Shown here: positions 1 through 64,000 of the stretch, in pieces
How the letters are laid out: every line of letters starts with the position of its first letter
How positions within the stretch are numbered: the first letter of the stretch is position 1
Virus record (IMG/VR): IMGVR_UViG_3300018089_000001
Coordinates: 96,001-160,000 of that record
DNA length: 64,000 bases
Origin: a virus
Taxonomy: Duplodnaviria > Caudoviricetes
Strand: one strand, 5' to 3'
The notes under the pieces: generated by a model
What the model was told of the DNA's origin: nothing
The model's database searches: none
What the model saw: only the letters and a program-made list of their open reading frames with translations
Translations under genes and position numbers: made by a program

Positions 1-531
1 GCGGTAGGCATACAGCGTGGCCTCACGGTCGTAATGGGAGGCCCCCGTGGCCTCGCCCGTCATGTACGAGACGAGGTGCTCCTCGATCCGGGCCAGCTCG
101 ATGCCCTCCTCGAGCCTCCCGCCGAGCCCCCGGGAGAGCAGGATGCCGATCGAGGCGTGGGCGGTGTAATCCGGGATGCGATAACGGTCGAAGACGTCCC
201 TCCCGAGCGTCCGGTTCATCTCGTGGATGAGCTCCGACTTGGCCCGCTCGATCAGGCTGCGTCGGGAGTGGCTCCTGATCCCAGCGGCCTTCAGCTCGTC
301 CACGATCCGACGGGCCAGCTCGCGGCTGACGCCCCTCGTCCCGATCACCTGGCGGTGGAGGGAGAGCTCCGGGTACAGCGGCCGGCCCTCGGAGAGGTGT
401 TCGGAGATGATCGCAAGGGCCGCGGCGCCCCGGGAGGAGTCCCGAGCCACGGCGGCCTCGGCCACCTCGCGTGTCAGGAACTCGTAGACGAGTCCCAAGT
501 TCCTCTTTTTATTATGAGACAGCTTCCGCAT
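1..531 (-). CDS. Conserved phage protein downstream of portal (3' end outside window)
   Basis: Read by hand, not in the ORF track: ATG at 531 gives MRKLSHNKKRNLGLVYEFLTREV..., open toward the window edge; the basic N-terminus resembles the protein that follows the portal in large T4-like phages. Confidence 0.75.
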   Translation of the reverse strand, partial: MRKLSHNKKRNLGLVYEFLTREVAEAAVARDSSRGAAALAIISEHLSEGRPLYPELSLHRQVIGTRGVSRELARRIVDELKAAGIRSHSRRSLIERAKSELIHEMNRTLGRDVFDRYRIPDYTAHASIGILLSRGLGGRLEEGIELARIEEHLVSYMTGEATGASHYDREATLYAYR

Positions 532-559
532 CCCAATTCCTCAACTCGTATCTATGAGC

Positions 560-2506
560 TCAATCGCTCAATCTGTTCGACTCACCCGGACCCGTTGCCC
601 TACCTTTGCTACTGAATGCAGACCCTCCGCGGATGGCCCTTGGCTCAAACCCGTCGGTGATCCAGGCCGCGACCCGCTCGAGCATCCTCTCGACCTCGTC
701 CACCTGGTCCATCCCCGGCATCTCCGGCTCCGAGTCCTCCGAGAAGGGCCTCGTGACGAGCCTCCGGGCGGCCCGGGAGTCGCTCGGGTCGGACGCCGTC
801 TGCTTCTCGGTGCCGAACGAGAGCCTGAACTGGTCCTCGCCGGTCGAGAACATGTCCTTGCCGCGGTTGACGCCGATGCCGGACCTCACCCCGGTGCTCC
901 CGGGGTTCCATCGCTCGCCCAGGATGGCGCCGGCGAGGCCCCTGGAGGCGTTCTGTGGAGGCGGAGGCGGGGCCCCGCCGGGGGGACCCCCGAGCGTGTC
1001 CGGAAGCTCCTCGGCCCCGGGCGCTGGCCCCTCGGGGACAGGACCGGCGCCGCCCTCGGGGGGAGGCTCCTGGCCAGGCGGGGGCTGCTCGATCGACATG
1101 AGGAGGGTGTCCTCCAGCTTGTCGATCCGCTTGCCCTCCTTGATCGCGGCGATCTGCTTGTCGTTCAGGCCGAAGATCTTGCGGTAGATGAAGCCGCGGT
1201 CGAAGACGCCCTCCTGGGCCATCCCGGCGACCTCGAGCTTCATCCGCCAGAGCTCCAGGCGCTGCTGGGCCGCGATCGTCGACGGGTTCGCCATCGAGAT
1301 CTCGAAGTTGACCAGGTCCTGGCCAGAATACCCGCAGAGGAAGAGGTGGATGATGGCGATCTTGTTCAGCTCAGCCACGAAGAGCGACTGGATGCGCTCG
1401 ATCGTCTTGGAGAACCGGACGTCCTCCTGGGCGAGGGTGGCCTTGGACCCGAGCTGGTCCTCATAGCCGAGGTACGCCCGCGGGATCTTGATGGCCGCGA
1501 ACATCTTCGACTGGATGTACTGGACGTCCTCGATGTCACCGGTGAACTGGCCGCCCGCGAGGGTGGAGATGTCGGACTTCTGCTCCCCGCGCTTCGGGAG
1601 GATGTAGTCCTCCTCGACGCTGAGCGGGTTGTAGCGGAGGTCCACGCGGCCCGTCTCCGGGTCCGTGATCGTGTTCCGCTTGAGCTGGGTCTTGACCTGC
1701 TCCATGAACGTGTCGATCTGCTCCGGCGGCGTGTTGCCGACCTCGATGTGGAACACCCGACGCTCCGGGGAGCGGACGATGCGGTAGACCAGCATCGCGT
1801 CCTCGATGAGGATGAGCTGGCGCCAGATCCGGCGGGCCGGCTCGAGGACCGAGGACCCGTAGGGCAGGTACGCGTCGTTCCCGAGCAGGCGGAAGTGGAC
1901 GACCTGCCAGTTCTCGAGGATCGTGTTGCCGCGGGTGAGCCAGCGGAACCGGACGGCCATCGGGTCGTTCGGGTCGTAGCCCTCCTCGCGCTCGATCTCG
2001 TTGATCGGGATGGGGTACAGGTTCAGGATGCCGTGCTCCTCGTCGGCATCGACGAAGAGGCAGAAGTCCCCGAACTTGCAGAAGTGGCGCATCCACGACC
2101 ACGCATTGAAGTTGAGGTTGATGACGTCGAAGAAGAGGGTCTCGAGGACCTCCTTGATCTCCGCGTTCCTCGACGTGATCTCCACGACGTTGCCGTCGTC
2201 GTTGCGGACGGTGGCCTCGTCGGCGTAGATGTCCAGAGCCCCATGCAGCTCGGGCGTGTACTCCATCTCGTTGTAATCGGAGTATCGGCTGAGGCGCTCG
2301 TAGTTGGCGTAGCTCGCCAGCGCACGGACATAGAGGGCCGAGAGCTCCTTCTTGAAGGCTTTCGCGGTCCCCTGCGGGCTCTGGAGCTTCTCGCCCGCGG
2401 CGATCTTGTGGCGGACGACGGGGCCGCTGCGGAAGAGGCGCGTGAGCCTCTTCCAGACGGTCTCCTGCGCCTGCCTCTGCTGCTCCAGGCGATCGGGCTC
2501 AGCCAT
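560..2506 (-). CDS. Portal protein, T4 gp20-like
   Basis: EDAMLVYRIVRSPERRVFHIEVGN, EEDYILPKRG, ISTLAGG and LAQEDVRFSKTIERIQ are gp20-family motifs; Pro/Gly-rich C-terminal tail; next to terminase. Confidence 0.93.
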   Translation of the reverse strand: MAEPDRLEQQRQAQETVWKRLTRLFRSGPVVRHKIAAGEKLQSPQGTAKAFKKELSALYVRALASYANYERLSRYSDYNEMEYTPELHGALDIYADEATVRNDDGNVVEITSRNAEIKEVLETLFFDVINLNFNAWSWMRHFCKFGDFCLFVDADEEHGILNLYPIPINEIEREEGYDPNDPMAVRFRWLTRGNTILENWQVVHFRLLGNDAYLPYGSSVLEPARRIWRQLILIEDAMLVYRIVRSPERRVFHIEVGNTPPEQIDTFMEQVKTQLKRNTITDPETGRVDLRYNPLSVEEDYILPKRGEQKSDISTLAGGQFTGDIEDVQYIQSKMFAAIKIPRAYLGYEDQLGSKATLAQEDVRFSKTIERIQSLFVAELNKIAIIHLFLCGYSGQDLVNFEISMANPSTIAAQQRLELWRMKLEVAGMAQEGVFDRGFIYRKIFGLNDKQIAAIKEGKRIDKLEDTLLMSIEQPPPGQEPPPEGGAGPVPEGPAPGAEELPDTLGGPPGGAPPPPPQNASRGLAGAILGERWNPGSTGVRSGIGVNRGKDMFSTGEDQFRLSFGTEKQTASDPSDSRAARRLVTRPFSEDSEPEMPGMDQVDEVERMLERVAAWITDGFEPRAIRGGSAFSSKGRATGPGESNRLSD

Positions 2507-2524
2507 TTTCGGACTCCAAGGCGA

Positions 2525-3313
2525 TCATCCGTAGTTCGCTCCCCACGACTTCTCCCCGCGGGCGATTCCGGTCCCGAGTTTCTGCGCCAACGCGTGTACG
2601 TATTGACGGTACCTGGGCTTCGGCGCCTGGTTACCGATGCCGACGATCTGGTCGAGTCCCCTCTCGTCTAGCGCGGCGGCGGCGTACGTCTTCCCGCCCT
2701 TCATGAGGACGAACATCTGCCCGCAGGACTCCCCGCAGTTCCGCAGCGGACCTCCGAACGAATGGAACTCATCGTCCGTGACAGACTTCCACTCGAACCC
2801 ATCAGGGAATTCCATGACCGTTTTGCCTAGGGAGCTGACATCCTGACGCGCATCGAGGTCGGCCTGGGCGTCATTGACCGCTAGCTTCAGCTGAGAAGCG
2901 TCGAACTTGGGGGACGAGAGGAGCTTAAGGAGCCGGGGCGAGGCCTCGAGGAGGGAGATCGACGCGAACGGCTGCCATGGATGCGGGGTCTCTCCCCCGT
3001 GGCCCGCGCTCAGCAGCATGGAGGTGATCAGGGCATCCTCCCGGGGCATCTGGGCAAGCGTCGCCTCGAGTCTCTCCCGGTCGTACGTCATGGCAGCGGG
3101 AAGCTGCGGCTCAGGTAGCTGCGATGGATCACTCCTGAGCATCCGTTCGACCCCTCCGATCTTCGCGGAGGCGCGGACCCAGTTCGCCATCGCAAAGGCG
3201 TACTTACCCGCCTTCTCGTGGAAGTACCGCGCCCAGGCCGGGCTCATCCCAAGCAGGCGAACGATGTTGCCGCGACTGTCCTCGTTCAACCGATATAGCG
3301 AAGCCAGCCTCAA
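2525..3313 (-). CDS. Hypothetical protein with PcfJ-like C-terminal domain
   Basis: Likely TTG start just after the terminase stop; C-terminal DGFEW...RNCG...QIVGIGNQAPKPRY resembles PcfJ-like domains. Confidence 0.55.
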   Translation of the reverse strand: MRLASLYRLNEDSRGNIVRLLGMSPAWARYFHEKAGKYAFAMANWVRASAKIGGVERMLRSDPSQLPEPQLPAAMTYDRERLEATLAQMPREDALITSMLLSAGHGGETPHPWQPFASISLLEASPRLLKLLSSPKFDASQLKLAVNDAQADLDARQDVSSLGKTVMEFPDGFEWKSVTDDEFHSFGGPLRNCGESCGQMFVLMKGGKTYAAAALDERGLDQIVGIGNQAPKPRYRQYVHALAQKLGTGIARGEKSWGANYG

Positions 3314-3315
3314 CT

Positions 3316-4992
3316 TCAGGCCTTCCTGGGGGCGTAGAGGCCCATCTCGGCCAGCAGGTCGACCCTCTTCCCGTTGGAGAGGGTGAGCCTGTAGGGGTTG
3401 TTGGCGGCCGTACCGAAGACGCCGAGGGCCCGGTACGGGACGTGCTCCGGGTTCTTCGAGGCGCCGGCGATGTGGGTGTTCTTGGTCTGTCGGAGCTGCA
3501 TCGCGCCCAGCATGGCCTTGACCAGGTCGGGCGAGTTGTAGACGCTCCCGTACAGGTTGTCCCTCACCCACACGGCGAAGGCGGCGGCCATGAGGCAGTC
3601 GTCGCGCCGGCCGGAGCGGGCCTCGGGCTTCCCGTTGTGCCAGATGAACGTCTCCATCTCGGCCTTGAACCGGGGGGACCGGACCGTCATGATCCTGGAC
3701 CGGATGAGCTCCTCCAGCTTGTTCAGCATGAAGGCGCGGTTACTTCCCTGCGTGGACACGCCGTGGAGGTAATCGGGCCCCAGCGAGCCCTCGGCGGAGT
3801 TTCCAGTGGTCCCCAGGTGGTCGCCGGCCTTGGCCCCCCGCTTGGTGTAGAAGAGGTTCGGGTAGTTGGCCTCCTTGAGGTGCTCGATGACGGCCAGGCC
3901 GACCGCGTTGTTCTCGATGACGATGAGCGCGGTGTTGTACCTGTACCCAAGGGCGATCAGCTGGGCGGCGTGCTCCTTCGGCTTGAGGAGCGAGTTCAGC
4001 TCAGCGACCTGGTCCATCGTGTCGATGTCCAGGACCTGGTCGCCGGAGCGGTCGAACGATGACCCCGTCGACGAGTCCGCGCCGATGATGTACTTGCGGC
4101 CCTGGACGGCCTCCTGATAGACCTGGAGGCCCTCGTCGAGCCCGTGTTCCGGACTGACAGTCTGGGCCACCCAGGAGATCAGGTCGGCGCCGAAGAACGT
4201 GTCGCCGGAGGCGAGGAACTCGCACTCGTACTCCTGGGCCACCTCACGCGGCGACATCCCCTTGGTCTCCTTGCGGAACCAGGAGGACGTCTGCTTGCCC
4301 GTCTTCGGGTCCACCGAGAGGTCTGAGACGTGCTCGGGGTGCTCCCACCAGTTGACGTAGATGGGGTTGAAGTCGTTGGCCCCGAGGGTGGCGTCGGTGT
4401 ACGTCTTGTGGAAGACGTTCCCGACGCCGAGCGGGGTGGAAAGCATGATGATGCGTCCGCCCGCCGAGACCGTCGGCCTGATGCCGGTCCAGATCTCGTC
4501 GAAGGCCTCGATGTGGGCCGCCTCGTCGACGATCAGGAGGGAGAGGGCCTCGGAGCGGCCGGCGTCCGCGGACTTGGAGATCGACTTGACCGACGACCCG
4601 TTCGCGAGCTCGATCGAGGTCTTGTTGTCCGTCGTGATGTCGGCGATCAGGAGCCAGCGGGGGAGGCTCTTCAGGCCAGTCCTGACGCGGCGGACGACCT
4701 GCTTGGCCGTCTCGGACTTAGTCGCGAGGCAGAGGACCGTCTGGTTCGGATGGAACAGCATCAGCCAGACGACGAACGCGGAGACCAGCTCCGTGAACCC
4801 CATCTGGCGTGGCTTCAGGATGACGTTGAACCGCTTCCTGAGGAAGCAGTCCAGGGTCATGTCCTGGTACTTGAATGTCTTGAAGGGGATCAGCCCGCGA
4901 GTCGGGTGCCTGATCCTGATGTACTCGTTGATGAAGTAGACAGGATCGTGGCCGCAGCGGATGATCTCCTCCTTGACGGAGGACTTCCGCAC
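3316..4992 (-). CDS. terL: Terminase large subunit, T4 gp17-like
   Basis: Walker A KPRQMGFT, Walker B LLIVDEAAHI, MLSTPLG, nuclease domain GADSSTG/ENNAVG/DDCLMA; GTG start at 4992 preferred over the track start. Confidence 0.95.
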   Translation of the reverse strand: MRKSSVKEEIIRCGHDPVYFINEYIRIRHPTRGLIPFKTFKYQDMTLDCFLRKRFNVILKPRQMGFTELVSAFVVWLMLFHPNQTVLCLATKSETAKQVVRRVRTGLKSLPRWLLIADITTDNKTSIELANGSSVKSISKSADAGRSEALSLLIVDEAAHIEAFDEIWTGIRPTVSAGGRIIMLSTPLGVGNVFHKTYTDATLGANDFNPIYVNWWEHPEHVSDLSVDPKTGKQTSSWFRKETKGMSPREVAQEYECEFLASGDTFFGADLISWVAQTVSPEHGLDEGLQVYQEAVQGRKYIIGADSSTGSSFDRSGDQVLDIDTMDQVAELNSLLKPKEHAAQLIALGYRYNTALIVIENNAVGLAVIEHLKEANYPNLFYTKRGAKAGDHLGTTGNSAEGSLGPDYLHGVSTQGSNRAFMLNKLEELIRSRIMTVRSPRFKAEMETFIWHNGKPEARSGRRDDCLMAAAFAVWVRDNLYGSVYNSPDLVKAMLGAMQLRQTKNTHIAGASKNPEHVPYRALGVFGTAANNPYRLTLSNGKRVDLLAEMGLYAPRKA

Positions 4993-4994
4993 GG

Positions 4995-5414
4995 TCAGTC
5001 CTTCGGCACCGAGACCAGCTCGACCTCGTAGGTCCGACGGACCACGAGCTCCCACCGGTCATTCAGCGAGGCCTTCTGGAGGTCGTAGCCGCGGGACCCC
5101 TTGACCTCCTTGAGGTCGAGCGTGCCCGCGCCGATCTCCCTGTGGCGCCTCTTGAGACCGGACACGAAGCGGTCCATGGCCTTATTCGCCGCGTCCACGT
5201 AGTTGGCCCGACGCTGCGGGTCACCGAGCGCCTGGTCGTGGCAGTGGCAATAGATCGTGACCGAGTTCCCGTTGGTCCGCTTCGTGAAGTTGCGGCTCGG
5301 GACGCGAGTCACGTAGTCACGAAAGCACTGCTCGAGGGCCGCGATAGCGTCCTCGTGCTGGAGATACTGCTTCCCGGCGACGTCGAAACCTTGCTGCAGC
5401 TTTGGCTTTGGCAT
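4995..5414 (-). CDS. Hypothetical protein
   Basis: 139 aa ORF coupled to terL; purine-rich AGGGA immediately upstream of the ATG. Confidence 0.7.
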   Translation of the reverse strand: MPKPKLQQGFDVAGKQYLQHEDAIAALEQCFRDYVTRVPSRNFTKRTNGNSVTIYCHCHDQALGDPQRRANYVDAANKAMDRFVSGLKRRHREIGAGTLDLKEVKGSRGYDLQKASLNDRWELVVRRTYEVELVSVPKD

Positions 5415-5454
5415 TCCCTATTCACCCCGTGGGGGGTAAGTAGGGGGCCCGGAG

Positions 5455-5673
5455 TCACCTGTTCATCTTACCGAGGAAACGCCGCATGTCGTCCTCGCTG
5501 GGCCTCCAGCCGGACTCCCACCGCTCCTCCCGGTGCTCGATGAACTCTATGAAGCACTGGAGGCAAACCTTCCATCGGTAATAGGACTTGGAGTCGTCCC
5601 GCATCACCAGGTCGCACTGCGGACACCACAGGGGTACGCGGAGCGATTCCCTCTCATTCTCATCCATCGTCAT
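5455..5673 (-). CDS. Small CxxC zinc-finger protein
   Basis: CPQC...CLQC...WESGWRP; ATGA overlap with the upstream gene. Confidence 0.7.
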   Translation of the reverse strand: MTMDENERESLRVPLWCPQCDLVMRDDSKSYYRWKVCLQCFIEFIEHREERWESGWRPSEDDMRRFLGKMNR

Positions 5674-5960
5674 TTCACCGTCCAAAAGCTGAAGCGCTCG
5701 CGGCGGGTCCAGTCAGACCGAAGCCTCCTGAGGGTCAGGTCGAGGACGCAGACCCCGTCCGGGGTCGCGGAGTCAGTCTTAAAGCCGACCGTCAGCTTCG
5801 TACCCCACCTCTTCAGACTAACGGGGACGGGGGCGCCGTCTGCGTCCCTGAGCTCGGCTGAGACGAGGTCGATAGATGGGGACTCGCTCGGATCGATCAG
5901 CAGCTTCACCGAGTGCTCCCCCGGATGGTGGTAGATCTCCCGGAGCGTCACCGGGGTCAC
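5670..5960 (-). CDS. Hypothetical protein
   Basis: GTG at 5960 preceded by GAGGGG; fills the gap between neighbouring genes. Confidence 0.6.
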   Translation of the reverse strand: MTPVTLREIYHHPGEHSVKLLIDPSESPSIDLVSAELRDADGAPVPVSLKRWGTKLTVGFKTDSATPDGVCVLDLTLRRLRSDWTRRERFSFWTVK

Positions 5961-5968
5961 GATTCCCC

Positions 5969-6748
5969 TCAAGGCGCTAGCCTGACCCCGAGGGCCACGC
6001 CGCACGCGTGCCCGTCGGACCAGATCTGACACTGCGGGCCCAGGGAGAACCTGTCGCCGCGGTATTCGAGGCCGACCGAGGCCGCCGTCCCCCCGAGCAC
6101 TCCGAGCCCACCCGTCATCCAGACACGCTGGTACCAACGGGGAAGGATGACCCCCGGATCGACGGCCCCGAGGGACACGTCGACCGCGACGTCCGGGTCA
6201 GACGACGAGACGTGGGAGAGCCACCTGCCAGTCGGATCACGTGACACGGCGAGGGTCAGGCTGAGGGGTCTGCCCTGGGAAACCGTGACGAAGCCCGCCG
6301 CGGGATCCGTGAGGGTGTACCCAGACACGAGGAACGGCCCGAAGTCATGCCTGAAGTCGACCCGCTTCCTCACGACAGGAGGACCCGTGGCCGGCGTTGG
6401 GAGGTCCGTCTGGGTCGCCTCCGTCGGGGCCTGCTTCGGCAGCCACTTCACGGTCACCCTCTCTGTCGTGAGCACCCGTGCCTTGGCGGCGTCAAGGGCC
6501 CTGAGCAGGTCGGCATTCTCCGACTCCCTGAGCTCGAGGAGCTTCCTGGCGTCGGTGGCCTGGACGAGGGTGGTCTGGTAGAGCCCGTCCTTCAGCCTGA
6601 CCGTCTTCTCGCTCTGGGTCAGGGACTGGGCCAGCTGCTCGACCTGTCCGTTCCGTGAACGCTGGCCGCAGCTATACCCCAGGGTCCCGACGAACACGGC
6701 GGCGGTACAGAGGACCAGGCCGACGACGATCCTTCGAAATTGCGTCAA
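5969..6748 (-). CDS. Membrane-anchored coiled-coil protein (possible spanin-like or lysis accessory)
   Basis: N-terminal hydrophobic helix, then coiled coil, then beta-rich C-terminus; function is inferred. Confidence 0.55.
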   Translation of the reverse strand: MTQFRRIVVGLVLCTAAVFVGTLGYSCGQRSRNGQVEQLAQSLTQSEKTVRLKDGLYQTTLVQATDARKLLELRESENADLLRALDAAKARVLTTERVTVKWLPKQAPTEATQTDLPTPATGPPVVRKRVDFRHDFGPFLVSGYTLTDPAAGFVTVSQGRPLSLTLAVSRDPTGRWLSHVSSSDPDVAVDVSLGAVDPGVILPRWYQRVWMTGGLGVLGGTAASVGLEYRGDRFSLGPQCQIWSDGHACGVALGVRLAP

Positions 6749-9700
6749 GAGGCCTCCACGTGGGCGTACCCGTCCCGTCCTGTGATCTCAATGCTATGGT
6801 CCACAATGTCCCTCATGAAGTCCACGTGCGATATGATGAAGACCGTCCCAAAGGCCCCCCTTAGGTATTCGAACATCCGCTGTAGAGACTCGAGGTGCTC
6901 CGGGTCGAGCTTCCCGAACCCCTCGTCCACGATGAGCATGTCGGTCTTCGGGAGCGAGGTCACGCTGAGCAGGGCGACCCGCACGGCCAGGGAGGCGATG
7001 AACTTCTCGGCCCCTGATCCCAGCGAGAGGGGACGGCTCCGGTAGTCGCCGTACCGGATGTAGAGGCTCACGGACTGCTCCTCGGGATCGTCCTCGAAGA
7101 ACACCCCGAAGCCGACCACACCGGCCAGGATCTTGGCGATCTCGGCGTTGATCAGCGGGAGGACCAGGCCGAGGATCCTGTACGGGAGGCCGTTCTTCCC
7201 ACACAGCTCGACGAGCTCCTCGAGCTCTCGGACGGAGTGCCTGACCTCGTCGTACTCCTTGAGCTCGCGTTCGGCCGCCTCGAGTTGCCCCCTGGCCGAG
7301 CCGAGTCGTATCAGGAGCGCCTCGAGCTCAGTCCGCAGGGAGGCCAGCCGCGCCTCGGCGGACCTCTTCCTGTCTGTGAGCGTCCTCAGCGTCCCGGAGC
7401 TCTTCGGGTCGACGCTGCGCTCGAGCGCCTCGACCGCGTCCCTCTCACGCTGCCATGAGCCGACGCACTCCCCGTGTTCCGACACGCATGCGAGGACACG
7501 CTCGCGGGCGAAGGCCAGCTGCTGGTGCGTCTCGGCCAGGGAGACCCGCCACGACTCGAATCCGTCCCTCATCCGCCGATTCTCATCGAGCTGCCTCTGC
7601 GCGGCCTCGTGGGAGGCCAACTCCGCCGCGAGGGCGGCGATGCTGCGGTCCAGCTCCGCGAGTCCCTGCTTGAACCGGTAGGCGCCCGTGATGAACTGGC
7701 AGTGAGGATACGAGTCACCGCAGGGGACCTGGTCGAGGATCGGCAGGGCCTTCGCCCCGGCCTTCCTCTCCCCCCGCAGCTGGTTCAGCGACTTCGCGGT
7801 GGAGGCGGCCGCGGTCCTCACGCTGGCCGCCCTCTCCGGCTCCTCCGGAGCCGGCTCGGGGGGCCTCTTGAGTTCGAGGCCGAGGACCTCCGCCTCGAGG
7901 TCCTCCACGCGGTCCTCGGCCTTGATCAGCTTGGCCTCGGCGGCGGACAAGGCGGTCTCACTCACGCGCAGCTTCCGCCGCGCGGCCTCCAGGCCGTCGA
8001 TCGCGTGCTGGGCCGCCTGCATACCTCCGATCTCCACGCGGACCTGCTCGAGGGCCAGATCGACGCCGGAGATCTCCGCGTCCTTCGCCGCGCGCTCGAG
8101 GGCTATCTGGGTAAGCCGGGCGATGGCGGCGTCGACAGCAGCGATGAGCTGGTCCCTGTCGCCCTTGAGGCGTGCCATGGCCTGTTTCAGGTCGTCACGG
8201 GCCAGGACGGCCACGCGCTCGTAGACGTCCAGATCAAGGATCCTGAAGAGGATCTTCCGCCTGTCGGTCTCCTTGCAGTTAATCAGGTCCGCGCCGCCAG
8301 GCAGGCCAAACACGGGATTCTGGGCCACCATCGCGGTGAGGGCGAAGTCCTCGAAGCTCCCGATGACAGCCCTCACCGCGCGTTCTGTCTCTGGGCGCGT
8401 CGTCCCGTTCAGGGACTCCCCCTCGCACGAGAAGTCCAGGGACGTCCGGCCCCACTGTCTCGTCTCGGCCAGCCTCCTCTGCCCGTATTGGATCCGCTCG
8501 ATGGACCGCTCGATGTGGAACTGTCGTCCGCCTGACTCGAACCAGATGCGCATCTCTCCCCGGTCCTTATTGTCGTTGACGAGATCGATGTTCCTGGGGA
8601 CGTCCTTCGTGATCCTATCGAAGAGCCCCTGCATCAGGACGTCGAAGATCGAGGACTTGCCGGAGGCGTTCGGAGCGAAGATGCCGACCAGCCCGCGGAG
8701 GTCGGTCATGTCGACGTGATTCCCGGGACCGTAGTTGAGCATGTCGTCCCACTCGAACCGAAGGAGACGCCAGGTGGTGCCGCGGGAGACCGCGTCGGGA
8801 TCGAGGGTGGACTCGTACCCGTGGAAAAGGGTGATCACCGACTCGGGATCCTGGACTCCCCGCTCCCGTAGATGCTCCAGCATCAGCTTGTCCCGTGAGC
8901 CGACCAGCGAGTCGACGTCGGGCGCCTCCATGCGCACCCTCTCCCCCGCTGAGTCCGGGATGATGACCTCGATGGGATCGTACTGCTCGCGGACGGCCCG
9001 CTCGATGCCGAGTCGCTGGGACGGGGAAAGCTCGCCAGGGACTAACGCCTTGATTCTAGAGCCGGAGGGGATGTCCCTGGGCAGGAGCGCGAATGTGTCT
9101 GACTGGGCCGCAATGGGGACATGGATCGTGTAGAACCTCCGTGGAGCCCGGACCTCATGGAACTCCACACGGAAGTCGTCCTTCCCCCGGATGTCCCAGA
9201 GCAGGAAGCCCTTGACGAGCTCCTCCCCGTAGTTCTGCTGGATCAGCGACCCGGGGTACTGGACCCGGCCGCCCCTGAACGACTGGCGCTTGTGGATGTC
9301 CCCGAGAAGGACGAAGTCCATGCCCTCGAACCTGTCGAGGTCGACCTCCCCCTCCTCCATCACGAAGCCCTGGTCCGTGACGCACCCGGAGATCGACCCG
9401 TGGAACAGCCCGATGTTGATCCGCTCGGGATCGATCCGGAACTGCGAGGGGTCCCGCTTGCCCCTGATGTCGTAGTGCCAGATGTCCTTGCTGGCCTCGT
9501 CGGAGCCCCTCTCCCACCAGTAGGAGCAATTCGGCCCCCACCCAGGTCCGTCGTCAAGCAACACGACCTCGTTCGCCGTCCTGCCGCGGATGGCCCGAAC
9601 GATCGGGGAGATCGCGTCGGTGCGGCCGGGGTTCCTGAGGTTCAGGTCATGGTTGCCCAGGATGACCCAGTAGGGAGCGATGCTCGACACCGCGAGCATG

Positions 9701-9888
9701 TGCTCCGCGACGTCGTCGAAGAGCTCGGGCGAGACCGCCAGCTTGCTGTGGACCGTGTCCCCGGTGTTGACCACCAGGTCAGGCTGGAGGTCGCGCAGCT
9801 GCCGGTACAGGTCCTCGAAGGCCGCCCGGTACTCGTCCCGGTACTTGAAGTTCCGGATGTGGATGTCGGAGACATGGGCGATCCTCAT
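6745..9888 (-). CDS. Fused SbcD(Mre11)-SbcC(Rad50) nuclease/ATPase
   Basis: Phosphoesterase motifs SDIH, TGD, GNHD, FHG, GDIH, YPGS; Walker A APNASGKS, coiled coils, signature LGSGAEK, Walker B IVDEGFGKLD, ISH. Confidence 0.92.
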   Translation of the reverse strand: MRIAHVSDIHIRNFKYRDEYRAAFEDLYRQLRDLQPDLVVNTGDTVHSKLAVSPELFDDVAEHMLAVSSIAPYWVILGNHDLNLRNPGRTDAISPIVRAIRGRTANEVVLLDDGPGWGPNCSYWWERGSDEASKDIWHYDIRGKRDPSQFRIDPERINIGLFHGSISGCVTDQGFVMEEGEVDLDRFEGMDFVLLGDIHKRQSFRGGRVQYPGSLIQQNYGEELVKGFLLWDIRGKDDFRVEFHEVRAPRRFYTIHVPIAAQSDTFALLPRDIPSGSRIKALVPGELSPSQRLGIERAVREQYDPIEVIIPDSAGERVRMEAPDVDSLVGSRDKLMLEHLRERGVQDPESVITLFHGYESTLDPDAVSRGTTWRLLRFEWDDMLNYGPGNHVDMTDLRGLVGIFAPNASGKSSIFDVLMQGLFDRITKDVPRNIDLVNDNKDRGEMRIWFESGGRQFHIERSIERIQYGQRRLAETRQWGRTSLDFSCEGESLNGTTRPETERAVRAVIGSFEDFALTAMVAQNPVFGLPGGADLINCKETDRRKILFRILDLDVYERVAVLARDDLKQAMARLKGDRDQLIAAVDAAIARLTQIALERAAKDAEISGVDLALEQVRVEIGGMQAAQHAIDGLEAARRKLRVSETALSAAEAKLIKAEDRVEDLEAEVLGLELKRPPEPAPEEPERAASVRTAAASTAKSLNQLRGERKAGAKALPILDQVPCGDSYPHCQFITGAYRFKQGLAELDRSIAALAAELASHEAAQRQLDENRRMRDGFESWRVSLAETHQQLAFARERVLACVSEHGECVGSWQRERDAVEALERSVDPKSSGTLRTLTDRKRSAEARLASLRTELEALLIRLGSARGQLEAAERELKEYDEVRHSVRELEELVELCGKNGLPYRILGLVLPLINAEIAKILAGVVGFGVFFEDDPEEQSVSLYIRYGDYRSRPLSLGSGAEKFIASLAVRVALLSVTSLPKTDMLIVDEGFGKLDPEHLESLQRMFEYLRGAFGTVFIISHVDFMRDIVDHSIEITGRDGYAHVEAS

Positions 9889-10376
9889 CCGCATCCCTTC
9901 GAGCACTCGATGGTCGTGAATCCGATGTACGCGGGGTCACCGCAGCGGGGGCAGGTGTGCGGGAACCTCGACAGGTCCAGCTGCGGGGATCCCCACGCGT
10001 CCAGCCACTCCTGCATCGTACGGGGCCGAGACACTGGGCTCTGCTCGGGAGCGCCGCCCAGGATCCTCGATCCACGCATGGCGTAGTCACCGCCAGCCAG
10101 CTTCTTCACCGCCATGAGGTGCAGTATTCCGGGCAGCCCAAGAAGCTCGACCATCCTCTCGTAGCTTTGGGTGATGACCGTCTTCCCGAGGATCGACACG
10201 GAGGAGACCGCGCCGCCATCATTGTAGAAGTGGAGGCCCGCTGGGAGGCTCATCGGAACGAACCTGAGCGGGGACCCACCCACCTCGATCGTCGTGAGGT
10301 CTATGAACGTGCCTTCCGGGGCTCGCCCCCGCAGGCAGGTCGCTCCGAACCTGTCAAATTCGACCCTCACCGACAC
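9885..10376 (-). CDS. Hypothetical protein with C-terminal zinc ribbon
   Basis: Ends in FPHTCPRCGDPAYIGFTTIECSKGCG. Confidence 0.7.
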   Translation of the reverse strand: MSVRVEFDRFGATCLRGRAPEGTFIDLTTIEVGGSPLRFVPMSLPAGLHFYNDGGAVSSVSILGKTVITQSYERMVELLGLPGILHLMAVKKLAGGDYAMRGSRILGGAPEQSPVSRPRTMQEWLDAWGSPQLDLSRFPHTCPRCGDPAYIGFTTIECSKGCG

Positions 10377-10561
10377 CCCGCGGAGCAGTCCACGTCGCTC
10401 AGGCCGACGTATGCCGGCTCCCCGCAGCGGGGACAGCTGTGGGGGTACCGCTGCCGATCCACCCGCTTCGGCAGGAAGTAATCATCCGGAGCCGAGAGGG
10501 CCTCACGCAGCAATTTCTGCATGTACCTGACGTCCTCCTGGTCGTCAGACAGGGGGCTCAC
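10367..10561 (-). CDS. Small zinc-ribbon protein, paralogous to its neighbour
   Basis: Ends in YPHSCPRCGEPAYVGLSDVDCSAGCR. Confidence 0.7.
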   Translation of the reverse strand: MSPLSDDQEDVRYMQKLLREALSAPDDYFLPKRVDRQRYPHSCPRCGEPAYVGLSDVDCSAGCR

Positions 10562-11493
10562 AGGCGCGCCCCCACCAGGCTCGCGGAGCCCGTCACGAGC
10601 AACGCGGACGCGGCGGCGTTGGCCACGGCGCTCGCTCCGGCAACGGCGGGGTCCTTCTCACCCAGCCTCACCATGGCACACGGTAGGTCGTACGACATCA
10701 GCCTTCCGATCAGGTCCCAGGCCTCGGCCTCCGCGTCGTCGTCCAGGCAGACGTTGACCCGCGGGGGCCTCCTCTCAACTAGCCGCAGCGCCAGCTGCGG
10801 CGACATGAACTTCCCATACAGGGCGATCCCCTGGGGACCCACGGCCACCTCGTCGAAGATCCCCTCCACGAGGTAGACCGGTCGGGTCCAGTCGACGAGG
10901 TGCTCGTTGGACACCACGTCCTTCGACGCGAGGGGCAGGCGATACCGCAGGCCCTCCCTCTCATCGACCGCCCGGGCCGACCAGAAGTTGACCAGGCCCG
11001 CCGCGTCGAAGGAGGGGACCACCACCCTTCCCCGCAGGGGACCATCGTCCACATAGCCCATCCTGTAGAGTTCCACGGAGTGATCGGTGACACCCCGCCG
11101 GCGAAGGTAGGTGAGGTATGGGGCCTCACCGACGTCACCTCTCAGACGAAAGGGACGGTAGCCCTCGGGGAGGGCGGTGCAACGGGGCCGGACGTCGACG
11201 ACGCAGCGGGGCCGCGGACCGGCCGGCCTCGACTCGAGGTACTCCCGCAGCTCCGCGGAGCCCGGGACCATGAGGGGAGCGAGCGAGCGCCCACCGAAGC
11301 CGCAGTGCCAGCAGTGGAACCGGTCCCCGTCCGGGCTCACCCAGAGTCGGACCTTGCCCTCGGGGGCGCTGCTACACCCACCCGACCCGGGCTTGCCGGG
11401 GCAGATGAAGCCGTACTCACCCTTCCGCTGGGCCTTCTGTCTTATCGCGCCGAGGCGGGCGGCCACGGCGCGCAGCTTTCTCTCCCTGTCCAA
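10558..11493 (-). CDS. DNA primase (zinc finger + TOPRIM)
   Basis: CP...C...FHCWHCG, RVVVPSFD...FWSAR, YLVEGIFD, CLDDDA, KDP. Confidence 0.88.
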   Translation of the reverse strand: MDRERKLRAVAARLGAIRQKAQRKGEYGFICPGKPGSGGCSSAPEGKVRLWVSPDGDRFHCWHCGFGGRSLAPLMVPGSAELREYLESRPAGPRPRCVVDVRPRCTALPEGYRPFRLRGDVGEAPYLTYLRRRGVTDHSVELYRMGYVDDGPLRGRVVVPSFDAAGLVNFWSARAVDEREGLRYRLPLASKDVVSNEHLVDWTRPVYLVEGIFDEVAVGPQGIALYGKFMSPQLALRLVERRPPRVNVCLDDDAEAEAWDLIGRLMSYDLPCAMVRLGEKDPAVAGASAVANAAASALLVTGSASLVGARL

Positions 11494-12025
11494 GAGTCGC
11501 CTCCCCCCGTAGGAGCTTCAGGCCCGCCTCGGCGAGGAGCCAGGCGTCGGCCATGTCATCGACACCCCTCACGGGATTTCCGGCTCTCGTCTCCGCGTAG
11601 GGAAACGTCGGCTCCGATGACCTGGCCAATCCTACCACAACCGCCTTCTTGTCACCGCCCTTGGGGACGCGGACACCGACGATGCGCTTGGCGCTGATGG
11701 GTGGGACGTGGGTCACCTCACCGTGTCCAAAGAGGACGAATGAGACGACGGCATTCATGGCCGCCAGGGACATCAGGGTCTGCCGTGTGGTCAGGCCGCC
11801 GGTGAAGCCACCGAGGCGGTCCTCGACGAAGTGCCGGATGTCGTATGCGACGTAAACCCGAGACATCCGCTTACAGAACTCGTCGACCTGCCGGGCCGCC
11901 GAGATCTGCTTGAGATGCTGCGTCGCCCCCTCCGGGTAGATGACCCCGAACTCCAGGGTCCTTCCGGCACCGTCCTTGACGCAGATCCCGATGGCGCTCG
12001 TCGAGACGTCCCACCCGATGATCAA
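11417..12025 (-). CDS. RuvC-like Holliday junction resolvase
   Basis: IIGWDVSTSAIG, FVEDR, DDMADAW; TTG start at 12025. Confidence 0.85.
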   Translation of the reverse strand: MIIGWDVSTSAIGICVKDGAGRTLEFGVIYPEGATQHLKQISAARQVDEFCKRMSRVYVAYDIRHFVEDRLGGFTGGLTTRQTLMSLAAMNAVVSFVLFGHGEVTHVPPISAKRIVGVRVPKGGDKKAVVVGLARSSEPTFPYAETRAGNPVRGVDDMADAWLLAEAGLKLLRGEATLGQGEKAARRGRPPRRDKTEGPAEG

Positions 12026-12219
12026 TTTGGTCTCCGCGCTATCGATTCCTCGATGGTTCCCACGATGGCTACCCACCTTGCTTCTGTGAAAAGGGGATCG
12101 TTAGTCATCTCAACGAAGCGAGAGCGGCACTCATCGTCGCAGAAGACGTACATGGGAACGTCTGGCGTAAGAACGGGTCGTGGGCAACCGCATGCGCCGC
12201 ATGATCCGGTGTAACGCAT
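12022..12219 (-). CDS. Small Cys-rich protein
   Basis: CGACGC...FCDDEC; coupled to genes on both sides. Confidence 0.55.
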   Translation of the reverse strand: MRYTGSCGACGCPRPVLTPDVPMYVFCDDECRSRFVEMTNDPLFTEARWVAIVGTIEESIARRPN

Positions 12220-14843
12220 TAGAAGTCCATCCTGATCCGGATGTTGATGCGGTCCCGGGCCCTGATCCTGATCGGGTCGGCCAGCCGGGCGACCGCGACG
12301 AGCTCACGGTCGGAGTTGTAGATGCCCACGGTCGTGGCCCGGATCGACCCACTCGGATGCCGGGCCAGCCTCTCGCCCGCGGAGCCGGTCGCGAAGAACG
12401 TCGGGTTGTTCGTGCAGTTGAACTCGCCCCGGTCGATCCTGCACATCAGGGTCTTGACCGGCACCCGGCTATCCCCCCTGAAGCGACAGACCAGCGTCGC
12501 GTTCGGGTCGAACGCGAGGCCGTCCGTCCGCCCGAAGTCCATCAGCGCCGGGTCCTTGATGACGACCAGGCCCTCGCCGTAGAACACGTTGCCGACCTTG
12601 GGCCACCCGACGCTGTCGTTCGGATCGAAGGCCGACGGGAGCCCGCCGGACGCCACGGAGCCGGAGACGTACAGGCCGCCGTGGCCGTCGTCAACCAGGG
12701 TCCTGACGATCCCGTAGCTGGGGTCCGACCAGGACTGGTCGGTGATCGACACGCTGCCCGGAGCGATCTGCCTCCCGTAGAAGGCCGACGGGACGTCCAG
12801 CACGAGCATCCGGGTGACGGGATCGCTGGACGACAGCGCGACGGGGGCGATCGTGCTGTTTCCCGAGACGAACGTGGGGGCGAACCGCTTGGGCACCGTG
12901 AAGAGGGCGTTATCACTCGGCTCCCAGACCGGTCCCGACCTGTCGTCGAACCCGAGGAGCCGTCCGAACTGGAACGACGCTCCCTGGGCCTGACGGGCCT
13001 GGTCCAGGGCCCCCGAGCCCATCGGATACGAGTAGACCCGCGAGAGGGGCCCATCGTTGAAGGCCAGACTGAGCTGCGGTGCCAGGAGATCGCTCCCCGT
13101 GATCCTCCTGTTGTACACGGAGAGCAGTTGGTCATACGTCATCGATCGGGTCCAGACCCGGCTCTCCCCGATGAATCCGTGGAAGGCCAGGCCGGACGTC
13201 CCGGTCATGGCGGCGCTCTCCGTGGCCACCGTCCCGGTGGTCACCGTCCCCGTGTCCAGCCTGTTCCCCACCGTGTGCAGCGTGGTCGGCGACGACGCCG
13301 TGAGGGGTGTCATCGTGAACCCCACACCCCGCAGGTTCAGGTAGAGGGTCCCGCTGTACGACGTCCCGTCGTAGGTGACCGCGACGTGGTTCCAACAACC
13401 TGAGTCCGCGGACAGCGACGACGTGACGAAGATGCCGTTCGATCCGCTGAAGAAGACGGTTCCGGCGGAGCCCGTCATCCCGAGCCAGATGAGGTTGTTG
13501 CGTGAATGGAGCGTGAAGGGCCGGGGCGCGTAGGTCGGAGCGAGGGGCTTGAACCAGCTCTCGATCGTGAAGGACGAGGTCAGCGACTGCGGCGCGTACT
13601 GACCGAGGTACCCGGAGAAGTTCTGCAGGGCCTGCTTGAGGTTGGGAATGACCCCCGTGGCCACCTGGGAACCCGTGCTCATGTACAGGGCGGCCAGGTC
13701 GAAGTGCCTCGTCCCCGAGACCTCCGGGTTGTGCCCCACGTAGAAGTTCTGGGACGAGGTGATCGCGACGTTCCCGGTGAGGAATGAGACCGATGAGCCT
13801 ATGGCCCTACCGGTGTTCATGGACCGCACGCCCCAGGAGATCGCCCCGTTCGACCGGTCGAGCGCCCCGATCGCGACGTGCCACTCCCCGAGGAACAGGT
13901 TCCGTGCGATCGACGCGATCTTGAACGTCGGCGTGCTCATGACCCGGAGCGTCGCGACGTTGTTCCCCCCGTCATCTAGGAACCATCCAACCTGGTTCGA
14001 GATCGGGTCAACCTTGCCGAACAGCGCCGACCCGGCGTTCAGGCCGCTCTCCCCACCCTGCGTGGAGTCCCGGAAGCGTCCCACATACGCGAAGAGCAGG
14101 TCCGATCCCGACTGGATGTCGAAGTTCTGTCCCCCATCGAACCTGACGTTGGGGGACGACGACGTGAAGCCGACGCACAGGTCCGTCCCCATGAGCGGTC
14201 CGGGGTTCCCATAGTTCACGGTCCCGTTGCGGCTGGTGTCGAACTGCAGCGGCAATGGGTTCCCCGTGGGGGTGAACGAGGCCGTGAGCGACCCGGTCCC
14301 CTCGTCAAGGAGCCAGCCGAACCCCCAGCTCCCCCACCCGACGGCGGCGGCCATCTGGGCCGACGAGCTCGGGTAGCCGAACGCCGGGGTGAGCGCCCCC
14401 GTCAGGACGACGACGTTCCGCGAGGTCCCCTTGAAGAAGAGGCAGTAGTTGTCGTAGGACGAGGTGACGTAGTCCGGGTCCATGACCCGGTAATCCTGGT
14501 AGAGCCGCTGGAGCACGTCCCAGTGCTCCTCGCCCCACCTGGTCGAGTTGACCTGGGAGAGGCCCAGGGCCTCGCTGGTCACGTACACGAAGTTGACGGA
14601 GGCCGTCAGCGGCTGGCCGAGTCGCGGGTTGCCCGTCTGGTTGACGTTGGGCGCGAACGACTGATACGTGATGGTCGAGAACGTCCCGGGACGGCGGCGG
14701 GCTCCCCCGTAGAGTGAGAGGGACGCCGAGCCCTCCGGCGAGCCGCTCCATCCCTGGGCCCCTGACACGAGCGTGTAGCTCGGCTCGAGGATCAGGACGT
14801 TGTCGAGTTGGTCCTCCGGACCGAATCTCTTGAAGGCCGGCAT
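12219..14843 (-). CDS. Virion structural protein with LamG/concanavalin-like domains
   Basis: FTIESWFKP, WNHVAVTYDG and FHGFIGESRVW are LamG motifs; C-terminal EFNCTNNPTF...TTVGIYNSDRELVAVARLADPI. Confidence 0.8.
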   Translation of the reverse strand: MPAFKRFGPEDQLDNVLILEPSYTLVSGAQGWSGSPEGSASLSLYGGARRRPGTFSTITYQSFAPNVNQTGNPRLGQPLTASVNFVYVTSEALGLSQVNSTRWGEEHWDVLQRLYQDYRVMDPDYVTSSYDNYCLFFKGTSRNVVVLTGALTPAFGYPSSSAQMAAAVGWGSWGFGWLLDEGTGSLTASFTPTGNPLPLQFDTSRNGTVNYGNPGPLMGTDLCVGFTSSSPNVRFDGGQNFDIQSGSDLLFAYVGRFRDSTQGGESGLNAGSALFGKVDPISNQVGWFLDDGGNNVATLRVMSTPTFKIASIARNLFLGEWHVAIGALDRSNGAISWGVRSMNTGRAIGSSVSFLTGNVAITSSQNFYVGHNPEVSGTRHFDLAALYMSTGSQVATGVIPNLKQALQNFSGYLGQYAPQSLTSSFTIESWFKPLAPTYAPRPFTLHSRNNLIWLGMTGSAGTVFFSGSNGIFVTSSLSADSGCWNHVAVTYDGTSYSGTLYLNLRGVGFTMTPLTASSPTTLHTVGNRLDTGTVTTGTVATESAAMTGTSGLAFHGFIGESRVWTRSMTYDQLLSVYNRRITGSDLLAPQLSLAFNDGPLSRVYSYPMGSGALDQARQAQGASFQFGRLLGFDDRSGPVWEPSDNALFTVPKRFAPTFVSGNSTIAPVALSSSDPVTRMLVLDVPSAFYGRQIAPGSVSITDQSWSDPSYGIVRTLVDDGHGGLYVSGSVASGGLPSAFDPNDSVGWPKVGNVFYGEGLVVIKDPALMDFGRTDGLAFDPNATLVCRFRGDSRVPVKTLMCRIDRGEFNCTNNPTFFATGSAGERLARHPSGSIRATTVGIYNSDRELVAVARLADPIRIRARDRINIRIRMDF

Positions 14844-14912
14844 CAGTCGATGGGGGCAGGTATGATCGATTTATTCTGCCGATCCAACCAATCTTCTAAG
14901 TGGTTGTAATCA

Positions 14913-15908
14913 TTAGTAATCGAGCCGCAGCCTGAAAATTGCCTCGGTCTCGGGGGACTTCAGCACCGGCCGGTTCGTCTTGCCGACGGCCAGCAGGTTG
15001 TCGTTCTCGTCGTAGAGCCCGATCGTCGTGACGTACGTGCGGGTCGTGAGGATGTTACTCCCCGAGGTGACCCGAATAAGGCCGGTGGAGTCGGTGAATG
15101 TCGGGTTCGACGAGTAGTTGAACTCGTTGTTGAAGGCCCGGCAGAAGTACAGCGACGACTGCAGGTTCGTCTGGTTGTTCAGGGCGATCAGCTCGATGTG
15201 GGTGCGGGCCCCGTCGACGACCTGGTTGATGCACCCGGAGAACTGGGTGTTGATCAGGCTCTTGGTCCCCGACCAGGTCGCGATCGCGCCCCAGGCCGTG
15301 TCCGGCTGGAGGATGACCACGCCGGCGTTGTACCAGACCTGCCCGACCTCCGAGCCTGTCCCGTTGTACTTGAGCGGCGCGTAGTCGCCGCCGAGCGACT
15401 GCTGGAAGTTCACGGCGGCGCCGGCGTCGGACGCCGTGTACTGCGTCGGCGTGGTCGAGTTGATGACGATGTTGACCGTGCCCTTCTTGATCTCGTCCTT
15501 GGAGATGTTCCTCCGGAACGAGAGGAAGAGGGCGTGCCTGGCGGCGGTCGAGTTGATGGTGAACGTCGAATCGGGGTTACCCAGGAGGACGGCGGCCCAC
15601 TGCCGATAGATCTTGATCTTCTCGGAGAGGGACGACGTGGAGGTGGCTAGGACGTTGTACTGGGAGCCGGTCGAGAACCCGTACGTCATGTCGAACAGCG
15701 GGCTCGACAGGGACGCGGTCGGCGAGGCGTCGTACGCGCTCTCCCAGTAGCCGCCGAGGTCGATCGCCGCGGACCCCGAGGCGACGTTCTTGAAGAACTT
15801 GACGTTGACGTTGTTCGCGAAGATCGACCCGGTGATCGAGATGGTCTCGTTGATCGCCGTGGAGAGCGGGGCGAAATCGTCCTGCAGGTTGAAGGCCTTG
15901 AAGGAAAT
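14913..15908 (-). CDS. Virion structural protein (probable ATT start)
   Basis: Frame extends 73 codons upstream of the ATG at 15689 to ATT-TCC-TTC-AAG (xSFKAFNLQDD, compare the paralog's MPAFKRFGPED); C-terminal EFNYSSNPTF...TTIGLYDENDNLLAVGK is paralogous to 12219..14843. Confidence 0.75.
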   Translation of the reverse strand: MSFKAFNLQDDFAPLSTAINETISITGSIFANNVNVKFFKNVASGSAAIDLGGYWESAYDASPTASLSSPLFDMTYGFSTGSQYNVLATSTSSLSEKIKIYRQWAAVLLGNPDSTFTINSTAARHALFLSFRRNISKDEIKKGTVNIVINSTTPTQYTASDAGAAVNFQQSLGGDYAPLKYNGTGSEVGQVWYNAGVVILQPDTAWGAIATWSGTKSLINTQFSGCINQVVDGARTHIELIALNNQTNLQSSLYFCRAFNNEFNYSSNPTFTDSTGLIRVTSGSNILTTRTYVTTIGLYDENDNLLAVGKTNRPVLKSPETEAIFRLRLDY

Positions 15909-15928
15909 TGTTAAATGATTCCCTAGGC

Positions 15929-16687
15929 TTAGACAGATTCCGTTGCTACGGTTGTGAGATGCGCCGGTGAGAGATCAAGCCCGAATACGCCCACCAGCGT
16001 CCTGTGATCAGCGTAGATCACATGGTAACCGAGCTTACGGGCCTCCCTCACCTTTTCAAGTGAGGGCCCGCGCTCGAACCCCTTCACCTCCACGAACACG
16101 CCGTCGTCGGCGATGTAGAAGTCAGGGATGTACTTCCTCCCGTCCGGGAGGTCTATGACCTTAGACTCATGCTCCCAATCGAAACCGCGCGGTTCGAGGT
16201 AGTCCTTGATGAAGGCGGCCTCCCACCGGGAGCGAACAGTGATCGAACTTCCGTCAGAAAGGGTGCAGGAGTAGTTCTTCGAGACCAGTTTTTCCTTCAT
16301 GCCATTCATGACATACAGGAATTGACTCCGGCACCGCCTACTGCAGAACTCCTTCTTCACGTCCGTCACCCGTCGGCGGATCGTCTTCCCACACCCCGGG
16401 TTCCGGCAGACAACATCCTCATGCGGGACGGTCTCGCTCCCAAGCTTCAGTCTCCGGTTGTTCTCACCCACGCAGGCCATGCCGCAGAACTTGGCGAGGT
16501 TCGGCTTTCCACCGCGGACGAGCCGAGGGACGCTAAATGTTTTTCCACAGGACACGCAGGCGCGATCCTCATAGCGCTCCGCCCTCTTCCGACGGGTCCG
16601 CTCGTCCCGACAGGCCATCGAACATGTAAAGAGTCCGGCCCTCGCCGGATACTCCGCTCCGCAGATCTCGCAGATTCTGACCAGCAC
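15929..16687 (-). CDS. Putative free-standing homing endonuclease (zinc-finger repeats + PD-(D/E)XK)
   Basis: Three CxxC...CSxxC-type repeats, then RSRWEAAF...YIPDFYI...FVEVKG; lower GC; inserted between structural genes. Confidence 0.75.
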   Translation of the reverse strand: MLVRICEICGAEYPARAGLFTCSMACRDERTRRKRAERYEDRACVSCGKTFSVPRLVRGGKPNLAKFCGMACVGENNRRLKLGSETVPHEDVVCRNPGCGKTIRRRVTDVKKEFCSRRCRSQFLYVMNGMKEKLVSKNYSCTLSDGSSITVRSRWEAAFIKDYLEPRGFDWEHESKVIDLPDGRKYIPDFYIADDGVFVEVKGFERGPSLEKVREARKLGYHVIYADHRTLVGVFGLDLSPAHLTTVATESV

Positions 16688-17401
16688 TCAGCCCACGAAC
16701 TCCAGGATGCTAACGGGGATCTGGACGCTGAGGCCGCTCTGCTGTCCCTGGACGTTCACGGTCGTCGTGATCGTCCTGGGCTTCGCGGCGGTGGCCCCCG
16801 CCAGGATGTCAAAGACGGTCGAGCTCAGCGTCTGGACGCGGAGCGTGAAGACACACTGGGACCCGTTGGCCGCCGTGGACCGCCCCGGCGCGGCGGGGAT
16901 GATGTACCGGGCGGCCCCGAAGGGGGTGATCGAGACGGGAGTCTCGTTCGGGACGTACAGGATGTCGTTGTCCACCTGCACGAGGTAGTTGAAGTCCACC
17001 AGCTCGGCGGGGATGACCGCCTGGGACTGGGTGGTCTGCTGGGAGACCGTCACGTCGACGCCGCCGCCGGTCGCGTCCGTGCGGTCCTTCAGGGACACGG
17101 CACTCGGGTTGGCGATCATGTCCGGAAGGAACTGGAGGGTGGCGTTCCTGATCGTCAGGAGCGGGTTCCGGAGGGCGATCGTCTCATTCGTGAACCCCTC
17201 CAGGATGGGGGTGTCCAGGATCTTCTGGTCCTTGTTGTCCGAGCCCGTCAGCTCGTTCCAGTTCCGGTAGTCGATCTCGTCGTCCCCGAGCCTGAAGCGG
17301 ACGACTGAGAAGCTCCCGTCGTTCCGGGCCATGAGTTGCCGCCCGTGGTCCGTCAGGGTCGCGTCGATGAAGAAGTCGGTCGAGTTGTCGTTGTATCCCA
17401 T
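16688..17401 (-). CDS. Virion structural protein (MGY..IDAxLTxxGR family)
   Basis: MGYNDNS...IDATLTDHGRQLMA...FRLGDDEIDY; paralog at 23975..24610. Confidence 0.75.
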   Translation of the reverse strand: MGYNDNSTDFFIDATLTDHGRQLMARNDGSFSVVRFRLGDDEIDYRNWNELTGSDNKDQKILDTPILEGFTNETIALRNPLLTIRNATLQFLPDMIANPSAVSLKDRTDATGGGVDVTVSQQTTQSQAVIPAELVDFNYLVQVDNDILYVPNETPVSITPFGAARYIIPAAPGRSTAANGSQCVFTLRVQTLSSTVFDILAGATAAKPRTITTTVNVQGQQSGLSVQIPVSILEFVG

Positions 17402-17404
17402 TGG

Positions 17405-17686
17405 TCACCCGTACTTCTGGGGCCGTCTGTTGTAATGAATCACGGTCGGCGCGTCCTTCGTACGCGCGCACCTGGTCAACTCAGCTGCGAGAGCCTCAGC
17501 GTGTTCAGGACTCAGGTGCAGGTATTCACCGCTGATCATGTCAGAATCGAAGTCCACCAGGTGGAGTATGACGTTCCCGTTGGACGCTGGAAAGCAGCAA
17601 GCCCCGTCTGTCCTGCCGTTGGCCCGACAGCCATACCCCTGGAGAACCAGGGTCTCGTAGACCACATCCTCTACCGCCTCAGGCAT
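17405..17686 (-). CDS. Hypothetical protein
   Basis: 93 aa ORF filling the gap. Confidence 0.5.
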   Translation of the reverse strand: MPEAVEDVVYETLVLQGYGCRANGRTDGACCFPASNGNVILHLVDFDSDMISGEYLHLSPEHAEALAAELTRCARTKDAPTVIHYNRRPQKYG

Positions 17687-17695
17687 GGTCTGTAC

Positions 17696-19444
17696 TTATG
17701 CGGGCCTGGCGGTGCCGCCGGGCGTCAGGCCCACATCGGTCGTGTCCACGGAGAGCTGCACCTCGGCCCGTTCCCCCGTGGCAAGGGACTGGACTTCGAC
17801 CACGTAGGAGCGGTCGAAGAGCGGGAGGTCGCTCTGGGCGGCCCGGATGTAGGTCACGATCCGGTCATAGGCCACGACCTCGGTCGGAGGCCTCTGCCTG
17901 GGTCCCACGGCGTGGTCCATCGGGTCGTCGCCGGCCGGACCAACTAGCCGCACAGGCTCCTCACCGAGGTACCGGCTCCTCTGGGTCAACACGGTGGCGA
18001 TCTTCTCCGAGAGGACGGACCTCTGCCCATGGAACGACGTCGAGTACATGGCGTACATGTACGAGGCGTGGGATGACTCGTGGGGACGGACGTCGGTGTC
18101 CACGAAGGCACCGTTGGCGGGGACGAACTCCCCGAGGACCCGCCAGTCGGAGTACCGCCCGGCGACGCCGACCGACCTGACCAGGGTGATCTTCGAGATG
18201 TCCCTCCGGGGGTCGTTTGGCATCTTCCAGACGATCCGGACCTGTCCCTTGGGCGAGATGGGCTGGACGATCAGCTCGTCCGGCGGGTCCGGGGGGACCT
18301 CATCGAGCACGGCCACCCGGGCCCAGTCCGACCAGTCGGCGGAGTAGAACGACGCGTCGCGCACCACCCGACCGGCCGACGTGTCCACCACGGGGCTCTG
18401 GTTAAGGCTCGATGTCCCGAAGAACCCCACGTTCGGACCGTGGGTCCACTGGACAAGCGTCCTGATGCGATAGGCGTAGCGACCCCCGTAGACCACCTCA
18501 CGATCGACGAAGCTCGACTGGCCGGGGTCATCGAGAACAACGGTCCTGGTCAGGTCCATCGAGCCGGAGGCCCCGAGGGTATACCGCTCAAGGACGTACC
18601 CGACGTACATGAGATCGGGGCTATTCGGCGCCGCGGGAAACTTCGGGACCGGGTTCGCCAGCGGAACGTCCTGGTTGAACTCCGAGATCACCTCGAGGCC
18701 CGAGACGAGCTTGGCCAGGGCCCCCAGGGACGCGAGGTGAACGTGGTCGGAGGCGATTGAGATCCGCCCGCGGTCCAGGGCACCCGCGATGGACGGATCG
18801 ACGAAGTTCACTCGCAGACGGGACGCGGAGGGCGGGATCGACTTGATCCTGAACTCGTCGCCGGCCAGACGCTCGACGGTCGCATGCGAGCCCGCGCCCG
18901 CGGGGGAAGAGAGGAAGAGGTCTTCGCTGAACGCGGGTGGCTCGGGAGTCGGCAACGGGTCCACGAGCAACGCCTGCACGGCGCCAGGAGCGACGTATCC
19001 GTTGGCGACGGCCCGCGTCGCGGTCGGCACGTCGATCGCGGCGGGAGCCGTCGGAGTCCTCGGGTCAAACGGACGCAGGCCCTTCCGACTAAGCAGGAAG
19101 TTCCTGGGGGCCGCGGCGGGCTGCCAATCGAGCGTGACATAGCGCGGCAGCGACTCAAGCGAAGCGGACGGGTCTGAGACGAAGGCCGACTGCTCGTCCG
19201 CGGTGTAGAAGTTATAGACCGCCACGGCCTCCAGCGCATAGTCCTCGAACAGCGTCCCATGGAAGGCAGCGGACGAGCTCAGCGAGGCGATGACCGTGGT
19301 CGGGTCGATCCGGGGAGGAGAGTTGATCACCGTCGGAGGCTGGGCGGGCGGCGGGGTGATCGGAATTCCACCGAAACCGACGTACGACCCGAGCAGGTTG
19401 ACGTCGAAATTTAGGGTCAGCTGGAAGTCACCGAGCAGAGACAT
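17696..19444 (-). CDS. Virion protein with FN3-like domains
   Basis: FVDREVVYGGRYAYRIR, PPDPPDEL, FVDTDV...YMYAM. Confidence 0.7.
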   Translation of the reverse strand: MSLLGDFQLTLNFDVNLLGSYVGFGGIPITPPPAQPPTVINSPPRIDPTTVIASLSSSAAFHGTLFEDYALEAVAVYNFYTADEQSAFVSDPSASLESLPRYVTLDWQPAAAPRNFLLSRKGLRPFDPRTPTAPAAIDVPTATRAVANGYVAPGAVQALLVDPLPTPEPPAFSEDLFLSSPAGAGSHATVERLAGDEFRIKSIPPSASRLRVNFVDPSIAGALDRGRISIASDHVHLASLGALAKLVSGLEVISEFNQDVPLANPVPKFPAAPNSPDLMYVGYVLERYTLGASGSMDLTRTVVLDDPGQSSFVDREVVYGGRYAYRIRTLVQWTHGPNVGFFGTSSLNQSPVVDTSAGRVVRDASFYSADWSDWARVAVLDEVPPDPPDELIVQPISPKGQVRIVWKMPNDPRRDISKITLVRSVGVAGRYSDWRVLGEFVPANGAFVDTDVRPHESSHASYMYAMYSTSFHGQRSVLSEKIATVLTQRSRYLGEEPVRLVGPAGDDPMDHAVGPRQRPPTEVVAYDRIVTYIRAAQSDLPLFDRSYVVEVQSLATGERAEVQLSVDTTDVGLTPGGTARPA

Positions 19445-21243
19445 CAGACCAGCGCTCCCGGGAAGAAATCGTAGACGGTCCGGACGATCTGCATCAGGCC
19501 TGAGATCCCCCCGTAGGTGGTCAAGTCAAGCACTGCGGTGCCGATGGCGTCCCTCAGGGTCACGGCGTCCACGGGAGCGGTGGACCCGCTCGCGGGGATG
19601 GACGTCGGCGAGTAACGCGACTGCGTGGAGGCATTGACTCGGGTGGTGAGGGACGTCGCGAGCAGGGTCGGATCCAGCAGCGCGCTCTCGGGATCGATCG
19701 CCGAGAGAATCCTCGCGAGGCCCGCAGAGACGCTCTCCAGCGACTGCTGGGTCGGTTGGAAGCCAAGGGGGTCGTCCTTCTGGGCAGCGAAGAGGGTCAC
19801 GCCGGTCCCGTCTAGGACGGAGAGGATCGTCTGGGCGATCCCGTACGACGCCACCGCCGCGTCGATCGCAACGTGCACCTGGTTGATGTCACTCGGGACA
19901 AACATCCTGCCCGCCGAGGCCTCGGCGAACATCGAGGACGCGCGGGAGCCGATGTACGAGAACGAGCGGGTCTCGTCAGGCCCGTCTCCACGGCGCCTCG
20001 ATCCGAGCATGTTGCAGCCCGCCAGGATCCACCCGTAACCGGGGTCCCCATAGATGACCCGCGAGAGAGCGGGGTACGGGCTGACGGAGTCAAGGGAGCT
20101 TCCGGAACCGAGAGCGGCAGCGTCGGAGGCCACGAATGACCGGACGGAGTCCGCCTGGGCGGGACTGAGGTACAGGGAGTTCAGCGGCACATCGAACAGC
20201 GAGGAGTTCGCGGGTGCCTTCCGCTGCACACCGGAGAGGGAGTATGAGTAAAGGGTGCCGGGCTGATTGGAGCTGTCGATGACCGCCACGACATCGTCCC
20301 GCCTCACCCAGTCGTAAAACGACATGACCTGGTTGAAGTGGGGGTCCGTGAGCAACGCTGCGGTCGACGCCTGCGCGTCCTGCGCGGTGAACGTCGATGG
20401 TATGAAGTTTATGCCCGTAAACACGTCACGCTTCGCCAGGGTGTACCCGGACGCGTCCCGCATTTTGATCCAACAGACGATGGTCCCGGACTGCCTCTTA
20501 CCGTCGGTCACGACGTCAGCGGTGAACAGGAGGTACGGCTTGCGTCTCGAGAAGTCGAGCCTCGCGAGCGAGTCCAGCGCCTGCTTTCTCTTCACGAAGT
20601 CGGCATCGGGTTGGTATCCCAGGATGTCGACCAGCGGGTCGCCGCTCTGCCTAGAGATCCCGTCCACCGAGACCTCGAACGAGGCCAGTTGGGCGGCGGG
20701 AAGGTGGTCCTCGAAGGTCACCGTGCCCTCGTCGAAGCGACGGGCCACCGTAATGAGCTCGATCGTGGACTGCAGCAGCGACCTGGCCTCGCCGTCCCCC
20801 ACCGGGATGGCGTCAAACAGGCGTCGGTCGGCGTTGATCTGGTCGAACCTGGGCTTCGGGTTATCTGGAAGCAGGAAGCCCCTGCTCGCGGCGATCGCAC
20901 CGACCTGCGCGGCCCGAGCGAAGGCATTCACGATCGCGGACCTGATGGCGGCGATGGTCTCCACGACGGTGGAGCCGTTCGAAACGGTCCACGGGATGCC
21001 CAGACCGGTCCCGACGCTCCTGCAGATGGCCAGGAGGGCCTGCACCGTGGCCTCCGTGGCGGTATCCATGTTGCCTCCCTTGAGGGCGTCAGCGATCCTC
21101 TGGGCGGTCAGCGGGAGGACGGGCTGGGCGGGCGCCGGCGGATTCGGTGGAGGCGGGTCGAGGGGGGACCCTCCCGGACCGCGGGGGCCACCGCCTCCGC
21201 CGCCTCCACCGGTGTCGATGATTGATGGATCGTTGACGATCAT
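19444..21243 (-). CDS. Putative virion protein
   Basis: 599 aa, Gly/Pro-rich N-terminus, coupled within the structural operon. Confidence 0.65.
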   Translation of the reverse strand: MIVNDPSIIDTGGGGGGGGPRGPGGSPLDPPPPNPPAPAQPVLPLTAQRIADALKGGNMDTATEATVQALLAICRSVGTGLGIPWTVSNGSTVVETIAAIRSAIVNAFARAAQVGAIAASRGFLLPDNPKPRFDQINADRRLFDAIPVGDGEARSLLQSTIELITVARRFDEGTVTFEDHLPAAQLASFEVSVDGISRQSGDPLVDILGYQPDADFVKRKQALDSLARLDFSRRKPYLLFTADVVTDGKRQSGTIVCWIKMRDASGYTLAKRDVFTGINFIPSTFTAQDAQASTAALLTDPHFNQVMSFYDWVRRDDVVAVIDSSNQPGTLYSYSLSGVQRKAPANSSLFDVPLNSLYLSPAQADSVRSFVASDAAALGSGSSLDSVSPYPALSRVIYGDPGYGWILAGCNMLGSRRRGDGPDETRSFSYIGSRASSMFAEASAGRMFVPSDINQVHVAIDAAVASYGIAQTILSVLDGTGVTLFAAQKDDPLGFQPTQQSLESVSAGLARILSAIDPESALLDPTLLATSLTTRVNASTQSRYSPTSIPASGSTAPVDAVTLRDAIGTAVLDLTTYGGISGLMQIVRTVYDFFPGALV

Positions 21244-23975
21244 TCGTCCTCCCAGCCCCTAAGGGGTCGCGGATCGGCCGCCAACGCCGCCCTTTCCGCA
21301 TCGGAGAGCGCCGACAGGAACTTGCGGTCGAACGGGGAGTCCGTCAGGGCGATGCCGCCGTACACCCAATCGGAGAGGTGGCCCGAGGAGTCGAAGGACC
21401 TGACCCGATAGAAATACGAGTTGGCCATGGAGACATCGACGTCCAGGAAGCCTCGGTTGCCGACGAACGCTCGACGATCGATGAACGACGGGTCGGCGGA
21501 GATCCCGAGGGCGCGGCTCGATTCACGGGTGACGCGAGCGACACCCACGTACTCAAGGGAACGAGCGACCGCCGAGTCCATCGACGGCACCTTAGACCCG
21601 AACACGCGGTTTGTCACGGCGCGCTGGACCTCCCAGCCGTCAACGAAGATTCCCTGGTAGTCCCAGGAGACGACCACCCTCAGCGGCCGAACGGCCGTGG
21701 AGCTCGCCCTTACGAAGAGGACGGACGGGGGGGAGATTCCAGGCACGATGCTGACCCTAACGGGCGGCGTGTGGGGACTGACGAACGCCCCGCTCTGCAT
21801 GGCGATCACCCTGTACTCATACTCGAGGTTAGGAGTCGCGAGCGAAGGACGGAAGAGCGGAACCTCGACGGTCCCCACGGGGTCCACGAAGTACGAGGAA
21901 GTCGTGGCGGGCATGCTCTGCCAAACGGACTTCCCGACCTGCCTCCGCTCGACCTGGAATAGGCTGCGTTGCGCGGTGGCGGCTAGCACGTCCTGGTCGT
22001 CAATGAGCTCGCTCGGAGAGAAATCAAGCGTTCCGGGCTTCCATGAGAGCAGCACGCCGGTCGGTGAGCCGAGGTCGTCCGTGACGACGGTCCCGGTGAG
22101 CGCCACGGGGGCATCGGAGACGGGCTTGACGGACACGAAAACGGGCTGCGCCGGGACCGTGGCAGTCTCATTGCCGCGGATGTCGATCCCGACGACCGAG
22201 TACTGGTACGTGCGGTCGAACTCCACGACCCTATCGACGAAGCTCCCGACTCCGGAAATCGCGGAGACGATGCCGTTCCAAGCCTTGGATGAGAACTGGT
22301 TCAGTGACGGACCGGAACGAGAGCGCGCTCGCTTCGGGTCAACGGACCCGACCCTGAAATAGTCCGGAAACGTAGGCTGCCTGAAACCGTTCTCTCCGAT
22401 GCCGAGGTCCCTTCTCCCGATGACGAAGGAGGTCACCCTCCGGTCGTCGCAGGCCACGATGACGTTCACGGAGTGTCCCCCCGGCATCTGCTCGGCCGTG
22501 ATGGACGGGACCCCTAGCGGGATGACCCTCCCGGGGTCAGGCAGGAGGACGGAACAAGAGAACGGAGTCTGGGACTTCAGGCCGAAGGAGTCGACGGTGT
22601 AGACGCGGTAGTCCAGCGAGACCCCGAGCGGGGCCCCCCGATCGACGAATATCGCGGACCGGTCGGGACCAGCGCCGACGTCGCCGATGTGATAGAACCC
22701 CGAGTCGAGAACGGTCGGGATGCCGCGATCAATCATGGACCTATCGGTGGAGACCAGTCCGACCTGGCGCGGTGGGTCTCCACCGCGTCGAAAGAGCTCG
22801 AAGTGGTCGACGAACGACCCCGAGGTCCTGATCACGAAGCGTGGGACCGACGAGACCCCGTACAGGACATCGGGTGAGAGCGGCGGCGTCGAGCGCGTCA
22901 CCTCCACGATCACCAGCCTGGACCTCGTCCCGGAGACTCCGGAGGAGACTACCGCCACGACGTAATACACGTACCCACCGCCGTACACCACCGAGGGGTC
23001 GTGGAACTCGAACTCCGCGACGTCGCCGACCTTTCGTGCGGGGACCGCGGACACCCGAGCAACCTCAGAGAACCCCATCGAGTTTCCGGACGCCACGATG
23101 GCCGTGCTGGACCCCACAGACCTACCGCGCAGCACGTTCAACCCCTGCCTCTGCGCCGCCTGGAGGGGGAGGGAGACCTCCTCCCCGGGGCTCATGCTGC
23201 GGCGGTTCACGTAGAACCCCACGTTCTCGAGGACGCTCCGGTCCGCGTTGGCGACGGAGACAAGCGACGCGGGGCTCCCGCGTCTGTTCGTGTTCACAGG
23301 CGCGGGAAGGGGGCGCAGCGTCGGATTAGAGAGGACGTTACGCTGGTTGGCGAAGTGATCGTCAGCCACGAAGTCTGAGAGCTTGTTCGTGACTCCCACT
23401 CCGGCCACCCTAAGGGCCTGGTTGGAGATCACCTCAGTCGACTTGGTGCGCGACGAGAGTGGAATGGAGTCGGCGAGGGCCGAGAAGGACGGCTTCGGGG
23501 CGCTGACGGGCCCCGTCGATGCCCGCATGACCCGGAAGTAGGAGACCCTCGGAAGGTCACTCAGAAGCACCGAGAAGACCACGCGGGCGAAGAAGCTGTC
23601 GAGGACCCCGCGGGCGCGGTCGACGCCGACCTGGACGAAGTCAAGTTCGGGACGAGGCGGCGGCGGAGGAGCGACGACGACGGAGGTGGTAAGCCCGAAC
23701 TGGGCCGTCGAGACCGCGATGGCCGACCCGACAACGGTGGCCCCACCGAAACGGGTGATGAAGTCCGCCTTCGACCCCGAGGACACCGTCTGGAGAGGAG
23801 CGAGGCCCGAGATGAAGGCGCTCCTGACGGCGGTAACCTCCTGGGCGCCCTTGGCGGCCAGGTCAGCCACCGCGCTTCGCAGCGCGGTCAGCGACGCCGG
23901 CGCCTGGACGGACGCCGGAAGCGTGGTCGGAGAGAGGACGGCCGGTGACAGGGCGGCCGCAGAGAACACCGGCAT
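21240..23975 (-). CDS. Virion protein with multiple FN3-like repeats
   Basis: Repeated F.D..V..G..Y.Y.V pattern (FHDPSVVYGGGYVYYV, FVDRVVEFDRTYQYSV, FLDVDVSMANSYFYRV). Confidence 0.72.
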   Translation of the reverse strand: MPVFSAAALSPAVLSPTTLPASVQAPASLTALRSAVADLAAKGAQEVTAVRSAFISGLAPLQTVSSGSKADFITRFGGATVVGSAIAVSTAQFGLTTSVVVAPPPPPRPELDFVQVGVDRARGVLDSFFARVVFSVLLSDLPRVSYFRVMRASTGPVSAPKPSFSALADSIPLSSRTKSTEVISNQALRVAGVGVTNKLSDFVADDHFANQRNVLSNPTLRPLPAPVNTNRRGSPASLVSVANADRSVLENVGFYVNRRSMSPGEEVSLPLQAAQRQGLNVLRGRSVGSSTAIVASGNSMGFSEVARVSAVPARKVGDVAEFEFHDPSVVYGGGYVYYVVAVVSSGVSGTRSRLVIVEVTRSTPPLSPDVLYGVSSVPRFVIRTSGSFVDHFELFRRGGDPPRQVGLVSTDRSMIDRGIPTVLDSGFYHIGDVGAGPDRSAIFVDRGAPLGVSLDYRVYTVDSFGLKSQTPFSCSVLLPDPGRVIPLGVPSITAEQMPGGHSVNVIVACDDRRVTSFVIGRRDLGIGENGFRQPTFPDYFRVGSVDPKRARSRSGPSLNQFSSKAWNGIVSAISGVGSFVDRVVEFDRTYQYSVVGIDIRGNETATVPAQPVFVSVKPVSDAPVALTGTVVTDDLGSPTGVLLSWKPGTLDFSPSELIDDQDVLAATAQRSLFQVERRQVGKSVWQSMPATTSSYFVDPVGTVEVPLFRPSLATPNLEYEYRVIAMQSGAFVSPHTPPVRVSIVPGISPPSVLFVRASSTAVRPLRVVVSWDYQGIFVDGWEVQRAVTNRVFGSKVPSMDSAVARSLEYVGVARVTRESSRALGISADPSFIDRRAFVGNRGFLDVDVSMANSYFYRVRSFDSSGHLSDWVYGGIALTDSPFDRKFLSALSDAERAALAADPRPLRGWEDE

Positions 23976-24610
23976 CAGCGCTTCCTCGGGTTCGACCTGT
24001 TCGCCACCCTCATGCTGTCTGGCCCGGTGACACGTGGCTGGTCGTGCAGCAGCTCGTCGTCAACCGCGACTGCGACGAACGGGTCAGCCGCCCGCCGCGT
24101 GTTGAGGTCACGTCGAAACTCCAGCGGCTGCAACCCATTGGATCCGCTTGAGAAGACGCGCACGACGAAGCCCGGGTTCCCCCGTTCGACGTCTCCGGTG
24201 ACCCTGGGATCGATGGCGACGTAACCAGTCCCGGTCCGCCGATACACCCCGTTGGAGTCGACTCGCTGGTCGGCCATGAGGACAGCGGAGTCCCCGTCGG
24301 TCGGGGAGAGCATCTGGGGCAGCTCAACGTATCCGGGCGCGGCGGTGAAGATGTGATCGAGGGGCTCGAGCGGCGCGGTGGCGCCCCGGACGTCACGGAC
24401 GAACGGGGCCTCCATGATCGGGGTGGCCTCGATCTGGGTCTCCCTGTCCTCGTCGGAAAAGGAGCCGCTCGGCGCCGCCGGGTCGTAGTCCAAGCAGTCG
24501 TCGAACAGGCCGAAGAAGGCGAAGTCCAAGCGGCCAACGGCGAAGAGTTTGCGGCCGCGCTCCGTCAGGACCACGTCGATGACCCTACTCTGTTTGTCCA
24601 AGTAGCCCAC
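23975..24610 (-). CDS. Virion structural protein (paralog of 16688..17401)
   Basis: MGYLDKQSRVIDVVLTERGRKLFA...FGLFDDCLDY. Confidence 0.75.
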   Translation of the reverse strand: MGYLDKQSRVIDVVLTERGRKLFAVGRLDFAFFGLFDDCLDYDPAAPSGSFSDEDRETQIEATPIMEAPFVRDVRGATAPLEPLDHIFTAAPGYVELPQMLSPTDGDSAVLMADQRVDSNGVYRRTGTGYVAIDPRVTGDVERGNPGFVVRVFSSGSNGLQPLEFRRDLNTRRAADPFVAVAVDDELLHDQPRVTGPDSMRVANRSNPRKR

Positions 24611-24619
24611 GGGGATGGG

Positions 24620-27600
24620 TTAGGTAGACGAGGCGGACACAAACCGTTCGGCCAGTTGCCGCAGGTTCAGGGCGGGGTTCTGGTCAGACGCGATGTCTTG
24701 GAGCCGCTGCGGCAGGTCCAGCGTCCGCCGCGGCTGGAGGAAGTCCGAGGGTGAGAGGGACGCCACCGGCTCAGGAACCAACGGCACGAGGGTGGCCGAC
24801 GACTCCGGGATGGCGGGCATGCCACCCTGTCCGCTAAGCAACCAGCTCGGGGTTGATCCGACGATGTTCGCGAGGGCCCCAGAGAGCCTGTAGACGAGGG
24901 CGGTGTCCGCGGGGACGGTCCCGGTGTGGAGGCCCAACCCGAACGAGCGACCGACCTCCCCGGCCTGATCCGTCACGACATACGCGTCGGTCAGCCAGAA
25001 GTCCCACCCGGCCACGGCGGCGGATAGGAGCGGAGGAAACAGCGCCGCGTCGCTCCCCGAGATGGTGCTCACCAGTCGCGGCACGCCGGATTTCCGCGGT
25101 TGCCTCCTCCTGACATACCTCCCGGGCCTCGTGTGGTTCGGGGTCTCGAAAGTCAGCTCGAGCCTGACCTGACGGAAATACCAATTGGGAACCGGATTGT
25201 CGATGAACGACCCGCCAGCGACCAGCATGAGCTCCCAGGAGCCGCTGATCTCGACCCCGCGCAGCCCGGGACGAAAACCGGCCCAGAGGTCGGGTCGGTA
25301 GCTGTCGGGGACCGTCGAGTTCGACGTCCCGCTCGCGGGAGCGGCCTCGTTACCGACACGCTTCTTACAGATGACCGAGTCGAGCAGCGGGTAGATCGGC
25401 CGCAGTGAGTTGGTCCCGTAATTGACCCCGGTGGTAGGCCACTCGTTCACGTCGTTGGTTCCGCCGGCGCCGTTCAGCCAGCCCTTCGGCGGGGAGCCGG
25501 CCGAGGCGAACGTCTGGGAGCCCCTGATCCCTGACTCGGAGGTCCAGGGGACGTCTGATCCGAATGCGCTGTTCCTGGGGGTCGAGACTCCGGCATTAGG
25601 AGAGCCGGCGAAGTTCCCGCTGGGGGATCCGAAGAGATGCCGCGGGTTCGGAGTGGAGGCGCCGTCGCTGAACACGGTCCGCATCCCACGGTCCTTCTGC
25701 CAGACGGCGTAGTTCCGCATGAACTGGCCGCCGTCCAGGCCTCCACCCGAGGCGGGGTCGTTCCCATCGGTCGTGCTATCGAAGATCGCGGGCCCCTCCC
25801 AGAGCAGGAAGCTATCGCGATAGAACCGGTTCACGTTCGACCCGGTCCCCGCGTACATGCGACGGAACCCCTCGTGGATCCCGGCGAGGAAGGAGAACGT
25901 GTCGCCGGGCGAAGTGTACACGCGGACCAAACGGGGGTCGTTCCGGATGGGATGGGCATTCCCCCAGGTCAGGTTCGGACACCTGATGGCCACGCCGAGG
26001 TTTCCGAGCGGGTACGGGTCACCGGAGGACGACCCCTGGATCAGCTCCACCCAGACCTTGACGTCCACGAGCCTCCCCGACGCGCTCACTGGGATGAGGA
26101 TCGAGGCCGGCGCCCAGGCGGATGACTGCTTGGACGACCCCTCTCCGGGGACCAGGGCGTCCTCGGCGACTCCGGTGACGGTGCTGAACAGGGAGCCGCT
26201 GGCGGCGACGAACGACTGCGGGACCCAGGAACCGGACCTGATGACGGTGTCAGAGGCGGAGGCGGACTTCCGGACCATGATGGTCTGCAGCCTCGCCTCC
26301 TTGCTGAAGTGCAGCGTCGCCGAGGCGGGGACCGGGGAAGACTCCAGCGGAGCAGTTCCGCTGGTGAATGTGTTGAAATACCTGTTCTCGACGTCACTCG
26401 ACGAGAGAGACACCGCGACGTATGCCTGATTGAAACCGATCGACGCATGGGTCCAGGAAGGACTCTCGAACGTCCCCGTCAACCCCGCATCGATCACGGT
26501 GACCGAGGGGAATGGAATCCTCTCGATGTTGCTCACCGGTTGGGCCAGCAGCGTCGCGGCGAGCTTGCTCTTCTCGTATCCCCTGCCAAGGGTCACCGAT
26601 CCCTGAATCAGCAGGGATGACGATCCGATGACCGGCGAGTACGGCTCGTATGAGACGTTTGGACTGATTAGCGACGACATCACGCTGCCGCTGACCCTGA
26701 GGGAGTCGATGTCTGGGGCGTGCTGGACCTGGGCCCTCACAGAGCTGTTGAACTGCGGTGAGCCCGTGACGACCCCTCCCAACTGACGGGCGAAGTTCTC
26801 AAGCGCCTGCGTCATGTTCACGAGCACGCCGGAGGCAACGGCGGAGCCCGTGCTCATGTAAAGCGCCGCCATATCGAACGTTTCGTTGGCTCCGACCCAC
26901 CCGGTCTGCCCGTAATAGAAGTTCGCTGACGCGGTGATGAAGCCCCCGGGGACCGGGGAAGTGTTGGCGATCAGGGTCACACCCGTGTCAAGGGACCTTA
27001 TTCCGAAGCTTGCGACCCTTTGTGAGTAATCGATCCCACCCAGGGCGACGTGCCACTCACCCACCCTGAATCCCGCCGTACCGCCAGGCACGTCGCACTC
27101 GAGGAAACCGAAAGTTCCGGACCCGATGAACTGGTACGTCGTGCCGTCCCGTCCCGCAACGACCCAACCCTGCCTGAAACCCCCGTCGATCTTCCCGAAG
27201 ACGTTACCGAACGACCCGGTGAACGACCGCCACCGCCCCACATACCCGAAGAGCAGGTCGGAACCAGTCAGGATGTTGAAGTTAGCCCCACCATCGAAAC
27301 GAGATCCCCGGGAGCTTCCAGTGAACGTGACCGCGAGGTCGCTGCCGCTCAGCCACCCAAGGGTTCCGTAGACCGCGTTCCCACCGGTGCTTGTATCGAA
27401 CTGGAGGGCCAGCGGGGTTGACGGAGTGAACGAGGCCGTGAGGGACCCGGTGGTCTCATCCATGAGCCATCCGTAGTCCCAGCGTCCGAACCCGATGGCC
27501 GCAGCCATCTGGACGGATGAGCTCGGGTACACTCCCGCGGGGATGTTCGGCGTGACCATCACCGACCCCGGTCGGGTCCGGGTAACCGAGGGACCGGGAA

Positions 27601-27685
27601 CGAATCCCGCGGCCGGTGAGACGCCACGGCGGCCGTTCGTGAACCGCATCCCGCGACGGGGCCTGTAAACCTTGGTCTTCTTCAC
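24620..27685 (-). CDS. Large virion/tail protein (lectin-like module)
   Basis: 1021 aa, Ser/Gly/Thr-rich; shares a ~250 aa module with 12219..14843. Confidence 0.72.
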   Translation of the reverse strand: MKKTKVYRPRRGMRFTNGRRGVSPAAGFVPGPSVTRTRPGSVMVTPNIPAGVYPSSSVQMAAAIGFGRWDYGWLMDETTGSLTASFTPSTPLALQFDTSTGGNAVYGTLGWLSGSDLAVTFTGSSRGSRFDGGANFNILTGSDLLFGYVGRWRSFTGSFGNVFGKIDGGFRQGWVVAGRDGTTYQFIGSGTFGFLECDVPGGTAGFRVGEWHVALGGIDYSQRVASFGIRSLDTGVTLIANTSPVPGGFITASANFYYGQTGWVGANETFDMAALYMSTGSAVASGVLVNMTQALENFARQLGGVVTGSPQFNSSVRAQVQHAPDIDSLRVSGSVMSSLISPNVSYEPYSPVIGSSSLLIQGSVTLGRGYEKSKLAATLLAQPVSNIERIPFPSVTVIDAGLTGTFESPSWTHASIGFNQAYVAVSLSSSDVENRYFNTFTSGTAPLESSPVPASATLHFSKEARLQTIMVRKSASASDTVIRSGSWVPQSFVAASGSLFSTVTGVAEDALVPGEGSSKQSSAWAPASILIPVSASGRLVDVKVWVELIQGSSSGDPYPLGNLGVAIRCPNLTWGNAHPIRNDPRLVRVYTSPGDTFSFLAGIHEGFRRMYAGTGSNVNRFYRDSFLLWEGPAIFDSTTDGNDPASGGGLDGGQFMRNYAVWQKDRGMRTVFSDGASTPNPRHLFGSPSGNFAGSPNAGVSTPRNSAFGSDVPWTSESGIRGSQTFASAGSPPKGWLNGAGGTNDVNEWPTTGVNYGTNSLRPIYPLLDSVICKKRVGNEAAPASGTSNSTVPDSYRPDLWAGFRPGLRGVEISGSWELMLVAGGSFIDNPVPNWYFRQVRLELTFETPNHTRPGRYVRRRQPRKSGVPRLVSTISGSDAALFPPLLSAAVAGWDFWLTDAYVVTDQAGEVGRSFGLGLHTGTVPADTALVYRLSGALANIVGSTPSWLLSGQGGMPAIPESSATLVPLVPEPVASLSPSDFLQPRRTLDLPQRLQDIASDQNPALNLRQLAERFVSASST

Positions 27686-30591
27686 TCGTCATCCCCGCGG
27701 TCAACGATCGTAATCGAGCCGCTCACCTCGATGCGACCCTCGACGATCGGCCTGAGTTGGTACTGGTATTTCGGCCGCTCAAGCATGTGGCTCTCGACGA
27801 TCAGCTCGTCACCCTTGAACTGGGCCCGCGCGGGCAACAGGCGCTCGACGAGCGTGGCGAAGCTGGAATCAAAGAAGTCCAGCATGTCGACGAACACCCT
27901 GAAGTTCAGGCGACCCTGGAGCCTCTTGAAGTAGGTCTCCCTCATCTGCCTGATTCCCTCGTAGTCCTCGCGGTACTTGTTCACAGGCAGTCCGATCACC
28001 CGGGTGAGCTCATCGTACGAGGTCATGATGTGGGAGATGTCCTCGTTCAGGGCGTCGTACATGTTGAGCTCAAGGGAGACGAATCGCTCGTCTCGATACG
28101 CGTCGAACGGGTCGATGCGGGAACCGCTAAACACCCGGACCTTCTCCTGGTTCCAGCCGTAGTCGATCCCGGGGATGTACGCGTAGTCCTCGAGGAACTT
28201 GGTGAAGTTCACCTGGCTCGGACGGAAGCCACCGGCGGTCCCCGTCACAGAGTTCAGGGTGGAGTCCATCAGCGAGAACGACCCGTTCGCGTCGGCCGTG
28301 GAGGCGTCCGCCATCCGCCAGTGAACAATCAAGTCGGAGTTTCCGATCGAGACGTCGCGTCCATAGCTCTCGAAGTGGGCCGCGTGCGCGAACAGCTCAG
28401 ACGCTGACAGGTCGGTGTCCCAGAGGCGTAGCTCCTGGGCCCAGAACTGACCGCTAGATGGGACCAGTACCGAGCTACCGACCTCCATGAGTCTGTATCC
28501 GCTCGCGGCGTCGGATGCCGTCAGCAGGCTGGACGTCGAATAGGCGAGGTCGCCGGCGTCGTAGCGGATCGCCCGGAGCGAGTTCAGGCCCGTTTGGGTG
28601 TTCCGAGTGAATGAGATGTTGTAGAAGTTGTCGTCGAACAGCGAGGCCGAGGTCAACTGGACCCTCCCGAAGGAGGAGGTGACGTAGACGTTCCCTGTCT
28701 CACTGGAGGCCCCGGCCTTCTCGTACCAGGCGGCCACATACGTCGTGCCGCTCGAGAGAGTCCAGAGGGCTCCGGAGAGTTCGGTCGGGACGAGCGTCGC
28801 ATCCGTCGAGAGAGGGAACCTCACCCGCAGTTCGACGGAGAAGCTCGACCCGCTTGGGATCAGCGCGCTCGTTGCCTGAACGGTCGATCCGCTCAGGAAC
28901 GTCAGCGCGTAGACGCTCTTCTCGGCGGTGACCCTAGTGAGGGGTAGCGTCGACTCGTCCTTCCGCGCATACTCCTTCAGGCGGATGAAACCGTTGTCTG
29001 CCCCATACGAACGCAGGAGCGCCCGCACCGACTCCGCGGTGCCCTTAGTCTTGTAAATGTACGGGAGGTTCTGGAGGACGCGGCGCCAGAGCTGGGACTT
29101 CACCTCAGACAGCCTCGTCTCGAGCGAAGCGTTGGCGTCCGGACCGACACGCACGTTCCTCCCGACGAAGTACCGAAGCGCGTCGGTGTTGGCGAAGCTC
29201 CCCTGAAGCTTCCACCCCAGGAAGTCGCCGACCCCCTCGAGGAGCCCGTCGGGCGCCTGATCGAAGTCACCGAAACTAACGCGATGCAGGTTCGGCAACT
29301 GGTTCACGTACAGCTTGATCCTGTCGAAGTGCCTGGCCAGGGTCAGCGCGAAGCTCGAGAACACCGCCTGCGAGGTCGGGTCGGGACCGGAGAAAGCCTC
29401 GGGAAAGAGGGTGAAGATCAGGCTGGGATTGCTGCGGTCGTAAAGCACCCCTGACTGCTGGGCGTCCACGATGTACGAGACGACGTTTGGATCGTCAAGG
29501 CTCAGTATCGGGTCCGCGACGTCATTGACGTACGATCCCGACCCGAGGACGCCGGAGAAGAAGGACTGAATCCTTCCGTCAAGCGAGTGGCCCGACCTGT
29601 CCCTGACGACGCTGGCGTATGTCGACGGGGTCTGCGGACTCGCGTCGTTGAACTGCCACGACGCGAGGAGGTCCGACTGGGCGTAAACCTTCCTGTTGTA
29701 AGTTCCGCTGAGCTGCTGGGAGGTGCGGGCAGCGGACCAGACGCTGACCGAGTCGAGGCTGCCCGTGAATGGCCGGACCACCTTCCCCGAGACGGACCCG
29801 GAGCCCATGTAGAATGACCCGGATGCGAGGTCAAACCTGGACTGTAGAAGCAAGCTGGCGCTCGACACGAGGACCGGAAATGTACCGGTGGTCCCCACGT
29901 AGAGGGAGACGCTGCCTGTCGCTGTCGTATGGTCAATGACGGCGGCGAAGAACGACGGCATCGCCGCGAGCGCCCCCGTGACGGTGACGCTAGTCGACCC
30001 CGAGACCACCTGGAACCCTATCGCCGAACCGGTGGTGAACACGGTGTAACCGTTTGAGGTCCCCTGCCGGAGCTTCTGGAACACCACGAGCACGTCGTTT
30101 GACCCCGTCATGGGGGGCACGTGGACCCATCCTTGTACGGAGAGCGACCCCGTCCCGGGGCTCATGAATGACGTCCGGGAGGAGCCGTCCTGCGTGCCCA
30201 CGTCATCGACCCTGACGTATGACGCGGAGACCGACGGGTCGAACCTAAGGTGACCGGACCAGCTCGGCCACCCGCTGAGAAAGAACCGCTGGAAGCCGTC
30301 GAGTGAGTTCAGGAACTGCTGGGCGTCGTCCGCCGTTCCGCCGACAGGGTACGAGTTCAACACGTCATCCGCCGTGAGGGTCACGTACGACTCCGCGGAG
30401 TTGAACGTGACGAAATTGGCGAAGTCAGAGTAGTCGACGAGCAGGTCGACGCTGTCGCTTCCGGAAGACAGCGTCGAGACGAGGGCGTTCTCGGAGTCGA
30501 CGTCGGAGAACGATGACGCGTGCTGGTCCTGCACCGCGGCCGAGCCGCCGGCCCCGATGGTCCCATCGAATAGCTGGAAGATGTCCGGCAT
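27682..30591 (-). CDS. Baseplate/tail protein with LamG domains
   Basis: FTGSLDSVSVW, AQELRLW, and the wedge/tail motif NLPYIYKTKGTAESVRALLRSYG. Confidence 0.78.
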   Translation of the reverse strand: MPDIFQLFDGTIGAGGSAAVQDQHASSFSDVDSENALVSTLSSGSDSVDLLVDYSDFANFVTFNSAESYVTLTADDVLNSYPVGGTADDAQQFLNSLDGFQRFFLSGWPSWSGHLRFDPSVSASYVRVDDVGTQDGSSRTSFMSPGTGSLSVQGWVHVPPMTGSNDVLVVFQKLRQGTSNGYTVFTTGSAIGFQVVSGSTSVTVTGALAAMPSFFAAVIDHTTATGSVSLYVGTTGTFPVLVSSASLLLQSRFDLASGSFYMGSGSVSGKVVRPFTGSLDSVSVWSAARTSQQLSGTYNRKVYAQSDLLASWQFNDASPQTPSTYASVVRDRSGHSLDGRIQSFFSGVLGSGSYVNDVADPILSLDDPNVVSYIVDAQQSGVLYDRSNPSLIFTLFPEAFSGPDPTSQAVFSSFALTLARHFDRIKLYVNQLPNLHRVSFGDFDQAPDGLLEGVGDFLGWKLQGSFANTDALRYFVGRNVRVGPDANASLETRLSEVKSQLWRRVLQNLPYIYKTKGTAESVRALLRSYGADNGFIRLKEYARKDESTLPLTRVTAEKSVYALTFLSGSTVQATSALIPSGSSFSVELRVRFPLSTDATLVPTELSGALWTLSSGTTYVAAWYEKAGASSETGNVYVTSSFGRVQLTSASLFDDNFYNISFTRNTQTGLNSLRAIRYDAGDLAYSTSSLLTASDAASGYRLMEVGSSVLVPSSGQFWAQELRLWDTDLSASELFAHAAHFESYGRDVSIGNSDLIVHWRMADASTADANGSFSLMDSTLNSVTGTAGGFRPSQVNFTKFLEDYAYIPGIDYGWNQEKVRVFSGSRIDPFDAYRDERFVSLELNMYDALNEDISHIMTSYDELTRVIGLPVNKYREDYEGIRQMRETYFKRLQGRLNFRVFVDMLDFFDSSFATLVERLLPARAQFKGDELIVESHMLERPKYQYQLRPIVEGRIEVSGSITIVDRGDDE

Positions 30592-31952
30592 CAGGCGACC
30601 TTGAACCGGACGCCGCCGTCGATCACCTGCTGCCGTCCCTGATCGAAGACCAGGAAGACGATCCTGTACGAGTTACCCGAGTGCAGGTTCCGCATGAAGA
30701 AGCGGAAAGAGTTGCCGTTGGCCCCGTAGGACAGGCGCGTGTGCTGCAGGCTACCGGTTCCGAAGGGAACGACCCTCTCACGTGTCGAGTCATTCTCGAT
30801 CGCGTAGTAGGCCTGCTCGACGATGTACGGCACGGACCCCAACGAGGCGGTCTGGAACACAGGCAACGCGTGGGCCCGTCTCCTGAACATGACCTCGAAG
30901 GTCACCAGCTCATCGGGCATGTACTCGTCCTGTAGGTTCCTAACGCGAGCGGTGAGCGGCTGCTGGGCCACCGAGGCCGCAGGACCCGCGGGGACGAACG
31001 AGAAGTTTCCGGTGAGGAAGGCGTATGACCCCGATCCCCACGAGTCGAAGAACACGGAGCCGCTGTACGAACCGGTGGCGAGGGAGAACGACGCACTGTA
31101 CAGGCCCGTTCCGACATGCGACGCAGTGAGCACCCGAAGGGCCCCGCTTGCGTCTGAGATGCCCACCGTGACGAAGTTACCGGGGAGGTCCTGGTACGTC
31201 CCACCGACGATATTGTAGAGCCAGAGGGACCCCGTCCGACCCCATTGCATGTTGGACCGGTCGTCCCTGACGTAATCGGCCGCGCGGACCTCGATGTACG
31301 GCGCTCGGTCGGAGAACGACGTCTGGCGCGAGTAGAACTTCTTTTGGAAGTAGTCGGTGTACAGCGAGTCTGCCTCGATCGAGGCCGGCAGCGTCACCCC
31401 GACGCCGTTGTTCGCTAGGGTGGAGCTGATCCAGGCCTGCACGATGGGAGTGACGTCGACCTCGAGGTCCTCGAAGCCGGTATCGAAGTGGACGGAGGCA
31501 GTGGGGGACGTGGCGAAGTCCCCGCCGGGGACCGTCCAAAAGGACGTCGAGGTTCGCTTCGTCCAGTTGGCGAAGCCCAAGTCGCCCAGGCGGATGACGT
31601 CCTGGCCGGTGCCCTCGTCCCATCCCGAGGCCACGGGCCGGACGAGGAGGTCGAAGCTCGACGGCTGCGTGCACCCCGCGGTCTTGTGGTTCATCCGCAG
31701 GACGAACGACTGCCCGACCGGTATGTCCCCCGAGGCGGTCAGGGCCGAGAACTCCGAGAGATCGAACTGGAGGAGGGCCCGTCCGAGGCTCGAGGAGGCG
31801 ATGTCCGTCGTTGCTCCGGAGACCCCGGCCAGCTTGAACACATCCAGCTCCTCCGAGGCCCCCAGGTTCGATCCGGTAGCCCGCACCGCCGACCGCGGCG
31901 GGTAGGCATTCGTGATGAACGTGTCCCGGACGGGATAGATCCGAAAGATCAC
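30591..31952 (-). CDS. Virion protein (DNRLRE-like N-terminal domain)
   Basis: DTFIT...NLGASEELDV...RALLQFDLS...WDEGTG...VDVTPIVQAW...NNGV. Confidence 0.7.
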   Translation of the reverse strand: MIFRIYPVRDTFITNAYPPRSAVRATGSNLGASEELDVFKLAGVSGATTDIASSSLGRALLQFDLSEFSALTASGDIPVGQSFVLRMNHKTAGCTQPSSFDLLVRPVASGWDEGTGQDVIRLGDLGFANWTKRTSTSFWTVPGGDFATSPTASVHFDTGFEDLEVDVTPIVQAWISSTLANNGVGVTLPASIEADSLYTDYFQKKFYSRQTSFSDRAPYIEVRAADYVRDDRSNMQWGRTGSLWLYNIVGGTYQDLPGNFVTVGISDASGALRVLTASHVGTGLYSASFSLATGSYSGSVFFDSWGSGSYAFLTGNFSFVPAGPAASVAQQPLTARVRNLQDEYMPDELVTFEVMFRRRAHALPVFQTASLGSVPYIVEQAYYAIENDSTRERVVPFGTGSLQHTRLSYGANGNSFRFFMRNLHSGNSYRIVFLVFDQGRQQVIDGGVRFKVA

Positions 31953-33775
31953 TTCGCGCTCCCAACGATGTCACGGGTCGGATACTTCACCTGAAAGACG
32001 GCCTCGGGTGGACAGACCAGCATTCCGTCCTGGAGGTTATCGGCGACGTTGAACCGGTCGTCGGAGTACGTGACGCCGTCCGAGGACCCGAAGACATTCC
32101 TGAAGGAGAGCTCGTACACGGAGACGACCCCCGCGGTCCCGTTGAGCACGGCGATCACGTCGGAGACGATGATCGGCTGCCCGATCTGCATCCTGTCCTG
32201 GGCGAAGTAGTCGGCCAGCCTGTCGGTGCACGAGAGGAGCACCTCGGACCGGTTCCTTCCCGGGGAGACCGTGATCCCAAAGTGCACCCTGATGTCAAGG
32301 ATGTCGCCGTCGAGGATGTTGATCCCGTCGGTGAGGAGCTTGAACTGGCGCAGGTATGTGGCCAGGTTTGACTTCAGGGTAGGCGTGGCCTTCGCGAGTA
32401 CGCCGTCAACGTCAAGCGCGAGGACGTGGATGTCATACGCGAATCTCCCGACCGCGGAGGGCTTCACGAAGACCTTCTCCGGTCTCCCGAACTTCGCTGG
32501 GATCGAGAGGCACCTCGCCACGACGTCCTCGCGGGTGACGACGCGCTGCTGGGCGGCGAAGAAGGCCGCGGCGTTGGCCTTGATCTCCCTGATCGTCTCG
32601 GCTCCTCCCCCTCCCGTCATGGCCACCTGGTTCAGGCATCCGATCGACCCCTCCACGCGGCCCTTCGTCACCGGATCGAGGTTCGTGGAGGCGAAGCTGA
32701 GGATCGCGTTGGAGACCTGCCGGACCGTCCGGGCCGGCACGTTTGTCTCAGCGCCTCCACCCACCCGGTAGGTCACCGTCAGTGTCGTGTTGTGCGGCGA
32801 CAGGCCGAGGCTGCGGGTGCGCAGGAAGTTCTGGGGATCTATCGCGAAGCTGTTGAACGTCCTCCGCCCGGCCAGCGGGAGGGAATAGGAGGCCACGTTC
32901 GGAACAAGCTCGTCGTCGAAGCTCACCCCGTCTCCTGAACCGAAGACCAGGGTGGAGACCCCCGTCTCGATGTCGCGGTCGACGACGAACCTATACGGGG
33001 CAGACTGGAGCCTGAGCACGTATGGCACGGTATCGACGTCGCTATTGGTGTTCGTCTCTGGGACGAAGACCCAGTCCTGGGCGAGATAGTCCACCTCGAA
33101 CCACTCGTTCCCCTGGGAGTCGACAACGCTGATCACCTCGATCACGTCGACCTGGCCCAGGTCGATCCTCCGAAAGGCCTGGAAATCGGTGACGCTGAAG
33201 TTCTCCGTGACGGTCCGGCCGGCCACCACGTCGACTGTCCTCTGGATAGCGAACGACGTCGGAACGCCCGTCGTGGCGTCGAACGATGAGCCCGTGACCG
33301 CCCTTCCGATCGACGCGGAGAACGGGACGTCGTCCAATGTCTCGAATGGAGTCCCGTTCTTGGCGATCCCCTGCGAGCCTTTCATGAGAACGGGGGTGTA
33401 TGAGTCGTCGGGGACCACGTTTCCGAATTGGTTGACAGTCGCTGGCACCACGAGGGCCCATGAGAGCTGCCCGACCGACGGGCGCTTGCCCTGCGGCCGA
33501 TAGCCGCGGGACTTGGCGTTCGCGATGACGTTTCGTAGCTGGGTCGCCGAGTCCCCGCCCTCGTTGTAGGCCTGGTCGATGTAATAGTTCAGGCCGTCGC
33601 CCACGTACGCCGCGAACTCCAGGAGGGCCATGCCCGCTGAGGACTCGTTGAAGTCCGTGAATGAGCCCGTGGCATACGCGTTCGCATACGTGATGAGGTC
33701 CCGCTTCAGCGACTTGAAGTCGCGGTTCAGCAGGCTGACGATCCTCTGCTTCCTAACGTCGAGTGCCATCGGCAA
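31949..33775 (-). CDS. Baseplate wedge subunit (T4 gp6 / baseplate J-like)
   Basis: RDFKSLK...FTDFNESSAGMALLE, FGSGDG, YRVGGG, AQQRVVTRED. Confidence 0.88.
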   Translation of the reverse strand: MPMALDVRKQRIVSLLNRDFKSLKRDLITYANAYATGSFTDFNESSAGMALLEFAAYVGDGLNYYIDQAYNEGGDSATQLRNVIANAKSRGYRPQGKRPSVGQLSWALVVPATVNQFGNVVPDDSYTPVLMKGSQGIAKNGTPFETLDDVPFSASIGRAVTGSSFDATTGVPTSFAIQRTVDVVAGRTVTENFSVTDFQAFRRIDLGQVDVIEVISVVDSQGNEWFEVDYLAQDWVFVPETNTNSDVDTVPYVLRLQSAPYRFVVDRDIETGVSTLVFGSGDGVSFDDELVPNVASYSLPLAGRRTFNSFAIDPQNFLRTRSLGLSPHNTTLTVTYRVGGGAETNVPARTVRQVSNAILSFASTNLDPVTKGRVEGSIGCLNQVAMTGGGGAETIREIKANAAAFFAAQQRVVTREDVVARCLSIPAKFGRPEKVFVKPSAVGRFAYDIHVLALDVDGVLAKATPTLKSNLATYLRQFKLLTDGINILDGDILDIRVHFGITVSPGRNRSEVLLSCTDRLADYFAQDRMQIGQPIIVSDVIAVLNGTAGVVSVYELSFRNVFGSSDGVTYSDDRFNVADNLQDGMLVCPPEAVFQVKYPTRDIVGSAK

Positions 33776-33781
33776 TCTACC

Positions 33782-34168
33782 TCACACCGCGGGGAAGTTC
33801 ACGACCAGGTTGATCGGGACGTTCCCGTAGACGATCTCCAGCCTGATCCTGAAACCAGGGTCAGGGACAGACGGATCCTCGCTCGAGAAGGCCACGAAGA
33901 CCCCCTGGAGCCTCAGGAAGGGCATCCACTTGGCCAGTTGGGACTGCACCCGCGAGGCGATCGAGACCTTCAGGGAGCTGGTCATCGGCTCAAACAGGAA
34001 CTCCCGAAGGTTACATCCGAAATCGAAGTGCATCACCCGTTCGCCCCAGTTAGTGACGAGCAGCGAACGGACGTTCGACTTGATGGCCTCGACGATGCTG
34101 TCGCTCGACTCGAGGTACCCGATGGAACCGGTGGAGAGCGCGAAGGGAAAGCTGACTGAGATCGACAT
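33782..34168 (-). CDS. Baseplate wedge protein, gp25-like
   Basis: IKSNVRSLLVTNWGERVMHFDFGCNLREFLFEP. Confidence 0.9.
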   Translation of the reverse strand: MSISVSFPFALSTGSIGYLESSDSIVEAIKSNVRSLLVTNWGERVMHFDFGCNLREFLFEPMTSSLKVSIASRVQSQLAKWMPFLRLQGVFVAFSSEDPSVPDPGFRIRLEIVYGNVPINLVVNFPAV

Positions 34169-34169
34169 C

Positions 34170-34610
34170 CTACGTGACCGGGACCACGGAAGGCACTCCC
34201 GCGGGAGTCACAACCGTGACCGCGATGCCCAGCGTGTAGGTATGGAGTGCATCCGCAATCGCAGACAGGGCCCTCTCTGGGTCCGTGTTCCGCAGCTGGG
34301 ACTGCCCGACCGCTCGCAGGGCGGGTGAGAGCAGCGGCACGAGCGTGGTCGTGCCGGCCAACCCGGGTCCCGCCCATGCGACGGCGGTCCACATGGCCCG
34401 GAGGGTCTGGTCGAGGGCGTCGAAGAACGGACCGGCGGTCGGAATGGGAGCCAGTGCCGTCGGGACGGTGCCTCCCGCGACCGCGGACTTGGCGTACGAG
34501 GCGTACGCTTGGGCCCAGAGTCGCACGGCCTCAGCAGACGACCGTGGCATCCCCTCCTTCCTGAAGAGGGGTCGGAGGGCCGAGCGCAGGGCATCCGCCG
34601 AGACGCTCAC
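34170..34610 (-). CDS. Hypothetical baseplate-region protein
   Basis: Coupled ORF upstream of gp25. Confidence 0.6.
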   Translation of the reverse strand: MSVSADALRSALRPLFRKEGMPRSSAEAVRLWAQAYASYAKSAVAGGTVPTALAPIPTAGPFFDALDQTLRAMWTAVAWAGPGLAGTTTLVPLLSPALRAVGQSQLRNTDPERALSAIADALHTYTLGIAVTVVTPAGVPSVVPVT

Positions 34611-35194
34611 CGCGCCCTGCTTCGCTGGGAGAAGACGGCCGGCGGGAGGGGCGGAGGCGGCCCGGAGGGCCCCGCGGGAGTCGGAATGACCACGGAGTCC
34701 CAGAAGGTCGAGAACTGGTCCGCGAGGATCAGCCGCTCGCTCGCACCCTCTCCCAGGAAGACGTCTCCCTCGATCACCACCCGGCCGGATGACTCAATCA
34801 GGAGGTACGCCTTGCCGACCGAGACCTTCAGGTCAGTCCGAGGCGTGATGCGGATGCAGTCAGCCCGGAGCATCGCGGCGGAGACCGCCCGCGACTCCCG
34901 GCCGATCGCGGAGGTCCCGGCGACTGCGTCCGGATCGGTCTTGGCGGACAGGTAGAGGGTCGACCGGTCCCGATCGAACGACGGGTCCCCGGCGTCCCTG
35001 CCGACGACCAGGAGGGCCGCGCCCGCGGCCCTTCCAGCCCCGGGGGAGTCGACTGAGCCGTATCCGCTGTCGACGGACCCCGCCCTGTCCCTTCCCAGGA
35101 GGAGGGTGGCGTTGTTGGCTCCTGCCAGGAAAGCGTCACCGGTCCTCCGGGAAAGCGAGGGGACGTCCTCGAACACCATGTCGCGCGACATCAC
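34607..35194 (-). CDS. Putative baseplate spike/hub protein, C-terminal part
   Basis: Beta-strand pattern ending IPTPAGPSGPP, typical of spike tips; position upstream of gp25. Confidence 0.55.
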   Translation of the reverse strand: MMSRDMVFEDVPSLSRRTGDAFLAGANNATLLLGRDRAGSVDSGYGSVDSPGAGRAAGAALLVVGRDAGDPSFDRDRSTLYLSAKTDPDAVAGTSAIGRESRAVSAAMLRADCIRITPRTDLKVSVGKAYLLIESSGRVVIEGDVFLGEGASERLILADQFSTFWDSVVIPTPAGPSGPPPPLPPAVFSQRSRAR

Positions 35195-35787
35195 CCGTCC
35201 TTAAAGAAGTCCATGCCGTTGGGCATGGGGGCGAGCGAGGCATGCTCGTCGCTCGTGTCGTACTCCGGTCCGTTCGGCTCGAAGAAGTCCATGCCGGTCC
35301 TCGGCGAGGACGGCGCGGTGTACGAGTCGGTCCCCTTGAAGCTGTTGGCCGAGTCCTGGCCGGGCACGCGGGACACCCAGACGCCGTGGTCCATCCCGGT
35401 CCCCTCGAAGACCACGTAGACGTGCTCCCCCGGCGAGACCGGGATGGACAGCTGGTCAGCGGACAACAGCGGCCAGAACACCCGCGTGTCCGCGTCGTCA
35501 AGGAGCCTGTCGAGGCCGTCCGTGAGGATGCGACCCTTGATCGATCCCCGGGGATTATCCGGACCCACGGTGGCACCGTAGTGTCTCGACCGACCGCTCC
35601 GGTCCGTCACGTCGATCCCACCGGAGCCGTCCTTGTTCTGGAGCAGGCCTCCCTCGAGGTCCACGGCGAGGACGACTGCCCGATGGTAGTGCCGGGACGG
35701 CCCGTGCTCACCCCGAGCAGCGCGGACGAGCAGGTCCCCAAGGATCAGCTCAGGCCGACGGTACCAGTCATTCCCCCGCCCGTTCAT
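35191..35787 (-). CDS. Putative baseplate spike OB-fold protein
   Basis: FWPLL...IPVSPGEHVYVVF...GVWVSR resembles gp5/VgrG OB folds. Confidence 0.55.
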   Translation of the reverse strand: MNGRGNDWYRRPELILGDLLVRAARGEHGPSRHYHRAVVLAVDLEGGLLQNKDGSGGIDVTDRSGRSRHYGATVGPDNPRGSIKGRILTDGLDRLLDDADTRVFWPLLSADQLSIPVSPGEHVYVVFEGTGMDHGVWVSRVPGQDSANSFKGTDSYTAPSSPRTGMDFFEPNGPEYDTSDEHASLAPMPNGMDFFKDG

Positions 35788-35938
35788 GCTCGCTCAGCTC
35801 CCCCCGGATGACCCTGGCCTCCTCCCGGAGATGAGCGAGGCGGATCCACTTCGGGCCGATCTCGCGGACGATGGAGTCCATCTCCGAGGCGATGGCCAGC
35901 AGCCGGCGTCCCCGCTCGATCGCCTCAGTTCGATCCAT
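35768..35938 (-). CDS. Hypothetical protein
   Basis: MDRTEAIERG..., GGAGG/GAGG RBS-like sequence upstream. Confidence 0.5.
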   Translation of the reverse strand: MDRTEAIERGRRLLAIASEMDSIVREIGPKWIRLAHLREEARVIRGELSEHERAGE

Positions 35939-36239
35939 CCTCGGCCTCCTTGAACGGCATCCCGATCTCCTTGGCGATCTCGTCGGAGTCCGACGAGTCG
36001 TCCTCGGAACTCGGACGCCGGGCAAGCGCCTTGACGAGGGTGGCCTTCACCTGATGCTGTCGGGTCGCAGCGTCCATGAGCTTCGCCACGTACTCAGCGA
36101 TGCCGACCCGACCGTCCGAGTACTCCTCGATCAGACGGTCGAGGAAATCGGTCAGACGACCGCGGTCGTCCCCGATGTCCCGGACCAGGTCCTCGACGAT
36201 CTCCGAGAGCTTCCGCTCCTCGTCATCCCTCTTCTCCAT
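35925..36239 (-). CDS. Hypothetical helical protein
   Basis: 104 aa coupled ORF. Confidence 0.65.
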   Translation of the reverse strand: MEKRDDEERKLSEIVEDLVRDIGDDRGRLTDFLDRLIEEYSDGRVGIAEYVAKLMDAATRQHQVKATLVKALARRPSSEDDSSDSDEIAKEIGMPFKEAEDGSN

Positions 36240-36897
36240 TGTCGAACCTTCCCCGGAAGGCCTGGTACAACTCCTTCATCTGGTTGATGTTGTGGGTGAC
36301 CTGCTTGGTGGTCAGACCCGTCATCTCCTTGATGTAGAGGAACACGGCCTTCCGGTTGTAAATACTGACCAGATGGGGATTCTGGAGAAGGAAGACGATG
36401 GCGTCCAGGACCTGGACCTCCTGCGGCTTCTTCAGGACGGTCCGCCACCTGTCCATGTTTCTGAACAGGGACACCCAGAACTCCCGCTCCACGATCCTGT
36501 CCTCGTGGGAGGCCAGCACCAGGGACGGGTCGTTCCGGACCACATCGTGGTCGATCCCGTAGAAGTTCTCCGTCTGCTGCTTGAGCCTCTTGTTCTTGTC
36601 CCTGATCCGACCCACGAACCAGTGCTTGACCACCACGTTGAAGTACGAGAAGGCCTTCTTCCCCTTCATCGGATCGAACTTCGGGAGGGTCTCGAAGACC
36701 GTCGAGAGGCACTCGTCCTTGAGGGTGTCGGGGTCGTCGATCTTGTAGAACCCGTAGAGGTACATCTGGCTCTCGATGAGCTTCGTCAGGGCCGGCCTGA
36801 TCCCCTCATCAAAGATGCGGTTCTTCGTGGCCGGGTCCTTCTCCGCCACGAACTCCGCGATCTTCGCGTCCACCTCTGGTCCGAAGTACATCGGCAT
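36223..36897 (-). CDS. Putative phage sigma-like (late) transcription factor
   Basis: LPKFDPMKGKKAFSYFNVV resembles sigma region 2; C-terminal HTH-like YIKEMTGLTTKQV. Confidence 0.65.
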   Translation of the reverse strand: MPMYFGPEVDAKIAEFVAEKDPATKNRIFDEGIRPALTKLIESQMYLYGFYKIDDPDTLKDECLSTVFETLPKFDPMKGKKAFSYFNVVVKHWFVGRIRDKNKRLKQQTENFYGIDHDVVRNDPSLVLASHEDRIVEREFWVSLFRNMDRWRTVLKKPQEVQVLDAIVFLLQNPHLVSIYNRKAVFLYIKEMTGLTTKQVTHNINQMKELYQAFRGRFDNGEEG

Positions 36898-36900
36898 CCT

Positions 36901-37215
36901 TCACTCCACGTCGGGCCTGGGAAGGGGCCTGTCGTCCCTCGGCGGAGCCGCGGACCGCACCGCCCTCGTGATCTGGTCAATCTCCTCCAGGGCCCGCACG
37001 TTCCTGTTGTGGAACGAGACGACCTCCGGGTTGTCGGTGAGCAGGTCCAGGGACAGCATCCTCCTGAGATCCTCGGCGTAGCCGAAGAGCACGGGCATGA
37101 TCTGCTGCCAGATCGAGTCGAACTCAAGCAGCCGCTTGGCAGCCCGAAACAACAACACCCCCAACGCCCCGTTGGCGATGAGGGAGAGGACTAGGAATAC
37201 CACAACCCAGATCAA
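36901..37215 (-). CDS. Membrane-anchored hypothetical protein
   Basis: N-terminal transmembrane helix. Confidence 0.6.
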   Translation of the reverse strand: MIWVVVFLVLSLIANGALGVLLFRAAKRLLEFDSIWQQIMPVLFGYAEDLRRMLSLDLLTDNPEVVSFHNRNVRALEEIDQITRAVRSAAPPRDDRPLPRPDVE

Positions 37216-37412
37216 GCGGACCCCTTTGAGTACCCGTCGGTGGCCCAGCCACCGCCCTTGAGGTGAAACGCGGGAGCCGATATCAGCATCCGCATGGCCA
37301 CCTGTCCGTCACACCCCTCCTCGCAACAGAGGGGATCCGACTCGTCGTGGACCGACCTCTCGAGCTCCACGGTGACCCCACACTTTGGGCACCTGAAGTC
37401 GTATCGGGCCAC
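37212..37412 (-). CDS. FmdB-family zinc-ribbon protein
   Basis: YDFRCPKCG...ISAPAFHLKGGGWATDGY. Confidence 0.85.
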   Translation of the reverse strand: MARYDFRCPKCGVTVELERSVHDESDPLCCEEGCDGQVAMRMLISAPAFHLKGGGWATDGYSKGSA

Positions 37413-37414
37413 AC

Positions 37415-37606
37415 TCAGCTCCAGAACGAGGGCCCGACGGACTCCCGCCAGGGATCAGAATTAGGACTCAGCGAGAGCTTCCCGTCCCTCTCGACGAGGT
37501 CCATGTCACGCAGCAGCTGGGAGATGTCGACCCCCTCAGCCAGGCCCTTTCGCAGGCACGCCATGATGCCCAGGAGGGCGTCGTCAGCAAGCTTCACAGG
37601 TTCCAT
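37415..37606 (-). CDS. Hypothetical protein
   Basis: 63 aa coupled ORF. Confidence 0.55.
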   Translation of the reverse strand: MEPVKLADDALLGIMACLRKGLAEGVDISQLLRDMDLVERDGKLSLSPNSDPWRESVGPSFWS

Positions 37607-38511
37607 CCCAACAGTCCAATGGTTGCACCCAGGTCAGCGATGGCCGTCCTGGGCTTCGTAACTACGGTCGCGGCGGCCGCATTCGCGAACTGCGTCGCGG
37701 TATAGATGTCGCGTCCCTCGACCATCATCGCAGCCAGGCCTGCAAGGAATGTGTCCCCGCACCCACACACGTCGATCTCATCGACGACATGGGCCCTCAT
37801 CCGCACGGTGTGGCAGACGAACGTGCCCGGCTGCTCCGTCTCCCTCCGAGTGGTGACGCGGACCCCGCCGGGGCCGTCCGTGACCACGAGGAAGCTGAAG
37901 AAGTCCTCGGGGGAGTGGTGCCTCTCGAGGGCGGCCTCCCACTCCATTCGGTTCAGCTTGGCGAGGAGCGTGCGTACGCCGCCCGAAGCGAAGGACGTGA
38001 GGTCGGTCATCTTGGTGTCGACCAGCAGCTTGCTCCGGTGCTCCATGAGCAGGGGTAGGGAGGCGCCGACCGTCCCCGAGCCGTAGTCAGACATCACGAT
38101 CAACTCGGGATCGCTTCCCGCGAGGTACTCCTCAAGCGAGCGACGGACGGCCTTCGACTGGAAGTCGTAATAGTCCGACCCGTCCACACGAAGCAGCGTC
38201 TCGCCACCCATGATCACCCGCTCCTTGCAGAGCGGCTCGTCGAAGATGCAGCGCTCGACGTCAACCCTGCTCCCAGAGAGGAACTTGATCAGGCGCGCGA
38301 GCGGCGCGTCAAGGACCCCGATCAGGTCGACCTGGATCTTCGGTGCTAGGGCCGCGAGATTCAGGGCCACGTTCGCGGCCCCACCGGGCCGCACGTTACG
38401 CCCGATCTCGACCACGGCTCGAACCGACGGGGCGTCCGGACACATCTTCTTGAAGACGCACTCCCGGTACACGTCCGCGATGATGTCACCGATTACTAGG
38501 ACCCTCTTCAC
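37594..38511 (-). CDS. Heptose-7-phosphate kinase (HldE/RfaE domain I, PfkB family)
   Basis: VLVIGDIIAD, PGGAANVALNL, MSDYG, LVDTK, DVCGCGDTF, ANAAA. Confidence 0.85.
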   Translation of the reverse strand: MKRVLVIGDIIADVYRECVFKKMCPDAPSVRAVVEIGRNVRPGGAANVALNLAALAPKIQVDLIGVLDAPLARLIKFLSGSRVDVERCIFDEPLCKERVIMGGETLLRVDGSDYYDFQSKAVRRSLEEYLAGSDPELIVMSDYGSGTVGASLPLLMEHRSKLLVDTKMTDLTSFASGGVRTLLAKLNRMEWEAALERHHSPEDFFSFLVVTDGPGGVRVTTRRETEQPGTFVCHTVRMRAHVVDEIDVCGCGDTFLAGLAAMMVEGRDIYTATQFANAAAATVVTKPRTAIADLGATIGLLGWNL

Positions 38512-38514
38512 TCC

Positions 38515-38979
38515 TCACGCTCCCAATAAGGAGGTGGTGGACCAACCGGGAAGCAAATCCACAGTCCTCACCTCGCTACCCGACCATCGTATCACTGTAC
38601 TCGGATCGTAGTCTGAGCCCTTGACGACGAGAGGCGGCTTGAGCATGTCCATGAGCCGCTGGGGCGTCCGCTCATCGAAGATGACCACGGTGAACGGCCA
38701 GAAGAGATGACTGAGCAGGTCCGCTCGGCTGGAGTGGGGAACGACTGGCCTCCCAGGCCCCTTCAATCCCCTCACCGATTCGTCGGAGTTCAGGGCGACG
38801 ACGGCCTGCAGGCCCTGCATGTGACACAGCACAGACAGGTGCCGGAGGAGGTGGATGTGCCCGGAATGAAGCACGTCAAAACATCCGTTGGCCACCCCAC
38901 ACCTTCCTTCAAGGAGGCGCAGGAGTGTGCTCTCCTCGAGGGCATCGAGATGGATGACCCTCCGCGAGACCTCATTCAT
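38515..38979 (-). CDS. Heptose-1-phosphate adenylyltransferase (HldE/RfaE domain II)
   Basis: NGCFDVLHSGH, ALNSDESVRGLKGPGRP, VKGSDY, GWSTTS. Confidence 0.9.
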   Translation of the reverse strand: MNEVSRRVIHLDALEESTLLRLLEGRCGVANGCFDVLHSGHIHLLRHLSVLCHMQGLQAVVALNSDESVRGLKGPGRPVVPHSSRADLLSHLFWPFTVVIFDERTPQRLMDMLKPPLVVKGSDYDPSTVIRWSGSEVRTVDLLPGWSTTSLLGA

Positions 38980-39979
38980 CGGTGACGGCGCGGCCCTTCT
39001 GGGACTCCCAGTTGCGGTCCTGACGGATTCCCAAGTTGCGACGATGCAGCGCCTTGAAGAGATTTCCCTTCAACCCATCGTCTGCCATGTTGCCGACCAT
39101 GTCCCTAGAGCAACCGAGCTGTTCCGAGATGAACGCGAGGCTCTGGGTGTCCTTGACGAAGCAGTGGCCACCGTAGCCGAGGTTCCCATCGGGCCCCGGG
39201 ACGCCCATGTGACTCGTCCCGATCCTCCGGTCGAGCTGCGTGAGGAGCTTGACCGTTTCATAGTCGACCCCCAGCCTCTGGCAGATCAGGTACAACTCGT
39301 TCGAGATCATGACTCGCGCCGTCAGGTGGACATTCGTGGACAACTTGGTCATCTCGGCCTCCTCAGGGGAGCAGTGGACGATCGCCACCGGTCCATCGGG
39401 ATGACCCGCGTAGGTCTCCGCCTGTCTGTCGGGCCAGACCCCCTCGAAGTACTTGAAGACCACCCGGGCGTCCTCCAGGTCACCGCCGAGAAGGACCCGG
39501 TTCGTGGTCTTGAAGTCCCGGACCGCGTTGGCCTCCGTCAGAAACTCGGGCGAGAAGAGGAGCCTGAGCGCGTACCTGTCCTGCATCTTCCGAGTGAAAC
39601 CGGGCGGGACGGTGCTCTTGAGGACGACGACGAAGTCGTCGAGGGACCTCCCGAGCTTGATGGTGGCGTTCTGGATGTCCTGGAGGACGCTCTCCACGAT
39701 GCCTGTGTGGCACTCTCCCGACGGTCTCATGGGCGTCGGGACGGCCACGAAGATCACCTCGGCGTGGGCGACCACGCCGAGGATTTCTGGAGAGAGCAGC
39801 ACCTTGTTCAGTTCCTCGCGTCCCTCGTAACCGGCCTTGTCATAGACAATGACCCCACCGACGTGCGGCCTGAACAGCTCGACGACCGCGTTACCGATGA
39901 AGCCGTACCCGACCTGTCCGACAGTCGCCTTGGAGATGTCGAAGTCCTCGATGAAGGTCGGGGAGTTGATGTCGATCAC
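38972..39979 (-). CDS. ugd: UDP-glucose/GDP-mannose dehydrogenase family protein
   Basis: GYGFIG, VAVPTP, KSTVPPG, FSPEFL, GYGGHCFVKD; GTG start at 39979. Confidence 0.85.
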   Translation of the reverse strand: MIDINSPTFIEDFDISKATVGQVGYGFIGNAVVELFRPHVGGVIVYDKAGYEGREELNKVLLSPEILGVVAHAEVIFVAVPTPMRPSGECHTGIVESVLQDIQNATIKLGRSLDDFVVVLKSTVPPGFTRKMQDRYALRLLFSPEFLTEANAVRDFKTTNRVLLGGDLEDARVVFKYFEGVWPDRQAETYAGHPDGPVAIVHCSPEEAEMTKLSTNVHLTARVMISNELYLICQRLGVDYETVKLLTQLDRRIGTSHMGVPGPDGNLGYGGHCFVKDTQSLAFISEQLGCSRDMVGNMADDGLKGNLFKALHRRNLGIRQDRNWESQKGRAVTDE

Positions 39980-41022
39980 TTCTTGCCCTCGCTGAAGAAA
40001 CGGTGGAATCGCTGGGCCTGGACCGCCCAGCTCTCGGTCAGGGCGAAGCTCCTGGCGTTGTGCCCGAAGTCCTCCCACTGCCCGGATGAGACCAGCCTAG
40101 ATATCGCCTCTGGCCACACCGAGGGGTCCGCGACGATGCCCGTGAGGCCGTCCTCGATCAGACGGGACGGGGACCCCATGCTCGGGGGGTACAGCACGAG
40201 GCTCCCGGCCGCCATCGCCTGCCGGTGGCACCGGGAGGACGGCTCCAGAAACGTCGAGGAGTACGGCAGGACCCCCGCCCCGTTGAAGAGGTCCCAGAGC
40301 AACGGGCCGTTCCGTAGCCCCGGCATGTGTCGGACCCCGGGATGGCTGAAGAACGGCTGGAAGCGCGTCACTGACTCGGGCCTGACGTAGTCCGGGTAGG
40401 TCACCGTAAGGTGAAACCGCTGATCCATCCGCCATAGGCGGAGGAAGGGGTTAATGAGTGCCTCGAGCCCCCTGCCTGGGTCGGAGGCCCACAGGAGGTG
40501 ATGGGGGTCCTTGGCCTTGGGGTGATACACCTCGGTGTCCACGCCGAGCGTGAGGCCCTCGTAGAGGCGTGACTCCGGTATGACTCCTCGCATCTCGCGG
40601 CCCAACTGCTCCCTGTGCCACGTCGGAAAGACGAGTATCCCGTCGAGCTGGCCGTCGAGGAAGGCCCTCGAGACGGGTCGCTTCCAATCATCGCCGTACG
40701 AGTGGTCCTGGGACAGGAGGACGTTCCTAGAGAGCGGATCGTAGAGCTCGTCAAACCACCGGCGCCAGTGGACGACAACGTCGTAGGAGTCCTTCACGAC
40801 GTCACGGTAACTCGCCTCCGTGATGCAGCGGATCGAACCACCTCCAAGCGCCGAAAAGTCCTCGGAGTACGCGATCGGCTCGGGATGGACAAGGTCCACG
40901 TCGATCCGAGCGTGACGGGCGTAGTACCAGGGAAGCTCGAGGTGGTACCGCACGAAGGTCGGCCAGTACCCTGCGGGCATGTCGGACGGGGAGCGCTTGA
41001 CTCCGACAAAGGCGACCCTCAT
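39976..41022 (-). CDS. Glycosyltransferase, GT-B fold (GT4-like)
   Basis: ASDPGRGL, YSSTFLEPS...QAMAAG. Confidence 0.8.
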   Translation of the reverse strand: MRVAFVGVKRSPSDMPAGYWPTFVRYHLELPWYYARHARIDVDLVHPEPIAYSEDFSALGGGSIRCITEASYRDVVKDSYDVVVHWRRWFDELYDPLSRNVLLSQDHSYGDDWKRPVSRAFLDGQLDGILVFPTWHREQLGREMRGVIPESRLYEGLTLGVDTEVYHPKAKDPHHLLWASDPGRGLEALINPFLRLWRMDQRFHLTVTYPDYVRPESVTRFQPFFSHPGVRHMPGLRNGPLLWDLFNGAGVLPYSSTFLEPSSRCHRQAMAAGSLVLYPPSMGSPSRLIEDGLTGIVADPSVWPEAISRLVSSGQWEDFGHNARSFALTESWAVQAQRFHRFFSEGKK

Positions 41023-41618
41023 CCCCAGAGGTCCCCCTTCTCAAACCTGCACTTCAGGCTCCAGTTTGCGGCCTGGTGCTCCTGCTCCTCGATGATGTCG
41101 AAGCGGAGGCCACAGGCAGCGGCCTGCTCGATCAGACTGGAGAACGTGAAGCAGACGTGGTGAAAGTTCCCCGGGTAGTCCTGCCCACCGAACATGCGCC
41201 GGACGGCGGCCTCGAGGACCTCCTCGTACGCCTGGCCGCAGTTACTGCACTGAGCGCTAGGCCTTCGATCGGAACCGTGGTCATCGATATATCCCTGCAT
41301 CCATTCCCCGCAGCGATTGCATTGGAACCTGCCGCGTCGGCAGATCACCGCCCCGAGAATCTCCGCGTCAGGGACCTGGATGACCAACTGGCCGCCGGGC
41401 CTAAGGATCCGGTAACACTCCATGAGGATAGCCGCGGTAGAGCCGTACGGAAAGTGCTCGAGGAAGTCCAACATCAGGACTTCCTCGACGCTCTCTGAAT
41501 CGAACGGCCACGGGAACTTCGACAGGTCAGTCACTCTGTCGACTCCAGGCAACTCTCGGGAGTCCACGTTGACGTATCCCGGCCTGACGTCGGTTCCGCA
41601 TCCAAGGTTGATCCTCAT
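41019..41618 (-). CDS. SAM-dependent methyltransferase with inserted zinc ribbon
   Basis: INLGCG, FLEH, RILRPGG; CNRCG...CSNCG insertion. Confidence 0.85.
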   Translation of the reverse strand: MRINLGCGTDVRPGYVNVDSRELPGVDRVTDLSKFPWPFDSESVEEVLMLDFLEHFPYGSTAAILMECYRILRPGGQLVIQVPDAEILGAVICRRGRFQCNRCGEWMQGYIDDHGSDRRPSAQCSNCGQAYEEVLEAAVRRMFGGQDYPGNFHHVCFTFSSLIEQAAACGLRFDIIEEQEHQAANWSLKCRFEKGDLWG

Positions 41619-41869
41619 TCCTCCGCCTCCTGCTTGAGGATCTCGGCCTTTCTCTCGGGACCACCGCGGTTATAGTTCCCGACGGAACCGTCGGAGCGCA
41701 CGACCCGGTGACAGGGGACCGTGGGATCGTAGTTGCGAGCCATAATCGATCCCACGGCCCGGACGGCGCCTTTCGAGACGCCAGTGGCCAGGGCGACCTG
41801 CGTGTAGGTCATGGTCTGCCCCCGGGGGATCTTCCGGACGACCTCGAGCACCCGTTCCTTGAATGTCAT
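41615..41869 (-). CDS. Minimal O6-alkylguanine-DNA alkyltransferase (MGMT/Ogt domain)
   Basis: IPRGQTMTY, RAVG and the active-site motif PCHRVV. Confidence 0.9.
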   Translation of the reverse strand: MTFKERVLEVVRKIPRGQTMTYTQVALATGVSKGAVRAVGSIMARNYDPTVPCHRVVRSDGSVGNYNRGGPERKAEILKQEAEE

Positions 41870-42783
41870 CGGTTCCTCTCGATGAAGTCGACAAGTTGCA
41901 CCGCCCGGTTATTGGGTCGATGTTTGTCCATGACGGCGTCGTACATCCACTTGCCGAGTTGCTCATGACGGGCCAGTGCGAACTCGATGCTCGGAACGAG
42001 CGTGTCCTCGGAGTGGAACGGAATGAACGGAATGTCCGTCCGGTCGCCTCCGTAGATGGAGTTCGAGACGAGGGCGGTGCGGGTCATCGCCACCTCGAAG
42101 TGACGGCACTGGAGCCCGTAGCCGCTCCCGAAGGGTTGGCCGACGTCGGTGGCATGGTTCAGGACGACCTTCGAGCGCTGGTAGATTTCGACCGTGTCGC
42201 CGTACAGCCCGTCCCTGCGCGCGTCGCCAGGGTAAATGCCGCCTGAATAGACGAACATCCACCCCCTCTGCCTGGCGGCCTCGGAGACGATCTCACACAT
42301 CCTTCGTCGCGAGGAGTGGGCCACCGGATCACCCACGCTCCCTATGAAAGACACGTCGATGTCCCGCGTGATCGGCTCGGGGGAGGGGCAGTAGAGCTCG
42401 TCGTCCGCGGTGAGCAGCAACGTCTCCGCCGCGCGGTAGCCCATTGACCTGGCGACGCCGGCACCGTGGTCATCGAAACTGAGCAGCAGGTCGGCGTACC
42501 TCCGCATGTCCAGCATCATCTGCCGGATGTGGGGGAAGCGGGCGTCGTCGGGCTGATAGACCACGACGGGTCCCTTGAGGCCTCCCAGGTGGTGCTCGCC
42601 TCCCACGCAACTCTTAAAGACGACGGTCACGTCCGCGTCAACTTCAAGGGCCGACCATTGGGCCGGGTGGTTGGGGTCGATCGTGTTGACCGAGTGGCCC
42701 ATCCGCTTCAACCCCTTCGCGAAGGCGATCTCCGTGCCGAAGGGGGCGTTGACGACGAACGGCCCGATGAGGTTCAGTTCCAT
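41866..42783 (-). CDS. Glycosyltransferase (CgeB/Glyco_trans_1_2-like)
   Basis: DVSFIGS, YQRSKVVLN, RHFEV. Confidence 0.8.
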   Translation of the reverse strand: MELNLIGPFVVNAPFGTEIAFAKGLKRMGHSVNTIDPNHPAQWSALEVDADVTVVFKSCVGGEHHLGGLKGPVVVYQPDDARFPHIRQMMLDMRRYADLLLSFDDHGAGVARSMGYRAAETLLLTADDELYCPSPEPITRDIDVSFIGSVGDPVAHSSRRRMCEIVSEAARQRGWMFVYSGGIYPGDARRDGLYGDTVEIYQRSKVVLNHATDVGQPFGSGYGLQCRHFEVAMTRTALVSNSIYGGDRTDIPFIPFHSEDTLVPSIEFALARHEQLGKWMYDAVMDKHRPNNRAVQLVDFIERNR

Positions 42784-42899
42784 AGGAAGCTCCCGGGGTC
42801 ATACCCCAAGGCGATCGCCGCCCATTTCGGAGGCAGGCGGCAGGTTATCGCGGCAAAGTGCGCCGCCCCTACCCAAGCCCACATCTCAAGCCACGTCAC
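42774..42899 (-). CDS. Small hydrophobic ORF (41 aa)
   Basis: Read by hand: MTWLEMWAWVGAAHFAAITCRLPPKWAAIALGYDPGSFLWN; overlaps both neighbours. Confidence 0.35.
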   Translation of the reverse strand: MTWLEMWAWVGAAHFAAITCRLPPKWAAIALGYDPGSFLWN

Positions 42900-43261
42900 G
42901 GCTCGATCCGATAGCTATCGGAGTCCTCGTGGTGGCTGCTGAACTCCACGAGCACCGCTGGTACGGTGAGCGCCGTAATGCGATGCGGGGTATTCGGAGG
43001 AATCACGATGGAGTCCCCCTGGTCAAGCACGTGAGTGAGGGAGGCCGCGTTGCCGGTGTCGACGATGGTGATGCCGAAGCGACCGGACTCGACGTACATC
43101 GTCTCATGCTTGACGGCGTGGAAGTGCAGGGACGTGGATCCGTTCAGAACCTCGAAATGCAACCGCTTGCCGCAGTAGAGGTGATTGTTGACGATCCACT
43201 CCTCCCAACCCCAGCGCTTGCTCGGACTGTGCCTGTCGAGCAGGGTCTCAACGCTTGCCAT
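42896..43261 (-). CDS. Cupin sugar isomerase-like protein
   Basis: KRWGWEEW...YCGK...SLHFHAVKHET...IPPNTPH...EFSS...DSYR. Confidence 0.8.
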   Translation of the reverse strand: MASVETLLDRHSPSKRWGWEEWIVNNHLYCGKRLHFEVLNGSTSLHFHAVKHETMYVESGRFGITIVDTGNAASLTHVLDQGDSIVIPPNTPHRITALTVPAVLVEFSSHHEDSDSYRIEP

Positions 43262-44180
43262 AGATCTCCTCGATCCCTTCGCGGGTCGACGGGGAGCCGA
43301 GTCCGCAGTTCCTCGCCTTGATCCCGGCGCAGGTGTAGTCCTGGTACCTCCCGACGACGCTCGGGGGGATCTGCACCTCGAGCACGTGGGTCCGCAGGTT
43401 ATTCGTCGCCTGCATGATGTAGTTGTCGAGGTCCCTGAAGGTCGTGGCGAAACCGGTCCCGAGGTCCTCGATCTCCCGGTGCGTCGGCTCGTCGTGGTCC
43501 CTCGTGAGCATCTCGGCGTAGGCCACGACCTTCTCGGCCACCGTCGTCACGGGGACGAAGTCGCGGGCCGCGTCGAGGCTGTGGACGTCGATCAGGGTCC
43601 CCTTCCGGTACGCCTGCGCGATCTTGAAGGGCATGGAGGCCATGGCCCCCTTGTGGTCCTCGTTGGCCCCGAATACGTTGAAGAAGCGCAGGATCGCGAG
43701 CTCCCCCCGGGACTCCATCAGCGCCCGCTCGGCGAGCGCCTTCGACAGTCCGTACGGGTTGTTCGGGAACCCGCGCGCCCCGTACACCGCGGCGCTCGAG
43801 GCGAAGACAATGCCAGGAACGAGTGAAGTCGGGTTGCGGTTGCAGGCCTCGACGAGGCGCCGCGTGTAGTCCACGTTCCGGTAGAACAGGTCGCCGCTCT
43901 GGCCCATGTCAGTCGTATCGACCACCGCGCCGAGGTGCACGATCGCGTCGGGCCGGTAACCCTCCCCCAGCCACTTGAGGAACTCCTCGGGACGCAGGAC
44001 GCGCTCAGCCCGCGAGAACGTCCTGTAGACTGAGGGGAGGATCGAGGCGTGCATCTCCTCGAACCTCGACACCTGCGCGTCCCAGAAGTCCACGAGAACG
44101 GGCGCGTGCCCCCGATCGATCAGCCGGGAGGCGACCTCCTGCCCGATGAAACCGGCAGCTCCAGTCACGACGATCACCAT
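43248..44180 (-). CDS. hldD: ADP-L-glycero-D-manno-heptose 6-epimerase
   Basis: VVTGAAGFIG, HLGA..DTT, ASSAAVYG, YGLSK, RFFNVFG.NEDHKGAMAS, RDFV, YQDYTCA. Confidence 0.85.
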   Translation of the reverse strand: MVIVVTGAAGFIGQEVASRLIDRGHAPVLVDFWDAQVSRFEEMHASILPSVYRTFSRAERVLRPEEFLKWLGEGYRPDAIVHLGAVVDTTDMGQSGDLFYRNVDYTRRLVEACNRNPTSLVPGIVFASSAAVYGARGFPNNPYGLSKALAERALMESRGELAILRFFNVFGANEDHKGAMASMPFKIAQAYRKGTLIDVHSLDAARDFVPVTTVAEKVVAYAEMLTRDHDEPTHREIEDLGTGFATTFRDLDNYIMQATNNLRTHVLEVQIPPSVVGRYQDYTCAGIKARNCGLGSPSTREGIEEIYGKR

Positions 44181-44183
44181 GCC

Positions 44184-45071
44184 TCACCCCCACACGAACT
44201 TCGCGAAGTCATCCGCCACCGCCTCGGGCTCACGCTGGTCCCTGAAGAACTCATGGACCATCCACCTGGAACACCACGGGCGGTTCTTCGTGGCGACGTT
44301 CTCGTAGGCCATCAGGCCGAAAGTCGGTCGATCGAGCGAGGCCGCGACGTGCATCATGCCGGTGTCGTTCCCGAAGTACGACCCGCAGCGGGCGACCTCC
44401 AGGAAGGCCGATGAGATGTTCGCCGTCACCGGTCCCAGGTCACCCACCTCACGGGAGATGGGGATGATGGTCTGGGCCAGGTCGGCGGCGTTGCCGGTGG
44501 CTCGAAACCGAGCGGTCGGCCGCAACTCACGACACCGCCTGATGAAGCGAACGTACCGATCGTTACCCCAATGCTTCGTGCTCCAGAAGCTGGCCGCGTC
44601 GCGCTTGAAGCCCAGTCCGAGGTACACCAGGTCGGGATCGACGTCGGGCCTCGTCGAGATGAACGACAGCGCGGGAGTCTCGCCCGAGAACCCGAGCTGC
44701 CTGGCATCGTCCATCTGGTACTCCACCTCGTGCTTCAGCCACGAGGAGAAGCCGAGGACCGGCGAGAAATCGGGACGCGGACGACAGTCGATGACCGCGT
44801 CCGCGTCGAAATGGGTGCCGTTGGTCCAGCGGCCATCGAAGGGGATGGCCATGACCGCGACGTCGTACCGCTGCCCGCCCGCGTTAGCGAGGTGCAGCTT
44901 CTCGATGAAGCCCCCGCGCTGCAGCTCGAGGAACACGTCGATGGCCCCGGCGTCGTCCGGGCCGTGCCCGGCGAGGACGTCCACGGTGCCAAGCGTCCCG
45001 AGGGCCTTGATCATCGGGACGCTCATCACGGCATTGCCGATCCCGAAGGTCTTTCCGACGAGGACGCGCAT
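44184..45071 (-). CDS. GT9 glycosyltransferase (heptosyltransferase-like)
   Basis: GIGNAVMSVP, KHW, GNDTGMMHVAASL. Confidence 0.85.
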   Translation of the reverse strand: MRVLVGKTFGIGNAVMSVPMIKALGTLGTVDVLAGHGPDDAGAIDVFLELQRGGFIEKLHLANAGGQRYDVAVMAIPFDGRWTNGTHFDADAVIDCRPRPDFSPVLGFSSWLKHEVEYQMDDARQLGFSGETPALSFISTRPDVDPDLVYLGLGFKRDAASFWSTKHWGNDRYVRFIRRCRELRPTARFRATGNAADLAQTIIPISREVGDLGPVTANISSAFLEVARCGSYFGNDTGMMHVAASLDRPTFGLMAYENVATKNRPWCSRWMVHEFFRDQREPEAVADDFAKFVWG

Positions 45072-45784
45072 CAGGGCTTCTGGCAGCTGAAGACGAGGTC
45101 CGGGACCGACATCTGCACCGCGGGGACCAGCGACACTCCGATCCACAGAGGAGGCGGCGGGTCGAACCGCAGTCCGTCGGTGTGCATCCGCATGTCCGCG
45201 AAGCCCGCGTTGGCGAAGATCTGCCGCATGTCGTGGAGGTTGTAGAACGCCACGTGCCCCCCGTGGTACACCTCGGTGTCACCCGAGGTGTGCGGGAAGA
45301 CGCCGTTGACCACGAGGCTCTGGAGGTGCCGCCAGTACTGAATGTTCGGTGTGTTAATCAACACCCGACCACCGGGTCTGAGGACCCGATGACACTCCCT
45401 CGCGAATTTCTCCGGATCAAGGACATGCTCGATGAAGTCGAGCGCCGTGATGAGGTCCGCCGAGCCCTGTTCGAACATGGAGAGGCCGATGGCGTCGACG
45501 TTAGCCAGGACGAAGCCACTGCCTTTTGCCAAAGCGGGAGCCCGACAGGCCTCAGCGATCTCAACAACGTATCGATGCGGAAACAGGTCGCGCAGGGAGT
45601 ATCCGAGGTTTCCAGTGGCGCCGCCCACATCGACCAACACCCCCGATGTAGGAAAGCCTCCAGCGCGGATCAAAGCGGCAGCCCGATCGATGCGGCCGTT
45701 CCCTCCGGAGTACGGAGCAGTCGCTGACTCCTCACCTTTCCGCGCAGCGAGATCGTCGTAGAGTTTCTTGAACGCATCAGGCAT
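45071..45784 (-). CDS. SAM-dependent methyltransferase
   Basis: VDVGGATG, DFIEHV, RVLRPGG, TPN. Confidence 0.85.
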   Translation of the reverse strand: MPDAFKKLYDDLAARKGEESATAPYSGGNGRIDRAAALIRAGGFPTSGVLVDVGGATGNLGYSLRDLFPHRYVVEIAEACRAPALAKGSGFVLANVDAIGLSMFEQGSADLITALDFIEHVLDPEKFARECHRVLRPGGRVLINTPNIQYWRHLQSLVVNGVFPHTSGDTEVYHGGHVAFYNLHDMRQIFANAGFADMRMHTDGLRFDPPPPLWIGVSLVPAVQMSVPDLVFSCQKP

Positions 45785-46838
45785 CTTTTAGCCATTCTAC
45801 CACATCACGCCAGCGGGCCTTCACGGAGAGGTCGTCCAAGGCACGGCGGTGGCCCTGTTCAGCGATCTTTTCCCTATGAACGGGGCCGCTGTGCCTCGTG
45901 TCATAGGGAGAGATTCCGAGGAACCAGCGTATCTGGTTCTCCAACTGGTTCTCAGAACTGAAGTATGCGCAGTGAACGAGGCCCTGAAAGTCCTCACGCA
46001 TGCCCGGATCGTCGATCTCCTGCGAGAGCATGAATGAGCCGACGTAGGGGATCTCGTAGGCCCGCATCGTCTTGCCACGGTCGGCTGCACCACGGAGGTT
46101 CAGGGCGATCCGCGACCTCTGGATGACGTCGAAGTACTGGGCCTTCGGGACGAAGTTCCCGAACGAGTCCGGCTCAGTCTCGAGAACCAGATGCAGGCGT
46201 AGATCCGGGAAGGCGCGTCGAATGAACTCGACGTACCGCTGCCTGTCCGGATGGCTGTTGTACCCGATGAAGGACACGTCGATGTCCTTCGCGGGGGGCT
46301 CCGCGGGCCTCGTCCAGTAGTGATCGAAATTGCACGACCACCCGATCCGGCGGGCCTTGAAGGGTAGGGTCGCGTAGCCGGGATACCAGTTGTCGAGCAG
46401 CATCGCCTGCAGCCTGTCCCCGTACAGGGAGGCCACGAACTCCGGGGAGTGGTTCCAGAAGCGGTCGTGGCCCGCCACGACGACGACGCGGGCGTCCGTC
46501 GTATGGAGGCCGAGTATCCGGTACCTCTGGAAGCTCTCCATCCGCTCGTCGAGCCAGATGCGGGTGATGGGAGCGACATCGATCGGGCGCACCCTCTTTC
46601 CACCGACCGTCAGGCCGCGATCGTCGGGGATCGACCGCACGAAGCCGAGGGTCCTCCGTTCGAGGCCCCAGTCGGGTTGCCTCGTCCCGTTCAGGACGTC
46701 CCACCACTCCCGGTGCTTCTCCTTGTACGGCACGTCGACCAGGTTGACGCCGTTGGCGAGCAGCCCAGCGCGGCACAGGTCGAGTGACCAGTCTCCCCCG
46801 TCACGCAGGTCGATCAGGAACTCCAACCCGTCAGGCAT
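45777..46838 (-). CDS. Glycosyltransferase (CgeB-like)
   Basis: DIDVSFIG, RSRIALN, RAYEI. Confidence 0.78.
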   Translation of the reverse strand: MPDGLEFLIDLRDGGDWSLDLCRAGLLANGVNLVDVPYKEKHREWWDVLNGTRQPDWGLERRTLGFVRSIPDDRGLTVGGKRVRPIDVAPITRIWLDERMESFQRYRILGLHTTDARVVVVAGHDRFWNHSPEFVASLYGDRLQAMLLDNWYPGYATLPFKARRIGWSCNFDHYWTRPAEPPAKDIDVSFIGYNSHPDRQRYVEFIRRAFPDLRLHLVLETEPDSFGNFVPKAQYFDVIQRSRIALNLRGAADRGKTMRAYEIPYVGSFMLSQEIDDPGMREDFQGLVHCAYFSSENQLENQIRWFLGISPYDTRHSGPVHREKIAEQGHRRALDDLSVKARWRDVVEWLKDA

Positions 46839-47505
46839 CGAAGTCCTCGAAGTACCGCGACGGGATCTGGGACAGGAACGTCCGCATGTGGTGTAGGCCG
46901 ATGTTCGTCTCCCACGTCCAGTGGAGGGTCAGGACGACGTCGTGGCCCCGGTCGCTCTTCTCCATCATCCGGAGGTGCGACTCGCGCGTGAGCAGCTCGT
47001 CGCAGCGGCCGTACTCGTGCGGGGCGACGCTGTGGACACACATGCCGCCGAAGAAGTCCCGGACGTCCGTGTCCGTCTCCGGGCCCGAGGTGAACCACCG
47101 GAAGCCGACCTCGTCGAGAAGACTCGCGGTCCGCCAGTCGATGACGTTCCGCGGGGGCATGTAGATCCTGACGGGCCTGTTGACCACGGCCTCCAGAGCG
47201 AGGCGATGGTCCTCGAGCTGGCCGGCGACCTGCCTCGTCGAGAGGTACGGCTCGAACTGGTTCCCGCCGCTCCTGTCCAGCCGCGCCTCGTCGTGGTCCG
47301 TGCCGTGCATGCCGATGACACAGTCAGTCTCCCTCTGCAGGGCCAGCAGGTCCTCCGCCGTGCACCTTCCGGGGATGACCCCAAGGAGATACCTCTTCCC
47401 GCCGATGAGCGCGCTCAGCTCACGGTGGAACTCACGGAAGGCCGCCAGCGTGTGCTGCGGCTCCCCCCTCGTCTGGGGAAAGTCGTCCACTCGTACTCTG
47501 ATCAT
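46831..47505 (-). CDS. Polysaccharide deacetylase-like protein
   Basis: RVDD, GVIP, MHGTDH, YMPPRN, LTLH. Confidence 0.75.
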   Translation of the reverse strand: MIRVRVDDFPQTRGEPQHTLAAFREFHRELSALIGGKRYLLGVIPGRCTAEDLLALQRETDCVIGMHGTDHDEARLDRSGGNQFEPYLSTRQVAGQLEDHRLALEAVVNRPVRIYMPPRNVIDWRTASLLDEVGFRWFTSGPETDTDVRDFFGGMCVHSVAPHEYGRCDELLTRESHLRMMEKSDRGHDVVLTLHWTWETNIGLHHMRTFLSQIPSRYFEDFDA

Positions 47506-48118
47506 GCGGTTTCCTCAGGATGATCTCGATGGCGTACTCCCCCACGGGATGCACGTCCTCGGGAAGGGTGTAGTCGTAGCCGGCGTCGATGACCCGGAAG
47601 TCCATCACGTCGACGTTCCCCAGGGCGTTGGCGCACTCGCCGACCAACGAGAGCGTGTGGGGATCCTCGTACCTGTCGGGCAGCCAGAAGCTGAGGTGCC
47701 CGCCGCCTCCCTCGCGGTCATGGGGGTTCCAGCGACTGGGATGGGTCCTCCTCTTCTCGTAGAGGTCCCGATGGGGGACCGCGACGATGAGGTTGCCGCC
47801 GGGCTGGAGCACCCTCCACCAGTTGCGAAGAGCCGCCCGAGGATCGGGGAGGTGTTCGAGGATGTGGGAGGCGTAGACGGTGGCGAAGGAGCCGTCGGGG
47901 ATTCCCGCAAGGGTCTGGGCGTCCCGCGGTCCCGGGCTATTCACGCAGGTCAATTGACTCTCACTCTCGACGTAGGTCCACTGGTAATCCCAGTGGACCG
48001 TCCCCAACAGCGGAAGCGGGTCGACGCCGGATCCGATGTCCAACACCGGTAGTCGGACGAACCGCTGATACCACTGTTCCTGCATCCTTCGCGGATGCGC
48101 CTTGCTGGTCTCAGCCAT
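47432..48118 (-). CDS. SAM-dependent methyltransferase
   Basis: LDIGSG, ASHILEH, RVLQPGG. Confidence 0.82.
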   Translation of the reverse strand: MAETSKAHPRRMQEQWYQRFVRLPVLDIGSGVDPLPLLGTVHWDYQWTYVESESQLTCVNSPGPRDAQTLAGIPDGSFATVYASHILEHLPDPRAALRNWWRVLQPGGNLIVAVPHRDLYEKRRTHPSRWNPHDREGGGGHLSFWLPDRYEDPHTLSLVGECANALGNVDVMDFRVIDAGYDYTLPEDVHPVGEYAIEIILRKPHDQSTSGRLSPDEGGAAAHAGGLP

Positions 48119-48779
48119 TGAGGACCCTCTCCATCGCGGGCAGGACGACCTCCCCGTAGATCGCCTCGGGGCGCAGGTGGACGCCGTCATCGGAGACGAA
48201 CCGCGCGGCGTCGGGCGGGCAGATCACATGGACCCTACTCGATCCCACGATGAGCATCTCGGGCAAGACGGCCGTCAGGAACCTCCTGAGCGTCTCCATG
48301 CGACCGAAGGCCAGGTTCCCGCAAGGGGCGTTGAAGTGCGCCGGCGTCTCCCCACCGAGGGGATAGTGGAAGCCGAAGTACACGAAGACGTTCCCCTTGA
48401 CCCTTCCGGTGGCGAGCAGGTCCTCGTCTATGAACGACCGGTATCGCGTCACCAGCTCGAACGCCTTGGCCGCCATGAGCGTGTTATCGGGACGGAAGTA
48501 CCGACGGTTATGGTACCGCATGTCGACCTCTCCGAAGACGAGGCCGACGTTCTGGACGCCGCCCTTGTCATCCAGGGTCGCAAGGACGTGCTTCCGGGCA
48601 CCCCTCTCCGAGTCTTCATGCAGGAGACCCCACATGGTGGCTCCCGAGAGCTCGCTGCCGGTCGTGTCCAGGGTCACGATCCCACGCTCCTCATGGAACA
48701 CGCCGGGCTCCCCGGTGTTCAGGAACGGAAAGAAGACCCGCCAGTGTGAGTCCCCGAAGACATACACCTCATGCGACAC
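48111..48779 (-). CDS. SGNH hydrolase/acyltransferase-like protein
   Basis: VFGDSH, GAT, FGEVD, DGVH. Confidence 0.75.
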   Translation of the reverse strand: MSHEVYVFGDSHWRVFFPFLNTGEPGVFHEERGIVTLDTTGSELSGATMWGLLHEDSERGARKHVLATLDDKGGVQNVGLVFGEVDMRYHNRRYFRPDNTLMAAKAFELVTRYRSFIDEDLLATGRVKGNVFVYFGFHYPLGGETPAHFNAPCGNLAFGRMETLRRFLTAVLPEMLIVGSSRVHVICPPDAARFVSDDGVHLRPEAIYGEVVLPAMERVLNG

Positions 48780-49800
48780 GCTCGATCTCCTCGACGTAGG
48801 AGCGCCACTCAGAGCAAAATCGTTCCGATGATAGATCACGCTCAACAAGCATCCGGGAGTTCGACGAAAACCTATCATGAAGAAATTCGTCAGCGAGACA
48901 TGCGCGAACTTTCTCTAGGGTGACCCCCGGCTTCCTTTCCTTCCGATCAATGACTGTTCCTAGCCATGGAACAGACCAAAGATAGCCCACGTCGTATCCA
49001 ACAACTGGAACTCCGCAAGCCAATCCCTCAGCCACAAACATGCTGTTGCCCTCAAATGCTGAGGGATGGACAATGAGGTTCGCCTGGGATAGGACTTCCG
49101 GTTTCGTCCAGAGTCGATCGGAGAAAAGTTGGAACATCCCATAGGCTTCGTCGAGGCTCAGCACGTCGGCGTCGAGTTCCCTCTGGAGGAGCTCAATGTG
49201 GTCCCACCCCTTGTTCAGGTTCGATCGGTCGTTGACCCCATGGAGGATGAGCGGGCGGTGTAGATACGAACACACATACTCACGCGGTCGATAGAGCGTC
49301 GTGTCCACGCCGTTGTTGATCACGCGATTGACCGCGAAGCCCCACTGCAGACGCATCTGCTCGGCGATGAAGTCTGAGACTGCCGTGATCCGCTTCCCGA
49401 GTTTAGTCCACCGCCGCCTGAACGACACCTGGGCCGCGTGGTGCAACGGCATGTCGGGTTCCCTACCCGCCAGGACGTCCTCATGAGTCAAATGCGACCA
49501 GATGCCGTGGCTGTGACTGATCGCGAACGGGAGGGCGTCGAGGCCGTCGGCCCAGAACCCGTCGGCCACGACCACGTCGTCCAGGCGGACCTTCCGCGAC
49601 GCGAGCAGGTACTGGTTCAGGACCCGCGCCTTCTGCCATTCGGACAGCAGGGCGTCCGAGCCCGCGTCGTGTGGGCAGTCGTCCCAGCAGAAGTGCCGGC
49701 ACTCGCGCTCGGGAAACGAGGCATGGAGGTCCCGATTGAACTTCGGGACCCCGCCGCCGGCGTCGAGACCGGTGTATGAGACCGTGACGAGGCGACGCAT
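48769..49800 (-). CDS. Glycosyltransferase GT4
   Basis: GGV, AVSDF, NGVD, KGWD, PSAFEG...EGLACGVPVV. Confidence 0.88.
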   Translation of the reverse strand: MRRLVTVSYTGLDAGGGVPKFNRDLHASFPERECRHFCWDDCPHDAGSDALLSEWQKARVLNQYLLASRKVRLDDVVVADGFWADGLDALPFAISHSHGIWSHLTHEDVLAGREPDMPLHHAAQVSFRRRWTKLGKRITAVSDFIAEQMRLQWGFAVNRVINNGVDTTLYRPREYVCSYLHRPLILHGVNDRSNLNKGWDHIELLQRELDADVLSLDEAYGMFQLFSDRLWTKPEVLSQANLIVHPSAFEGNSMFVAEGLACGVPVVGYDVGYLWSVPWLGTVIDRKERKPGVTLEKVRACLADEFLHDRFSSNSRMLVERDLSSERFCSEWRSYVEEIERVA

Positions 49801-50222
49801 CAGAAGGAGCCGCTGAGGACGGTGACCCGTCCGACGTCCTCGAGCGACCCGCTCCAGTTGAGCGGCACCTTCACGAGGTGAACCTCATCGGTGAGACCCC
49901 GCCCAACATACACCGGGAAGTTACACACGTATAGACGGCCGATGTATGCGCCACGCGCATGCACCTGCTCCGAGGTCACCGTCACGGGCTTGAAGAGCGC
50001 CGAAGACTGGAGGACGCTTCCCACGTTTTCAGAGGTGACGATGCGGTACTGGTCATCAAACTCGACGCCGCTGTCAGACACGGCCTGGGCCATGTCGCTC
50101 ACGGTGAGCGCCAATGTCTGGAACCAATCGCGCGCCGTGCCTGCGAATGTCCCTGAGACGGGTGTGCCCGTCGTCTCATCGACAAAACTGCCCGGGACGC
50201 GACACCAGAAATACTCAACCAT
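49800..50222 (-). CDS. Stand-alone fragment resembling the gp23-type major capsid protein central region
   Basis: YFWCRVPGSFVDETTG...FAGTARDWFQTL...RIVTSENVGSVL...IGRL...PVYV parallels the W.R.PG.FV...F.GT..EW..TL...IV.S..VA.IL segment of gp23-like capsids (recalled pattern, not searched). Confidence 0.6.
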   Translation of the reverse strand: MVEYFWCRVPGSFVDETTGTPVSGTFAGTARDWFQTLALTVSDMAQAVSDSGVEFDDQYRIVTSENVGSVLQSSALFKPVTVTSEQVHARGAYIGRLYVCNFPVYVGRGLTDEVHLVKVPLNWSGSLEDVGRVTVLSGSF

Positions 50223-51054
50223 TGCGGATCCTCTCCTTGTCGGCCTCGCTCTCCGGCAGCTCACGCTTGAGCCACGTACTCCGATCGTAGCCTGCGTGTT
50301 GGACAAGACCGGGGACGACCAGGCAGGTGCGACCGGTCCGACAGACGGAGTTCTCGTGGTTCCTAATGAGCCACCAGTCGACCCCGCTGCCAATCCCGTC
50401 GTTCGGCTTCGCGCGGACCCGACCGGTCTCCGGATCGAGACGGGGGATCGGCATCATGCTCTCCCAGTACTGACGGGTCCCCAGCATCTGGGCGGCCCTG
50501 ATCCAGTCCTTGAGGAGCATGCCACCCGTCAGGTTGTACTTGATCGGATGCTCCACGCACTCCAGACCGGTGGCGAAGCCGACGTTGTAGAGCCTCTCGT
50601 AGGCCCTGAAGCGGGAGGCGAGCAGCGGCAGCCAGTTCGGGGTGTATAGGAGGTCGTCCTGACACATCACGACATACGGCGCCACCCTCTCGGGGTCTCC
50701 GTGGGTGGGATGGGCGTACCAGTCGTTCACTGACTTGATGTGCGCGATCGCCCGGTTGATGGTCGGACCGAGGCCCTCGTTCTCGTTGGACCGCAGGATG
50801 TAGTCGGCGTTCATCTGCAGTTGCCGCAGGTACTTCGTCTGGACGGACATCTGATAGGCGGACATGTCCTCCGGAGAGACCCCCTCCGTGTGTCCGTCGA
50901 AGCATAGCGTCAGGCGAAACTGGCTCCTCTCCGTGTTCTTTAGAAGGGAAGCCAGAGACGACACGGTGAGCGGGATACGCTCAGCGGTCGGTTTGATCGT
51001 GACGAAGATGTCAGCTATCAGCGCCATCGGTGGGTCCTTGCTTACTCGGATCAC
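50215..51054 (-). CDS. Glycosyltransferase, GT-A fold (GT2-like)
   Basis: NEGLG..IN, CQDDLLY, GVDW, VQHAG. Confidence 0.75.
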   Translation of the reverse strand: MIRVSKDPPMALIADIFVTIKPTAERIPLTVSSLASLLKNTERSQFRLTLCFDGHTEGVSPEDMSAYQMSVQTKYLRQLQMNADYILRSNENEGLGPTINRAIAHIKSVNDWYAHPTHGDPERVAPYVVMCQDDLLYTPNWLPLLASRFRAYERLYNVGFATGLECVEHPIKYNLTGGMLLKDWIRAAQMLGTRQYWESMMPIPRLDPETGRVRAKPNDGIGSGVDWWLIRNHENSVCRTGRTCLVVPGLVQHAGYDRSTWLKRELPESEADKERIRNG

Positions 51055-51346
51055 CCGGGATGTAATCGCAGATGTACCCGACCTTCTGGGCCCTCATCAT
51101 CGTCTCATAGAGGTTGGGCTTCCCGATTCCAGCGATCTCCTGCATCCGGCGATATCCCCTCTTGACTCGCCAGCGGTAGTACAGATACCACGCCGCGAAC
51201 CGGAAGGCCCTCTTCGCGTAGTGCTTGGCCCTTCGGACAGCGCGGCTGAACCGCGAGTTCCCCGGCCTCCGGGGCTTGAGGGGTCCGTAGCTCATCTGGA
51301 CCGCGAGCATCTCGAGCGGCCGATCGTCCCTCACTTCCCAGCCCAT
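51011..51346 (-). CDS. Basic hypothetical protein
   Basis: TGATG coupling to the upstream GT gene. Confidence 0.45.
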   Translation of the reverse strand: MGWEVRDDRPLEMLAVQMSYGPLKPRRPGNSRFSRAVRRAKHYAKRAFRFAAWYLYYRWRVKRGYRRMQEIAGIGKPNLYETMMRAQKVGYICDYIPGDPSKQGPTDGADS

Positions 51347-54300
51347 CAGACCCATCCCTTCATCGAGGCCGGCGCCTCGATCTCCAGTTCGAACGTCGCG
51401 GCGGGCCCGTGCTCCCCGCCTCTCTTCCTGAGTTCCTCGGCCTTCCGCGCGACGTCGTCGTCGGTCGTCACGTCCGGAAACCTCGGCTCCGGTGGGGTCT
51501 GATACAACACAGACCACTGCTTGTCCCAGAAATCCCGGAAGTTCCGGACCTTCCGCGGGAGGTCGGCCCAGCTGTAGTGCCAGACTGACGGCAGCGAGGC
51601 GAACAGGGCGTTCATCTGCCGCCCGTATTCCGCCGGGTCCCGCTGGCGCAGCCCGTCGAGCTCCTTGGTATAGAACCCGCGGTGCTTGACATGGTCACCG
51701 GTGACCATGTCGATCAGTTCGCACCCGTCGGACATGCCGCGCTTGGCATAGATCCTGCCGGTCTTCGGATCGATGACCCGCGCCTGCGCGTTGATCCCGT
51801 GGGTGATGCGCAGGTTATTCCGACTGAGCCGCCACTTCCAGGAGTGGCGGTCGGTGCGGACATGCCTATCGTCCCCCCAGAGCTCGACCACTGGGAGATG
51901 CACGACGTCGACGTCGGCGGGGAACCTCTTGCAGAGCTCGCGAATCTTCCCGTAGTCCCGCTCGTGGACCACCTCGTCCGCGTCCTGCTGCCAGAGGAAC
52001 TCCGTCTCGGGGGAGACCATGGCCCGGCCGAAGGCCTTCTGCATGCCGTCCATGCCGGGCTCCTCGGGGTCCCACTCACGCGTGATGAGCTTCAGCTTCC
52101 CGACGGCCAGGGGATGCAGCATCGCCAATTCCTGGACTTTCTCCCGGCTGCCGTCCGTCGACCCACCGTCCACGACGATCACCTCGTCGCAGAAGCCGAG
52201 CATACTGACGATGCTCTGGACATACGGATAGCCGTGCGTCAGCGGATTGAGGATGTGGGTGTAACCCGCGATCCGCGGCCTGTACGGCTTGAACCTGACC
52301 TCCTGACCGGGCCTGAGGCAGTCCATCGCCTCGAGGAAGACCCGCTCGACCGGGATGCCGTTGATGCACGGGTCATCGGTGTCGACGGCGCAGGTGTCCT
52401 TGTAGCAGGCCCGCTCGCAGCCCTTCCGGTCAGTCGTCTCGATGAGACGCAGGCGCCGCGAGGCGTCATACACGAGGGTCCCGCACGCGATGCCCTCACG
52501 CTCCATCTCCGCGAGCTGGAAGTCCTTCGGACCGGTGCTCCGGGGGTATGAGCTGCCAAAGATCGCGATGACCTTGCAGCCGACCGCGTTCGCCACGTGC
52601 ATCGGGTAGGAGTCGATGCAGGCGATCGCGCCGACGTCGTCCAGGACGGAGACCAGCTCGATGTGGGACCGGCCCCTCGCGTCGAAATCCACGGGACCCA
52701 CGGGGACGTCGTCGGAGGCCCCGACCTGGACCACCTTGATCCCATTGTCCCGCAGGTTGCGCACTAGCTCAGACCAACCGGCCCACCGGCGGGCCGTCTT
52801 CTGGCCACCGGCGTGGACCGCGATCCAGGCGCCCACGTTCAGTCCCGGAAACTGTACCCGGGAGAGCTCGCTTCCCCTGGGAAAGACGGGCGGCTGGGCC
52901 TCGACGCCGCAGTGGTTCGCGAACTCGTCGATGAGGTTCCTGCCCCGTCCGCGGTGGACCCAGTTCGACCAGGCCATCTGGACCGCCAGGTTCGGGGTGT
53001 AGACCTCGTCGAAGATGTCCTCGAGGATCGAGACGTCCTGCATCCAGGGCTGCCACTCGAGCAGCTCATCCACCAACAGGGAGCCGTCCCCGAGTCGAAG
53101 GTCCCTCACGATGTCGAAGTACCTGGGGGAGGTGGCGAAGTAGACCCGATGTCCCGGGTGCTTGTCCCTCAGGGCCCGCACGACGCCAGTGCTGAGGAAG
53201 ATGTCCCCGGCTGACATCGGCATGGTGTAGACGAGCGCGGGACCCTTCTCCCGGACCCTGCGCCTGTTCTCGCGGACGAAGTCCCTCCGGGACTTCGGGG
53301 ACGCCTGGGCCAGCTGGTCGACGCCCCGCGCCAGCAGGTCGCAGAAGGCCGCTCCGGCGGAGGCAAGCGAGTACCGCTGGGCGATGTGCTGGGCCAGTTC
53401 GGCGGCCCACTGGCGCGGGGTGTCTGAGTTCAGGGCCATCTTCTGGAGCTTGACGCAGACGTCGGTCTCCCTGGGCACGGCCCAGTTCGTCCCGGCCTCC
53501 ATCACTCCCTCCCAGGCGCACTCCTGGGGGATGGGCTGCATGTCACACTCGAAGGGGACGAAGAGGCGCTTCCCGTCCTTGTGCAGGAAGTCGAGGTGCC
53601 CGGACCAGTTGGTGGCCATGACGGGCAGGCCGCACGCGGCCGCCTCGATCATTGGCAGGCCGAAGCCCTCGCCGTGGGTCAGGCTGACGGCGGCGACCAC
53701 GCGCGGGTCGTTATACAGCGCGGCCATCTCCGCCTCGGAGAGCCTGCCGTGGATGACCCGGATCGTCGGGAACTCCCCGCAGCCGGTCGAGGCCTTGATC
53801 TCCGCCACCCGCCGCTTGACGAGCTCGAAGTCCACCGTGGAGTAGTTCACGATGGAGGTCTTCAGGACCAGGCCGACGGACCTGCTCCCGGCGAAGGTCT
53901 TGCAGAAGTACTCGACCAGCCGCGTGACGTTCTTCCGGTCCTTGCCGTGTGGCTTGTCGAGGCCCAGGCCGACGAAGACGAAGCTCCGCTGCGGGAGGTC
54001 GTACTCGGTCAGCGTCGCCTCGGCCGGACGGTACACCGAGGTGTCGACGCCCTCCGGGATGACCATGATCGGCTTCTCGAGGTGGAGCTTCGACCCGTCG
54101 GACCCCTGGTACTCGACCATGAACGACGTGCGGGAGTGCTCCGAGGGGACGACGACGACGTCGACCTCCTGGTTGCACTTCATGATCCACTGCGGCGAGA
54201 CCCGGTCGACCTCGATCCCCGCGGTGACCCCGATCGTCAGCGGGGCCCGTCGCTTGAACTCGTTCGGAATCGTGACCTGCACGGCGACCTCGGGGTCGGC

Positions 54301-54498
54301 GTGGGTGCCCTGCAGAGCCATGATCCAGACGAACTCCGTCCCATTCAAGATCGGCGTGTCCCCCCATTTGATCGACTCGACGCGTACGTCGTACAGTCCG
54401 GTGTCGACGACGGACCTGAGCAGCTGACGGGCATGGACGCCGTAGCCGGAAGCAGTCAGAACGGGACCGGTGAACTGGAGCCTCGTCTTCGCCATCAT
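51346..54498 (-). CDS. Tri-domain glycosyltransferase (GT4 + GT9 + GT2-like)
   Basis: SGYG...GEGFGLPMIEAAACGLPV; AGDIFL...W...DSYPMHVA; DEVIVVDGGSTD...QDADEV. Confidence 0.85.
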   Translation of the reverse strand: MMAKTRLQFTGPVLTASGYGVHARQLLRSVVDTGLYDVRVESIKWGDTPILNGTEFVWIMALQGTHADPEVAVQVTIPNEFKRRAPLTIGVTAGIEVDRVSPQWIMKCNQEVDVVVVPSEHSRTSFMVEYQGSDGSKLHLEKPIMVIPEGVDTSVYRPAEATLTEYDLPQRSFVFVGLGLDKPHGKDRKNVTRLVEYFCKTFAGSRSVGLVLKTSIVNYSTVDFELVKRRVAEIKASTGCGEFPTIRVIHGRLSEAEMAALYNDPRVVAAVSLTHGEGFGLPMIEAAACGLPVMATNWSGHLDFLHKDGKRLFVPFECDMQPIPQECAWEGVMEAGTNWAVPRETDVCVKLQKMALNSDTPRQWAAELAQHIAQRYSLASAGAAFCDLLARGVDQLAQASPKSRRDFVRENRRRVREKGPALVYTMPMSAGDIFLSTGVVRALRDKHPGHRVYFATSPRYFDIVRDLRLGDGSLLVDELLEWQPWMQDVSILEDIFDEVYTPNLAVQMAWSNWVHRGRGRNLIDEFANHCGVEAQPPVFPRGSELSRVQFPGLNVGAWIAVHAGGQKTARRWAGWSELVRNLRDNGIKVVQVGASDDVPVGPVDFDARGRSHIELVSVLDDVGAIACIDSYPMHVANAVGCKVIAIFGSSYPRSTGPKDFQLAEMEREGIACGTLVYDASRRLRLIETTDRKGCERACYKDTCAVDTDDPCINGIPVERVFLEAMDCLRPGQEVRFKPYRPRIAGYTHILNPLTHGYPYVQSIVSMLGFCDEVIVVDGGSTDGSREKVQELAMLHPLAVGKLKLITREWDPEEPGMDGMQKAFGRAMVSPETEFLWQQDADEVVHERDYGKIRELCKRFPADVDVVHLPVVELWGDDRHVRTDRHSWKWRLSRNNLRITHGINAQARVIDPKTGRIYAKRGMSDGCELIDMVTGDHVKHRGFYTKELDGLRQRDPAEYGRQMNALFASLPSVWHYSWADLPRKVRNFRDFWDKQWSVLYQTPPEPRFPDVTTDDDVARKAEELRKRGGEHGPAATFELEIEAPASMKGWV

Positions 54499-55559
54499 CC
54501 CCTCGCGATGATCAGGCCGGAGCTGCCGGCCCCCATCTTCCGCTCGTATGCGTCCAGGACCTCGAGGCCCTGGAACAGATCGATCATCGGCTCCCAGCCG
54601 AGGACGTCCCGGGCCTTGGTGACGTCGGCGAGCGTCACGTTCGCTTCACCGGGCCTGGGTGGGACGTACTCGACGTTGACCGCGCTACTGATCATCGCGT
54701 TCGCAAAGTGCCGCGCCTCGATGATCGAGGCCAGCTCCGCGATGCTGTAGTTGCGGCCCGCCCCGATGTTGAAGACCCCCGTGGCCTCGTGGTTCATCAT
54801 GGCGAGCATGTTCGCCCGCACGACGTCCCCCACGAACGTGAAGTCCCGCCGCTGCGTGCCGTCACCGACGATCGTCATCCTCTGCCCGAGCCTGAGCTGG
54901 CGGCGGAAGATCGCGATGACAGTGGCGTACCGGCCCTCCTCCTGATGACGGGGTCCGTAGACGTTGAAGTACCGGAGGCTGACGGTGGAGATCCCGTACA
55001 GCCGGTGGTATACGTCCATGACGTCCTCGCCCGCCTTCTTGCTCACGCTGTACGGGTTGAGGCAGTCAGTGGGAAGGTCCTCGTGTAGACCCTTCACGTG
55101 GGGACCCGGCTTGGGCCCATCAGGAGAATCAACGCACCAATGATGCCCATCGTAGTTTGGGTCAAAAACCCAATCATTCCTTCGACCGTACGCCGACGAG
55201 CTCGCGGAGTAGACGATCCGGGCCACGCCCATCTGCCGGGCCGCCTCGGCCACGTTCACCGTGCCAACGACGTTGGTCTCGACGGAGTGCCGCGGGTCGG
55301 CGATGCCCGTCTGGATGCGGGAGTCGGCGGCGAGGTGGAACACGCACGATGCGTGGTCGCACGCCCGCCTGACCAGGTCGAAGTCCAGGATCGAGCCCCG
55401 GATGACCTGCAGCTTGGGATGCCGCCGCCACCGCTCGAGGTTGGCGTCCCGACCCTCGGAGAAGTCGTCCAGGACCCGGACCTCCATCCCCTGCGTGAGG
55501 AGCTCGTCAACGAGGTTCGAGCCGATGAAGCCGGCCCCGCCCGTCACGAGGACCGGCAT
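54495..55559 (-). CDS. NAD-dependent sugar epimerase/dehydratase
   Basis: VTGGAGFIGS, YSVSK, RYFNVYGP, GDGTQRRDF. Confidence 0.92.
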   Translation of the reverse strand: MPVLVTGGAGFIGSNLVDELLTQGMEVRVLDDFSEGRDANLERWRRHPKLQVIRGSILDFDLVRRACDHASCVFHLAADSRIQTGIADPRHSVETNVVGTVNVAEAARQMGVARIVYSASSSAYGRRNDWVFDPNYDGHHWCVDSPDGPKPGPHVKGLHEDLPTDCLNPYSVSKKAGEDVMDVYHRLYGISTVSLRYFNVYGPRHQEEGRYATVIAIFRRQLRLGQRMTIVGDGTQRRDFTFVGDVVRANMLAMMNHEATGVFNIGAGRNYSIAELASIIEARHFANAMISSAVNVEYVPPRPGEANVTLADVTKARDVLGWEPMIDLFQGLEVLDAYERKMGAGSSGLIIARG

Positions 55560-55873
55560 CAGAACTCTCCCTTGAACGAGGGGGGCTCGGTAGCCTCGGC
55601 CTTCTGGACCACGGTCCCGAGGAAGTTCTTGATCAGGCAGGTCTGGATCGTCTGGTTACCGATCCTGTGGGACGTCACTCCGATCATGTCACAAAGGACG
55701 ACGTCCCCCGCCTTGAACCCGTCGGCCTCAGGAGCGTTCTCGTCGAGTGCGACGATGCTCGCCAGGCGGTACTGGTTCGTAACGTTGCCGGGAACGTACA
55801 GGCTCCCGACCTTGTCCGCCTCGTCGATCGTCTTGATCCAGGCGTACCTGTTGCGTGGCTTCAGTTCGAACAT
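55559..55873 (-). CDS. GroES-like co-chaperonin
   Basis: LKPRNRY..., GSLYVP mobile loop, KAGDVVL, C-terminal FLGTV. Confidence 0.72.
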   Translation of the reverse strand: MFELKPRNRYAWIKTIDEADKVGSLYVPGNVTNQYRLASIVALDENAPEADGFKAGDVVLCDMIGVTSHRIGNQTIQTCLIKNFLGTVVQKAEATEPPSFKGEF

Positions 55874-55881
55874 GGTCTCCT

Positions 55882-57207
55882 TCAGATGCTGGCCGTCCTC
55901 AGTCCGATCTTACCACGGCGGGAGGCGTGTTGTTCCATGGCCTTGGTCAGGCCGGCGTCCCAGCCATCGAGCATGGTCTGCATGCCAAAGGTCCTGGTCG
56001 CCCACTCCCGGGCCTCCAGTCCGATCTTCCGGCGGGCCGTGCGGGGGATCCGATAGACCTTCTCCAGGGCGTCGGCGACCTGGTCGTCGTTGACCCGGTC
56101 GTCGTAGATGTACGGGACCTGCTGCGATCCCACGAGATTGCGGGCCGCTGGAAAGACCGGCACGCCCCACCACCTGTGGGTGTTCCTCCGGGACTTCGCG
56201 ACCTTCGTGAGTCTCTCCTGGTCAGAGAAGTCCCGCTGGTCCTGCCACCAGTCACCGACCTGAAACTGCAGGCCGCCGGTCATGTTCACCACGATCGGGG
56301 TACCCGCGTAGAGTGCCTCGAGGGTGCCCAACCCGAAGCCCTCGTTGTTACTGATGTTGATCACGCAGTCAGCACAGTTGTACATCACGTTCAGCTGCGA
56401 GGCGTCCACCCGTCCCTCCGAGAGGAGGAGGAGGTCCTGCACATCGAGCCTCCTCGCGACCGCGTTCACGTCCTGGCCCTCGGGGTCACCCGGGGCCGTG
56501 TGCATGAGCAACGCGACGCGGTCCCTCCCGACTCGCTTGGCAAGCCGAGCGAACGACTCGAGCACGTCGCCCGTCATCTTCCGCCTGGCGTTGCGGTTGT
56601 TCCACATCAGGATGAACTCGCGGGAGGCGAAGGGTCCGTAGTGGCGCCGACGGGCCTCGAGGACCTCGCTCTCCGGGAGGGGCCTGAACAGGTCGGCCGG
56701 CTCCGCGTGGGGGACATAGCTGTACCGCTCCTCGGGATACCCGAGTCCCTGGAGGATCCCGAAGGTCTTCAGGGACAGGGTCATGATGTAGTCCGTGGCC
56801 TCGTAGATGGGCCGGTTGAACTCGGGAGTCGGGTCGTTGTCCCACACGTGCCAATAGACGAGGGGGCAGACCGCCCGCACCTCGTCCTCCATCTCCCAGA
56901 CCCAGTAGAAGAACCTCGGGTCCGTGAAGAGGACCACCGCGTCCGGCTTCAACTCCGCGAGCATCCGCCGAAGCTTGTCCTTGTCCCCGTGCCCGTCGAC
57001 CGGATGGATCACCCAGTTGCCCTCCCCGAACTCGTCAGGGGACACCTGTTGGGGTGTGTAATCCGGGTGTTTGATCGCCCCGCCGAGGCAGGTGAAGCTG
57101 TACTTCCCTGTCTTGAGCAGGCCGCTGATTGTATATTTCGCTTGAATGCCGACGCCTGACGGAACAAGCGGGTGGTCACTGAGCCAGAGTATCTTCTTGC
57201 GGGTCAC
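55882..57207 (-). CDS. Glycosyltransferase GT4
   Basis: SDHP..PSGVG, NRNARRK, NEGFGLGTLEA. Confidence 0.88.
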   Translation of the reverse strand: MTRKKILWLSDHPLVPSGVGIQAKYTISGLLKTGKYSFTCLGGAIKHPDYTPQQVSPDEFGEGNWVIHPVDGHGDKDKLRRMLAELKPDAVVLFTDPRFFYWVWEMEDEVRAVCPLVYWHVWDNDPTPEFNRPIYEATDYIMTLSLKTFGILQGLGYPEERYSYVPHAEPADLFRPLPESEVLEARRRHYGPFASREFILMWNNRNARRKMTGDVLESFARLAKRVGRDRVALLMHTAPGDPEGQDVNAVARRLDVQDLLLLSEGRVDASQLNVMYNCADCVINISNNEGFGLGTLEALYAGTPIVVNMTGGLQFQVGDWWQDQRDFSDQERLTKVAKSRRNTHRWWGVPVFPAARNLVGSQQVPYIYDDRVNDDQVADALEKVYRIPRTARRKIGLEAREWATRTFGMQTMLDGWDAGLTKAMEQHASRRGKIGLRTASI

Positions 57208-57228
57208 CCCGTAAGTGGCCTCGGCGTG

Positions 57229-58113
57229 TTACTCAGACCGCGGGCAGTGCTCGGTTCCGAGGAAGGGGCACGCGGCGCGTCTCTCCTGCTTGGTCCGCCG
57301 GTCTATCCAGACCCTCTCGCACGCCTCGGGGTTCTTCTCGTATGCGTACGAGTGCATGCCCGAGATGGACCTCTGCATGTACTCCAGGGCCTGCTCCGTG
57401 GCCCTCGGTCCCGCGGAGACCTTCCGGACGTCCACCGTCAGCTCGTCCGCCGTCCGGGGGTCCTTCTTGAGGAGGATGAAGGCCACCGAGACGTTCCTCG
57501 GGTCGGCGCCCATCGTCTTACAGAAGAAGTGCTTGTACAGGAGGAGCTGGGAGATCACCTCCATGTCCTGGAACTTCTGGGCCGGCCAGCCCCAGGAGCA
57601 TGTCTTGAAGTCAGCGATGTAGATCACCGTCTTCCGCTTCAGACGCTTCACGAAGGTGATGTCGATGAAGCCCTTGAACATCATCTCCAGCCCGTCGGTG
57701 CGGGAGATCGGCTGCATCAGCCGCATCTCAGACACGAGGCTCCTGATGCCCTGCAGCTCGGGATGCCTGAGGCAGTCCCGATAGAACCGCTCGATGAAGG
57801 GCCGGACCCGATAGGCCTCCTCCACGTCGGAGGAATGGGTCAGGTTCAGCTCGAGGAGTGAGCGGTCGTACATCTCCAGGGCGTGCGCGGTGGCCTTGGC
57901 CACGTCACCCGGGGAATCAGGATCGTACAGGATCTCCAGGCCGGCGTGGACGGCCTTGCCGAACTCTATCTGGAACGATCGGTCGTCTGGGGCCAGCCCG
58001 TAGACCTTCGTCAGGAGCCAGCGCCACTGGCACTCGTTGAAGAGCCTGAGCTCGCTGAAGGAGACGTGCTCCCGGAGCTGTCCGCAGAGCGGCAGGTGGA
58101 CCCTTCTTGACAC
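57229..58113 (-). CDS. PD-(D/E)XK exonuclease (Cas4/AddB-like)
   Basis: SFSEL...C, FGKAVH, GFID, ADFKT, QLLLY, C-terminal Cys cluster; GTG start at 58113. Confidence 0.85.
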   Translation of the reverse strand: MSRRVHLPLCGQLREHVSFSELRLFNECQWRWLLTKVYGLAPDDRSFQIEFGKAVHAGLEILYDPDSPGDVAKATAHALEMYDRSLLELNLTHSSDVEEAYRVRPFIERFYRDCLRHPELQGIRSLVSEMRLMQPISRTDGLEMMFKGFIDITFVKRLKRKTVIYIADFKTCSWGWPAQKFQDMEVISQLLLYKHFFCKTMGADPRNVSVAFILLKKDPRTADELTVDVRKVSAGPRATEQALEYMQRSISGMHSYAYEKNPEACERVWIDRRTKQERRAACPFLGTEHCPRSE

Positions 58114-58262
58114 GGCCTCTCCTCTCCCAGGTACTGGGCGTTCATACCGCAACACTCGTCTCCGCAGAATGTGAGCCCGCAGTGCGGACACTCAGAGGGT
58201 GACGCGCCCTTGAAAATCGCACCGCATCCGTAGACCGGATCGCACCCATACCACCAGGTCAT
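58011..58262 (-). CDS. Small Cys-rich protein
   Basis: MTWWYGCDPVYGCG...CPHCG...CGDECCG; overlaps the nuclease start, so uncertain. Confidence 0.4.
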   Translation of the reverse strand: MTWWYGCDPVYGCGAIFKGASPSECPHCGLTFCGDECCGMNAQYLGEERPCQEGSTCRSADSSGSTSPSASSGSSTSASGAGS

Positions 58263-58405
58263 CAGGGGAACCTCGCGGCCCGCTGCAGGGTCCGCCAGTC
58301 CCGCATGACGATCCGCGGGCCGGGCCAGTCGCTCCGGAGATCGATCGGAACGAACCCGGAGCGGGTCAGGCGGAACCACCCGATGCCGCGGAACGTCAGC
58401 ATCGG

Positions 58406-58768
58406 TCAGTGCGTCTTATCGATCGCGACCAGGGTCACGCCCTCCGGGCAGTGCCCCCTCTTCACCTCGACGAACGTGCTGTCCGCCCGGAACGCTCCGA
58501 TGATCCTGTGCTCCTGTCCGTCCAGGACCACGCGGTCGGAGGCAGTCGCCTCCGCCTCCGCGGCGCGGGCGGTCTCGTACTTCCTCACCGCGGCCGCGGC
58601 GACCTTCAGCCTCTTCTCGAGGTCGTCGGCCCGCTTGGTCTGGTACGAGTGCTTGTCCGTCTGCTCCTTGAGCAGGGCCTCCAGCTCCGCGATGCGCGTG
58701 TCTCTCTGCTGGACCTGCACGGCAAACTGGTCGATCACCGGTACGTCCACGGGAACATTCTCTGGCAT
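58406..58768 (-). CDS. Coiled-coil hypothetical protein
   Basis: 120 aa with heptad pattern. Confidence 0.7.
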   Translation of the reverse strand: MPENVPVDVPVIDQFAVQVQQRDTRIAELEALLKEQTDKHSYQTKRADDLEKRLKVAAAAVRKYETARAAEAEATASDRVVLDGQEHRIIGAFRADSTFVEVKRGHCPEGVTLVAIDKTH

Positions 58769-58774
58769 ACCAGT

Positions 58775-58783
58775 ACCTTACCA
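58775..58783 (-). promoter_or_regulatory. Putative extended -10 element (leaderless mRNA)
   Basis: TGGTAAGGT 6 nt upstream of the ATG at 58768; no SD sequence. Confidence 0.4.
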
Positions 58784-58806
58784 CGCGGACGAATTGTTTG
58801 ACGCGG

Positions 58807-58839
58807 AAACAAATCGGGCCCGACGTCTCCGTCGGGCCC
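58807..58839 (-). terminator. Intrinsic terminator after the tRNA cluster
   Basis: Perfect 10-bp stem GGGCCCGACG-GAGA-CGTCGGGCCC followed by GATTTGTTT. Confidence 0.75.
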
Positions 58840-58864
58840 ATCGAACACCGCATCACGTGCAACC

Positions 58865-58952
58865 TGGCGGATGGCAGAGGATTCGAACCCCCGGCTTTCG
58901 CTGACCCGCGGCTAGCAACCGCGGTCCCGGACCGACTCCGGGTTTGCCATCC
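58865..58952 (-). tRNA. tRNA-Ser(GCT)
   Basis: Acceptor GGATGGC/GCCATCC, loop TTGCTAG, long variable arm, TTCGAAT, encoded CCA. Confidence 0.88.
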
Positions 58953-58954
58953 AA

Positions 58955-59131
58955 TTACAATCCGAGTTCCTTTCGAGCCTGGCCCATCGTCACATGGTAA
59001 GTGACCGTGGCCTGATGCCACCCCTTATCAGGGATGACGACAGAATCCTGGAACCAGCGAAACACCGCGTCGTCTGGAAGATGCGACATCGCGGCCACCA
59101 GCTCCTTAAGGGTCGTGGTCTTCGTTTCCAT
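58955..59131 (-). CDS. Small hypothetical protein between tRNAs (58 aa)
   Basis: Read by hand: METKTTTLKELVAAMSHLPDD...RKELGL; exactly fills the inter-tRNA space. Confidence 0.55.
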   Translation of the reverse strand: METKTTTLKELVAAMSHLPDDAVFRWFQDSVVIPDKGWHQATVTYHVTMGQARKELGL

Positions 59132-59133
59132 CG

Positions 59134-59202
59134 TCGCGGCGGGGAGACTCGAACCCCCGGAGATCGCCTTATGAGAGCGTCCCGGCCCCTGGCCTCGCCG
59201 CG
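59134..59202 (-). tRNA. tRNA with CAT anticodon (Met or Ile2), reduced D arm
   Basis: Acceptor CGCGGCG/CGCCGCG, loop CTCATAA, T arm GGGGG-TTCGAGT-CTCCC. Confidence 0.7.
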
Positions 59203-59263
59203 ATGTCTAGCGGGCCCCAGCGGGCCCGCGGAGTGACTCAAACTTGACAGGCCACCTTCCCCA

Positions 59264-59713
59264 TCACTTAGAGATGGCGATGGCGTAGAAGGCCTCCGAC
59301 TCATTCCGACAGCGCCACCGCCTGATCAGGGCGGGCCGCGAGAGGGAGTGGACGCCGTTCTCCGCGAGGTTGCGTCGCGTCCGGGCGGAGTCCGCCACGA
59401 TGACCCGGCCACCAACGCTCGCCACGACGGCGACCCAGTGCCTCCACTGGTCGATGCAGACCAGACAGGGCCGGCCCTCGGCCACGTTGGAGCGGACGAA
59501 GGCCCAGGCGGCCGGTCCGTCCATGCCGCCCCAGGGGGTGGCCTTCAGACCGAGCCCGCGGATCGCGCGGATGAGCTGCGACTCGTCCGTCCCGTCGGGA
59601 CCGGACTCCGCCAGCCGCCTCACCCGCGACTCGGAGACGCGGACGCCGAGGGCCTGACAGGCGTTGACGACCGCAGCCGAACCGCAGCTCCACTCCGTGG
59701 CCTGATACCTAAT
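59264..59713 (-). CDS. C39-like cysteine peptidase (probable ATT start)
   Basis: In-frame extension RYQATEWSCGSAA supplies the Q-x5-C motif; HWVAV and VADS complete the triad; an in-frame TAG lies 5 codons upstream of the ATT. Confidence 0.78.
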   Translation of the reverse strand: MRYQATEWSCGSAAVVNACQALGVRVSESRVRRLAESGPDGTDESQLIRAIRGLGLKATPWGGMDGPAAWAFVRSNVAEGRPCLVCIDQWRHWVAVVASVGGRVIVADSARTRRNLAENGVHSLSRPALIRRWRCRNESEAFYAIAISK

Positions 59714-59740
59714 CTCGAGTCCCTGCTATATCTGGGGAGC

Positions 59741-60463
59741 ATGGCTGGAATATACTCGCTGATCGATCCACGGACAGGAATCGTAAGGTACGTGGGGAAA
59801 ACTACACACTCTCTTAGTAAGAGGTTGAAATCTCACCTTGGAGACCGCAGCCAAACCGCAAAGACTCGCTGGATCCATGAACTGCTCTCAGAGAGCATGT
59901 CTCCATTGATCCAATGGCTCGAAGAAGGAGACCTCAATCTCAACGAGAGGGAGATCTGGTGGATCAACCAACTACGATCAGAAGGTGTGGACCTGACGAA
60001 TAGCACCGACGGAGGCGACGGCGGAAGGATCGAACTGGATGTACAATCGAAGCAACGCTGGATCGAAAAACTCTCTCTTCGTAGACGAGAATGGTGGCAA
60101 CGTGCCAGCATTGATGCAAAGCAGAAACAGGCAGCGTCTGTCTCGCAACACTGGCAAAACCTCTCCAACGAAGAGAGGAGCATCAGATCTGAATCGATCC
60201 GAAGCGGACTCAAGGGGATGCCCTCCCCGCTTAGGGGGCGCAAGCAGTCTGAACAGCAGAGAGAGCGCCTGAGGAGCGCTCTCTCTGACCCATCTGTCAG
60301 ATCAAAAATGTCAGAGGCGCGGAGAGAATGGTGGAAGAAAAACAAGGATAGGCCAAGACCACCTGTCGCTGACTCAACTCGAGAGAAACTACGAAAGGCT
60401 GCCCTCAAAAGGGAGGAGCGAAAGAGGTCCCAGAGGGATTCGAACCCACGACCATCCCGTTAG
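59741..60463 (+). CDS. GIY-YIG homing endonuclease with NUMOD3-like repeats
   Basis: MAGIYSLIDP...RYVGKT...RLKSH...EIWWI...LTNSTDGGDG; GRKQSEQQRERL, STREKLR; low GC; opposite strand. Confidence 0.88.
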   Translation: MAGIYSLIDPRTGIVRYVGKTTHSLSKRLKSHLGDRSQTAKTRWIHELLSESMSPLIQWLEEGDLNLNEREIWWINQLRSEGVDLTNSTDGGDGGRIELDVQSKQRWIEKLSLRRREWWQRASIDAKQKQAASVSQHWQNLSNEERSIRSESIRSGLKGMPSPLRGRKQSEQQRERLRSALSDPSVRSKMSEARREWWKKNKDRPRPPVADSTREKLRKAALKREERKRSQRDSNPRPSR

Positions 60464-60499
60464 AACCGGGAAGCTCTTGTCCACTGAGCTTATGGGACC
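60425..60499 (-). tRNA. tRNA-Arg(TCT)
   Basis: GGTCCCA/TGGGACC, D arm AGCTC/GAGCT, TCCCG-GTTCTAA-CGGGA, TTCGAAT. Confidence 0.85.
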
Positions 60500-60500
60500 C

Positions 60501-60577
60501 TGGAGTGCGACCTCGGGATCGAACCGAGCAACAGGCGGGTTGCAGCCGCCGCCCTTCATCCAGCCGGGACGTCGCAC
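60501..60577 (-). tRNA. tRNA-Cys(GCA)
   Basis: GTGCGAC/GTCGCAC, GGCGG-CTGCAAC-CCGCC, U73, encoded CCA. Confidence 0.88.
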
Positions 60578-60587
60578 AGAACTTCGT

Positions 60588-60857
60588 TCAGAGGATGCGT
60601 CTCAGGAAGTTGAGGAGCGCGTCCGCGTGGTCGTGGGAGAGGGAGAGCAGGCCGCGGAGGCCGCCGTGCGTCGGACTGGCCGTCCGGTCCCTGTCCAGGA
60701 CCTCCCAGAGGGCAGCCCTCTCCAGGGGGGAGAGGACGACCGCCTTCGGATCGAGGTAGCCGCCGAGGGCCTCCGTGACCGCCACGAGGCCCGCCAGCGG
60801 GTCCTCGTCGGGAAACGGCCCACCCGGGAAGATGGGTTCGTCAGTGGTCTCACTCAT
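60588..60857 (-). CDS. Hypothetical protein
   Basis: MSETTDEP..., GAGGA RBS; lies between tRNAs. Confidence 0.55.
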   Translation of the reverse strand: MSETTDEPIFPGGPFPDEDPLAGLVAVTEALGGYLDPKAVVLSPLERAALWEVLDRDRTASPTHGGLRGLLSLSHDHADALLNFLRRIL

Positions 60858-60872
60858 CTCTGGATTCCTCCG

Positions 60873-60943
60873 TAGCCCTGTGGAGAATCGAACTCCATCC
60901 CGATGATTGAAAATCATCTCGACTGCCGTTATCTGACAGGGCC
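60873..60943 (-). tRNA. tRNA-Glu(TTC)
   Basis: GGCCCTG/CAGGGCT, GATGA-TTTTCAA-TCATC, TGGAG-TTCGATT-CTCCA. Confidence 0.8.
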
Positions 60944-61429
60944 TCTTGCTTTCCGCAGTGCCTTCGCTCTCGTCGAGAGAGGGAATTTCCCCACATTTCG
61001 ACCGCTGTAGGTCGATGTAAGGGCATGACACATCGCACAAAGCAACCTTAGGTTGCTTCGATCGTTGTTGTCTGGGTTTCCGTCAATGCGATCCATCTGG
61101 ATTGGAGCGGGCTGGCCCAACCACTCCATGATTCCACAGTTCTCGCAGCGACGTCCCATTTCACGTAGCAGATGAAGTTTACGAGCGCCGTCTGATTTCA
61201 GAGCACCCCAGCTGCGATCCATCACCGGAATCACACGGATCTTACAAAGATTGCAGTGGACCTTTGTGCCAAACTCGCGATTGTACACAGCACCACATTG
61301 CGTGCAAGTTCTAAACTTTCGGAGGCGCTCACCGACATCGCGCTGTGAACACTTCCTTGAGCAAAACCGTTTACGCGATGATGGCTTGACTTGAAATGAA
61401 ATTCCGCACTTACAAGTGCGATCTTCCAT
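60929..61429 (-). CDS. HNH homing endonuclease with zinc fingers
   Basis: CENCG...MDRIDGNPDNNDRSNLRLLCAMCH; N-terminal CSRKC/CTQC; low GC; ATG at 61429. Confidence 0.85.
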   Translation of the reverse strand: MEDRTCKCGISFQVKPSSRKRFCSRKCSQRDVGERLRKFRTCTQCGAVYNREFGTKVHCNLCKIRVIPVMDRSWGALKSDGARKLHLLREMGRRCENCGIMEWLGQPAPIQMDRIDGNPDNNDRSNLRLLCAMCHALTSTYSGRNVGKFPLSTRAKALRKARGPVR

Positions 61430-61430
61430 A

Positions 61431-61456
61431 CGTCCTTCCGTTAGACTGACGGGGCC
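61431..61456 (-). pseudogene. Orphan tRNA-Glu 5' fragment (acceptor strand + D arm)
   Basis: GGCCCCGTCAGTCTAACGGAAGGACG resembles the 5' end GGCCCTGTCAGATAACGGCAGTCG of the tRNA-Glu at 60873..60943. Confidence 0.65.
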
Positions 61457-61465
61457 AAGCTGCCA

Positions 61466-61478
61466 TAGAATTATGCCA
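61466..61478. promoter_or_regulatory. Overlapping divergent -10 elements
   Basis: Minus strand TGGCATAAT (61478-61470); plus strand TAGAAT (61466-61471), 6 nt before the ATG at 61478. Confidence 0.45.
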
Positions 61479-61705
61479 TGAGGGCATGCATCTACGTTCC
61501 GTTCGTCTCCTGTCGAGGCGTGGAGTACGAGCTGGAGATCGAGCCGTCCGACGACGGACGGATACACGCGGTGGGACGCTTCGTCGAGGACGAGCGGGGG
61601 ACCGTCACGGCCGAGCCGCTCGGACTGAGCTGGGACGGCCTGATCCCCATGTCGCAGGACCTGCGGGTCGCGATCGTCAGCTGGCGATCCGATCCGGGAA
61701 ACTAG
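61478..61705 (+). CDS. Hypothetical protein (possibly leaderless)
   Basis: 75 aa, GC-rich third positions, fits exactly between the HNH cassette and tRNA-Gly. Confidence 0.55.
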   Translation: MRACIYVPFVSCRGVEYELEIEPSDDGRIHAVGRFVEDERGTVTAEPLGLSWDGLIPMSQDLRVAIVSWRSDPGN

Positions 61706-61707
61706 GG

Positions 61708-61780
61708 TGCGGACGATGGGATTCGAACCCACCACCCCCTGATTGGCAACCAGGCGCTCTACCGAATGAGCTACGTCCGC
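61708..61780 (-). tRNA. tRNA-Gly(GCC)
   Basis: GCGGACG/CGTCCGC, canonical D arm, CCTGG-TTGCCAA-TCAGG, TTCGAAT. Confidence 0.92.
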
Positions 61781-61820
61781 GTGTCAGCAGGCTACTACCC
61801 GGCCTGCCAGCGGTATCAGT

Positions 61821-63437
61821 TCACTTCACGAAGCCGGCCATCTCGGCCGCGAACCTCAGGATCCCCTCGCCCCAGCCGCCGAGGACGTACGTCCGCCGGT
61901 AGAACTCGGGCATGATGGTGTCCTGGTAGCCGGCGACCTGCACCAGGAAGACGTTCACGTCGGGGTTGACCTCAGCGCGGTACTTCCTGACCAGCTTGGC
62001 GACGTCGATGTGGCGACCGTCCCAGGCGTAGTCGCGGTACTCACCGGGCTTGATCCCGTACAGGCCGCCGTGGCCCGCCTGCATGTCCGAGAACACGAAG
62101 ACGTTGTCCCACCTGACCTTGCCCGCGATCGCGTCCCGCCAGAACATCCAGATCCCGTTCTCGGTGGACTGCCCGATGTCCCGGGCCAGCGACTCCGCGC
62201 GGGCGAGCTGGTCGAACGCCGAGGCGAGCTTGCGCACCGGAAAGACCTTGAGGTCGTCGCCGAAGACTCCGAGGCTGCCCTCGTCGGACGCCATGGCCGC
62301 GATGATGCCGGTCAGGTTCGCGATCGTGGACACCCGCATGCTTCCCATCGAGGAGGTGGTGGCCCCCTGCGCCGAGCCGCTGTTGTCACACAGCGAGATC
62401 GTCCTGCCCGGGAGACGCGGGACGTTGTCCAGCGAGGTACGCAGGCATCGCTCGATCGCATCGAGCACGGTGGCCGGGGCGATGTCCTGGACGGCCAGGT
62501 ACGCCGAGTAGTATCGGAACGGCAGCTGCTTGCCCGCGGCCGCGCCCTCGACGAGCTTGTCCACGAAGACCGACGGGTCGATCCCCTTCTGGAGGACGTT
62601 CCGCACGTTCCTGAGGAGAGCCATGTGGCCCATCACGTCGATCGCCTTCCGCCAGTTCTCCGGGGTGGAGCCGCCGGTCGAGATGATCGACTCCCAGGTC
62701 TGGTCCGTGGAGACCAGCTTTCCCTTCATCAGGGCGTCGAGCGCCGCGGTCCGCTTGGGATGGACGAGGTTCACGACGTCGAGCGTCTTGACCGTCCGGT
62801 TCTCCATGCGGTACTTGGCGAGCTGATACTCCGTCAACCGCGTCAGCTTGTCCGCCCACGCCTTCTTCAGCGAGTTCGGGATGGGCGCGTCCTTGCCGAA
62901 GCGCCAGACGTGATAGGCCAGCCCCACCGCCGGCTCGTCGGCGCGCTGGATGATGTCCGGCGCGTACTGCCGCACCAGGCCGGTCCCGCGAACCTTGGGG
63001 TGACGCGCGGCCCGCACGAGGATGACCTGCGGGGTCGTCCTGATGTGCTCGGCCTGCCGCAGCCGCACGGCCTCCTTGAGAGTGCGGACCGGATCGTGGT
63101 CGAGGGCCCGGTCGATGGCCGACTCGATCGCCTCGGCCGGCGTCTTCCCACGCCACTCCTGGGGATCGATCGCGTCGAGCGTCTTCCGCAGCTCGACGCG
63201 CTGGGCGTCGGTCAGGAAGGACGGGACCGATGTGTGGTGAGGCACCGGTCGCTTGACACGCCTGTCCTCCGGATCGGCCTCGTAGTACTTCGGCTCACCG
63301 AAGAAGCACGAGCTCGCGGCGATCCTGAGGGCCTTGACGGGATCGTTGATGTCATATGACTCGCCGCCCATCCAGTTCAGGTGAGGCGTCGGCGCCTCGG
63401 GCGCCTGCTTGGTCTCGTGGAACCGGGACATCGTCAC
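61821..63437 (-). CDS. Ro60/Rsr-family TROVE + vWA RNA-binding protein
   Basis: FFGEPKYY, EYQLAKY, TWES, MALLRN, LPFRYYSAY, MIDAS motif CDNSGS and FSDMQ. Confidence 0.92.
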   Translation of the reverse strand: MTMSRFHETKQAPEAPTPHLNWMGGESYDINDPVKALRIAASSCFFGEPKYYEADPEDRRVKRPVPHHTSVPSFLTDAQRVELRKTLDAIDPQEWRGKTPAEAIESAIDRALDHDPVRTLKEAVRLRQAEHIRTTPQVILVRAARHPKVRGTGLVRQYAPDIIQRADEPAVGLAYHVWRFGKDAPIPNSLKKAWADKLTRLTEYQLAKYRMENRTVKTLDVVNLVHPKRTAALDALMKGKLVSTDQTWESIISTGGSTPENWRKAIDVMGHMALLRNVRNVLQKGIDPSVFVDKLVEGAAAGKQLPFRYYSAYLAVQDIAPATVLDAIERCLRTSLDNVPRLPGRTISLCDNSGSAQGATTSSMGSMRVSTIANLTGIIAAMASDEGSLGVFGDDLKVFPVRKLASAFDQLARAESLARDIGQSTENGIWMFWRDAIAGKVRWDNVFVFSDMQAGHGGLYGIKPGEYRDYAWDGRHIDVAKLVRKYRAEVNPDVNVFLVQVAGYQDTIMPEFYRRTYVLGGWGEGILRFAAEMAGFVK

Positions 63438-63466
63438 TGCCTTTCTCTCGGAGGAGTGGAGGAGTT

Positions 63467-63533
63467 GGCGGAGGAAGGGCGGGCGCGGTGTTTTTCACCC
63501 AATAGAAGTAACCGCTCCCAAGTCACTGCCGCC
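63467..63533 (-). ncRNA. Y-like RNA copy A (candidate Ro60 ligand)
   Basis: GGCGG-CAGUGAC-..GGGAGCGG-UUACUUC-loop-CCGCGCCC..-CCUUCCU-CCGCC. Confidence 0.75.
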
Positions 63534-63536
63534 TAG

Positions 63537-63604
63537 CGCATCCGGATCGAATTGAACGACCATCTCCCGATGTTGAGTCAGGGCTCTGCTTGAGCTACGA
63601 ACGC
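63537..63604 (-). tRNA. Atypical tRNA-like element (CAA anticodon, short variable loop, D loop lacks GG)
   Basis: GCGTTCG/CGGATGC, GCTC-AAGCA-GAGC, CCTGA-CTCAACA-TCGGG, GGTCG-TTCAATT-CGATC. Confidence 0.6.
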
Positions 63605-63611
63605 AAGTCGC

Positions 63612-63746
63612 ACGTCGGAGAATACCGCCCACGGTGTGTTAGCGTGCTACCGTTACACCAAGGACCCATGGAGTGGGCCCCCCAGGACTTGAACCTGGAC
63701 CTCTCTCTTACAAGGAGAAGTAACCGCAGGACATCACTGCCGACGT
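63612..63746 (-). ncRNA. YrlA-like Y RNA copy B containing a circularly permuted tRNA
   Basis: ACGUCGG/CCGACGU outer stem and the same CAGUGA/UUACUUC motifs, enclosing anticodon, T, closed acceptor and D arms in permuted order. Confidence 0.85.
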
Positions 63747-63761
63747 ACGGAAAGTGTCGCA

Positions 63762-63845
63762 ATGCGAAGGAAGTCGACGACGGGTTTTTCGTTTTCGGTT
63801 GAAAACCGAATGATGTTGAAGTAACCGTCACCATCACTGTCGCAT
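63762..63845 (-). ncRNA. Y-like RNA copy C
   Basis: AUGCGA-CAGUGAU-GGUGACGG-UUACUUC-...UUCGGUU/AACCGAA hairpin...-CCGUCGUC-GACUUCCU-UCGCAU. Confidence 0.78.
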
Positions 63846-63852
63846 CGCGTCG

Positions 63853-63921
63853 TGCTCCCGGACCGAGTCGAACGGCCGGCCTCCCAGACCAGCTGGGCGC
63901 TCTACACTGAGCTACGGGAGC
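63853..63921 (-). tRNA. Atypical tRNA-Thr-like element with 5-nt anticodon loop
   Basis: GCTCCCG/CGGGAGC, GCTC-AGTGTA-GAGC, CCCAG-CTGGT-CTGGG, GGCCG-TTCGACT-CGGTC. Confidence 0.65.
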
Positions 63922-63925
63922 TAAA

Positions 63926-63989
63926 GGGGAAGGAAGCTCGGAGCGGGGTTGTTCTTGGCATGAAGTAACCGCTTACCGTCACTGTCCCC
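63926..63989 (-). ncRNA. Y-like RNA copy D
   Basis: GGGGA-CAGUGAC-GGUAAGCGG-UUACUUC-loop-CCGCUCCG-AGCUUCCU-UCCCC. Confidence 0.75.
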
Positions 63990-64000
63990 AAGCCATTATG

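Follow-up and report, generated by a model that had tools for sequence, protein, structure and literature searches.

In an uncultured soil phage, a T4-like myovirus with a 185-kb genome, the outer tail and baseplate proteins carry the tripeptide [ST]GS about five times more often than expected. Analysis of a 64-kb stretch of this genome (hereafter the window), of the remaining genome and of related phages supports [ST]GS as a real, order-specific motif that is under selection and confined to outward-facing virion proteins. The excess is limited to phages keeping a pair of GT4 glycosyltransferases, here GT4-a and GT4-b, and a sugar coat is therefore probably attached at these sites. With moderate confidence, we read the motif as an acceptor tag for O-glycosylation that the GT4 pair would prime and on which a 20-kb gene island, its ADP-heptose genes included, would build a lineage-specific glycan (Table 1).

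Table 1. Virion and glycan-island genes of the window. Motifs are given as [ST]GS observed (expected); "flagged" marks the five proteins singled out in the initial annotation.
Position	Strand	Feature	Motifs or remark
12219..14843	-	fibre/baseplate-periphery protein, 874 aa, LamG domain	10 (2.1); flagged
14913..15908	-	fibre-like protein, 331 aa	5 (0.5); flagged
23975..24610	-	small virion-module protein, 211 aa	2 (0.1)
24620..27685	-	baseplate/fibre protein, 1021 aa, partly paralogous to 12219-14843	13 (2.8); flagged
27682..30591	-	LamG/pentraxin-like jelly-roll protein, 969 aa	14 (2.1); flagged
30591..31952	-	gp7-position protein, 453 aa, just downstream of gp6	6 (0.8); flagged
31949..33775	-	gp6-like baseplate wedge protein	2 (0.5)
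33782..34168	-	gp25-like baseplate wedge protein	
36223..36897	-	gp55-like late sigma factor	between glycan island and baseplate genes
37594..38511	-	HldA-like heptose-7-phosphate kinase, PfkB family	
38515..38979	-	HldC-like heptose-1-phosphate adenylyltransferase	
38972..40078	-	UDP-glucose/GDP-mannose dehydrogenase family enzyme	
39976..41022	-	conserved island protein, 348 aa, without family match	
41019..41618	-	methyltransferase	
41866..42783	-	Glyco_trans_1_2 glycosyltransferase	
42896..43261	-	cupin, possible sugar isomerase/epimerase	
43248..44180	-	HldD-like ADP-heptose 6-epimerase	
44184..45146	-	stand-alone GT9, heptosyltransferase-like	
45071..45784	-	methyltransferase	
45777..46838	-	Glyco_trans_1_2 glycosyltransferase	
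46831..47505	-	polysaccharide-deacetylase-like enzyme	just under Pfam cut-off
47432..48190	-	methyltransferase	
48769..49800	-	GT4 glycosyltransferase	
51346..54498	-	tri-domain transferase: GT4-b (residues 1-401), GT9 module, GT2 module	
54495..55559	-	SDR nucleotide-sugar epimerase/dehydratase	
55882..57207	-	GT4-a, clade-core retaining glycosyltransferase	EX7E intact, conserved out to RM378

Recounting the motif gave exactly the tallies that the initial annotation had made by eye for the five flagged proteins, and zero or one occurrence, as it had stated, in the comparison proteins (SbcCD 1, tri-domain glycosyltransferase 0, portal 0, terminase 1, TROVE 1). Expected numbers were computed from each protein's own S/T/G content. 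Pooled, the flagged proteins contain 48 motifs, where shuffling gives 8.3 on average (sd 2.8, z 14) and no more than 22 in any of 5000 shuffles. TGS (24 versus 3.2) and SGS (24 versus 5.1) are the two most over-represented tripeptides of these proteins, while the reordered GSS, SSG, GST and GTS occur at chance. Genome-wide, the putative exterior-virion blocks hold 75 motifs versus 13.1 expected, and the remaining genome matches chance expectation (40 versus 36.7), as do the glycan cluster proteins (3 versus 3.1) and three large Ser-rich proteins of the same operon (17696-19444, 19444-21243 and 21240-23975). The motif is missing from the major capsid protein (0 versus 0.7 expected) and from the tail tube protein (0). 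The results for the major capsid protein and the three Ser-rich proteins speak against the acceptor-tag reading.

This excess recurs among relatives. The 104 homologues of the 27682..30591 protein contain 1347 motifs versus 180 expected, and 53 further metagenomic loci contain 835 versus 153.7 (O/E 3.0-9.1). It is found throughout 27-65% G+C (loci L002-L018) and is thus independent of base composition. Among cultured phages it is present in Mel-JY01, the Flavobacterium phage immuto and RM378, all three of which have fibre genes sharing the C-terminal domain of the 14913..15908 protein. Motif-positive phages infect hosts from several phyla (a cyanobacterium, Flavobacterium, Rhodothermus and a putative high-G+C soil host). 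Every relative tested that has both transferase genes, or whose contig is too short to check for them, shows the excess. The control phages T4, Aeh1, Bellamy and phiMAM1 do not (O/E 0.8, 1.3, 1.1 and 1.3), so the motif is not general to phage fibre proteins.

Residue specificity, computed over 30,369 aa of exterior proteins from the clade, is sharp. At position 1, enrichment is confined to S and T (5.4-6.1-fold; D and I 1.5-fold); position 2 takes G (5-6-fold), then A (2.5-3.2-fold), and position 3 S first, then T (2.1-fold). Positions -1 and +3 are enriched in hydrophobic residues, and the fuller form of the motif is [ST]-[G>A]-[S>T] with hydrophobic flanks usual. Motif residues are better conserved than their counterparts elsewhere: 0.80 versus 0.48 for S (p=5e-4), 0.93 versus 0.58 for position-1 S/T (p=2e-5) and 0.89 versus 0.66 for G. 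This indicates purifying selection; part of the conservation may be structural, because a tight turn is a structural constraint in itself. Mapping on predicted structures, a check proposed in the initial annotation, placed the motifs at strand-turn-strand junctions of the secondary structure in two models: 9 of 10 motifs in the pLDDT-85 model of the LamG protein (27682..30591), and, following the same pattern, loops and hairpin turns in the beta-rich model of the gp7-position protein (30591..31952).

Such placement would also suit a purely structural motif, that is, a clade-specific turn, or a contact for assembly or chaperones, that stays unmodified, its match with GT4-b being coincidental. 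Aligned sites decay to SGA, SGT, TGT and AGS, keeping a small-Gly-small pattern, and several motifs lie within paralogous or duplicated modules, both of which fit this explanation. We nevertheless consider it unlikely. A beta-turn preference would enrich D/N/P-G-S too, but position 1 shows no enrichment of the classical turn formers D, N, P and G, and both ends need a hydroxyl. In T4, Aeh1, Bellamy and phiMAM1, homologous proteins of similar beta content lack the excess, and the orthologous proteins of phage LR756508.1 have lost it. Moreover, unrelated proteins and folds share the motif, and its positions turn over while its density is kept: homologues of about 29-38% identity have 14-17 motifs of their own and share few of the window's sites.

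The GT4 pair is what the motif follows across relatives. Both proteins match PF00534 (Glycos_transf_1; 35.7 bits for 55882-57207 and 34.3 bits for 51346-54498, cut-off 26.4), and the adjacent GT4-a and GT4-b genes are orthologous among the window phage, Mel-JY01 and immuto (33-37% identity). The EX7E catalytic motif is kept in GT4-a in all four genomes (these three and RM378) and in GT4-b in the window phage, Mel-JY01 and immuto. RM378 has the excess and a very diverged GT4-b candidate, p014 (21% identity, custom-HMM E 5e-10), which has no Pfam hit and has lost the second E of EX7E; this weighs against the acceptor-tag reading. Phage LR756508.1 nests within the clade, with Mel-JY01 and immuto, in trees of the major capsid protein (95/94) and of the clade marker, the gp6-like protein (31949..33775; 99/97). 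It has GT4-a and lacks GT4-b, and its genome O/E of 1.37 equals the baseline of non-virion ORFs. LR756511.1, which falls outside the motif-bearing group in both trees (on a long branch, with midpoint roots only), has neither GT4-a nor GT4-b and no [ST]GS excess. The link between GT4-b and the motif amounts to about two evolutionary events, one gain and one loss, plus clade membership, a small number that weighs against the acceptor-tag reading and fits the structural explanation.

Among genes scoring at least 100 bits in both Mel-JY01 and immuto, GT4-b alone is missing from LR756508.1. This, together with hosts too diverse for one shared host enzyme, makes it very improbable that the motif is read by another clade-specific factor (a kinase, other transferase, protease or host system), although many clade genes have no known function.

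The position of the sugar genes bears on whether they act on the virion at all. As the initial annotation had described, the glycan cluster lies upstream of the baseplate genes in the same orientation; the island directly adjoins the sigma factor and baseplate genes, an arrangement fixed in many relatives, and the GT4 pair lies directly upstream of the baseplate genes, less than 10 kb from gp6, in loci L014, L090, L094, L100 and L146. As far out as RM378, GT4-a is conserved to the same degree as the genes for portal, capsid and tube, and no homologue outside the clade was found in the phage collection searched. The island, possibly with the GT4 pair, could instead target the host envelope, the DNA of the phage or some small molecule, with a different role for the motif. 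Envelope targets would include LPS core or exopolysaccharide, modified to exclude superinfection or to mask receptors; GT9 enzymes with ADP-heptose classically modify the inner core of LPS on the cytoplasmic side of the membrane and have no membrane segments. Immuto, which has the motif without heptose genes or GT9, also fits this alternative, as does the genomic context of GT4-a: in immuto, LR756508.1 and the window it neighbours a gene for a PD-(D/E)XK exonuclease, and in RM378 it lies among replication genes, a setting that does not suggest a late structural role. It remains doubtful in our view. A crude hydropathy scan confirmed that the cluster proteins have no predicted membrane segment; across the genome it detected no multi-pass membrane protein of any kind, be it a flippase, polymerase or ligase. 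The DNA of immuto consists, by LC-MS, of dA, dC, dT and fdPreQ1 (PMC10516641); the lack of a glycosylated nucleoside argues against the GT4 pair being DNA glycosyltransferases there. Nor does a target other than the virion give a reason for the joint loss of motif and GT4-b.

The initial annotation had read [S/T]-G-S as a sequon of a heptosylation system. Its sequon part holds in that a selected motif tracks phage-encoded soluble glycosyltransferases, namely the GT4-a/GT4-b pair; the link to ADP-heptose and GT9 is not supported. Immuto keeps its excess (62 versus 14.3 expected) without GT9 or an HldC-like gene, which leaves heptosylation unsupported as a common chemistry, and Mel-JY01 (49 versus 7.3) has no HldC. 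Neither GT9 protein matches the NCBIfam model of Aah/TibC-type heptosyltransferases (BAHT) at E<=0.001; hits are limited to weak ones, to LPS heptosyltransferases II/III, and no TibC chain is among the PDB matches of the GT9 modules at E<=10. A Cys cluster, C-x3-C-x4-C-x7-C (C694-C711), closes the GT9 module of 51346-54498 and is a candidate counterpart of the metal-binding Cys motif of Aah/TibC enzymes. The heptose enzymes score best with TIGR02198 (118 bits), TIGR02199 (111) and TIGR02197 (139), none reaching its equivalog cut-off (345, 181.5 and 274.6), and the 185-kb genome contains no match to PF13580 (GmhA isomerase) or TIGR01656 (GmhB phosphatase). As the motif co-varies with the two GT4 enzymes, heptose would be at most a later, lineage-specific addition.

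Several known systems resemble this one in part. GtfA/GtfB, acting on serine-rich repeat proteins, and SdgA/SdgB, acting on Ser-Asp repeats, are two-gene GT4 O-glycosyltransferases of Gram-positive adhesins; in both, adjacent GT-B/GT4 genes modify surface-protein Ser in the cytoplasm before export or assembly. The phage also has an adjacent GT4 gene pair, and 48769-49800 gives a weak NCBIfam hit to SdgA/SdgB, but no significant sequence match assigns the phage proteins to either system. GtfB is non-catalytic, whereas both members of the phage pair carry EX7E in three of four genomes, and the phage acceptors would be isolated tripeptides in folded beta domains rather than long low-complexity repeats. 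Giant viruses (chlorovirus PBCV-1, mimivirus) glycosylate capsid or fibre proteins in the cytoplasm with virus-encoded enzymes. They share with our proposal their own sugar-nucleotide pathways, soluble transferases and particle glycosylation without host membrane machinery; however, these eukaryotic-virus systems have other acceptor rules, and homology is limited to the GT4 fold family (GT4-a weakly matches the PBCV-1 GT4 B736L, PDB 3oy2). Large T4-like cyanophages have big sugar-nucleotide or 'LPS' clusters of soluble enzymes comparable to the island, but the cyanophage control Bellamy lacks the excess. Membrane en bloc O-glycosylation, such as that of Bacteroidota at D-[ST]-[AILVMT], uses a flippase, an oligosaccharyltransferase and a periplasmic acceptor; it was rejected because no multi-pass membrane protein is encoded and because the hosts belong to several phyla.

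Aah and TibC are soluble cytoplasmic O-glycosylation enzymes that modify beta-rich adhesins with a donor borrowed from LPS synthesis, and their acceptor lies in a strand-loop-strand element (PMC3835316). The window has ADP-heptose enzymes and GT9 modules, one ending in the Cys cluster. Its motifs likewise lie at strand-turn-strand junctions, a likeness of the acceptor only and not of the enzyme. Unlike Aah, which has no sequence consensus, the phage has a sharp tripeptide, and it persists in relatives without GT9 or HldC. Mycobacteriophage virions are reportedly glycosylated by phage-encoded glycosyltransferases, as Freeman et al. are said to have described in Cell Host Microbe in 2023. This was the only experimentally shown case of tailed-phage virion glycosylation found in the literature searched, and PMC12619734, which cites that work, locates the glycans at the C-terminal ends of the capsid and tail-tube subunits in these actinophage siphoviruses. 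The window phage similarly encodes soluble glycosyltransferases near structural genes, which we propose coat its own particle. In contrast to the mycobacteriophage subunits, its capsid and tube lack the motif, and the candidate tripeptides lie at internal turns in its baseplate, fibre and sheath proteins; the phages concerned are T4-like myoviruses with a conserved GT4 pair.

The excess of the motif, its specificity, conservation and placement, and its co-variation with GT4-b are observations; we infer that it is glycosylated, and likewise its acceptor residue and sugars. In the acceptor-tag reading that we prefer, the tag sits on outward-facing proteins: the distal baseplate, fibres, outer sheath parts and small capsid-gene-adjacent proteins. 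Late in infection, soluble cytoplasmic GT4-a and GT4-b would add the first one or two sugars to a motif hydroxyl on folded or folding virion proteins. In the window phage, this core would be extended and decorated by the GT9 and GT2 modules of the GT4-b fusion protein, with further extension and decoration by four more glycosyltransferases, three to four methyltransferases and the deacetylase-like enzyme; sugar-nucleotide enzymes, including the incomplete ADP-heptose branch, would also contribute. The final glycan would be specific to each lineage.

The source record (185,486 bp, completeness about 91%, G+C about 65%) belongs to a T4-like phage: the window encodes gp25-like and gp6-like baseplate wedge proteins and a gp55-like late sigma factor, together with an SbcCD fusion and a TROVE protein, and the genes for the tail tube, the sheath and a gp23-like capsid protein lie just beyond the window edge. 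The minus strand carries nearly all genes across the region 12219-57207. Every count of the Ser/Thr-Gly-Ser tripeptide ([ST]GS) in the initial annotation was exact on recount, and the enrichment that it had noted by eye in five proteins holds against composition-matched controls, with 48 motifs versus 8.3 ± 2.8 expected and at most 22 in any of 5000 shuffles. Among all tripeptides of these five proteins, TGS (24 versus 3.2) and SGS (24 versus 5.1) are the two most over-represented; the reordered GSS, SSG, GST and GTS occur at chance and SGT is raised only mildly. Composition as the cause of the excess is thus ruled out, both by the shuffles and by the lack of enrichment of the reordered tripeptides.

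Over the whole genome, with ORFs from our own crude caller, the excess is limited to a few blocks (75 versus 13.1 pooled), the rest of the genome having 40 versus 36.7 and the glycan island, a cluster of sugar-enzyme genes at about 37594-57207, 3 versus 3.1. Capsid, tube, portal and terminase contain 0-1 motifs, and three large Ser-rich proteins encoded midway along the motif-rich operon show no excess; that neither the capsid protein nor these three are enriched is a weak point of reading the motif as a glycosylation site. Neither these three proteins nor the small capsid-adjacent ones gave a match in PDB, Pfam or PHROG. The small motif-rich proteins encoded next to the capsid and tube genes (for example, 4 versus 0.3 in 153 aa and 5 versus 0.6 in 205 aa) are possible decoration proteins of the head or tail. 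Within the operon, the frame of the smallest flagged protein, which is fibre-like, is open back to an ATT without an ordinary start codon and directly follows an HNH/endonuclease-like gene. Two other genes of the region carry an N-terminal module of ~70-105 residues common to each other's homologues in Microcystis phage Mel-JY01 and Flavobacterium phage immuto, and ~30 residues of this module also occur in Rhodothermus phage RM378.

Coordinates of the features discussed (positions in the window unless stated otherwise; observed versus expected [ST]GS)
Feature	Position (strand)	Remarks
Flagged motif-rich proteins	12219-14843, 14913-15908, 24620-27685, 27682-30591, 30591-31952 (-)	
HNH/endonuclease-like gene	15929-16687 (-)	
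Genes with the N-terminal module	16688-17401, 23975-24610 (-)	
Ser-rich proteins without excess	17696-19444, 19444-21243, 21240-23975 (-)	
6-O-methylguanine-DNA methyltransferase domain gene	41615-41869 (-)	PF01035, 95 bits
Capsid-like ORF of the island	49800-50393 (-)	
Tri-domain transferase	51346-54498	GT4-b, residues 1-401
Cys cluster	52366-52419 (-)	residues 694-711 of the tri-domain transferase
GT4-a	55882-57207	
GT4-a of Mel-JY01	L025 1442-2933	
PD-(D/E)XK exonuclease	57229-58191 (-); locus L026 465-1406; locus L039 5691-6701	synteny kept across distant relatives
Motif-rich block: distal baseplate and fibre genes		
Motif-rich block: sheath	residues 115-555	4 versus 0.8; largely ahead of the conserved C-terminal region 546-779
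Motif-rich block: fibre-like gene and one unknown gene		both adjoining the tube gene
Motif-rich block: three small genes		immediately downstream of the capsid gene
Small proteins beside capsid and tube genes	genome 85099-87539, 76616-77233	outside the window

The excess is shared by a very broad set of relatives. It reaches 1347 versus 180 in 104 homologues of the 27682-30591 protein, 835 versus 153.7 in 53 further loci (each with an observed-to-expected ratio of 3.0-9.1), 49 versus 7.3 in Mel-JY01, 62 versus 14.3 in immuto, and 43 versus 16 genome-wide in RM378, of which 21 versus 3.3 fall within one tail block. The clade comprises at least 588 gp6 relatives in IMG/VR, in addition to the cultured immuto, Mel-JY01 and RM378. 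Since the excess persists over a G+C range of 27-65%, including loci L002-L018, nucleotide or codon bias is rejected as its cause. In T4, Aeh1, cyanophage Bellamy and phiMAM1, the ratio for baseplate and fibre proteins is 0.8-1.3, which rules out a general trait of beta-rich phage fibre proteins. Residue specificity, derived from 30 kaa of clade exterior proteins, revealed that only S or T is enriched at position 1, G then A at position 2, and S then T at position 3, with no enrichment of D-G-S or N-G-S. The motif residues are conserved well above the other S, T and G of the same protein, and distant homologues keep equal motif numbers at mostly different positions. The motif is therefore more than a turn preference, on the three lines of controls, specificity and selection: it is genuine, specific and under selection.

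For residues 1-420 of the 27682-30591 protein, an AlphaFold model (pLDDT 84.8) displays a helical N-terminus followed by a LamG/pentraxin-type jelly roll, in which 9 of 10 motifs are predicted in short inter-strand turns; the weaker model of the 30591-31952 protein (pLDDT 68.8) suggests the same pattern. Hydrophobic residues are enriched immediately on both sides of the motif. The acceptor element described for the Aah heptosyltransferase is a strand-loop-strand (PMC3835316), with which the modelled placement of the phage motifs agrees. Constraint from the tight turn itself also acts on the sequence, which is a weak point of the glycosylation reading.

The glycan island harbors seven glycosyltransferase genes with nine GT domains, one of them a GT4+GT9+GT2 fusion, four methyltransferase-like genes and one deacetylase-like gene, as well as a nucleotide-sugar dehydrogenase, a second SDR enzyme and a cupin. 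Profile searches gave HldA-like kinase, HldC-like adenylyltransferase and HldD-like epimerase as best matches, below curated equivalog scores, and the heptose branch is incomplete because GmhA and GmhB are not encoded. No membrane segment was predicted in any island protein and, on a crude test, no multi-pass membrane protein genome-wide, in line with the earlier remark that flippase and polymerase are missing. A search for a T4-type late promoter (TATAAATA), sought to time the island, gave 0 matches, which says little at 65% G+C; most apparent gaps are coding. No match placed the GT9 modules in the TibC/Aah group. At its end, the GT9 part of the tri-domain transferase has four cysteines spaced C-x3-C-x4-C-x7-C, a possible metal site. 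The island also contains an 84-aa gene for a 6-O-methylguanine-DNA methyltransferase DNA-binding domain, which begins before the preceding glycosyltransferase gene has ended. Between two glycosyltransferase genes it has an ORF with similarity to part of the gene for the RM378 major capsid protein (33% over 79 aa, E 6e-9), apparently a capsid-protein fragment.

The link to heptosylation proposed in the initial annotation did not survive comparison: immuto has the motif excess yet neither GT9 nor HldC, Mel-JY01 has the excess with only a GT9 domain of the heptose set, and the relative L014 has it with a minimal island. The heptose enzymes are thus ruled out, by immuto and Mel-JY01, as the partner that accompanies the motif throughout. 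Common to the window, immuto, Mel-JY01 and L014 are the adjacent GT4-a and GT4-b genes, with identities of 33-37%, about equal to gp6, and with EX7E kept in both enzymes. In five metagenomic relatives, the baseplate genes are immediately preceded by the pair. A search of the whole phage collection recovered GT4-a only from Mel-JY01, immuto, LR756508.1 and RM378; it is one of the 15 proteins detectably common to the window phage and RM378 and scores like the tube and capsid genes, the GT4-b candidate of RM378 being barely recognisable. In Mel-JY01, the GT4-a coding sequence is divided over two neighbouring ORFs (190 and 302 aa), which lie in different frames.

A motif excess was observed in every checked relative with both GT4 genes or on a contig too short to check; absence of GT4-b on IMG/VR contigs is uninformative, as these are fragments (12-51% complete). 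Two motif-poor relatives bear on the expected association of the motif with glycosyltransferases. First, LR756508.1 (484 kb), which clusters with Mel-JY01, immuto and the relative L018 (gp6 tree 99/97, capsid tree 95/94), encodes GT4-a (316 bits to a custom profile), GT4-b being found nowhere in this genome. Its excess is absent (6 versus 2.8 after gp6; 9 versus 8.0 around the capsid gene), and genome-wide the ratio is 1.37 with a single ORF significant, against 1.2-1.4 for the non-virion ORFs of Mel-JY01 and immuto. In a tblastn profile of all ORFs of the window genome, GT4-b was the sole gene reaching at least 100 bits in both Mel-JY01 and immuto and missing from LR756508.1. Secondly, LR756511.1 (595 kb), placed outside the motif-bearing group in both trees, though on a long branch and with midpoint rooting only, has neither GT4 gene and no excess (10 versus 8.3). 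Only about two evolutionary events underlie the link between motif and GT4-b.

Other weak points of the glycosylation reading are this small number of events, the poorly recognisable GT4-b candidate of RM378, and that GT4-a adjoins exonuclease or replication genes in several genomes. In the window, immuto and LR756508.1, a PD-(D/E)XK exonuclease gene lies upstream of GT4-a, either as its immediate neighbour or separated from it by a single small ORF. The GT4 pair of immuto is unlikely to be a DNA glycosyltransferase, since published LC-MS of its DNA reported dA, dC, dT and formylated 7-deazaguanine and no sugar-bearing base (PMC10516641).

Judged from sequence, the most likely reading, at about an even chance, is that the motif serves as acceptor tag for O-glycosylation by a phage-encoded system with the GT4 pair as its conserved core. 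In this phage, lineage-specific elaboration is the best reading of the ADP-heptose genes and the remainder of the island, rather than the tag-defining enzyme. Mycobacteriophages are the only demonstrated case of tailed phages glycosylating their own particle in the literature searched, which yielded no publication about Mel-JY01 and none about the glycosyltransferases of RM378. Unlike in mycobacteriophages, a short sequence tag would here predict the attachment sites, the conserved machinery would be as small as two enzymes, and the system would be very widespread among T4-like phages from the environment. As three clade members are in culture, the idea is directly testable. For and against are evenly balanced for the fuller proposal, in which [S/T]-G-S would be a true O-glycosylation sequon read by the GT4-a/GT4-b module in a very large worldwide T4-like clade infecting several host phyla. 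These phages would bear a sequence-encoded glycan coat on sheath, baseplate and fibres, with lineage-specific chemistry, methylated and possibly heptose-containing in the window phage. If true, this would give a simple rule to spot glycosylated phages from sequence, and tail-fibre and baseplate surfaces would have to be reinterpreted with regard to how receptors are bound, how proteases and harsh environments are withstood, and how immune or defence systems recognise the phage.

Follow-up and report, generated by a model that had tools for sequence, protein, structure and literature searches.

A gp23-type capsid A-domain kept as a separate gene in the glycosyltransferase operon of an environmental phage

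A capsid protein is commonly regarded as a shell subunit that cannot be divided further. In T4, both gp23 and gp24 have the whole HK97 fold and act as shell subunits of >400 aa, and the capsid homologues of PICIs are full-length proteins that build or resize capsids. In HK97-type capsomers, both helices of the A-domain and its C-terminal strand contribute to the contacts between subunits. To our knowledge, phage virion glycosylation has been established experimentally for mycobacteriophages alone; this is the sole known setting where a capsid-like protein beside glycosyltransferase (GT) genes makes direct sense. There, capsid and tail-tube subunits are glycosylated by phage GTs (Freeman et al. 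2023, cited in PMC12619734).

Here we describe a 140-aa capsid-like protein encoded between GT genes in a window of 64,000 nt (the whole stretch of phage DNA analysed). The gene and its surroundings comprise the following features.

49800..50222, minus strand: mini gene P0001 (stand-alone capsid A-domain, 140 aa), stop included; intact frame and homology
50229..50238, minus strand: Shine-Dalgarno-like AAGGAGAGGA within the 3' end of the GT2-like coding sequence (its final codons), 6 nt ahead of the mini-gene ATG; read from the sequence
50215..50222, minus strand: 8-nt overlap ATGGTTGA of the mini-gene start and the GT2-like-gene stop; read from the sequence
49798..49802, minus strand: TGATG, mini-gene stop and GT4-gene start with one base in common; read from the sequence
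50215..51054, minus strand: upstream GT2-like gene, 279 aa; PF00535 E 0.011, under the cut-off
48769..49800, minus strand: downstream GT4-family glycosyltransferase gene, 343 aa; PF00534 over the cut-off
51346..54498, minus strand: 1050-aa multi-domain glycosyltransferase (GT4, GT9 and GT2 domains), which heads the same co-oriented block

The mini gene is a stop-free frame on the minus strand, running from an ATG at 50222 to the TGA at 49802-49800. A longer, TTG-started frame (49800-50393) covers the same region; the start is placed at 50222 because family homology begins at M-V-E-Y-F-W, the commonest start among the stand-alone relatives. GC at the three codon positions (0.61/0.46/0.77) resembles that of the adjacent genes (GC3 of the GT4 gene, 0.74). 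The overlaps at both ends together with the ribosome site agree with the original prediction of a 140-aa gene translationally coupled between two GTs, although the upstream neighbour is just GT2-like, with 16.2 bits for PF00535 against a Pfam cut-off of 23.3. The GT4 gene reaches 28.1 bits for Glycos_transf_1 (cut-off 26.4). No RNA sequencing run is listed with the mini-gene sequence; the sole run listed is peat-metagenome DNA, from which the assembly may itself derive.

The phage encodes its own gp23-type major capsid protein (MCP; 579 aa, PF07068 E 2e-64), 57 kb from the mini gene in the 185-kb record. In a tblastn search of that record, P0001 residues 3-85 match this MCP with E 6e-17 and 40% identity; by BLASTP they correspond to MCP residues 399-481, with 35% identity across 84 aa. 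The remainder of P0001 aligns with the C-terminal end of the MCP (GRVTVL versus GTVTVMDL). The alignment is confined to MCP residues 399-579 minus 523-561, with 31% identity across 135 aligned columns. Comparison with the genome's own capsid protein, proposed as a check in the original prediction, is thus significant at E 6e-17, and the four capsid motifs named there all occur in the alignment, in order. What matches, however, is the A-domain, which makes up the MCP's C-terminal third, and not the central region that had been supposed. Among GenBank phages (50,697 records), P0001 matches the RM378 head protein (E 5e-5) and nothing else, and the 12 kb around the mini gene have no nucleotide match. 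P0001 has no match to any Pfam model at E <= 0.1, Gp23 included, none in PHROGs and none in a PDB sequence search with P0001 alone. A word-based protein search at similar length returned P0001 itself alone, and a related-locus search with P0001 or P0008 as query returned no locus.

Modeling confidently predicts the fold of an HK97 axial (A) domain. The prediction depends on the family alignment, with which the model attains pLDDT 93.5 and pTM 0.88; single-sequence AlphaFold gives pLDDT 35. The model matches T4 gp24 with Z 10.8 over 116 residues (chain residues 222-423) and T4 gp23 with Z 9.4 (aligned span, chain residues 315-520), in keeping with the original prediction that the 140-aa protein has no other part of the HK97 fold. 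The best VIA scores are Z 10.8, 9.8, and 9.4, and all 50 of the top 50 matches are HK97 capsid or encapsulin C-terminal halves, while nearly all Foldseek matches at probability ~1 are capsid proteins. The only ligand-binding family in the fold search is DapB, at low probability. Additionally, the family profile matches T4 gp24 with E 0.04. P0001 begins directly past the MCP stretch that we interpret as the spine helix, and its end coincides with that of the capsid protein. N-arm, E-loop, insertion domain, and P-domain are all missing, which rules P0001 out as a subunit of the lattice.

In a scan of 1.84 billion proteins, P0001 has some 70 stand-alone relatives, which are 116-246 aa long and mostly share a start point. 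Members of this family (alignments A1/A2) are defined as separate ORFs that start within a few residues of a [YF][YF]WSR strand, and their core motifs are W-S-R-x-P-G-x-F, F-T-G-T-x-R-E-W-Y-E-T-L, and a C-terminal G-x-V-x-V-L-D strand. P0001, which opens with M-V-E-Y-F-W, carries these motifs in diverged form (WCR, FAGTARDWFQTL, GRVTVLS), deviates at 3 of 14 nearly invariant family positions (S7C, E32D, E35Q), and has a leave-one-out profile score of 94.7 bits (family median 116), in the lower fifth of the family. Judged by its frame, its codon-position GC, this score, and the confident fold, the mini gene is a real, intact gene and not a decaying pseudogene. gp23 similarity and the absence of decay were the two points on which the original prediction had been made to depend. 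An artefact of gene calling in a high-GC genome is rejected, as homology, family membership, and frame-specific GC all favour the frame.

Minis occur in large gp23-type phages from metagenomes; all three records that are at least 90% complete carry them, and none of the 26 partial records does. Compared with the MCP, conservation is highest in both helices of the A-domain and in its C-terminal strand, and the long loop that leads from strand 1 into the first helix (PGKFV.K.TG...FTG, at positions 8-29) is nearly identical to that of capsid proteins. Most MCP-invariant residues outside the fold core, at positions 48-62 and 105-130, are gone. Further, a 39-residue segment between the last two A-domain strands, present in all full-length MCPs, is absent from minis (own-MCP 523-561, defined as columns filled in >80% of MCPs and empty in >80% of minis). 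P0001 has no residue of this segment, which by position should be the late return of the chain to the P-domain. Some minis carry CxxC...CxxC insertions or ~100-aa N-terminal extensions.

Pfam and PHROGs have no model for the mini family, so that annotation pipelines label its members hypothetical or mistake them for capsid fragments. Against Pfam Gp23, other minis score 14.8-21.1 bits, below the cut-off of 24.4, and ten other family members have no match in PHROGs. Among the 50,697 GenBank phage records, P0034 matches one uncultured 484-kb phage and P0008 has no match. The ESM Atlas clusters nearest the minis hold viral hypothetical proteins and Gp23-family models, and no source in the cluster look-up names any family member. 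A related-locus search with A1 and P0002 yielded mostly full-length MCPs, drawn in by the motif they have in common with minis, with all ORFs complete in their locus longer than 560 aa except that of L037, which was rejected as a mini since it is a frameshifted MCP. A DNA pattern of the N-terminus matched 2 viral and 11 metagenome stretches; L190, L192, and L193, all metagenome stretches, repeat known loci, L191, L194, and L195 lie within longer ORFs, and several other contigs are too short for gene context. The mini of locus L197 is frameshifted.

In a quick tree of 137 columns, most of whose inner forks are unresolved, a single branch (SH-aLRT 98) divides 18 MCPs from 71 minis, and P0001 is sister to P0002 (support 94) rather than to its own MCP. 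Recent duplication of the capsid gene within this phage is rejected on this grouping and on the 31% identity to the MCP. Minis are an old accessory family that parted once from capsid proteins, and they evolve several times faster: in three genomes compared, the A-regions of the MCPs are 61-81% identical and the minis 24-32%. The branch of P0001 is long, at 1.04, yet not extreme (median 0.55, maximum 2.29). The earlier structural reading of a gp23-type A-domain holds, but the word fragment is misleading: the piece does not come from this phage's capsid gene and belongs instead to the old separate family.

The operon of the window reads, in order, big GT, GT2-like, mini, GT4. Homologues of the GT2-like gene (50-72% identical) are found in six loci, and in the relatives the GT4 gene (homologues 42-61% identical) follows it directly. 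Homologues of the 1050-aa GT (48% identical) lie ahead of the GT2-like gene in L008-L011. In four distinct relatives, the GT2-like and GT4 genes are 18-227 nt apart with no mini between them, and none occurs elsewhere in these contigs (34-99 kb). Because these relatives have the same GT operon without a mini, the mini gene here looks like a lineage-specific insertion, its placement in the window looks like a separate event, and the enzymes therefore do not need it.

Nucleotide-sugar or GT genes lie within two genes of the mini at six of the seven loci with readable context, that of the present phage among them, a sample drawn from about 70 family members. In G005, the mini comes after a UDP-glucose dehydrogenase, the listed ORFs overlapping by 4 nt, in an island that holds Polysacc_synt_2, DegT, and 5 of the genome's 6 PF00534 matches; it also adjoins NAD-salvage genes (NadR-like, NAMPT), which resemble phage NAD-reconstitution counter-defence modules. 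In G006, one mini lies 0.7 kb from the sole two GT4 genes in 318 kb, and the second copy is surrounded by tail genes and has no sugar gene in its vicinity, the one exception of the seven. At L187, genes for a CMP-sugar synthase, a HAD protein, and a methyltransferase lie upstream of the mini and two GT4 genes downstream. At L200, the genes that come after the mini encode a cytidylyltransferase-like protein and a PfkB kinase, and at L197 a UDP-glucose dehydrogenase. GC of the mini loci ranges from 0.30 to 0.64.

Our preferred reading, offered tentatively, is that P0001 may be a capsid-protein look-alike that serves the glycan machinery of the phage, either as a recognition or adaptor module or as a surrogate acceptor. 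Since the mini gene is translationally coupled on both sides, it would be co-expressed with the flanking enzymes and made in similar amounts. As an adaptor, a role already raised in the original prediction, it would link the sugar-adding enzymes to the capsid protein that they decorate; as an acceptor, it would itself be glycosylated as a surrogate. In either form, the mini would be an optional add-on and not the core of the glycan pathway, and we infer that the virion is the target of the glycan cluster. The recurrent sugar-gene neighbourhood across mini loci lends this role indirect support; the relatives with a homologous GT operon but without a mini speak against it. Moreover, the neighbours vary by locus (GT2/GT4, UDP-glucose dehydrogenase, PD-(D/E)XK nuclease, HNH, NadR-like) and none recurs, which argues against a dedicated enzyme subunit, and sugar islands may be just an accessory, plastic part of the genomes that carry minis. 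A broader version is somewhat unlikely: minis would be capsid stand-ins, either a handle by which glycosylation enzymes find or prime the capsid, or a mimic, the first one known from a phage, of the A-domain surface that the bacterial pattern-recognition receptors Avs7/8/10 and CapRel recognise, so that sugar island and mimic would form one counter-defence or virion-shielding module.

Avs7/8/10 contact the A-domain (PMC13581612), and CapRel binds the P-domain together with a loop of the A-domain (PMC9712102). These contacts add plausibility to the immune decoy of the original prediction, a decoy or sponge: a free A-domain could occupy capsid sensors without triggering them, or blunt capsid-triggered abortive infection. 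Minis are small, patchy, and fast-evolving, like counter-defence genes, and they reside in accessory regions, in G005 beside the NadR-like and NAMPT genes. We nevertheless regard a decoy as unlikely, given that binding of the sensed domain is expected to activate sensors and not to block them, and that SeAvs7 also envelops the P-domain and the E-loop (PMC13581612), both of which the mini lacks together with most MCP-invariant residues outside the fold core. Coupling to enzymes in a seemingly late, virion-gene-oriented block would yield enzyme-like levels in the face of a vast excess of capsid protein, and the repeated sugar-gene neighbourhood would be left unexplained. The original prediction also named Lit, but the Lit/Gol site lies near the gp23 N-terminus in T4, outside the piece found in P0001. 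Less likely still is a fold exapted away from capsids, for example as a small partner protein of nucleotide-sugar metabolism with a role in regulation or ligand binding, with capsid ancestry as mere history. Such a reuse would fit the conservation of just the fold core between minis and capsid proteins and the loss of invariant surface segments specific to MCPs; the CxxC...CxxC insertions and N-terminal extensions are as expected of a domain gaining new roles, and the neighbours are often sugar-nucleotide enzymes and not transferases. Yet the loop at positions 8-29 has stayed nearly identical to capsid proteins despite fast evolution, which hints at a common partner or constraint, and the fold search holds no known ligand-binding family save the low-probability DapB.

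Interference with assembly appears improbable, although the best-conserved parts of minis, the helices and the C-terminal strand, contribute to capsomer contacts and minis are confined to phages with a gp23-type MCP. A free A-domain would here cap or poison capsomers, either those of a satellite or related phage present in the same infected cell or, as a timer, those of its own phage. This role, too, was named in the original prediction, and the loss of most MCP-invariant residues outside the fold core weakens it. However, typical minis are as similar to their own MCP as to others and would poison self, the segments invariant in MCPs and variable in minis are likely lattice contacts, and enzyme-coupled expression contrasts with the stoichiometric amounts needed. 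No more probable is that the copy in the window is a neutral passenger heading for decay within a family that functions elsewhere. Its three deviations at nearly invariant positions, its low rank in the family, and the frameshifted relative at L197 would be compatible with decay; no close orthologue of P0001 was found from which to gauge selection on it, and an open frame of 140 codons is weak evidence in a 64% GC genome with many spurious ORFs. On the other side stand full-length, in-frame homology from the first to the last strand, a codon-position GC pattern as in the genome, exact overlaps at both ends with a strong ribosome site, the confident fold prediction, and a branch that is long but not extreme.

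In the minis, one domain of the HK97 fold has been excised, apparently along a domain boundary, and maintained as a gene of its own in phages of 30%-64% GC. Should the association with sugar islands prove functional, minis offer a handle on virion glycosylation in large environmental phages; if they mimic the surface read by Avs/CapRel, they would constitute a new class of counter-defence.

Among immune systems, Avs7/8/10 (PMC13581612) and, in part, CapRel (PMC9712102) contact the same domain that the P0001 gene encodes alone, but they are host sensors unrelated to P0001, and we found no phage-encoded A-domain decoy reported in the literature. The glycan reading has its nearest likeness in mycobacteriophages, where the capsid protein is a substrate of phage GTs (Freeman et al. 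2023, cited in PMC12619734). There, the glycan-bearing capsid and tail-tube subunits are full-length and carry the glycans on their C-terminal tails, and no capsid-domain accessory protein is described; in the present phage, virion glycosylation is inferred. With PICI capsid homologues (Ccm; capsid-forming PICIs; PDB 9GYI is in the fold list of P0001), the mini shares the principle of a diverged extra HK97-type copy with a purpose other than the main shell, but it is a single domain and is encoded by the phage rather than by a satellite. The closest known counterparts, homologous by sequence and fold, are T4 gp23 and gp24 (PF07068; PDB 5VF3, 7VRT, 6UZC, 1YUE). In contrast to these complete subunits, P0001 is the A-domain alone, falls under the Pfam Gp23 threshold, evolves several times faster, and lies in a sugar-gene operon and not in the head module. 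P0001 resembles gp24 in being a paralogue of the capsid protein that the phage retains in addition to its main capsid gene.

The 140-aa protein encoded at window positions 49800-50222 (P0001, the mini) matches the gp23-type major capsid protein (MCP) of its own phage with an E-value of 6e-17. Mini residues 3-85 correspond to MCP residues 399-481 with 35% identity, and the remainder aligns through the last strand of the MCP. The MCP gene lies outside the window, ~57 kb from the mini, and is the only PF07068-type gene found in the record, so that a separate vertex paralogue of the gp24 kind was not detected. Among GenBank phages, the sole match to the mini is the 'major head protein' of Rhodothermus phage RM378. 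The MCP itself contains a long Ser/Thr/Gly/Ala-rich insertion (approximately residues 110 to 340). The genes considered here are:

Record ~87.7-89.4 kb (stretch L003:226-1965), minus strand: own MCP, 579 aa, gp23-type, PF07068 E 2e-64
Window 50222 (ATG) to 49802-49800 (TGA), minus strand: mini ORF, 140 codons
Window 45777-57207: co-oriented block of big glycosyltransferase (GT), GT2-like, GT4, 255-aa protein, methyltransferase, polysaccharide deacetylase, and GT genes
Window 48111-48878: 255-aa protein, no Pfam or PHROG match, 45-46% identity in the relative loci L006 and L007

Structure prediction from the mini sequence alone gives no usable fold (pLDDT 35); when 71 stand-alone relatives are supplied as an alignment, it reaches pLDDT 93.5 and pTM 0.88. 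High-probability Foldseek matches of this model are nearly all HK97-type capsid proteins. A second structure aligner superimposes it on T4 gp24 (Z 10.8, 116 residues aligned, spanning chain residues 222-423) and T4 gp23 (Z 9.4, spanning residues 315-520), and its best 50 matches are exclusively C-terminal halves of capsid proteins and encapsulins. The structural half of the original prediction, which had recognized capsid motifs in the mini, was right by both sequence and predicted fold. Just ahead of the mini's first residue, the MCP stretch …ELTQVLSEQIALEIDREILAELL… reads, in our view, like the long spine helix of an HK97-type fold, so that the mini would start where the A-domain starts.

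An exhaustive HMMER search (E <= 1e-3) through 1.84 billion representative proteins returned 85 matches, ~70 of them small proteins of 116-182 aa, or of 218-246 aa with an extension that is mostly N-terminal and C-terminal in P0018. The others are full-length or cut capsid proteins and one unrelated 1831-aa protein. Most small proteins align from their own first residues to query residue 1-4, and they share M-x-x-[YF][YF]-W-S-R-x-P-G-K-F-V-x-K-x-T-G near the start, F-T-G-T-V-R-E-W-Y-E-T-L-x-E-x-I-D-V, I-L-E-x-S-V-L-Y-K-P, and a C-terminal G-x-V-x-V-L-D. All of these minis lack the segment equivalent to own-MCP residues 523-561, which is present in every full-length MCP. Given that the cross-linking Asn356 of HK97 gp5 lies in the P-domain, ~30 residues before the C-terminus, this segment would by position be a late detour of the chain through the P-domain; if this holds, the A-domain was cut out cleanly as a whole domain in this family.

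In a maximum-likelihood tree built from 71 minis and the A-regions of 18 MCPs, all MCPs fall beyond one branch (SH-aLRT 98), and P0001 is sister to the mini P0002, not to its own MCP; this is a quick tree of 137 columns with most forks unresolved. Comparison of the three near-complete genomes gives 61-81% identity for the MCP A-regions and only 24-32% for the minis. Against a profile from which it was left out, P0001 reaches 94.7 bits (family median 116); it differs from the family at 3 of 14 nearly invariant positions, and reads as a diverged but genuine member. The original designation as an MCP fragment therefore stands as to capsid derivation but not as to a stray fragment, given ~70 stand-alone relatives with which the mini groups. 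Pfam and PHROGs contain no model of the family, no member is named in the sources examined, and a literature search found no paper describing it. The family is new, derives from a familiar fold, and shows a genomic association that is reproducible but unexplained.

Some minis have zinc-ribbon-like CxxC...CxxC insertions past the second helix, and a ~240-aa subgroup has an N-terminal extension of ~100 aa without a Pfam match; carriers of either feature include P0018, P0019, P0031; P0017, P0046, P0053, and P0054. The MCP gene of IMGVR_UViG_3300020576_005098 (L037:4620-6576) is frameshifted near the A-domain start into ORFs of 497 and 198 aa, the second of which a naive scan would take for a mini.

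The source IMG/VR record (185,486 bp, estimated 91% complete) encodes within the window a T4-type large terminase, a gp6-like baseplate wedge protein, and an SbcCD-like nuclease. Window GC is ~64%, and a peat metagenome is the only public sequencing run containing this DNA. Translational coupling of the mini between two GT genes was called correctly, because ATGGTTGA contains both the mini start and the stop of the GT2-like gene (50215-51054), and the mini stop lies within TGATG, where the downstream GT4 gene (48769-49800) starts. Pfam supports the upstream gene only as GT2-like (16.2 bits against a cut-off of 23.3); the GT4 gene exceeds its cut-off (28.1 versus 26.4 bits). AAGGAGAGGA ends 6 nt upstream of the mini ATG. 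Codon-position GC of the mini (0.61/0.46/0.77) follows the same pattern as in neighbouring genes.

The family profile was searched against 29 other viral records. Both of those at least 90% complete carry minis alongside the MCP, one in G005 (309 kb) and two in G006 (318 kb); a further match came from G014 (37 kb), a record to which the mini it carries had led. None was found in the remaining 26 partial records. Since several of these reach >60 kb to either side of the MCP, the gene is patchy rather than universal. The loci with readable context are:

Locus 1, window, GC 0.64: mini between GT2-like and GT4 genes
Locus 2, G005, GC 0.55: mini after UDP-glucose dehydrogenase (4-nt ORF overlap)
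Locus 3, G006 copy 1, GC 0.45: mini 0.7 kb from the sole two GT4 genes of 318 kb
Locus 4, L187 (identical sequence in L190 and L193), GC 0.37: CMP-sugar synthase, HAD, and methyltransferase, then mini, then PD-(D/E)XK nuclease and two GT4
Locus 5, L200, GC 0.30: mini, then cytidylyltransferase-like gene and PfkB kinase
Locus 6, L197 (314-kb contig), GC 0.41: frameshifted mini, then UDP-glucose dehydrogenase
Locus 7, G006 copy 2, GC 0.45: mini amid tail genes, no sugar gene nearby

Nucleotide-sugar or GT genes thus lie at most two genes away in six of seven loci. The G005 island contains Polysacc_synt_2, DegT, and hexapeptide transferase genes, and five of the six PF00534 matches of that genome lie within 10 kb of the mini; PfkB, DegT, GDP-mannose dehydratase, and epimerase genes surround G006 copy 1. 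If independent, the three whole-genome cases would coincide by chance at ~1e-4, a coarse estimate obtained as 1.5% x 6% x 10% of genome length. All three genomes have the island on the same side of the MCP gene, at a distance of 56-58 kb, so independence of the loci may be incomplete and some linkage may be inherited; this constant distance suggests that genome architecture is conserved over phage sizes of 185-318 kb and GC values of 0.45-0.64.

Directly 3' of the G005 mini (L178:8544-10995) a NadR-like cytidylyltransferase+NUDIX gene is paired with one for NAMPT, which together resemble phage NAD-reconstitution counter-defence modules; a dual-specificity phosphatase comes next. A PD-(D/E)XK nuclease gene adjoins the mini or lies up to ~5 kb downstream in three loci (L179:8423-9304, L187:9082-9969, L197:6199-7053; 31-41% identical between loci), and in the window an exonuclease-like gene (57229-58191) lies at the edge of the glycan cluster. 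The L197 mini (642-1030) is split near codon 60, with the N-terminal 68 aa in one frame and the rest (...VIVQDLNII end) in another, which could reflect misassembly, a pseudogene, or recoding.

The 20-kb glycan cluster around the window mini comprises GT, epimerase, dehydrogenase, methyltransferase, and deacetylase genes (Pfam or PHROGs), including a GT9 domain. Six relative loci (L006 to L011, four distinct) from low- and high-GC phages keep the order of the block at 37-72% identity: big GT, GT2-like, GT4, 255-aa protein, methyltransferase in some, and deacetylase. In the four distinct relatives, the gap between GT2-like and GT4 measures 172, 227, 18, and 66 nt, tblastn finds no trace of a mini in it, and their contigs (34-99 kb) contain none elsewhere. 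Gain in this lineage would be the simpler reading; placement among GTs here would then be an event separate from those in G005, G006, and L187, which would strengthen the case for a functional link. As the operon works without it in relatives, the mini is an optional accessory at most.

Minis keep the fold core and, at positions 8-29, a long ordered loop little changed from that of MCPs. The MCP-invariant stretches 48-62 and 105-130 are gone, so the mini is unlikely to enter capsomers as a subunit would. The family is patchily distributed and evolves fast, resembling accessory or conflict genes. Because the mini is coupled to enzyme genes and co-oriented with virion genes, we infer that it would be made late and in enzyme-like amounts. 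This expected level and timing suit a partner of the enzymes more readily than an assembly poison or a decoy acting stoichiometrically. Our highest-ranked reading, held tentatively, is that the mini imitates the capsid protein and may serve the glycan machinery as adaptor or surrogate acceptor.

A decoy for A-domain-reading immune sensors ranks second and is rather unlikely: Avs7/8/10 contact the capsomer-forming face of the A-domain (PMC13581612), and a loop of that domain is among the contacts of CapRel (PMC9712102), but the expected amounts suit that stoichiometric role less well. The same amounts argue against interference with capsid assembly, which we consider improbable. Exaptation of the fold for a putative unrelated role ranks third, as an unlikely account that nonetheless precedes interference, and a decaying passenger as the explanation of this copy is about as improbable as interference. 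The adaptor or surrogate-acceptor role would have a precedent in mycobacteriophages, in which phage GTs glycosylate the capsid, as cited in PMC12619734.

What the first reader, a model, noticed from the sequence alone, without database searches (positions are those of the whole stretch)
61821..63989. Phage Ro60/TROVE gene preceded by an array of modular Y-like RNAs
Seen: four elements on the minus strand (63467-63533, 63612-63746, 63762-63845, 63926-63989) directly upstream of the TROVE gene share one architecture. It runs outer stem, CAGUGA(C/U), inner stem ending CGG, invariant UUACUUC, a variable payload, CCG, a pyrimidine-rich UUC(C)U strand, and back to the outer stem. The stems differ in sequence yet stay paired (GGCGG/CCGCC, ACGUCGG/CCGACGU, AUGCGA/UCGCAU, GGGGA/UCCCC), which is covariation, while the loop motifs are fixed. 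Established: bacterial Ro60 (Rsr) binds Y RNAs encoded beside it, through a stem formed by the 5' and 3' ends, and Y RNAs tether effectors such as PNPase. Inference: this is a phage-encoded family of Ro60 adaptor RNAs with a constant docking module and interchangeable effector modules. The module differs from the GNCGAA-type motif I recall for YrlA. It may act in RNA repair or decay, or counter host anti-phage RNases. The array may continue beyond the window edge.
Basis: partly seen in the sequence, partly recalled or inferred. Interest (0 to 1): 0.92.

Follow-up and report, generated by a model that had tools for sequence, protein, structure and literature searches.

The report
Phage Ro60 gene with four Y RNAs
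A 185-kb peat phage carries a Ro60-type RNA-binding ring protein and, just upstream inside its tRNA gene cluster, four small partner RNAs that share one docking stem but carry different inserts; this is an uncatalogued variant of the known Ro60/Y-RNA partnership that is also common in bacteria and other phages.

Summary
Four minus-strand elements share one layout: outer stem, CAGUGA, inner stem closed by CGG:CCG, UUACUUC, variable insert, pyrimidine strand. They lie between two tRNA-like genes at the end of a 41-tRNA array, directly upstream of a TROVE gene. There are exactly four copies in the 185-kb genome, so the array does not continue past the window edge.

The protein models as a full Ro60 ring plus vWA domain. 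Its nearest solved relative is Thermus phage phiLo Ro60.

A covariance model built from short copies found the module on the TROVE strand, mostly 80-700 nt upstream. It hit 60 of 80 bacterial and 19 of 30 viral loci of this Ro60 clade. In five whole bacterial genomes it hit nowhere else. Stem covariation is strong.

Rfam has no match. The published YrlA motif GNCGAA is replaced, but YrlA's conserved UA and tRNA-like core are kept.

The best reading is YrlA/YrlB-type Y RNAs with a variant docking motif. They are not phage-specific, and Ro60 binding is inferred. Three of the four inserts display hairpin loops matching the phage's own tRNA anticodon loops (7/7, 7/7, 6/7).

This scan has noted UUACUUC-type modules on other DNA before, in at least 18 genomes. 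Class: new variant of a known kind.

The parts
61821..63431 (-). Ro60/TROVE protein gene (536 aa from the ATG at 63431; an in-frame GTG lies at 63437)
   Evidence: Pfam TROVE 46.2 bits. The nearest solved sequence is phiLo phage Ro60, 9KOP/9L5Y, E 7.6e-19. The AlphaFold model has pLDDT 75.6, and its 13 matches with Foldseek E below 0.001 are all Ro60/Rsr chains aligned over 460-520 columns. The MIDAS-type D-N-S-G-S at residues 349-353 is invariant in 12 homologues.
63467..63533 (-). Y1: short Y-like RNA, 67 nt, nearest the Ro60 start. Its insert is of the U/G-rich plus A-rich type that the single bacterial copies also carry.
   Evidence: Sequence; fold; CM R1 51.6 bits, E 8e-9; aligned with bacterial copies in A5.
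63536..63604 (-). tRNA-like gene (Leu-CAA by ARAGORN, 69 nt, no long variable arm), 2 nt from Y1 and 7 nt from Y2
   Evidence: ARAGORN; Rfam tRNA 37.9 bits.
63612..63746 (-). Y2: long Y-like RNA, 135 nt. Its insert is a circularly permuted tRNA look-alike (YrlA type): a hairpin with an anticodon-type loop, a T arm, an acceptor stem closed by a loop, and a D arm.
   Evidence: Sequence and fold, z -3.3. blastn 82.8% over 62 nt to the region 250 nt upstream of the Ro-like gene of mycobacteriophage ScoobyDoobyDoo. The hairpin loop is identical to the anticodon loop of the phage tRNA-Thr(UGU).
63762..63845 (-). Y3: Y-like RNA, 84 nt. Its insert holds a 5-bp hairpin whose 7-nt loop equals the anticodon loop of the phage tRNA-Glu(UUC).
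   Evidence: CM R1 43.2 bits, E 7e-7; loop match.
63852..63921 (-). tRNA-like gene (Pro-UGG by ARAGORN) with a shortened, 5-nt anticodon loop, 4 nt from Y4 and 6 nt from Y3
   Evidence: ARAGORN. Rfam tRNA 53.3 bits, with model positions deleted in the anticodon loop.
63926..63989 (-). Y4: short Y-like RNA, 64 nt. A 3-bp hairpin carries a 7-nt loop that matches the tRNA-Gly(GCC) anticodon loop at 6 of 7 positions.
   Evidence: CM R1 60.1 bits, E 8e-11; loop match.
61706..61780 (-). tRNA-Gly(GCC), 40 nt downstream of the Ro60 stop. The tRNA array resumes here.
   Evidence: ARAGORN; Rfam 68.4 bits.

Best explanation
The four elements are genes for Y RNAs of the bacterial YrlA/YrlB kind, partners of the Ro60 protein encoded just downstream.

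Shown:
- They share a covarying rod. It has an outer stem made by the 5' and 3' ends, then a conserved 5' strand (C-AG-U-GA) facing a pyrimidine strand (U-Y-C-U). The rod continues into an inner stem closed by CGG:CCG, and then a junction that starts UUAC-UUC and usually ends A-rich.
- This rod recurs next to orthologous Ro60 genes in many bacteria and phages, and nowhere else in the genomes searched.
- The inserts differ between copies.

Inferred:
- The elements are transcribed with the tRNA array, and cleavage of the flanking tRNA-like genes by RNase P and RNase Z frees them.
- Ro60 binds the conserved 5' strand of the bulged helix, as it binds GNCGAA or GGUCCGA in known Y RNAs. AG and GA may pair with UYCU, leaving C and U bulged.
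- The insert is held out from the ring to recruit or occupy another factor.
- Y1 is the ancestral short form.
- Y2 is the tRNA-like YrlA form.
- Y3 and Y4 are phage additions.

Y2, Y3 and Y4 each display a copy of an anticodon loop of one of the phage's own tRNAs. The likely use during infection is to steer or blunt host RNA decay or tRNA-directed enzymes. The solved phiLo Ro60/Yrl complex, for comparison, binds and attenuates host PNPase.
For: Anatomy and chance controls.

Ro60 identity of the protein.

Link to Ro60:
- R1 gave 96 matches in 100 TROVE-centred loci, all on the TROVE strand and nearly all just upstream of the start.
- At E <= 0.01, 60 of 80 bacterial and 19 of 30 viral loci are positive.
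- In five whole bacterial genomes of 2.5-13 Mb, all 8 matches are the ones beside TROVE.
- In the 185-kb phage there are only these copies.
- In a motif-first scan of IMG/VR, the copies validated by the model lie on contigs that all carry a TROVE gene.

Covariation.

Kinship with YrlA:
- Y2's core matches a mycobacteriophage YrlA.
- Rfam YrlA hits the tRNA-like core of the Deinococcus xinjiangensis homologue at 42.7 bits.
- YrlA's conserved YUAY/UA kink is described in PMC4201824 and 10.1101/312249.

Precedent for phage Ro60 binding upstream Y-like RNAs and host PNPase: PMC12135203.

Co-transcription: no promoter-like site, and no minus-strand terminator-like site between the array and the gene. 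Gaps to the flanking tRNA-like genes are 2-7 nt.

Anticodon-loop matches.
Against: There are no expression data: no RNA run holds this DNA. No binding data exist for this clade. Rfam's YrlA and Y_RNA models do not match the window even at E <= 1, and the published GNCGAA motif is absent. The AG:CU and GA:UY pairs barely vary, so their pairing is not proven by covariation. The middle helix is only 64% paired in the alignment used. About a quarter of the clade's loci gave no R1 match, although many of these carry other variants of the 5' motif. The whole-genome searches scored only the best 150 first-look candidates per genome.
Confidence: 0.78

Rival explanations
1. The elements are cis-acting leader structures of the Ro60 mRNA, for example autoregulatory binding sites or attenuators, and not separate stable RNAs.
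For: In bacteria there are usually only one or two copies, always on the coding strand, with a median of 170 nt between the module and the start codon. There is no terminator-like site between Y1 and the gene.
Against: Copies also lie downstream of the gene in several phages: L207, L235, L051 and crAss001. In the window they are separated by tRNA-like genes that would be cut out. The Sorangium long form has tRNA-type ends with an encoded CCA. M. smegmatis YrlA and YrlB are likewise upstream and are processed from one precursor into stable Rsr-bound RNAs (PMC4201824).
Confidence: 0.07
2. The conserved rod docks a protein other than Ro60, for example a host tRNA- or RNA-processing factor. On this view Ro60 is only a pathway neighbour.
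For: The UUACUUC junction is more conserved than the presumed Ro60-binding strand, which changes between clades. Earlier notes of this scan report UUACUUC modules beside a different large protein gene (unchecked).
Against: Across more than 100 loci from distant phyla, the only gene that stays beside the module is TROVE. The 5' motif appears to differ between Ro60 clades, as a protein-specific contact might, though this was not tested on a tree. The motif occupies the same place as the Ro60-contacting strand of known Y RNAs.
Confidence: 0.08
3. The elements are decayed tRNA genes or processing spacers of the tRNA array with no function of their own, or they are repeats.
For: They lie inside a tRNA array, and Y2 contains tRNA arms.
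Against: Only motif and structure are shared, not sequence (51% mean column identity). The stems covary. The rod is absent from the other 39 tRNA spacers of the array. It is found in bacteria without any tRNA array.
Confidence: 0.03

Closest known systems
YrlA and YrlB, bacterial and mycobacteriophage Y RNAs bound by Rsr/Ro60 (Chen et al. [quoted passage not shown]
   Same: They are encoded beside Ro60 on the same strand. A long stem is formed by the two ends, with a conserved 5' strand. An inner stem is followed by a conserved Y-U-A-Y. The second domain is modular. One copy (Y2) carries T and D arms and a closed acceptor stem, and it is directly similar to a mycobacteriophage YrlA. Short copies (Y1, Y4) resemble YrlB.
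   Different: GNCGAA(N)G is replaced by (C/U)AGUGA facing UYCU. The junction is extended to an almost invariant UUACUUC. Rfam YrlA gives no match in the window. There are four copies interleaved with tRNA-like genes. There is no rsr-rtcBA operon. The partner protein has no BLASTP-significant similarity to the mycobacteriophage Ro protein (best E 0.079).
phiRo60 with Yrl1/Yrl2 of Thermus phage phiLo (Hu et al. 2025, PMC12135203; PDB 9KOP, 9L5Y)
   Same: It is the nearest solved relative of the window's protein (phmmer E 7.6e-19; Foldseek TM 0.64-0.73). It is a phage Ro60 with two Y-like RNAs upstream of the gene. That paper shows RNA binding and attenuation of host PNPase, which gives a working model.
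   Different: About 20-22% identity. The phiLo RNAs were picked by a CGAA motif. I could not read their sequences, so I could not test whether they carry the UUACUUC junction.
Deinococcus radiodurans Rsr with Yrn1/Yrn2, and vertebrate Ro60 with Y RNAs (PDB 2NVO, 1YVP)
   Same: The same protein fold (Foldseek E about 1e-10). The logic is the same: a bulged terminal helix docks the ring, and the other end tethers an effector such as PNPase.
   Different: No sequence-level match of protein or RNA (Rfam Y_RNA gave no hit).

Membership tests
Ro60 / Rsr (TROVE + vWA ring protein) | TROVE domain detectable by profile | tested here: met
   Pfam PF05731, 46.2 bits against a cut-off of 23.
Ro60 / Rsr (TROVE + vWA ring protein) | [quoted passage not shown] | tested here: met
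   AlphaFold model, pLDDT 75.6 and pTM 0.74. All 13 Foldseek matches with E below 0.001 are Ro60 or Rsr chains aligned over 460-520 columns. vWA domains follow from rank 14.
Ro60 / Rsr (TROVE + vWA ring protein) | MIDAS-type DxSxS motif in the vWA domain | tested here: met
   D349-N-S-G-S353 is invariant in 12 homologues.
Ro60 / Rsr (TROVE + vWA ring protein) | Binds Y RNA and misfolded RNA | not testable with these tools
   Needs EMSA or RIP.
Y RNA (functional class) | Encoded next to the Ro60 gene, same strand | tested here: met
   Window. Family level: 96 of 96 matches are on the TROVE strand, and whole-genome matches occur only beside TROVE.
Y RNA (functional class) | Terminal stem formed by the 5' and 3' ends, with a conserved bulged region | tested here: met
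   Folds. Covariation of the outer and inner stems on 77 copies. The conserved AGUGA/UYCU region lies between them.
Y RNA (functional class) | Physically bound by Ro60 in cells | not testable with these tools
   No RNA run holds this DNA, and no binding data exist.
YrlA (Rfam RF02553; Chen et al. 2014) | GNCGAA(N0-1)G motif near the 5' end | tested here: not met
   All four copies have CAGUGA(C/U) at that place. The motif definition is from PMC4201824. A control mycobacteriophage locus has it.
YrlA (Rfam RF02553; Chen et al. 2014) | tRNA-like domain with conserved T and D arms | tested here: met
   Met by Y2 only: sequence and blastn to a mycobacteriophage YrlA. Y1, Y3 and Y4 lack it, like YrlB.
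YrlA (Rfam RF02553; Chen et al. 2014) | Conserved Y-U-A-Y after the stem that leads to the Ro60 module | tested here: met
   UUAC follows the CGG of the inner stem in all four copies. It is 90% or more conserved in 77 copies. The feature is described.
YrlA (Rfam RF02553; Chen et al. 2014) | Reaches the Rfam gathering score (69 bits) | tested here: not met
   No YrlA match at E <= 1 in 57000-64000, nor at E <= 0.1 in the 17-kb locus. The controls also stay below threshold, at 28.8 and 42.7 bits, so the Rfam model is narrow.

The most novel reading that the evidence does not exclude
A distinct Ro60 clade, shared by Myxococcota, Chloroflexota, some Deinococcus and many large phages, reads its own docking code (AGUGA/UYCU plus the UUACUUC junction). 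Phages have expanded its partner RNAs into sets of adaptors that display exact copies of tRNA anticodon loops on bodies that cannot be aminoacylated. On this reading the Ro60 particles act as baits. They capture or divert host enzymes that read anticodon loops, such as anticodon nucleases of anti-phage defence or tRNA-modifying or acetylating toxins, and so protect the phage's own tRNA set.
Probability: 0.22. Interest if true: 0.85.

Novelty: new variant of a known kind. Interest (0 to 1): 0.6.

Why it matters
Ro60 and Y RNAs are conserved from bacteria to humans, yet what bacterial and phage Y RNAs do is largely open. Chen et al. [quoted passage not shown]

This locus and its relatives define such a variant. 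It has a clear sequence-structure signature that no Rfam model detected in these searches. That signature lets short, YrlB-like Y RNAs be found by computation in many genomes.

The same UUACUUC junction, with other forms of the 5' motif, appears in cultured systems where binding and function can be tested at once. These include Sorangium cellulosum So ce56, Deinococcus xinjiangensis, Bacillus phage G, Gordonia and Streptomyces phages, CcrColossus and crAss001.

The 5' motif appears to change with the Ro60 clade, which offers a natural experiment on how the ring recognises its RNA.

Several inserts copy anticodon loops of the phage's own tRNAs. This gives a concrete, testable idea for what phage Ro60 particles are for.

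Tried and rejected
- Rfam 15 at permissive thresholds on the window, the 17-kb locus and nine related loci gave no Y RNA family beyond weak YrlA hits to tRNA-like cores.
- blastn of the region against 50,697 phage records matched only tRNAs and the YrlA core. The phage has no close sequenced relative.
- The first genome-contig scan, with the single protein, found nothing. The scan with an alignment worked.
- The exact-pattern scan of IMG/VR returned 119 or more stretches, most of them chance matches by my estimate and by the model. They are not used as counts.
- Expression: no RNA holder listed. The only run is the peat metagenome the contig probably came from.
Payload evolution among near relatives could therefore not be followed.
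- The supplementary tables of Chen et al. 2014 and two Wolin-lab reviews are not held. I cannot say whether the long tRNA-like forms of Sorangium or phage G were among their 355 predicted YrlAs.
- RtcB and Rnl-type ligases are absent from the phage, and RtcB is not adjacent to TROVE in five bacterial genomes.
- Pfam gave nothing for the small ORFs between the downstream tRNAs.
- A second CAGUGA at the Ro60 ribosome-binding site (63441-63446) is not conserved in Sorangium or Deinococcus. I treat it as chance.
- I did not build a second model that tolerates long inserts.
Full report
**Where it is.** The window is bases 96001-160000 of a 185,486-bp IMG/VR virus record. The only public run holding this DNA is a peat metagenome. 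The region of the finding is the 3' end of a minus-strand array of 41 tRNA genes that extends about 5.5 kb beyond the window edge.

Read 5' to 3' on the minus strand, the order is:
- tRNA-Gly(CCC), outside the window
- Y4 (63989-63926)
- a tRNA-Pro-like gene (63921-63852)
- Y3 (63845-63762)
- Y2 (63746-63612)
- a tRNA-Leu-like gene (63604-63536)
- Y1 (63533-63467)
- the TROVE gene (ATG at 63431, stop at 61821)
- tRNA-Gly(GCC) and further tRNAs

Gaps between the Y elements and the flanking tRNA-like genes are 2-7 nt.

The quoted outer stems pair as stated. Minimum-energy folds close each element by its two ends.
- The 10-mer made of CGG plus UUACUUC occurs exactly four times on this strand. With one mismatch allowed there are 10 hits in the whole window, against 2.2 expected.
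- The two-motif pattern occurs four times, against zero in 200 shuffles of the 17-kb stretch.
- No fifth copy exists in that stretch or in the whole 185-kb genome. The array does not run on past the window edge.

**The protein is a Ro60.**
- Pfam TROVE matches at 46 bits.
- By sequence, the only solved relatives are the two entries of Thermus phage phiLo Ro60, at E 7.6e-19. Canonical Ro60 and Rsr are not reached.
- There is no BLASTP-significant similarity to the Ro-like protein of a cluster C mycobacteriophage (best E 0.079).
- By structure the picture is unambiguous. An AlphaFold model (pLDDT 75.6) matches phiLo Ro60 first, at TM 0.64-0.73. Xenopus and human Ro60 and D. radiodurans Rsr follow at E about 1e-10, over nearly the full length.
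- A MIDAS-type DxSxS is invariant.
- The clade is large and well conserved. More than 3,000 proteins were detected. Homologues in Sorangium, Polyangium, Aggregatilineales and others are 60-65% identical.

**The RNA module belongs to this Ro60 clade, not to phages.** I built covariance model R1 from ten short copies taken from the window and from unrelated viral contigs.
- In 100 loci centred on homologous TROVE genes it gave 96 matches. All are on the coding strand, and nearly all lie just upstream of the start.
- At E <= 0.01, 60 of 80 bacterial loci and 19 of 30 viral loci are positive.
- In five whole bacterial genomes of 2.5-13 Mb, the only matches at E <= 0.01 are the eight copies beside TROVE. 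The caveat is that only the best 150 first-look candidates per genome were scored.
- In a motif-first scan of IMG/VR most exact pattern matches were chance. The copies the model accepts lie on contigs that all carry a TROVE gene.
- A stricter descriptor found 114 elements: 92 upstream of TROVE, 7 downstream on the same strand and none on the opposite strand. The other 15 lie in fetched pieces without the gene, and 11 of those are on contigs later shown to carry it.

**Structure.** On 77 aligned copies I counted a 17-pair structure.
- 87% of cells are paired, against 68% in shuffles.
- The covariation score is 0.531, against 0.174 in shuffles and 0.08-0.16 when partners are slid.
- Outer-stem cells are 91% paired and inner-stem cells 94%, each with many double changes.
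- Between them lies the conserved (C/U)-AG-U-GA strand facing U-Y-C-U. AG and GA can pair with UYCU, leaving C and U bulged. These positions hardly vary, so this pairing is a proposal only.
- After the CGG:CCG closure comes UUACUUC, then the insert, usually ending in an A-rich run before CCG.
- Of 100 unique elements, 50 are short (80 nt or less), 18 carry a T-loop and 32 carry other hairpins. The "constant handle, variable cargo" description is therefore true of the family as well as of this window.

**Relation to YrlA.** Chen et al. (2014) defined YrlA by a GNCGAA(N)G motif near the 5' end, a Y-U-A-Y, and a tRNA-like domain. They noted that short YrlB-type RNAs escaped their searches and that variants were to be expected.
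- The window's RNAs lack GNCGAA and give no Rfam YrlA or Y_RNA match.
- They do keep the UA-containing tetranucleotide at the same place. In the Salmonella YrlA structure this UA makes the kink.
- Y2's T arm, closed acceptor stem and D arm are 83% identical over 62 nt to the YrlA upstream of the Ro-like gene of mycobacteriophage ScoobyDoobyDoo.
- The Rfam model itself is narrow. It scores known-type controls only at 29-43 bits, through the tRNA-like core alone.
- In Sorangium So ce56 the long form is circularly permuted relative to Y2. The acceptor stem is open and ends in CCA, and the docking rod is closed by a loop. Rfam's tRNA model therefore hits it with the rod as a long insertion.

**Other forms of the 5' motif, with the same junction.**
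- AGCGG occurs in Bacillota, Thermoguttaceae and some viral loci.
- Arrays of 4-6 modules with the same UUACUUC junction flank TROVE genes in cultured phages. These are Bacillus phage G, Xanthomonas phage MET23-P3, Gordonia phage Neville, Streptomyces phage BRock, CcrColossus, Rhizobium phage RHph_TM39 and crAss001.
- Set side by side by eye, these motifs form a continuum around G-Y-G-(N)-A-(N)-G. It includes both the published motif and the window's AGUGA. No formal alignment or tree was made.

I therefore file the elements as Y RNAs of the YrlA/YrlB kind with a variant docking motif, not as a separate kind of RNA.

**How it probably works.**
- Shown: the anatomy, the covariation and the exclusive linkage to Ro60.
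- From established knowledge: Ro60 binds the conserved 5' strand of the terminal helix of Y RNAs, and the other end tethers effectors such as PNPase. A phage Ro60 of the nearest solved type binds two upstream Y-like RNAs and attenuates host PNPase.
- Inferred here: the four RNAs are co-transcribed with the tRNA array. There is no promoter-like site, and no minus-strand terminator-like site between the array and the gene. They would be released when RNase P and RNase Z excise the adjacent tRNA-like genes.
- The tRNA-Pro-like gene has a 5-nt anticodon loop. The tRNA-Leu-like gene lacks the long variable arm. Both may serve mainly as processing handles.
- In other phages too, the Ro60/Y cluster sits in or beside tRNA arrays, twice with a tmRNA gene.

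**The inserts.**
- Y1's insert resembles that of the single bacterial copies.
- Following a lead from other notes of this scan, I compared the insert hairpins with the anticodon loops of the phage's 41 tRNAs.
- Y2's 5-bp hairpin has a loop identical to that of tRNA-Thr(UGU). Y3's has a loop identical to that of tRNA-Glu(UUC). Y4's 3-bp hairpin loop matches that of tRNA-Gly(GCC) at 6 of 7 positions. Y1 has no match.
- Two exact matches arose in 5 of 20,000 shuffles. Three payloads with at most one mismatch arose in 12.
- Across the family, hairpins with a 5-bp stem and a 7-nt loop carrying U at position 2 and a purine at position 6 number 9, against 2.1 +/- 1.3 in shuffles. The Deinococcus xinjiangensis long form has the same loop as Y2.
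- The stems do not match those of the tRNAs.
- This supports the view that the inserts present anticodon-type loops to something. What that something is remains open.

**Context.** There is no RtcB or Rnl-type ligase in the phage, though a CCA-adding-type nucleotidyltransferase lies elsewhere in the genome. RtcB is not beside TROVE in five bacterial genomes. The Salmonella-type rsr-rtcBA arrangement therefore does not apply.

**Verdict.** The feature is real and well supported. It is a new variant of a known kind, widespread in bacteria and phages, and this scan has noted it repeatedly on other DNA. Ro60 binding, discrete transcripts and function are still untested.

Noticed in passing
window 63852-63921 and 63536-63604 (minus strand): The two tRNA genes interleaved with the Y RNAs look unfit for decoding. 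The Pro-UGG gene has a 5-nt anticodon loop. The Leu-CAA gene is 69 nt with no long variable arm and scores only 37.9 bits. A normal tRNA-Pro(UGG) exists elsewhere in the array. They may act as RNase P/Z processing handles.
   Followed up: partly
L139:2682-2816 (Sorangium cellulosum So ce56) and L125:2700-2826: The long Y RNA of Polyangia is circularly permuted relative to Y2. It is a tRNA-shaped RNA with open acceptor ends and an encoded CCA. The Ro60 docking rod, closed by a loop, sits where the anticodon arm would be. Rfam's tRNA model hits it at 48-52 bits with a long insertion.
   Followed up: partly
L240:260-2400 (Bacillus phage G); L244, L245, L246, L247, L248, L243: Cultured phages carry arrays of 4-6 modules with the same UUACUUC junction but other 5' motifs, beside their TROVE genes. 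The phages are G, Gordonia Neville, CcrColossus, crAss001, Streptomyces BRock, Rhizobium RHph_TM39 and Xanthomonas MET23-P3. The motifs are AGCGG, GAUGCG(U/A)AG, GGCGUAG, GGUGUAG and GUUGCGA. None of these modules appears among the features annotated in the fetched regions.
   Followed up: partly
window 63441-63446 (minus strand), 10-15 nt before the ATG at 63431: A fifth CAGUGA lies between the ribosome-binding site and the start codon of the Ro60 gene. It is not conserved at that place in Sorangium or Deinococcus, so it is probably chance, but it could be a site for autoregulation.
   Followed up: partly
L003:7001-7021 (the 3' half reaches window 64000; the rest lies just past the window edge), minus strand: Between tRNA-Gly(CCC) and Y4 there is a free-standing 7-bp hairpin with a 7-nt loop that has U at position 2 and a purine at position 6. 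This is another anticodon-arm-like hairpin, without a docking rod.
   Followed up: no
L003:7180-7478 and 7905-8206 (beyond the window edge): Two stretches of about 300 nt inside the tRNA array have no tRNA and no Rfam match at E <= 0.1. They may hold other structured RNAs.
   Followed up: no
window 51346-57207 (minus strand): Downstream of the tRNA/Ro60 block lie a 1050-aa multi-glycosyltransferase protein, a GDP-mannose-dehydratase/epimerase-type enzyme, a GT4 'conflict-system' glycosyltransferase and a PD-(D/E)XK nuclease. This may be a sugar-modification module of the phage.
   Followed up: no
L204:1902-2240 and L038:1956-2310: Two related phage contigs carry a tmRNA gene in the same tRNA/Y RNA/Ro60 neighbourhood.
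   Followed up: no
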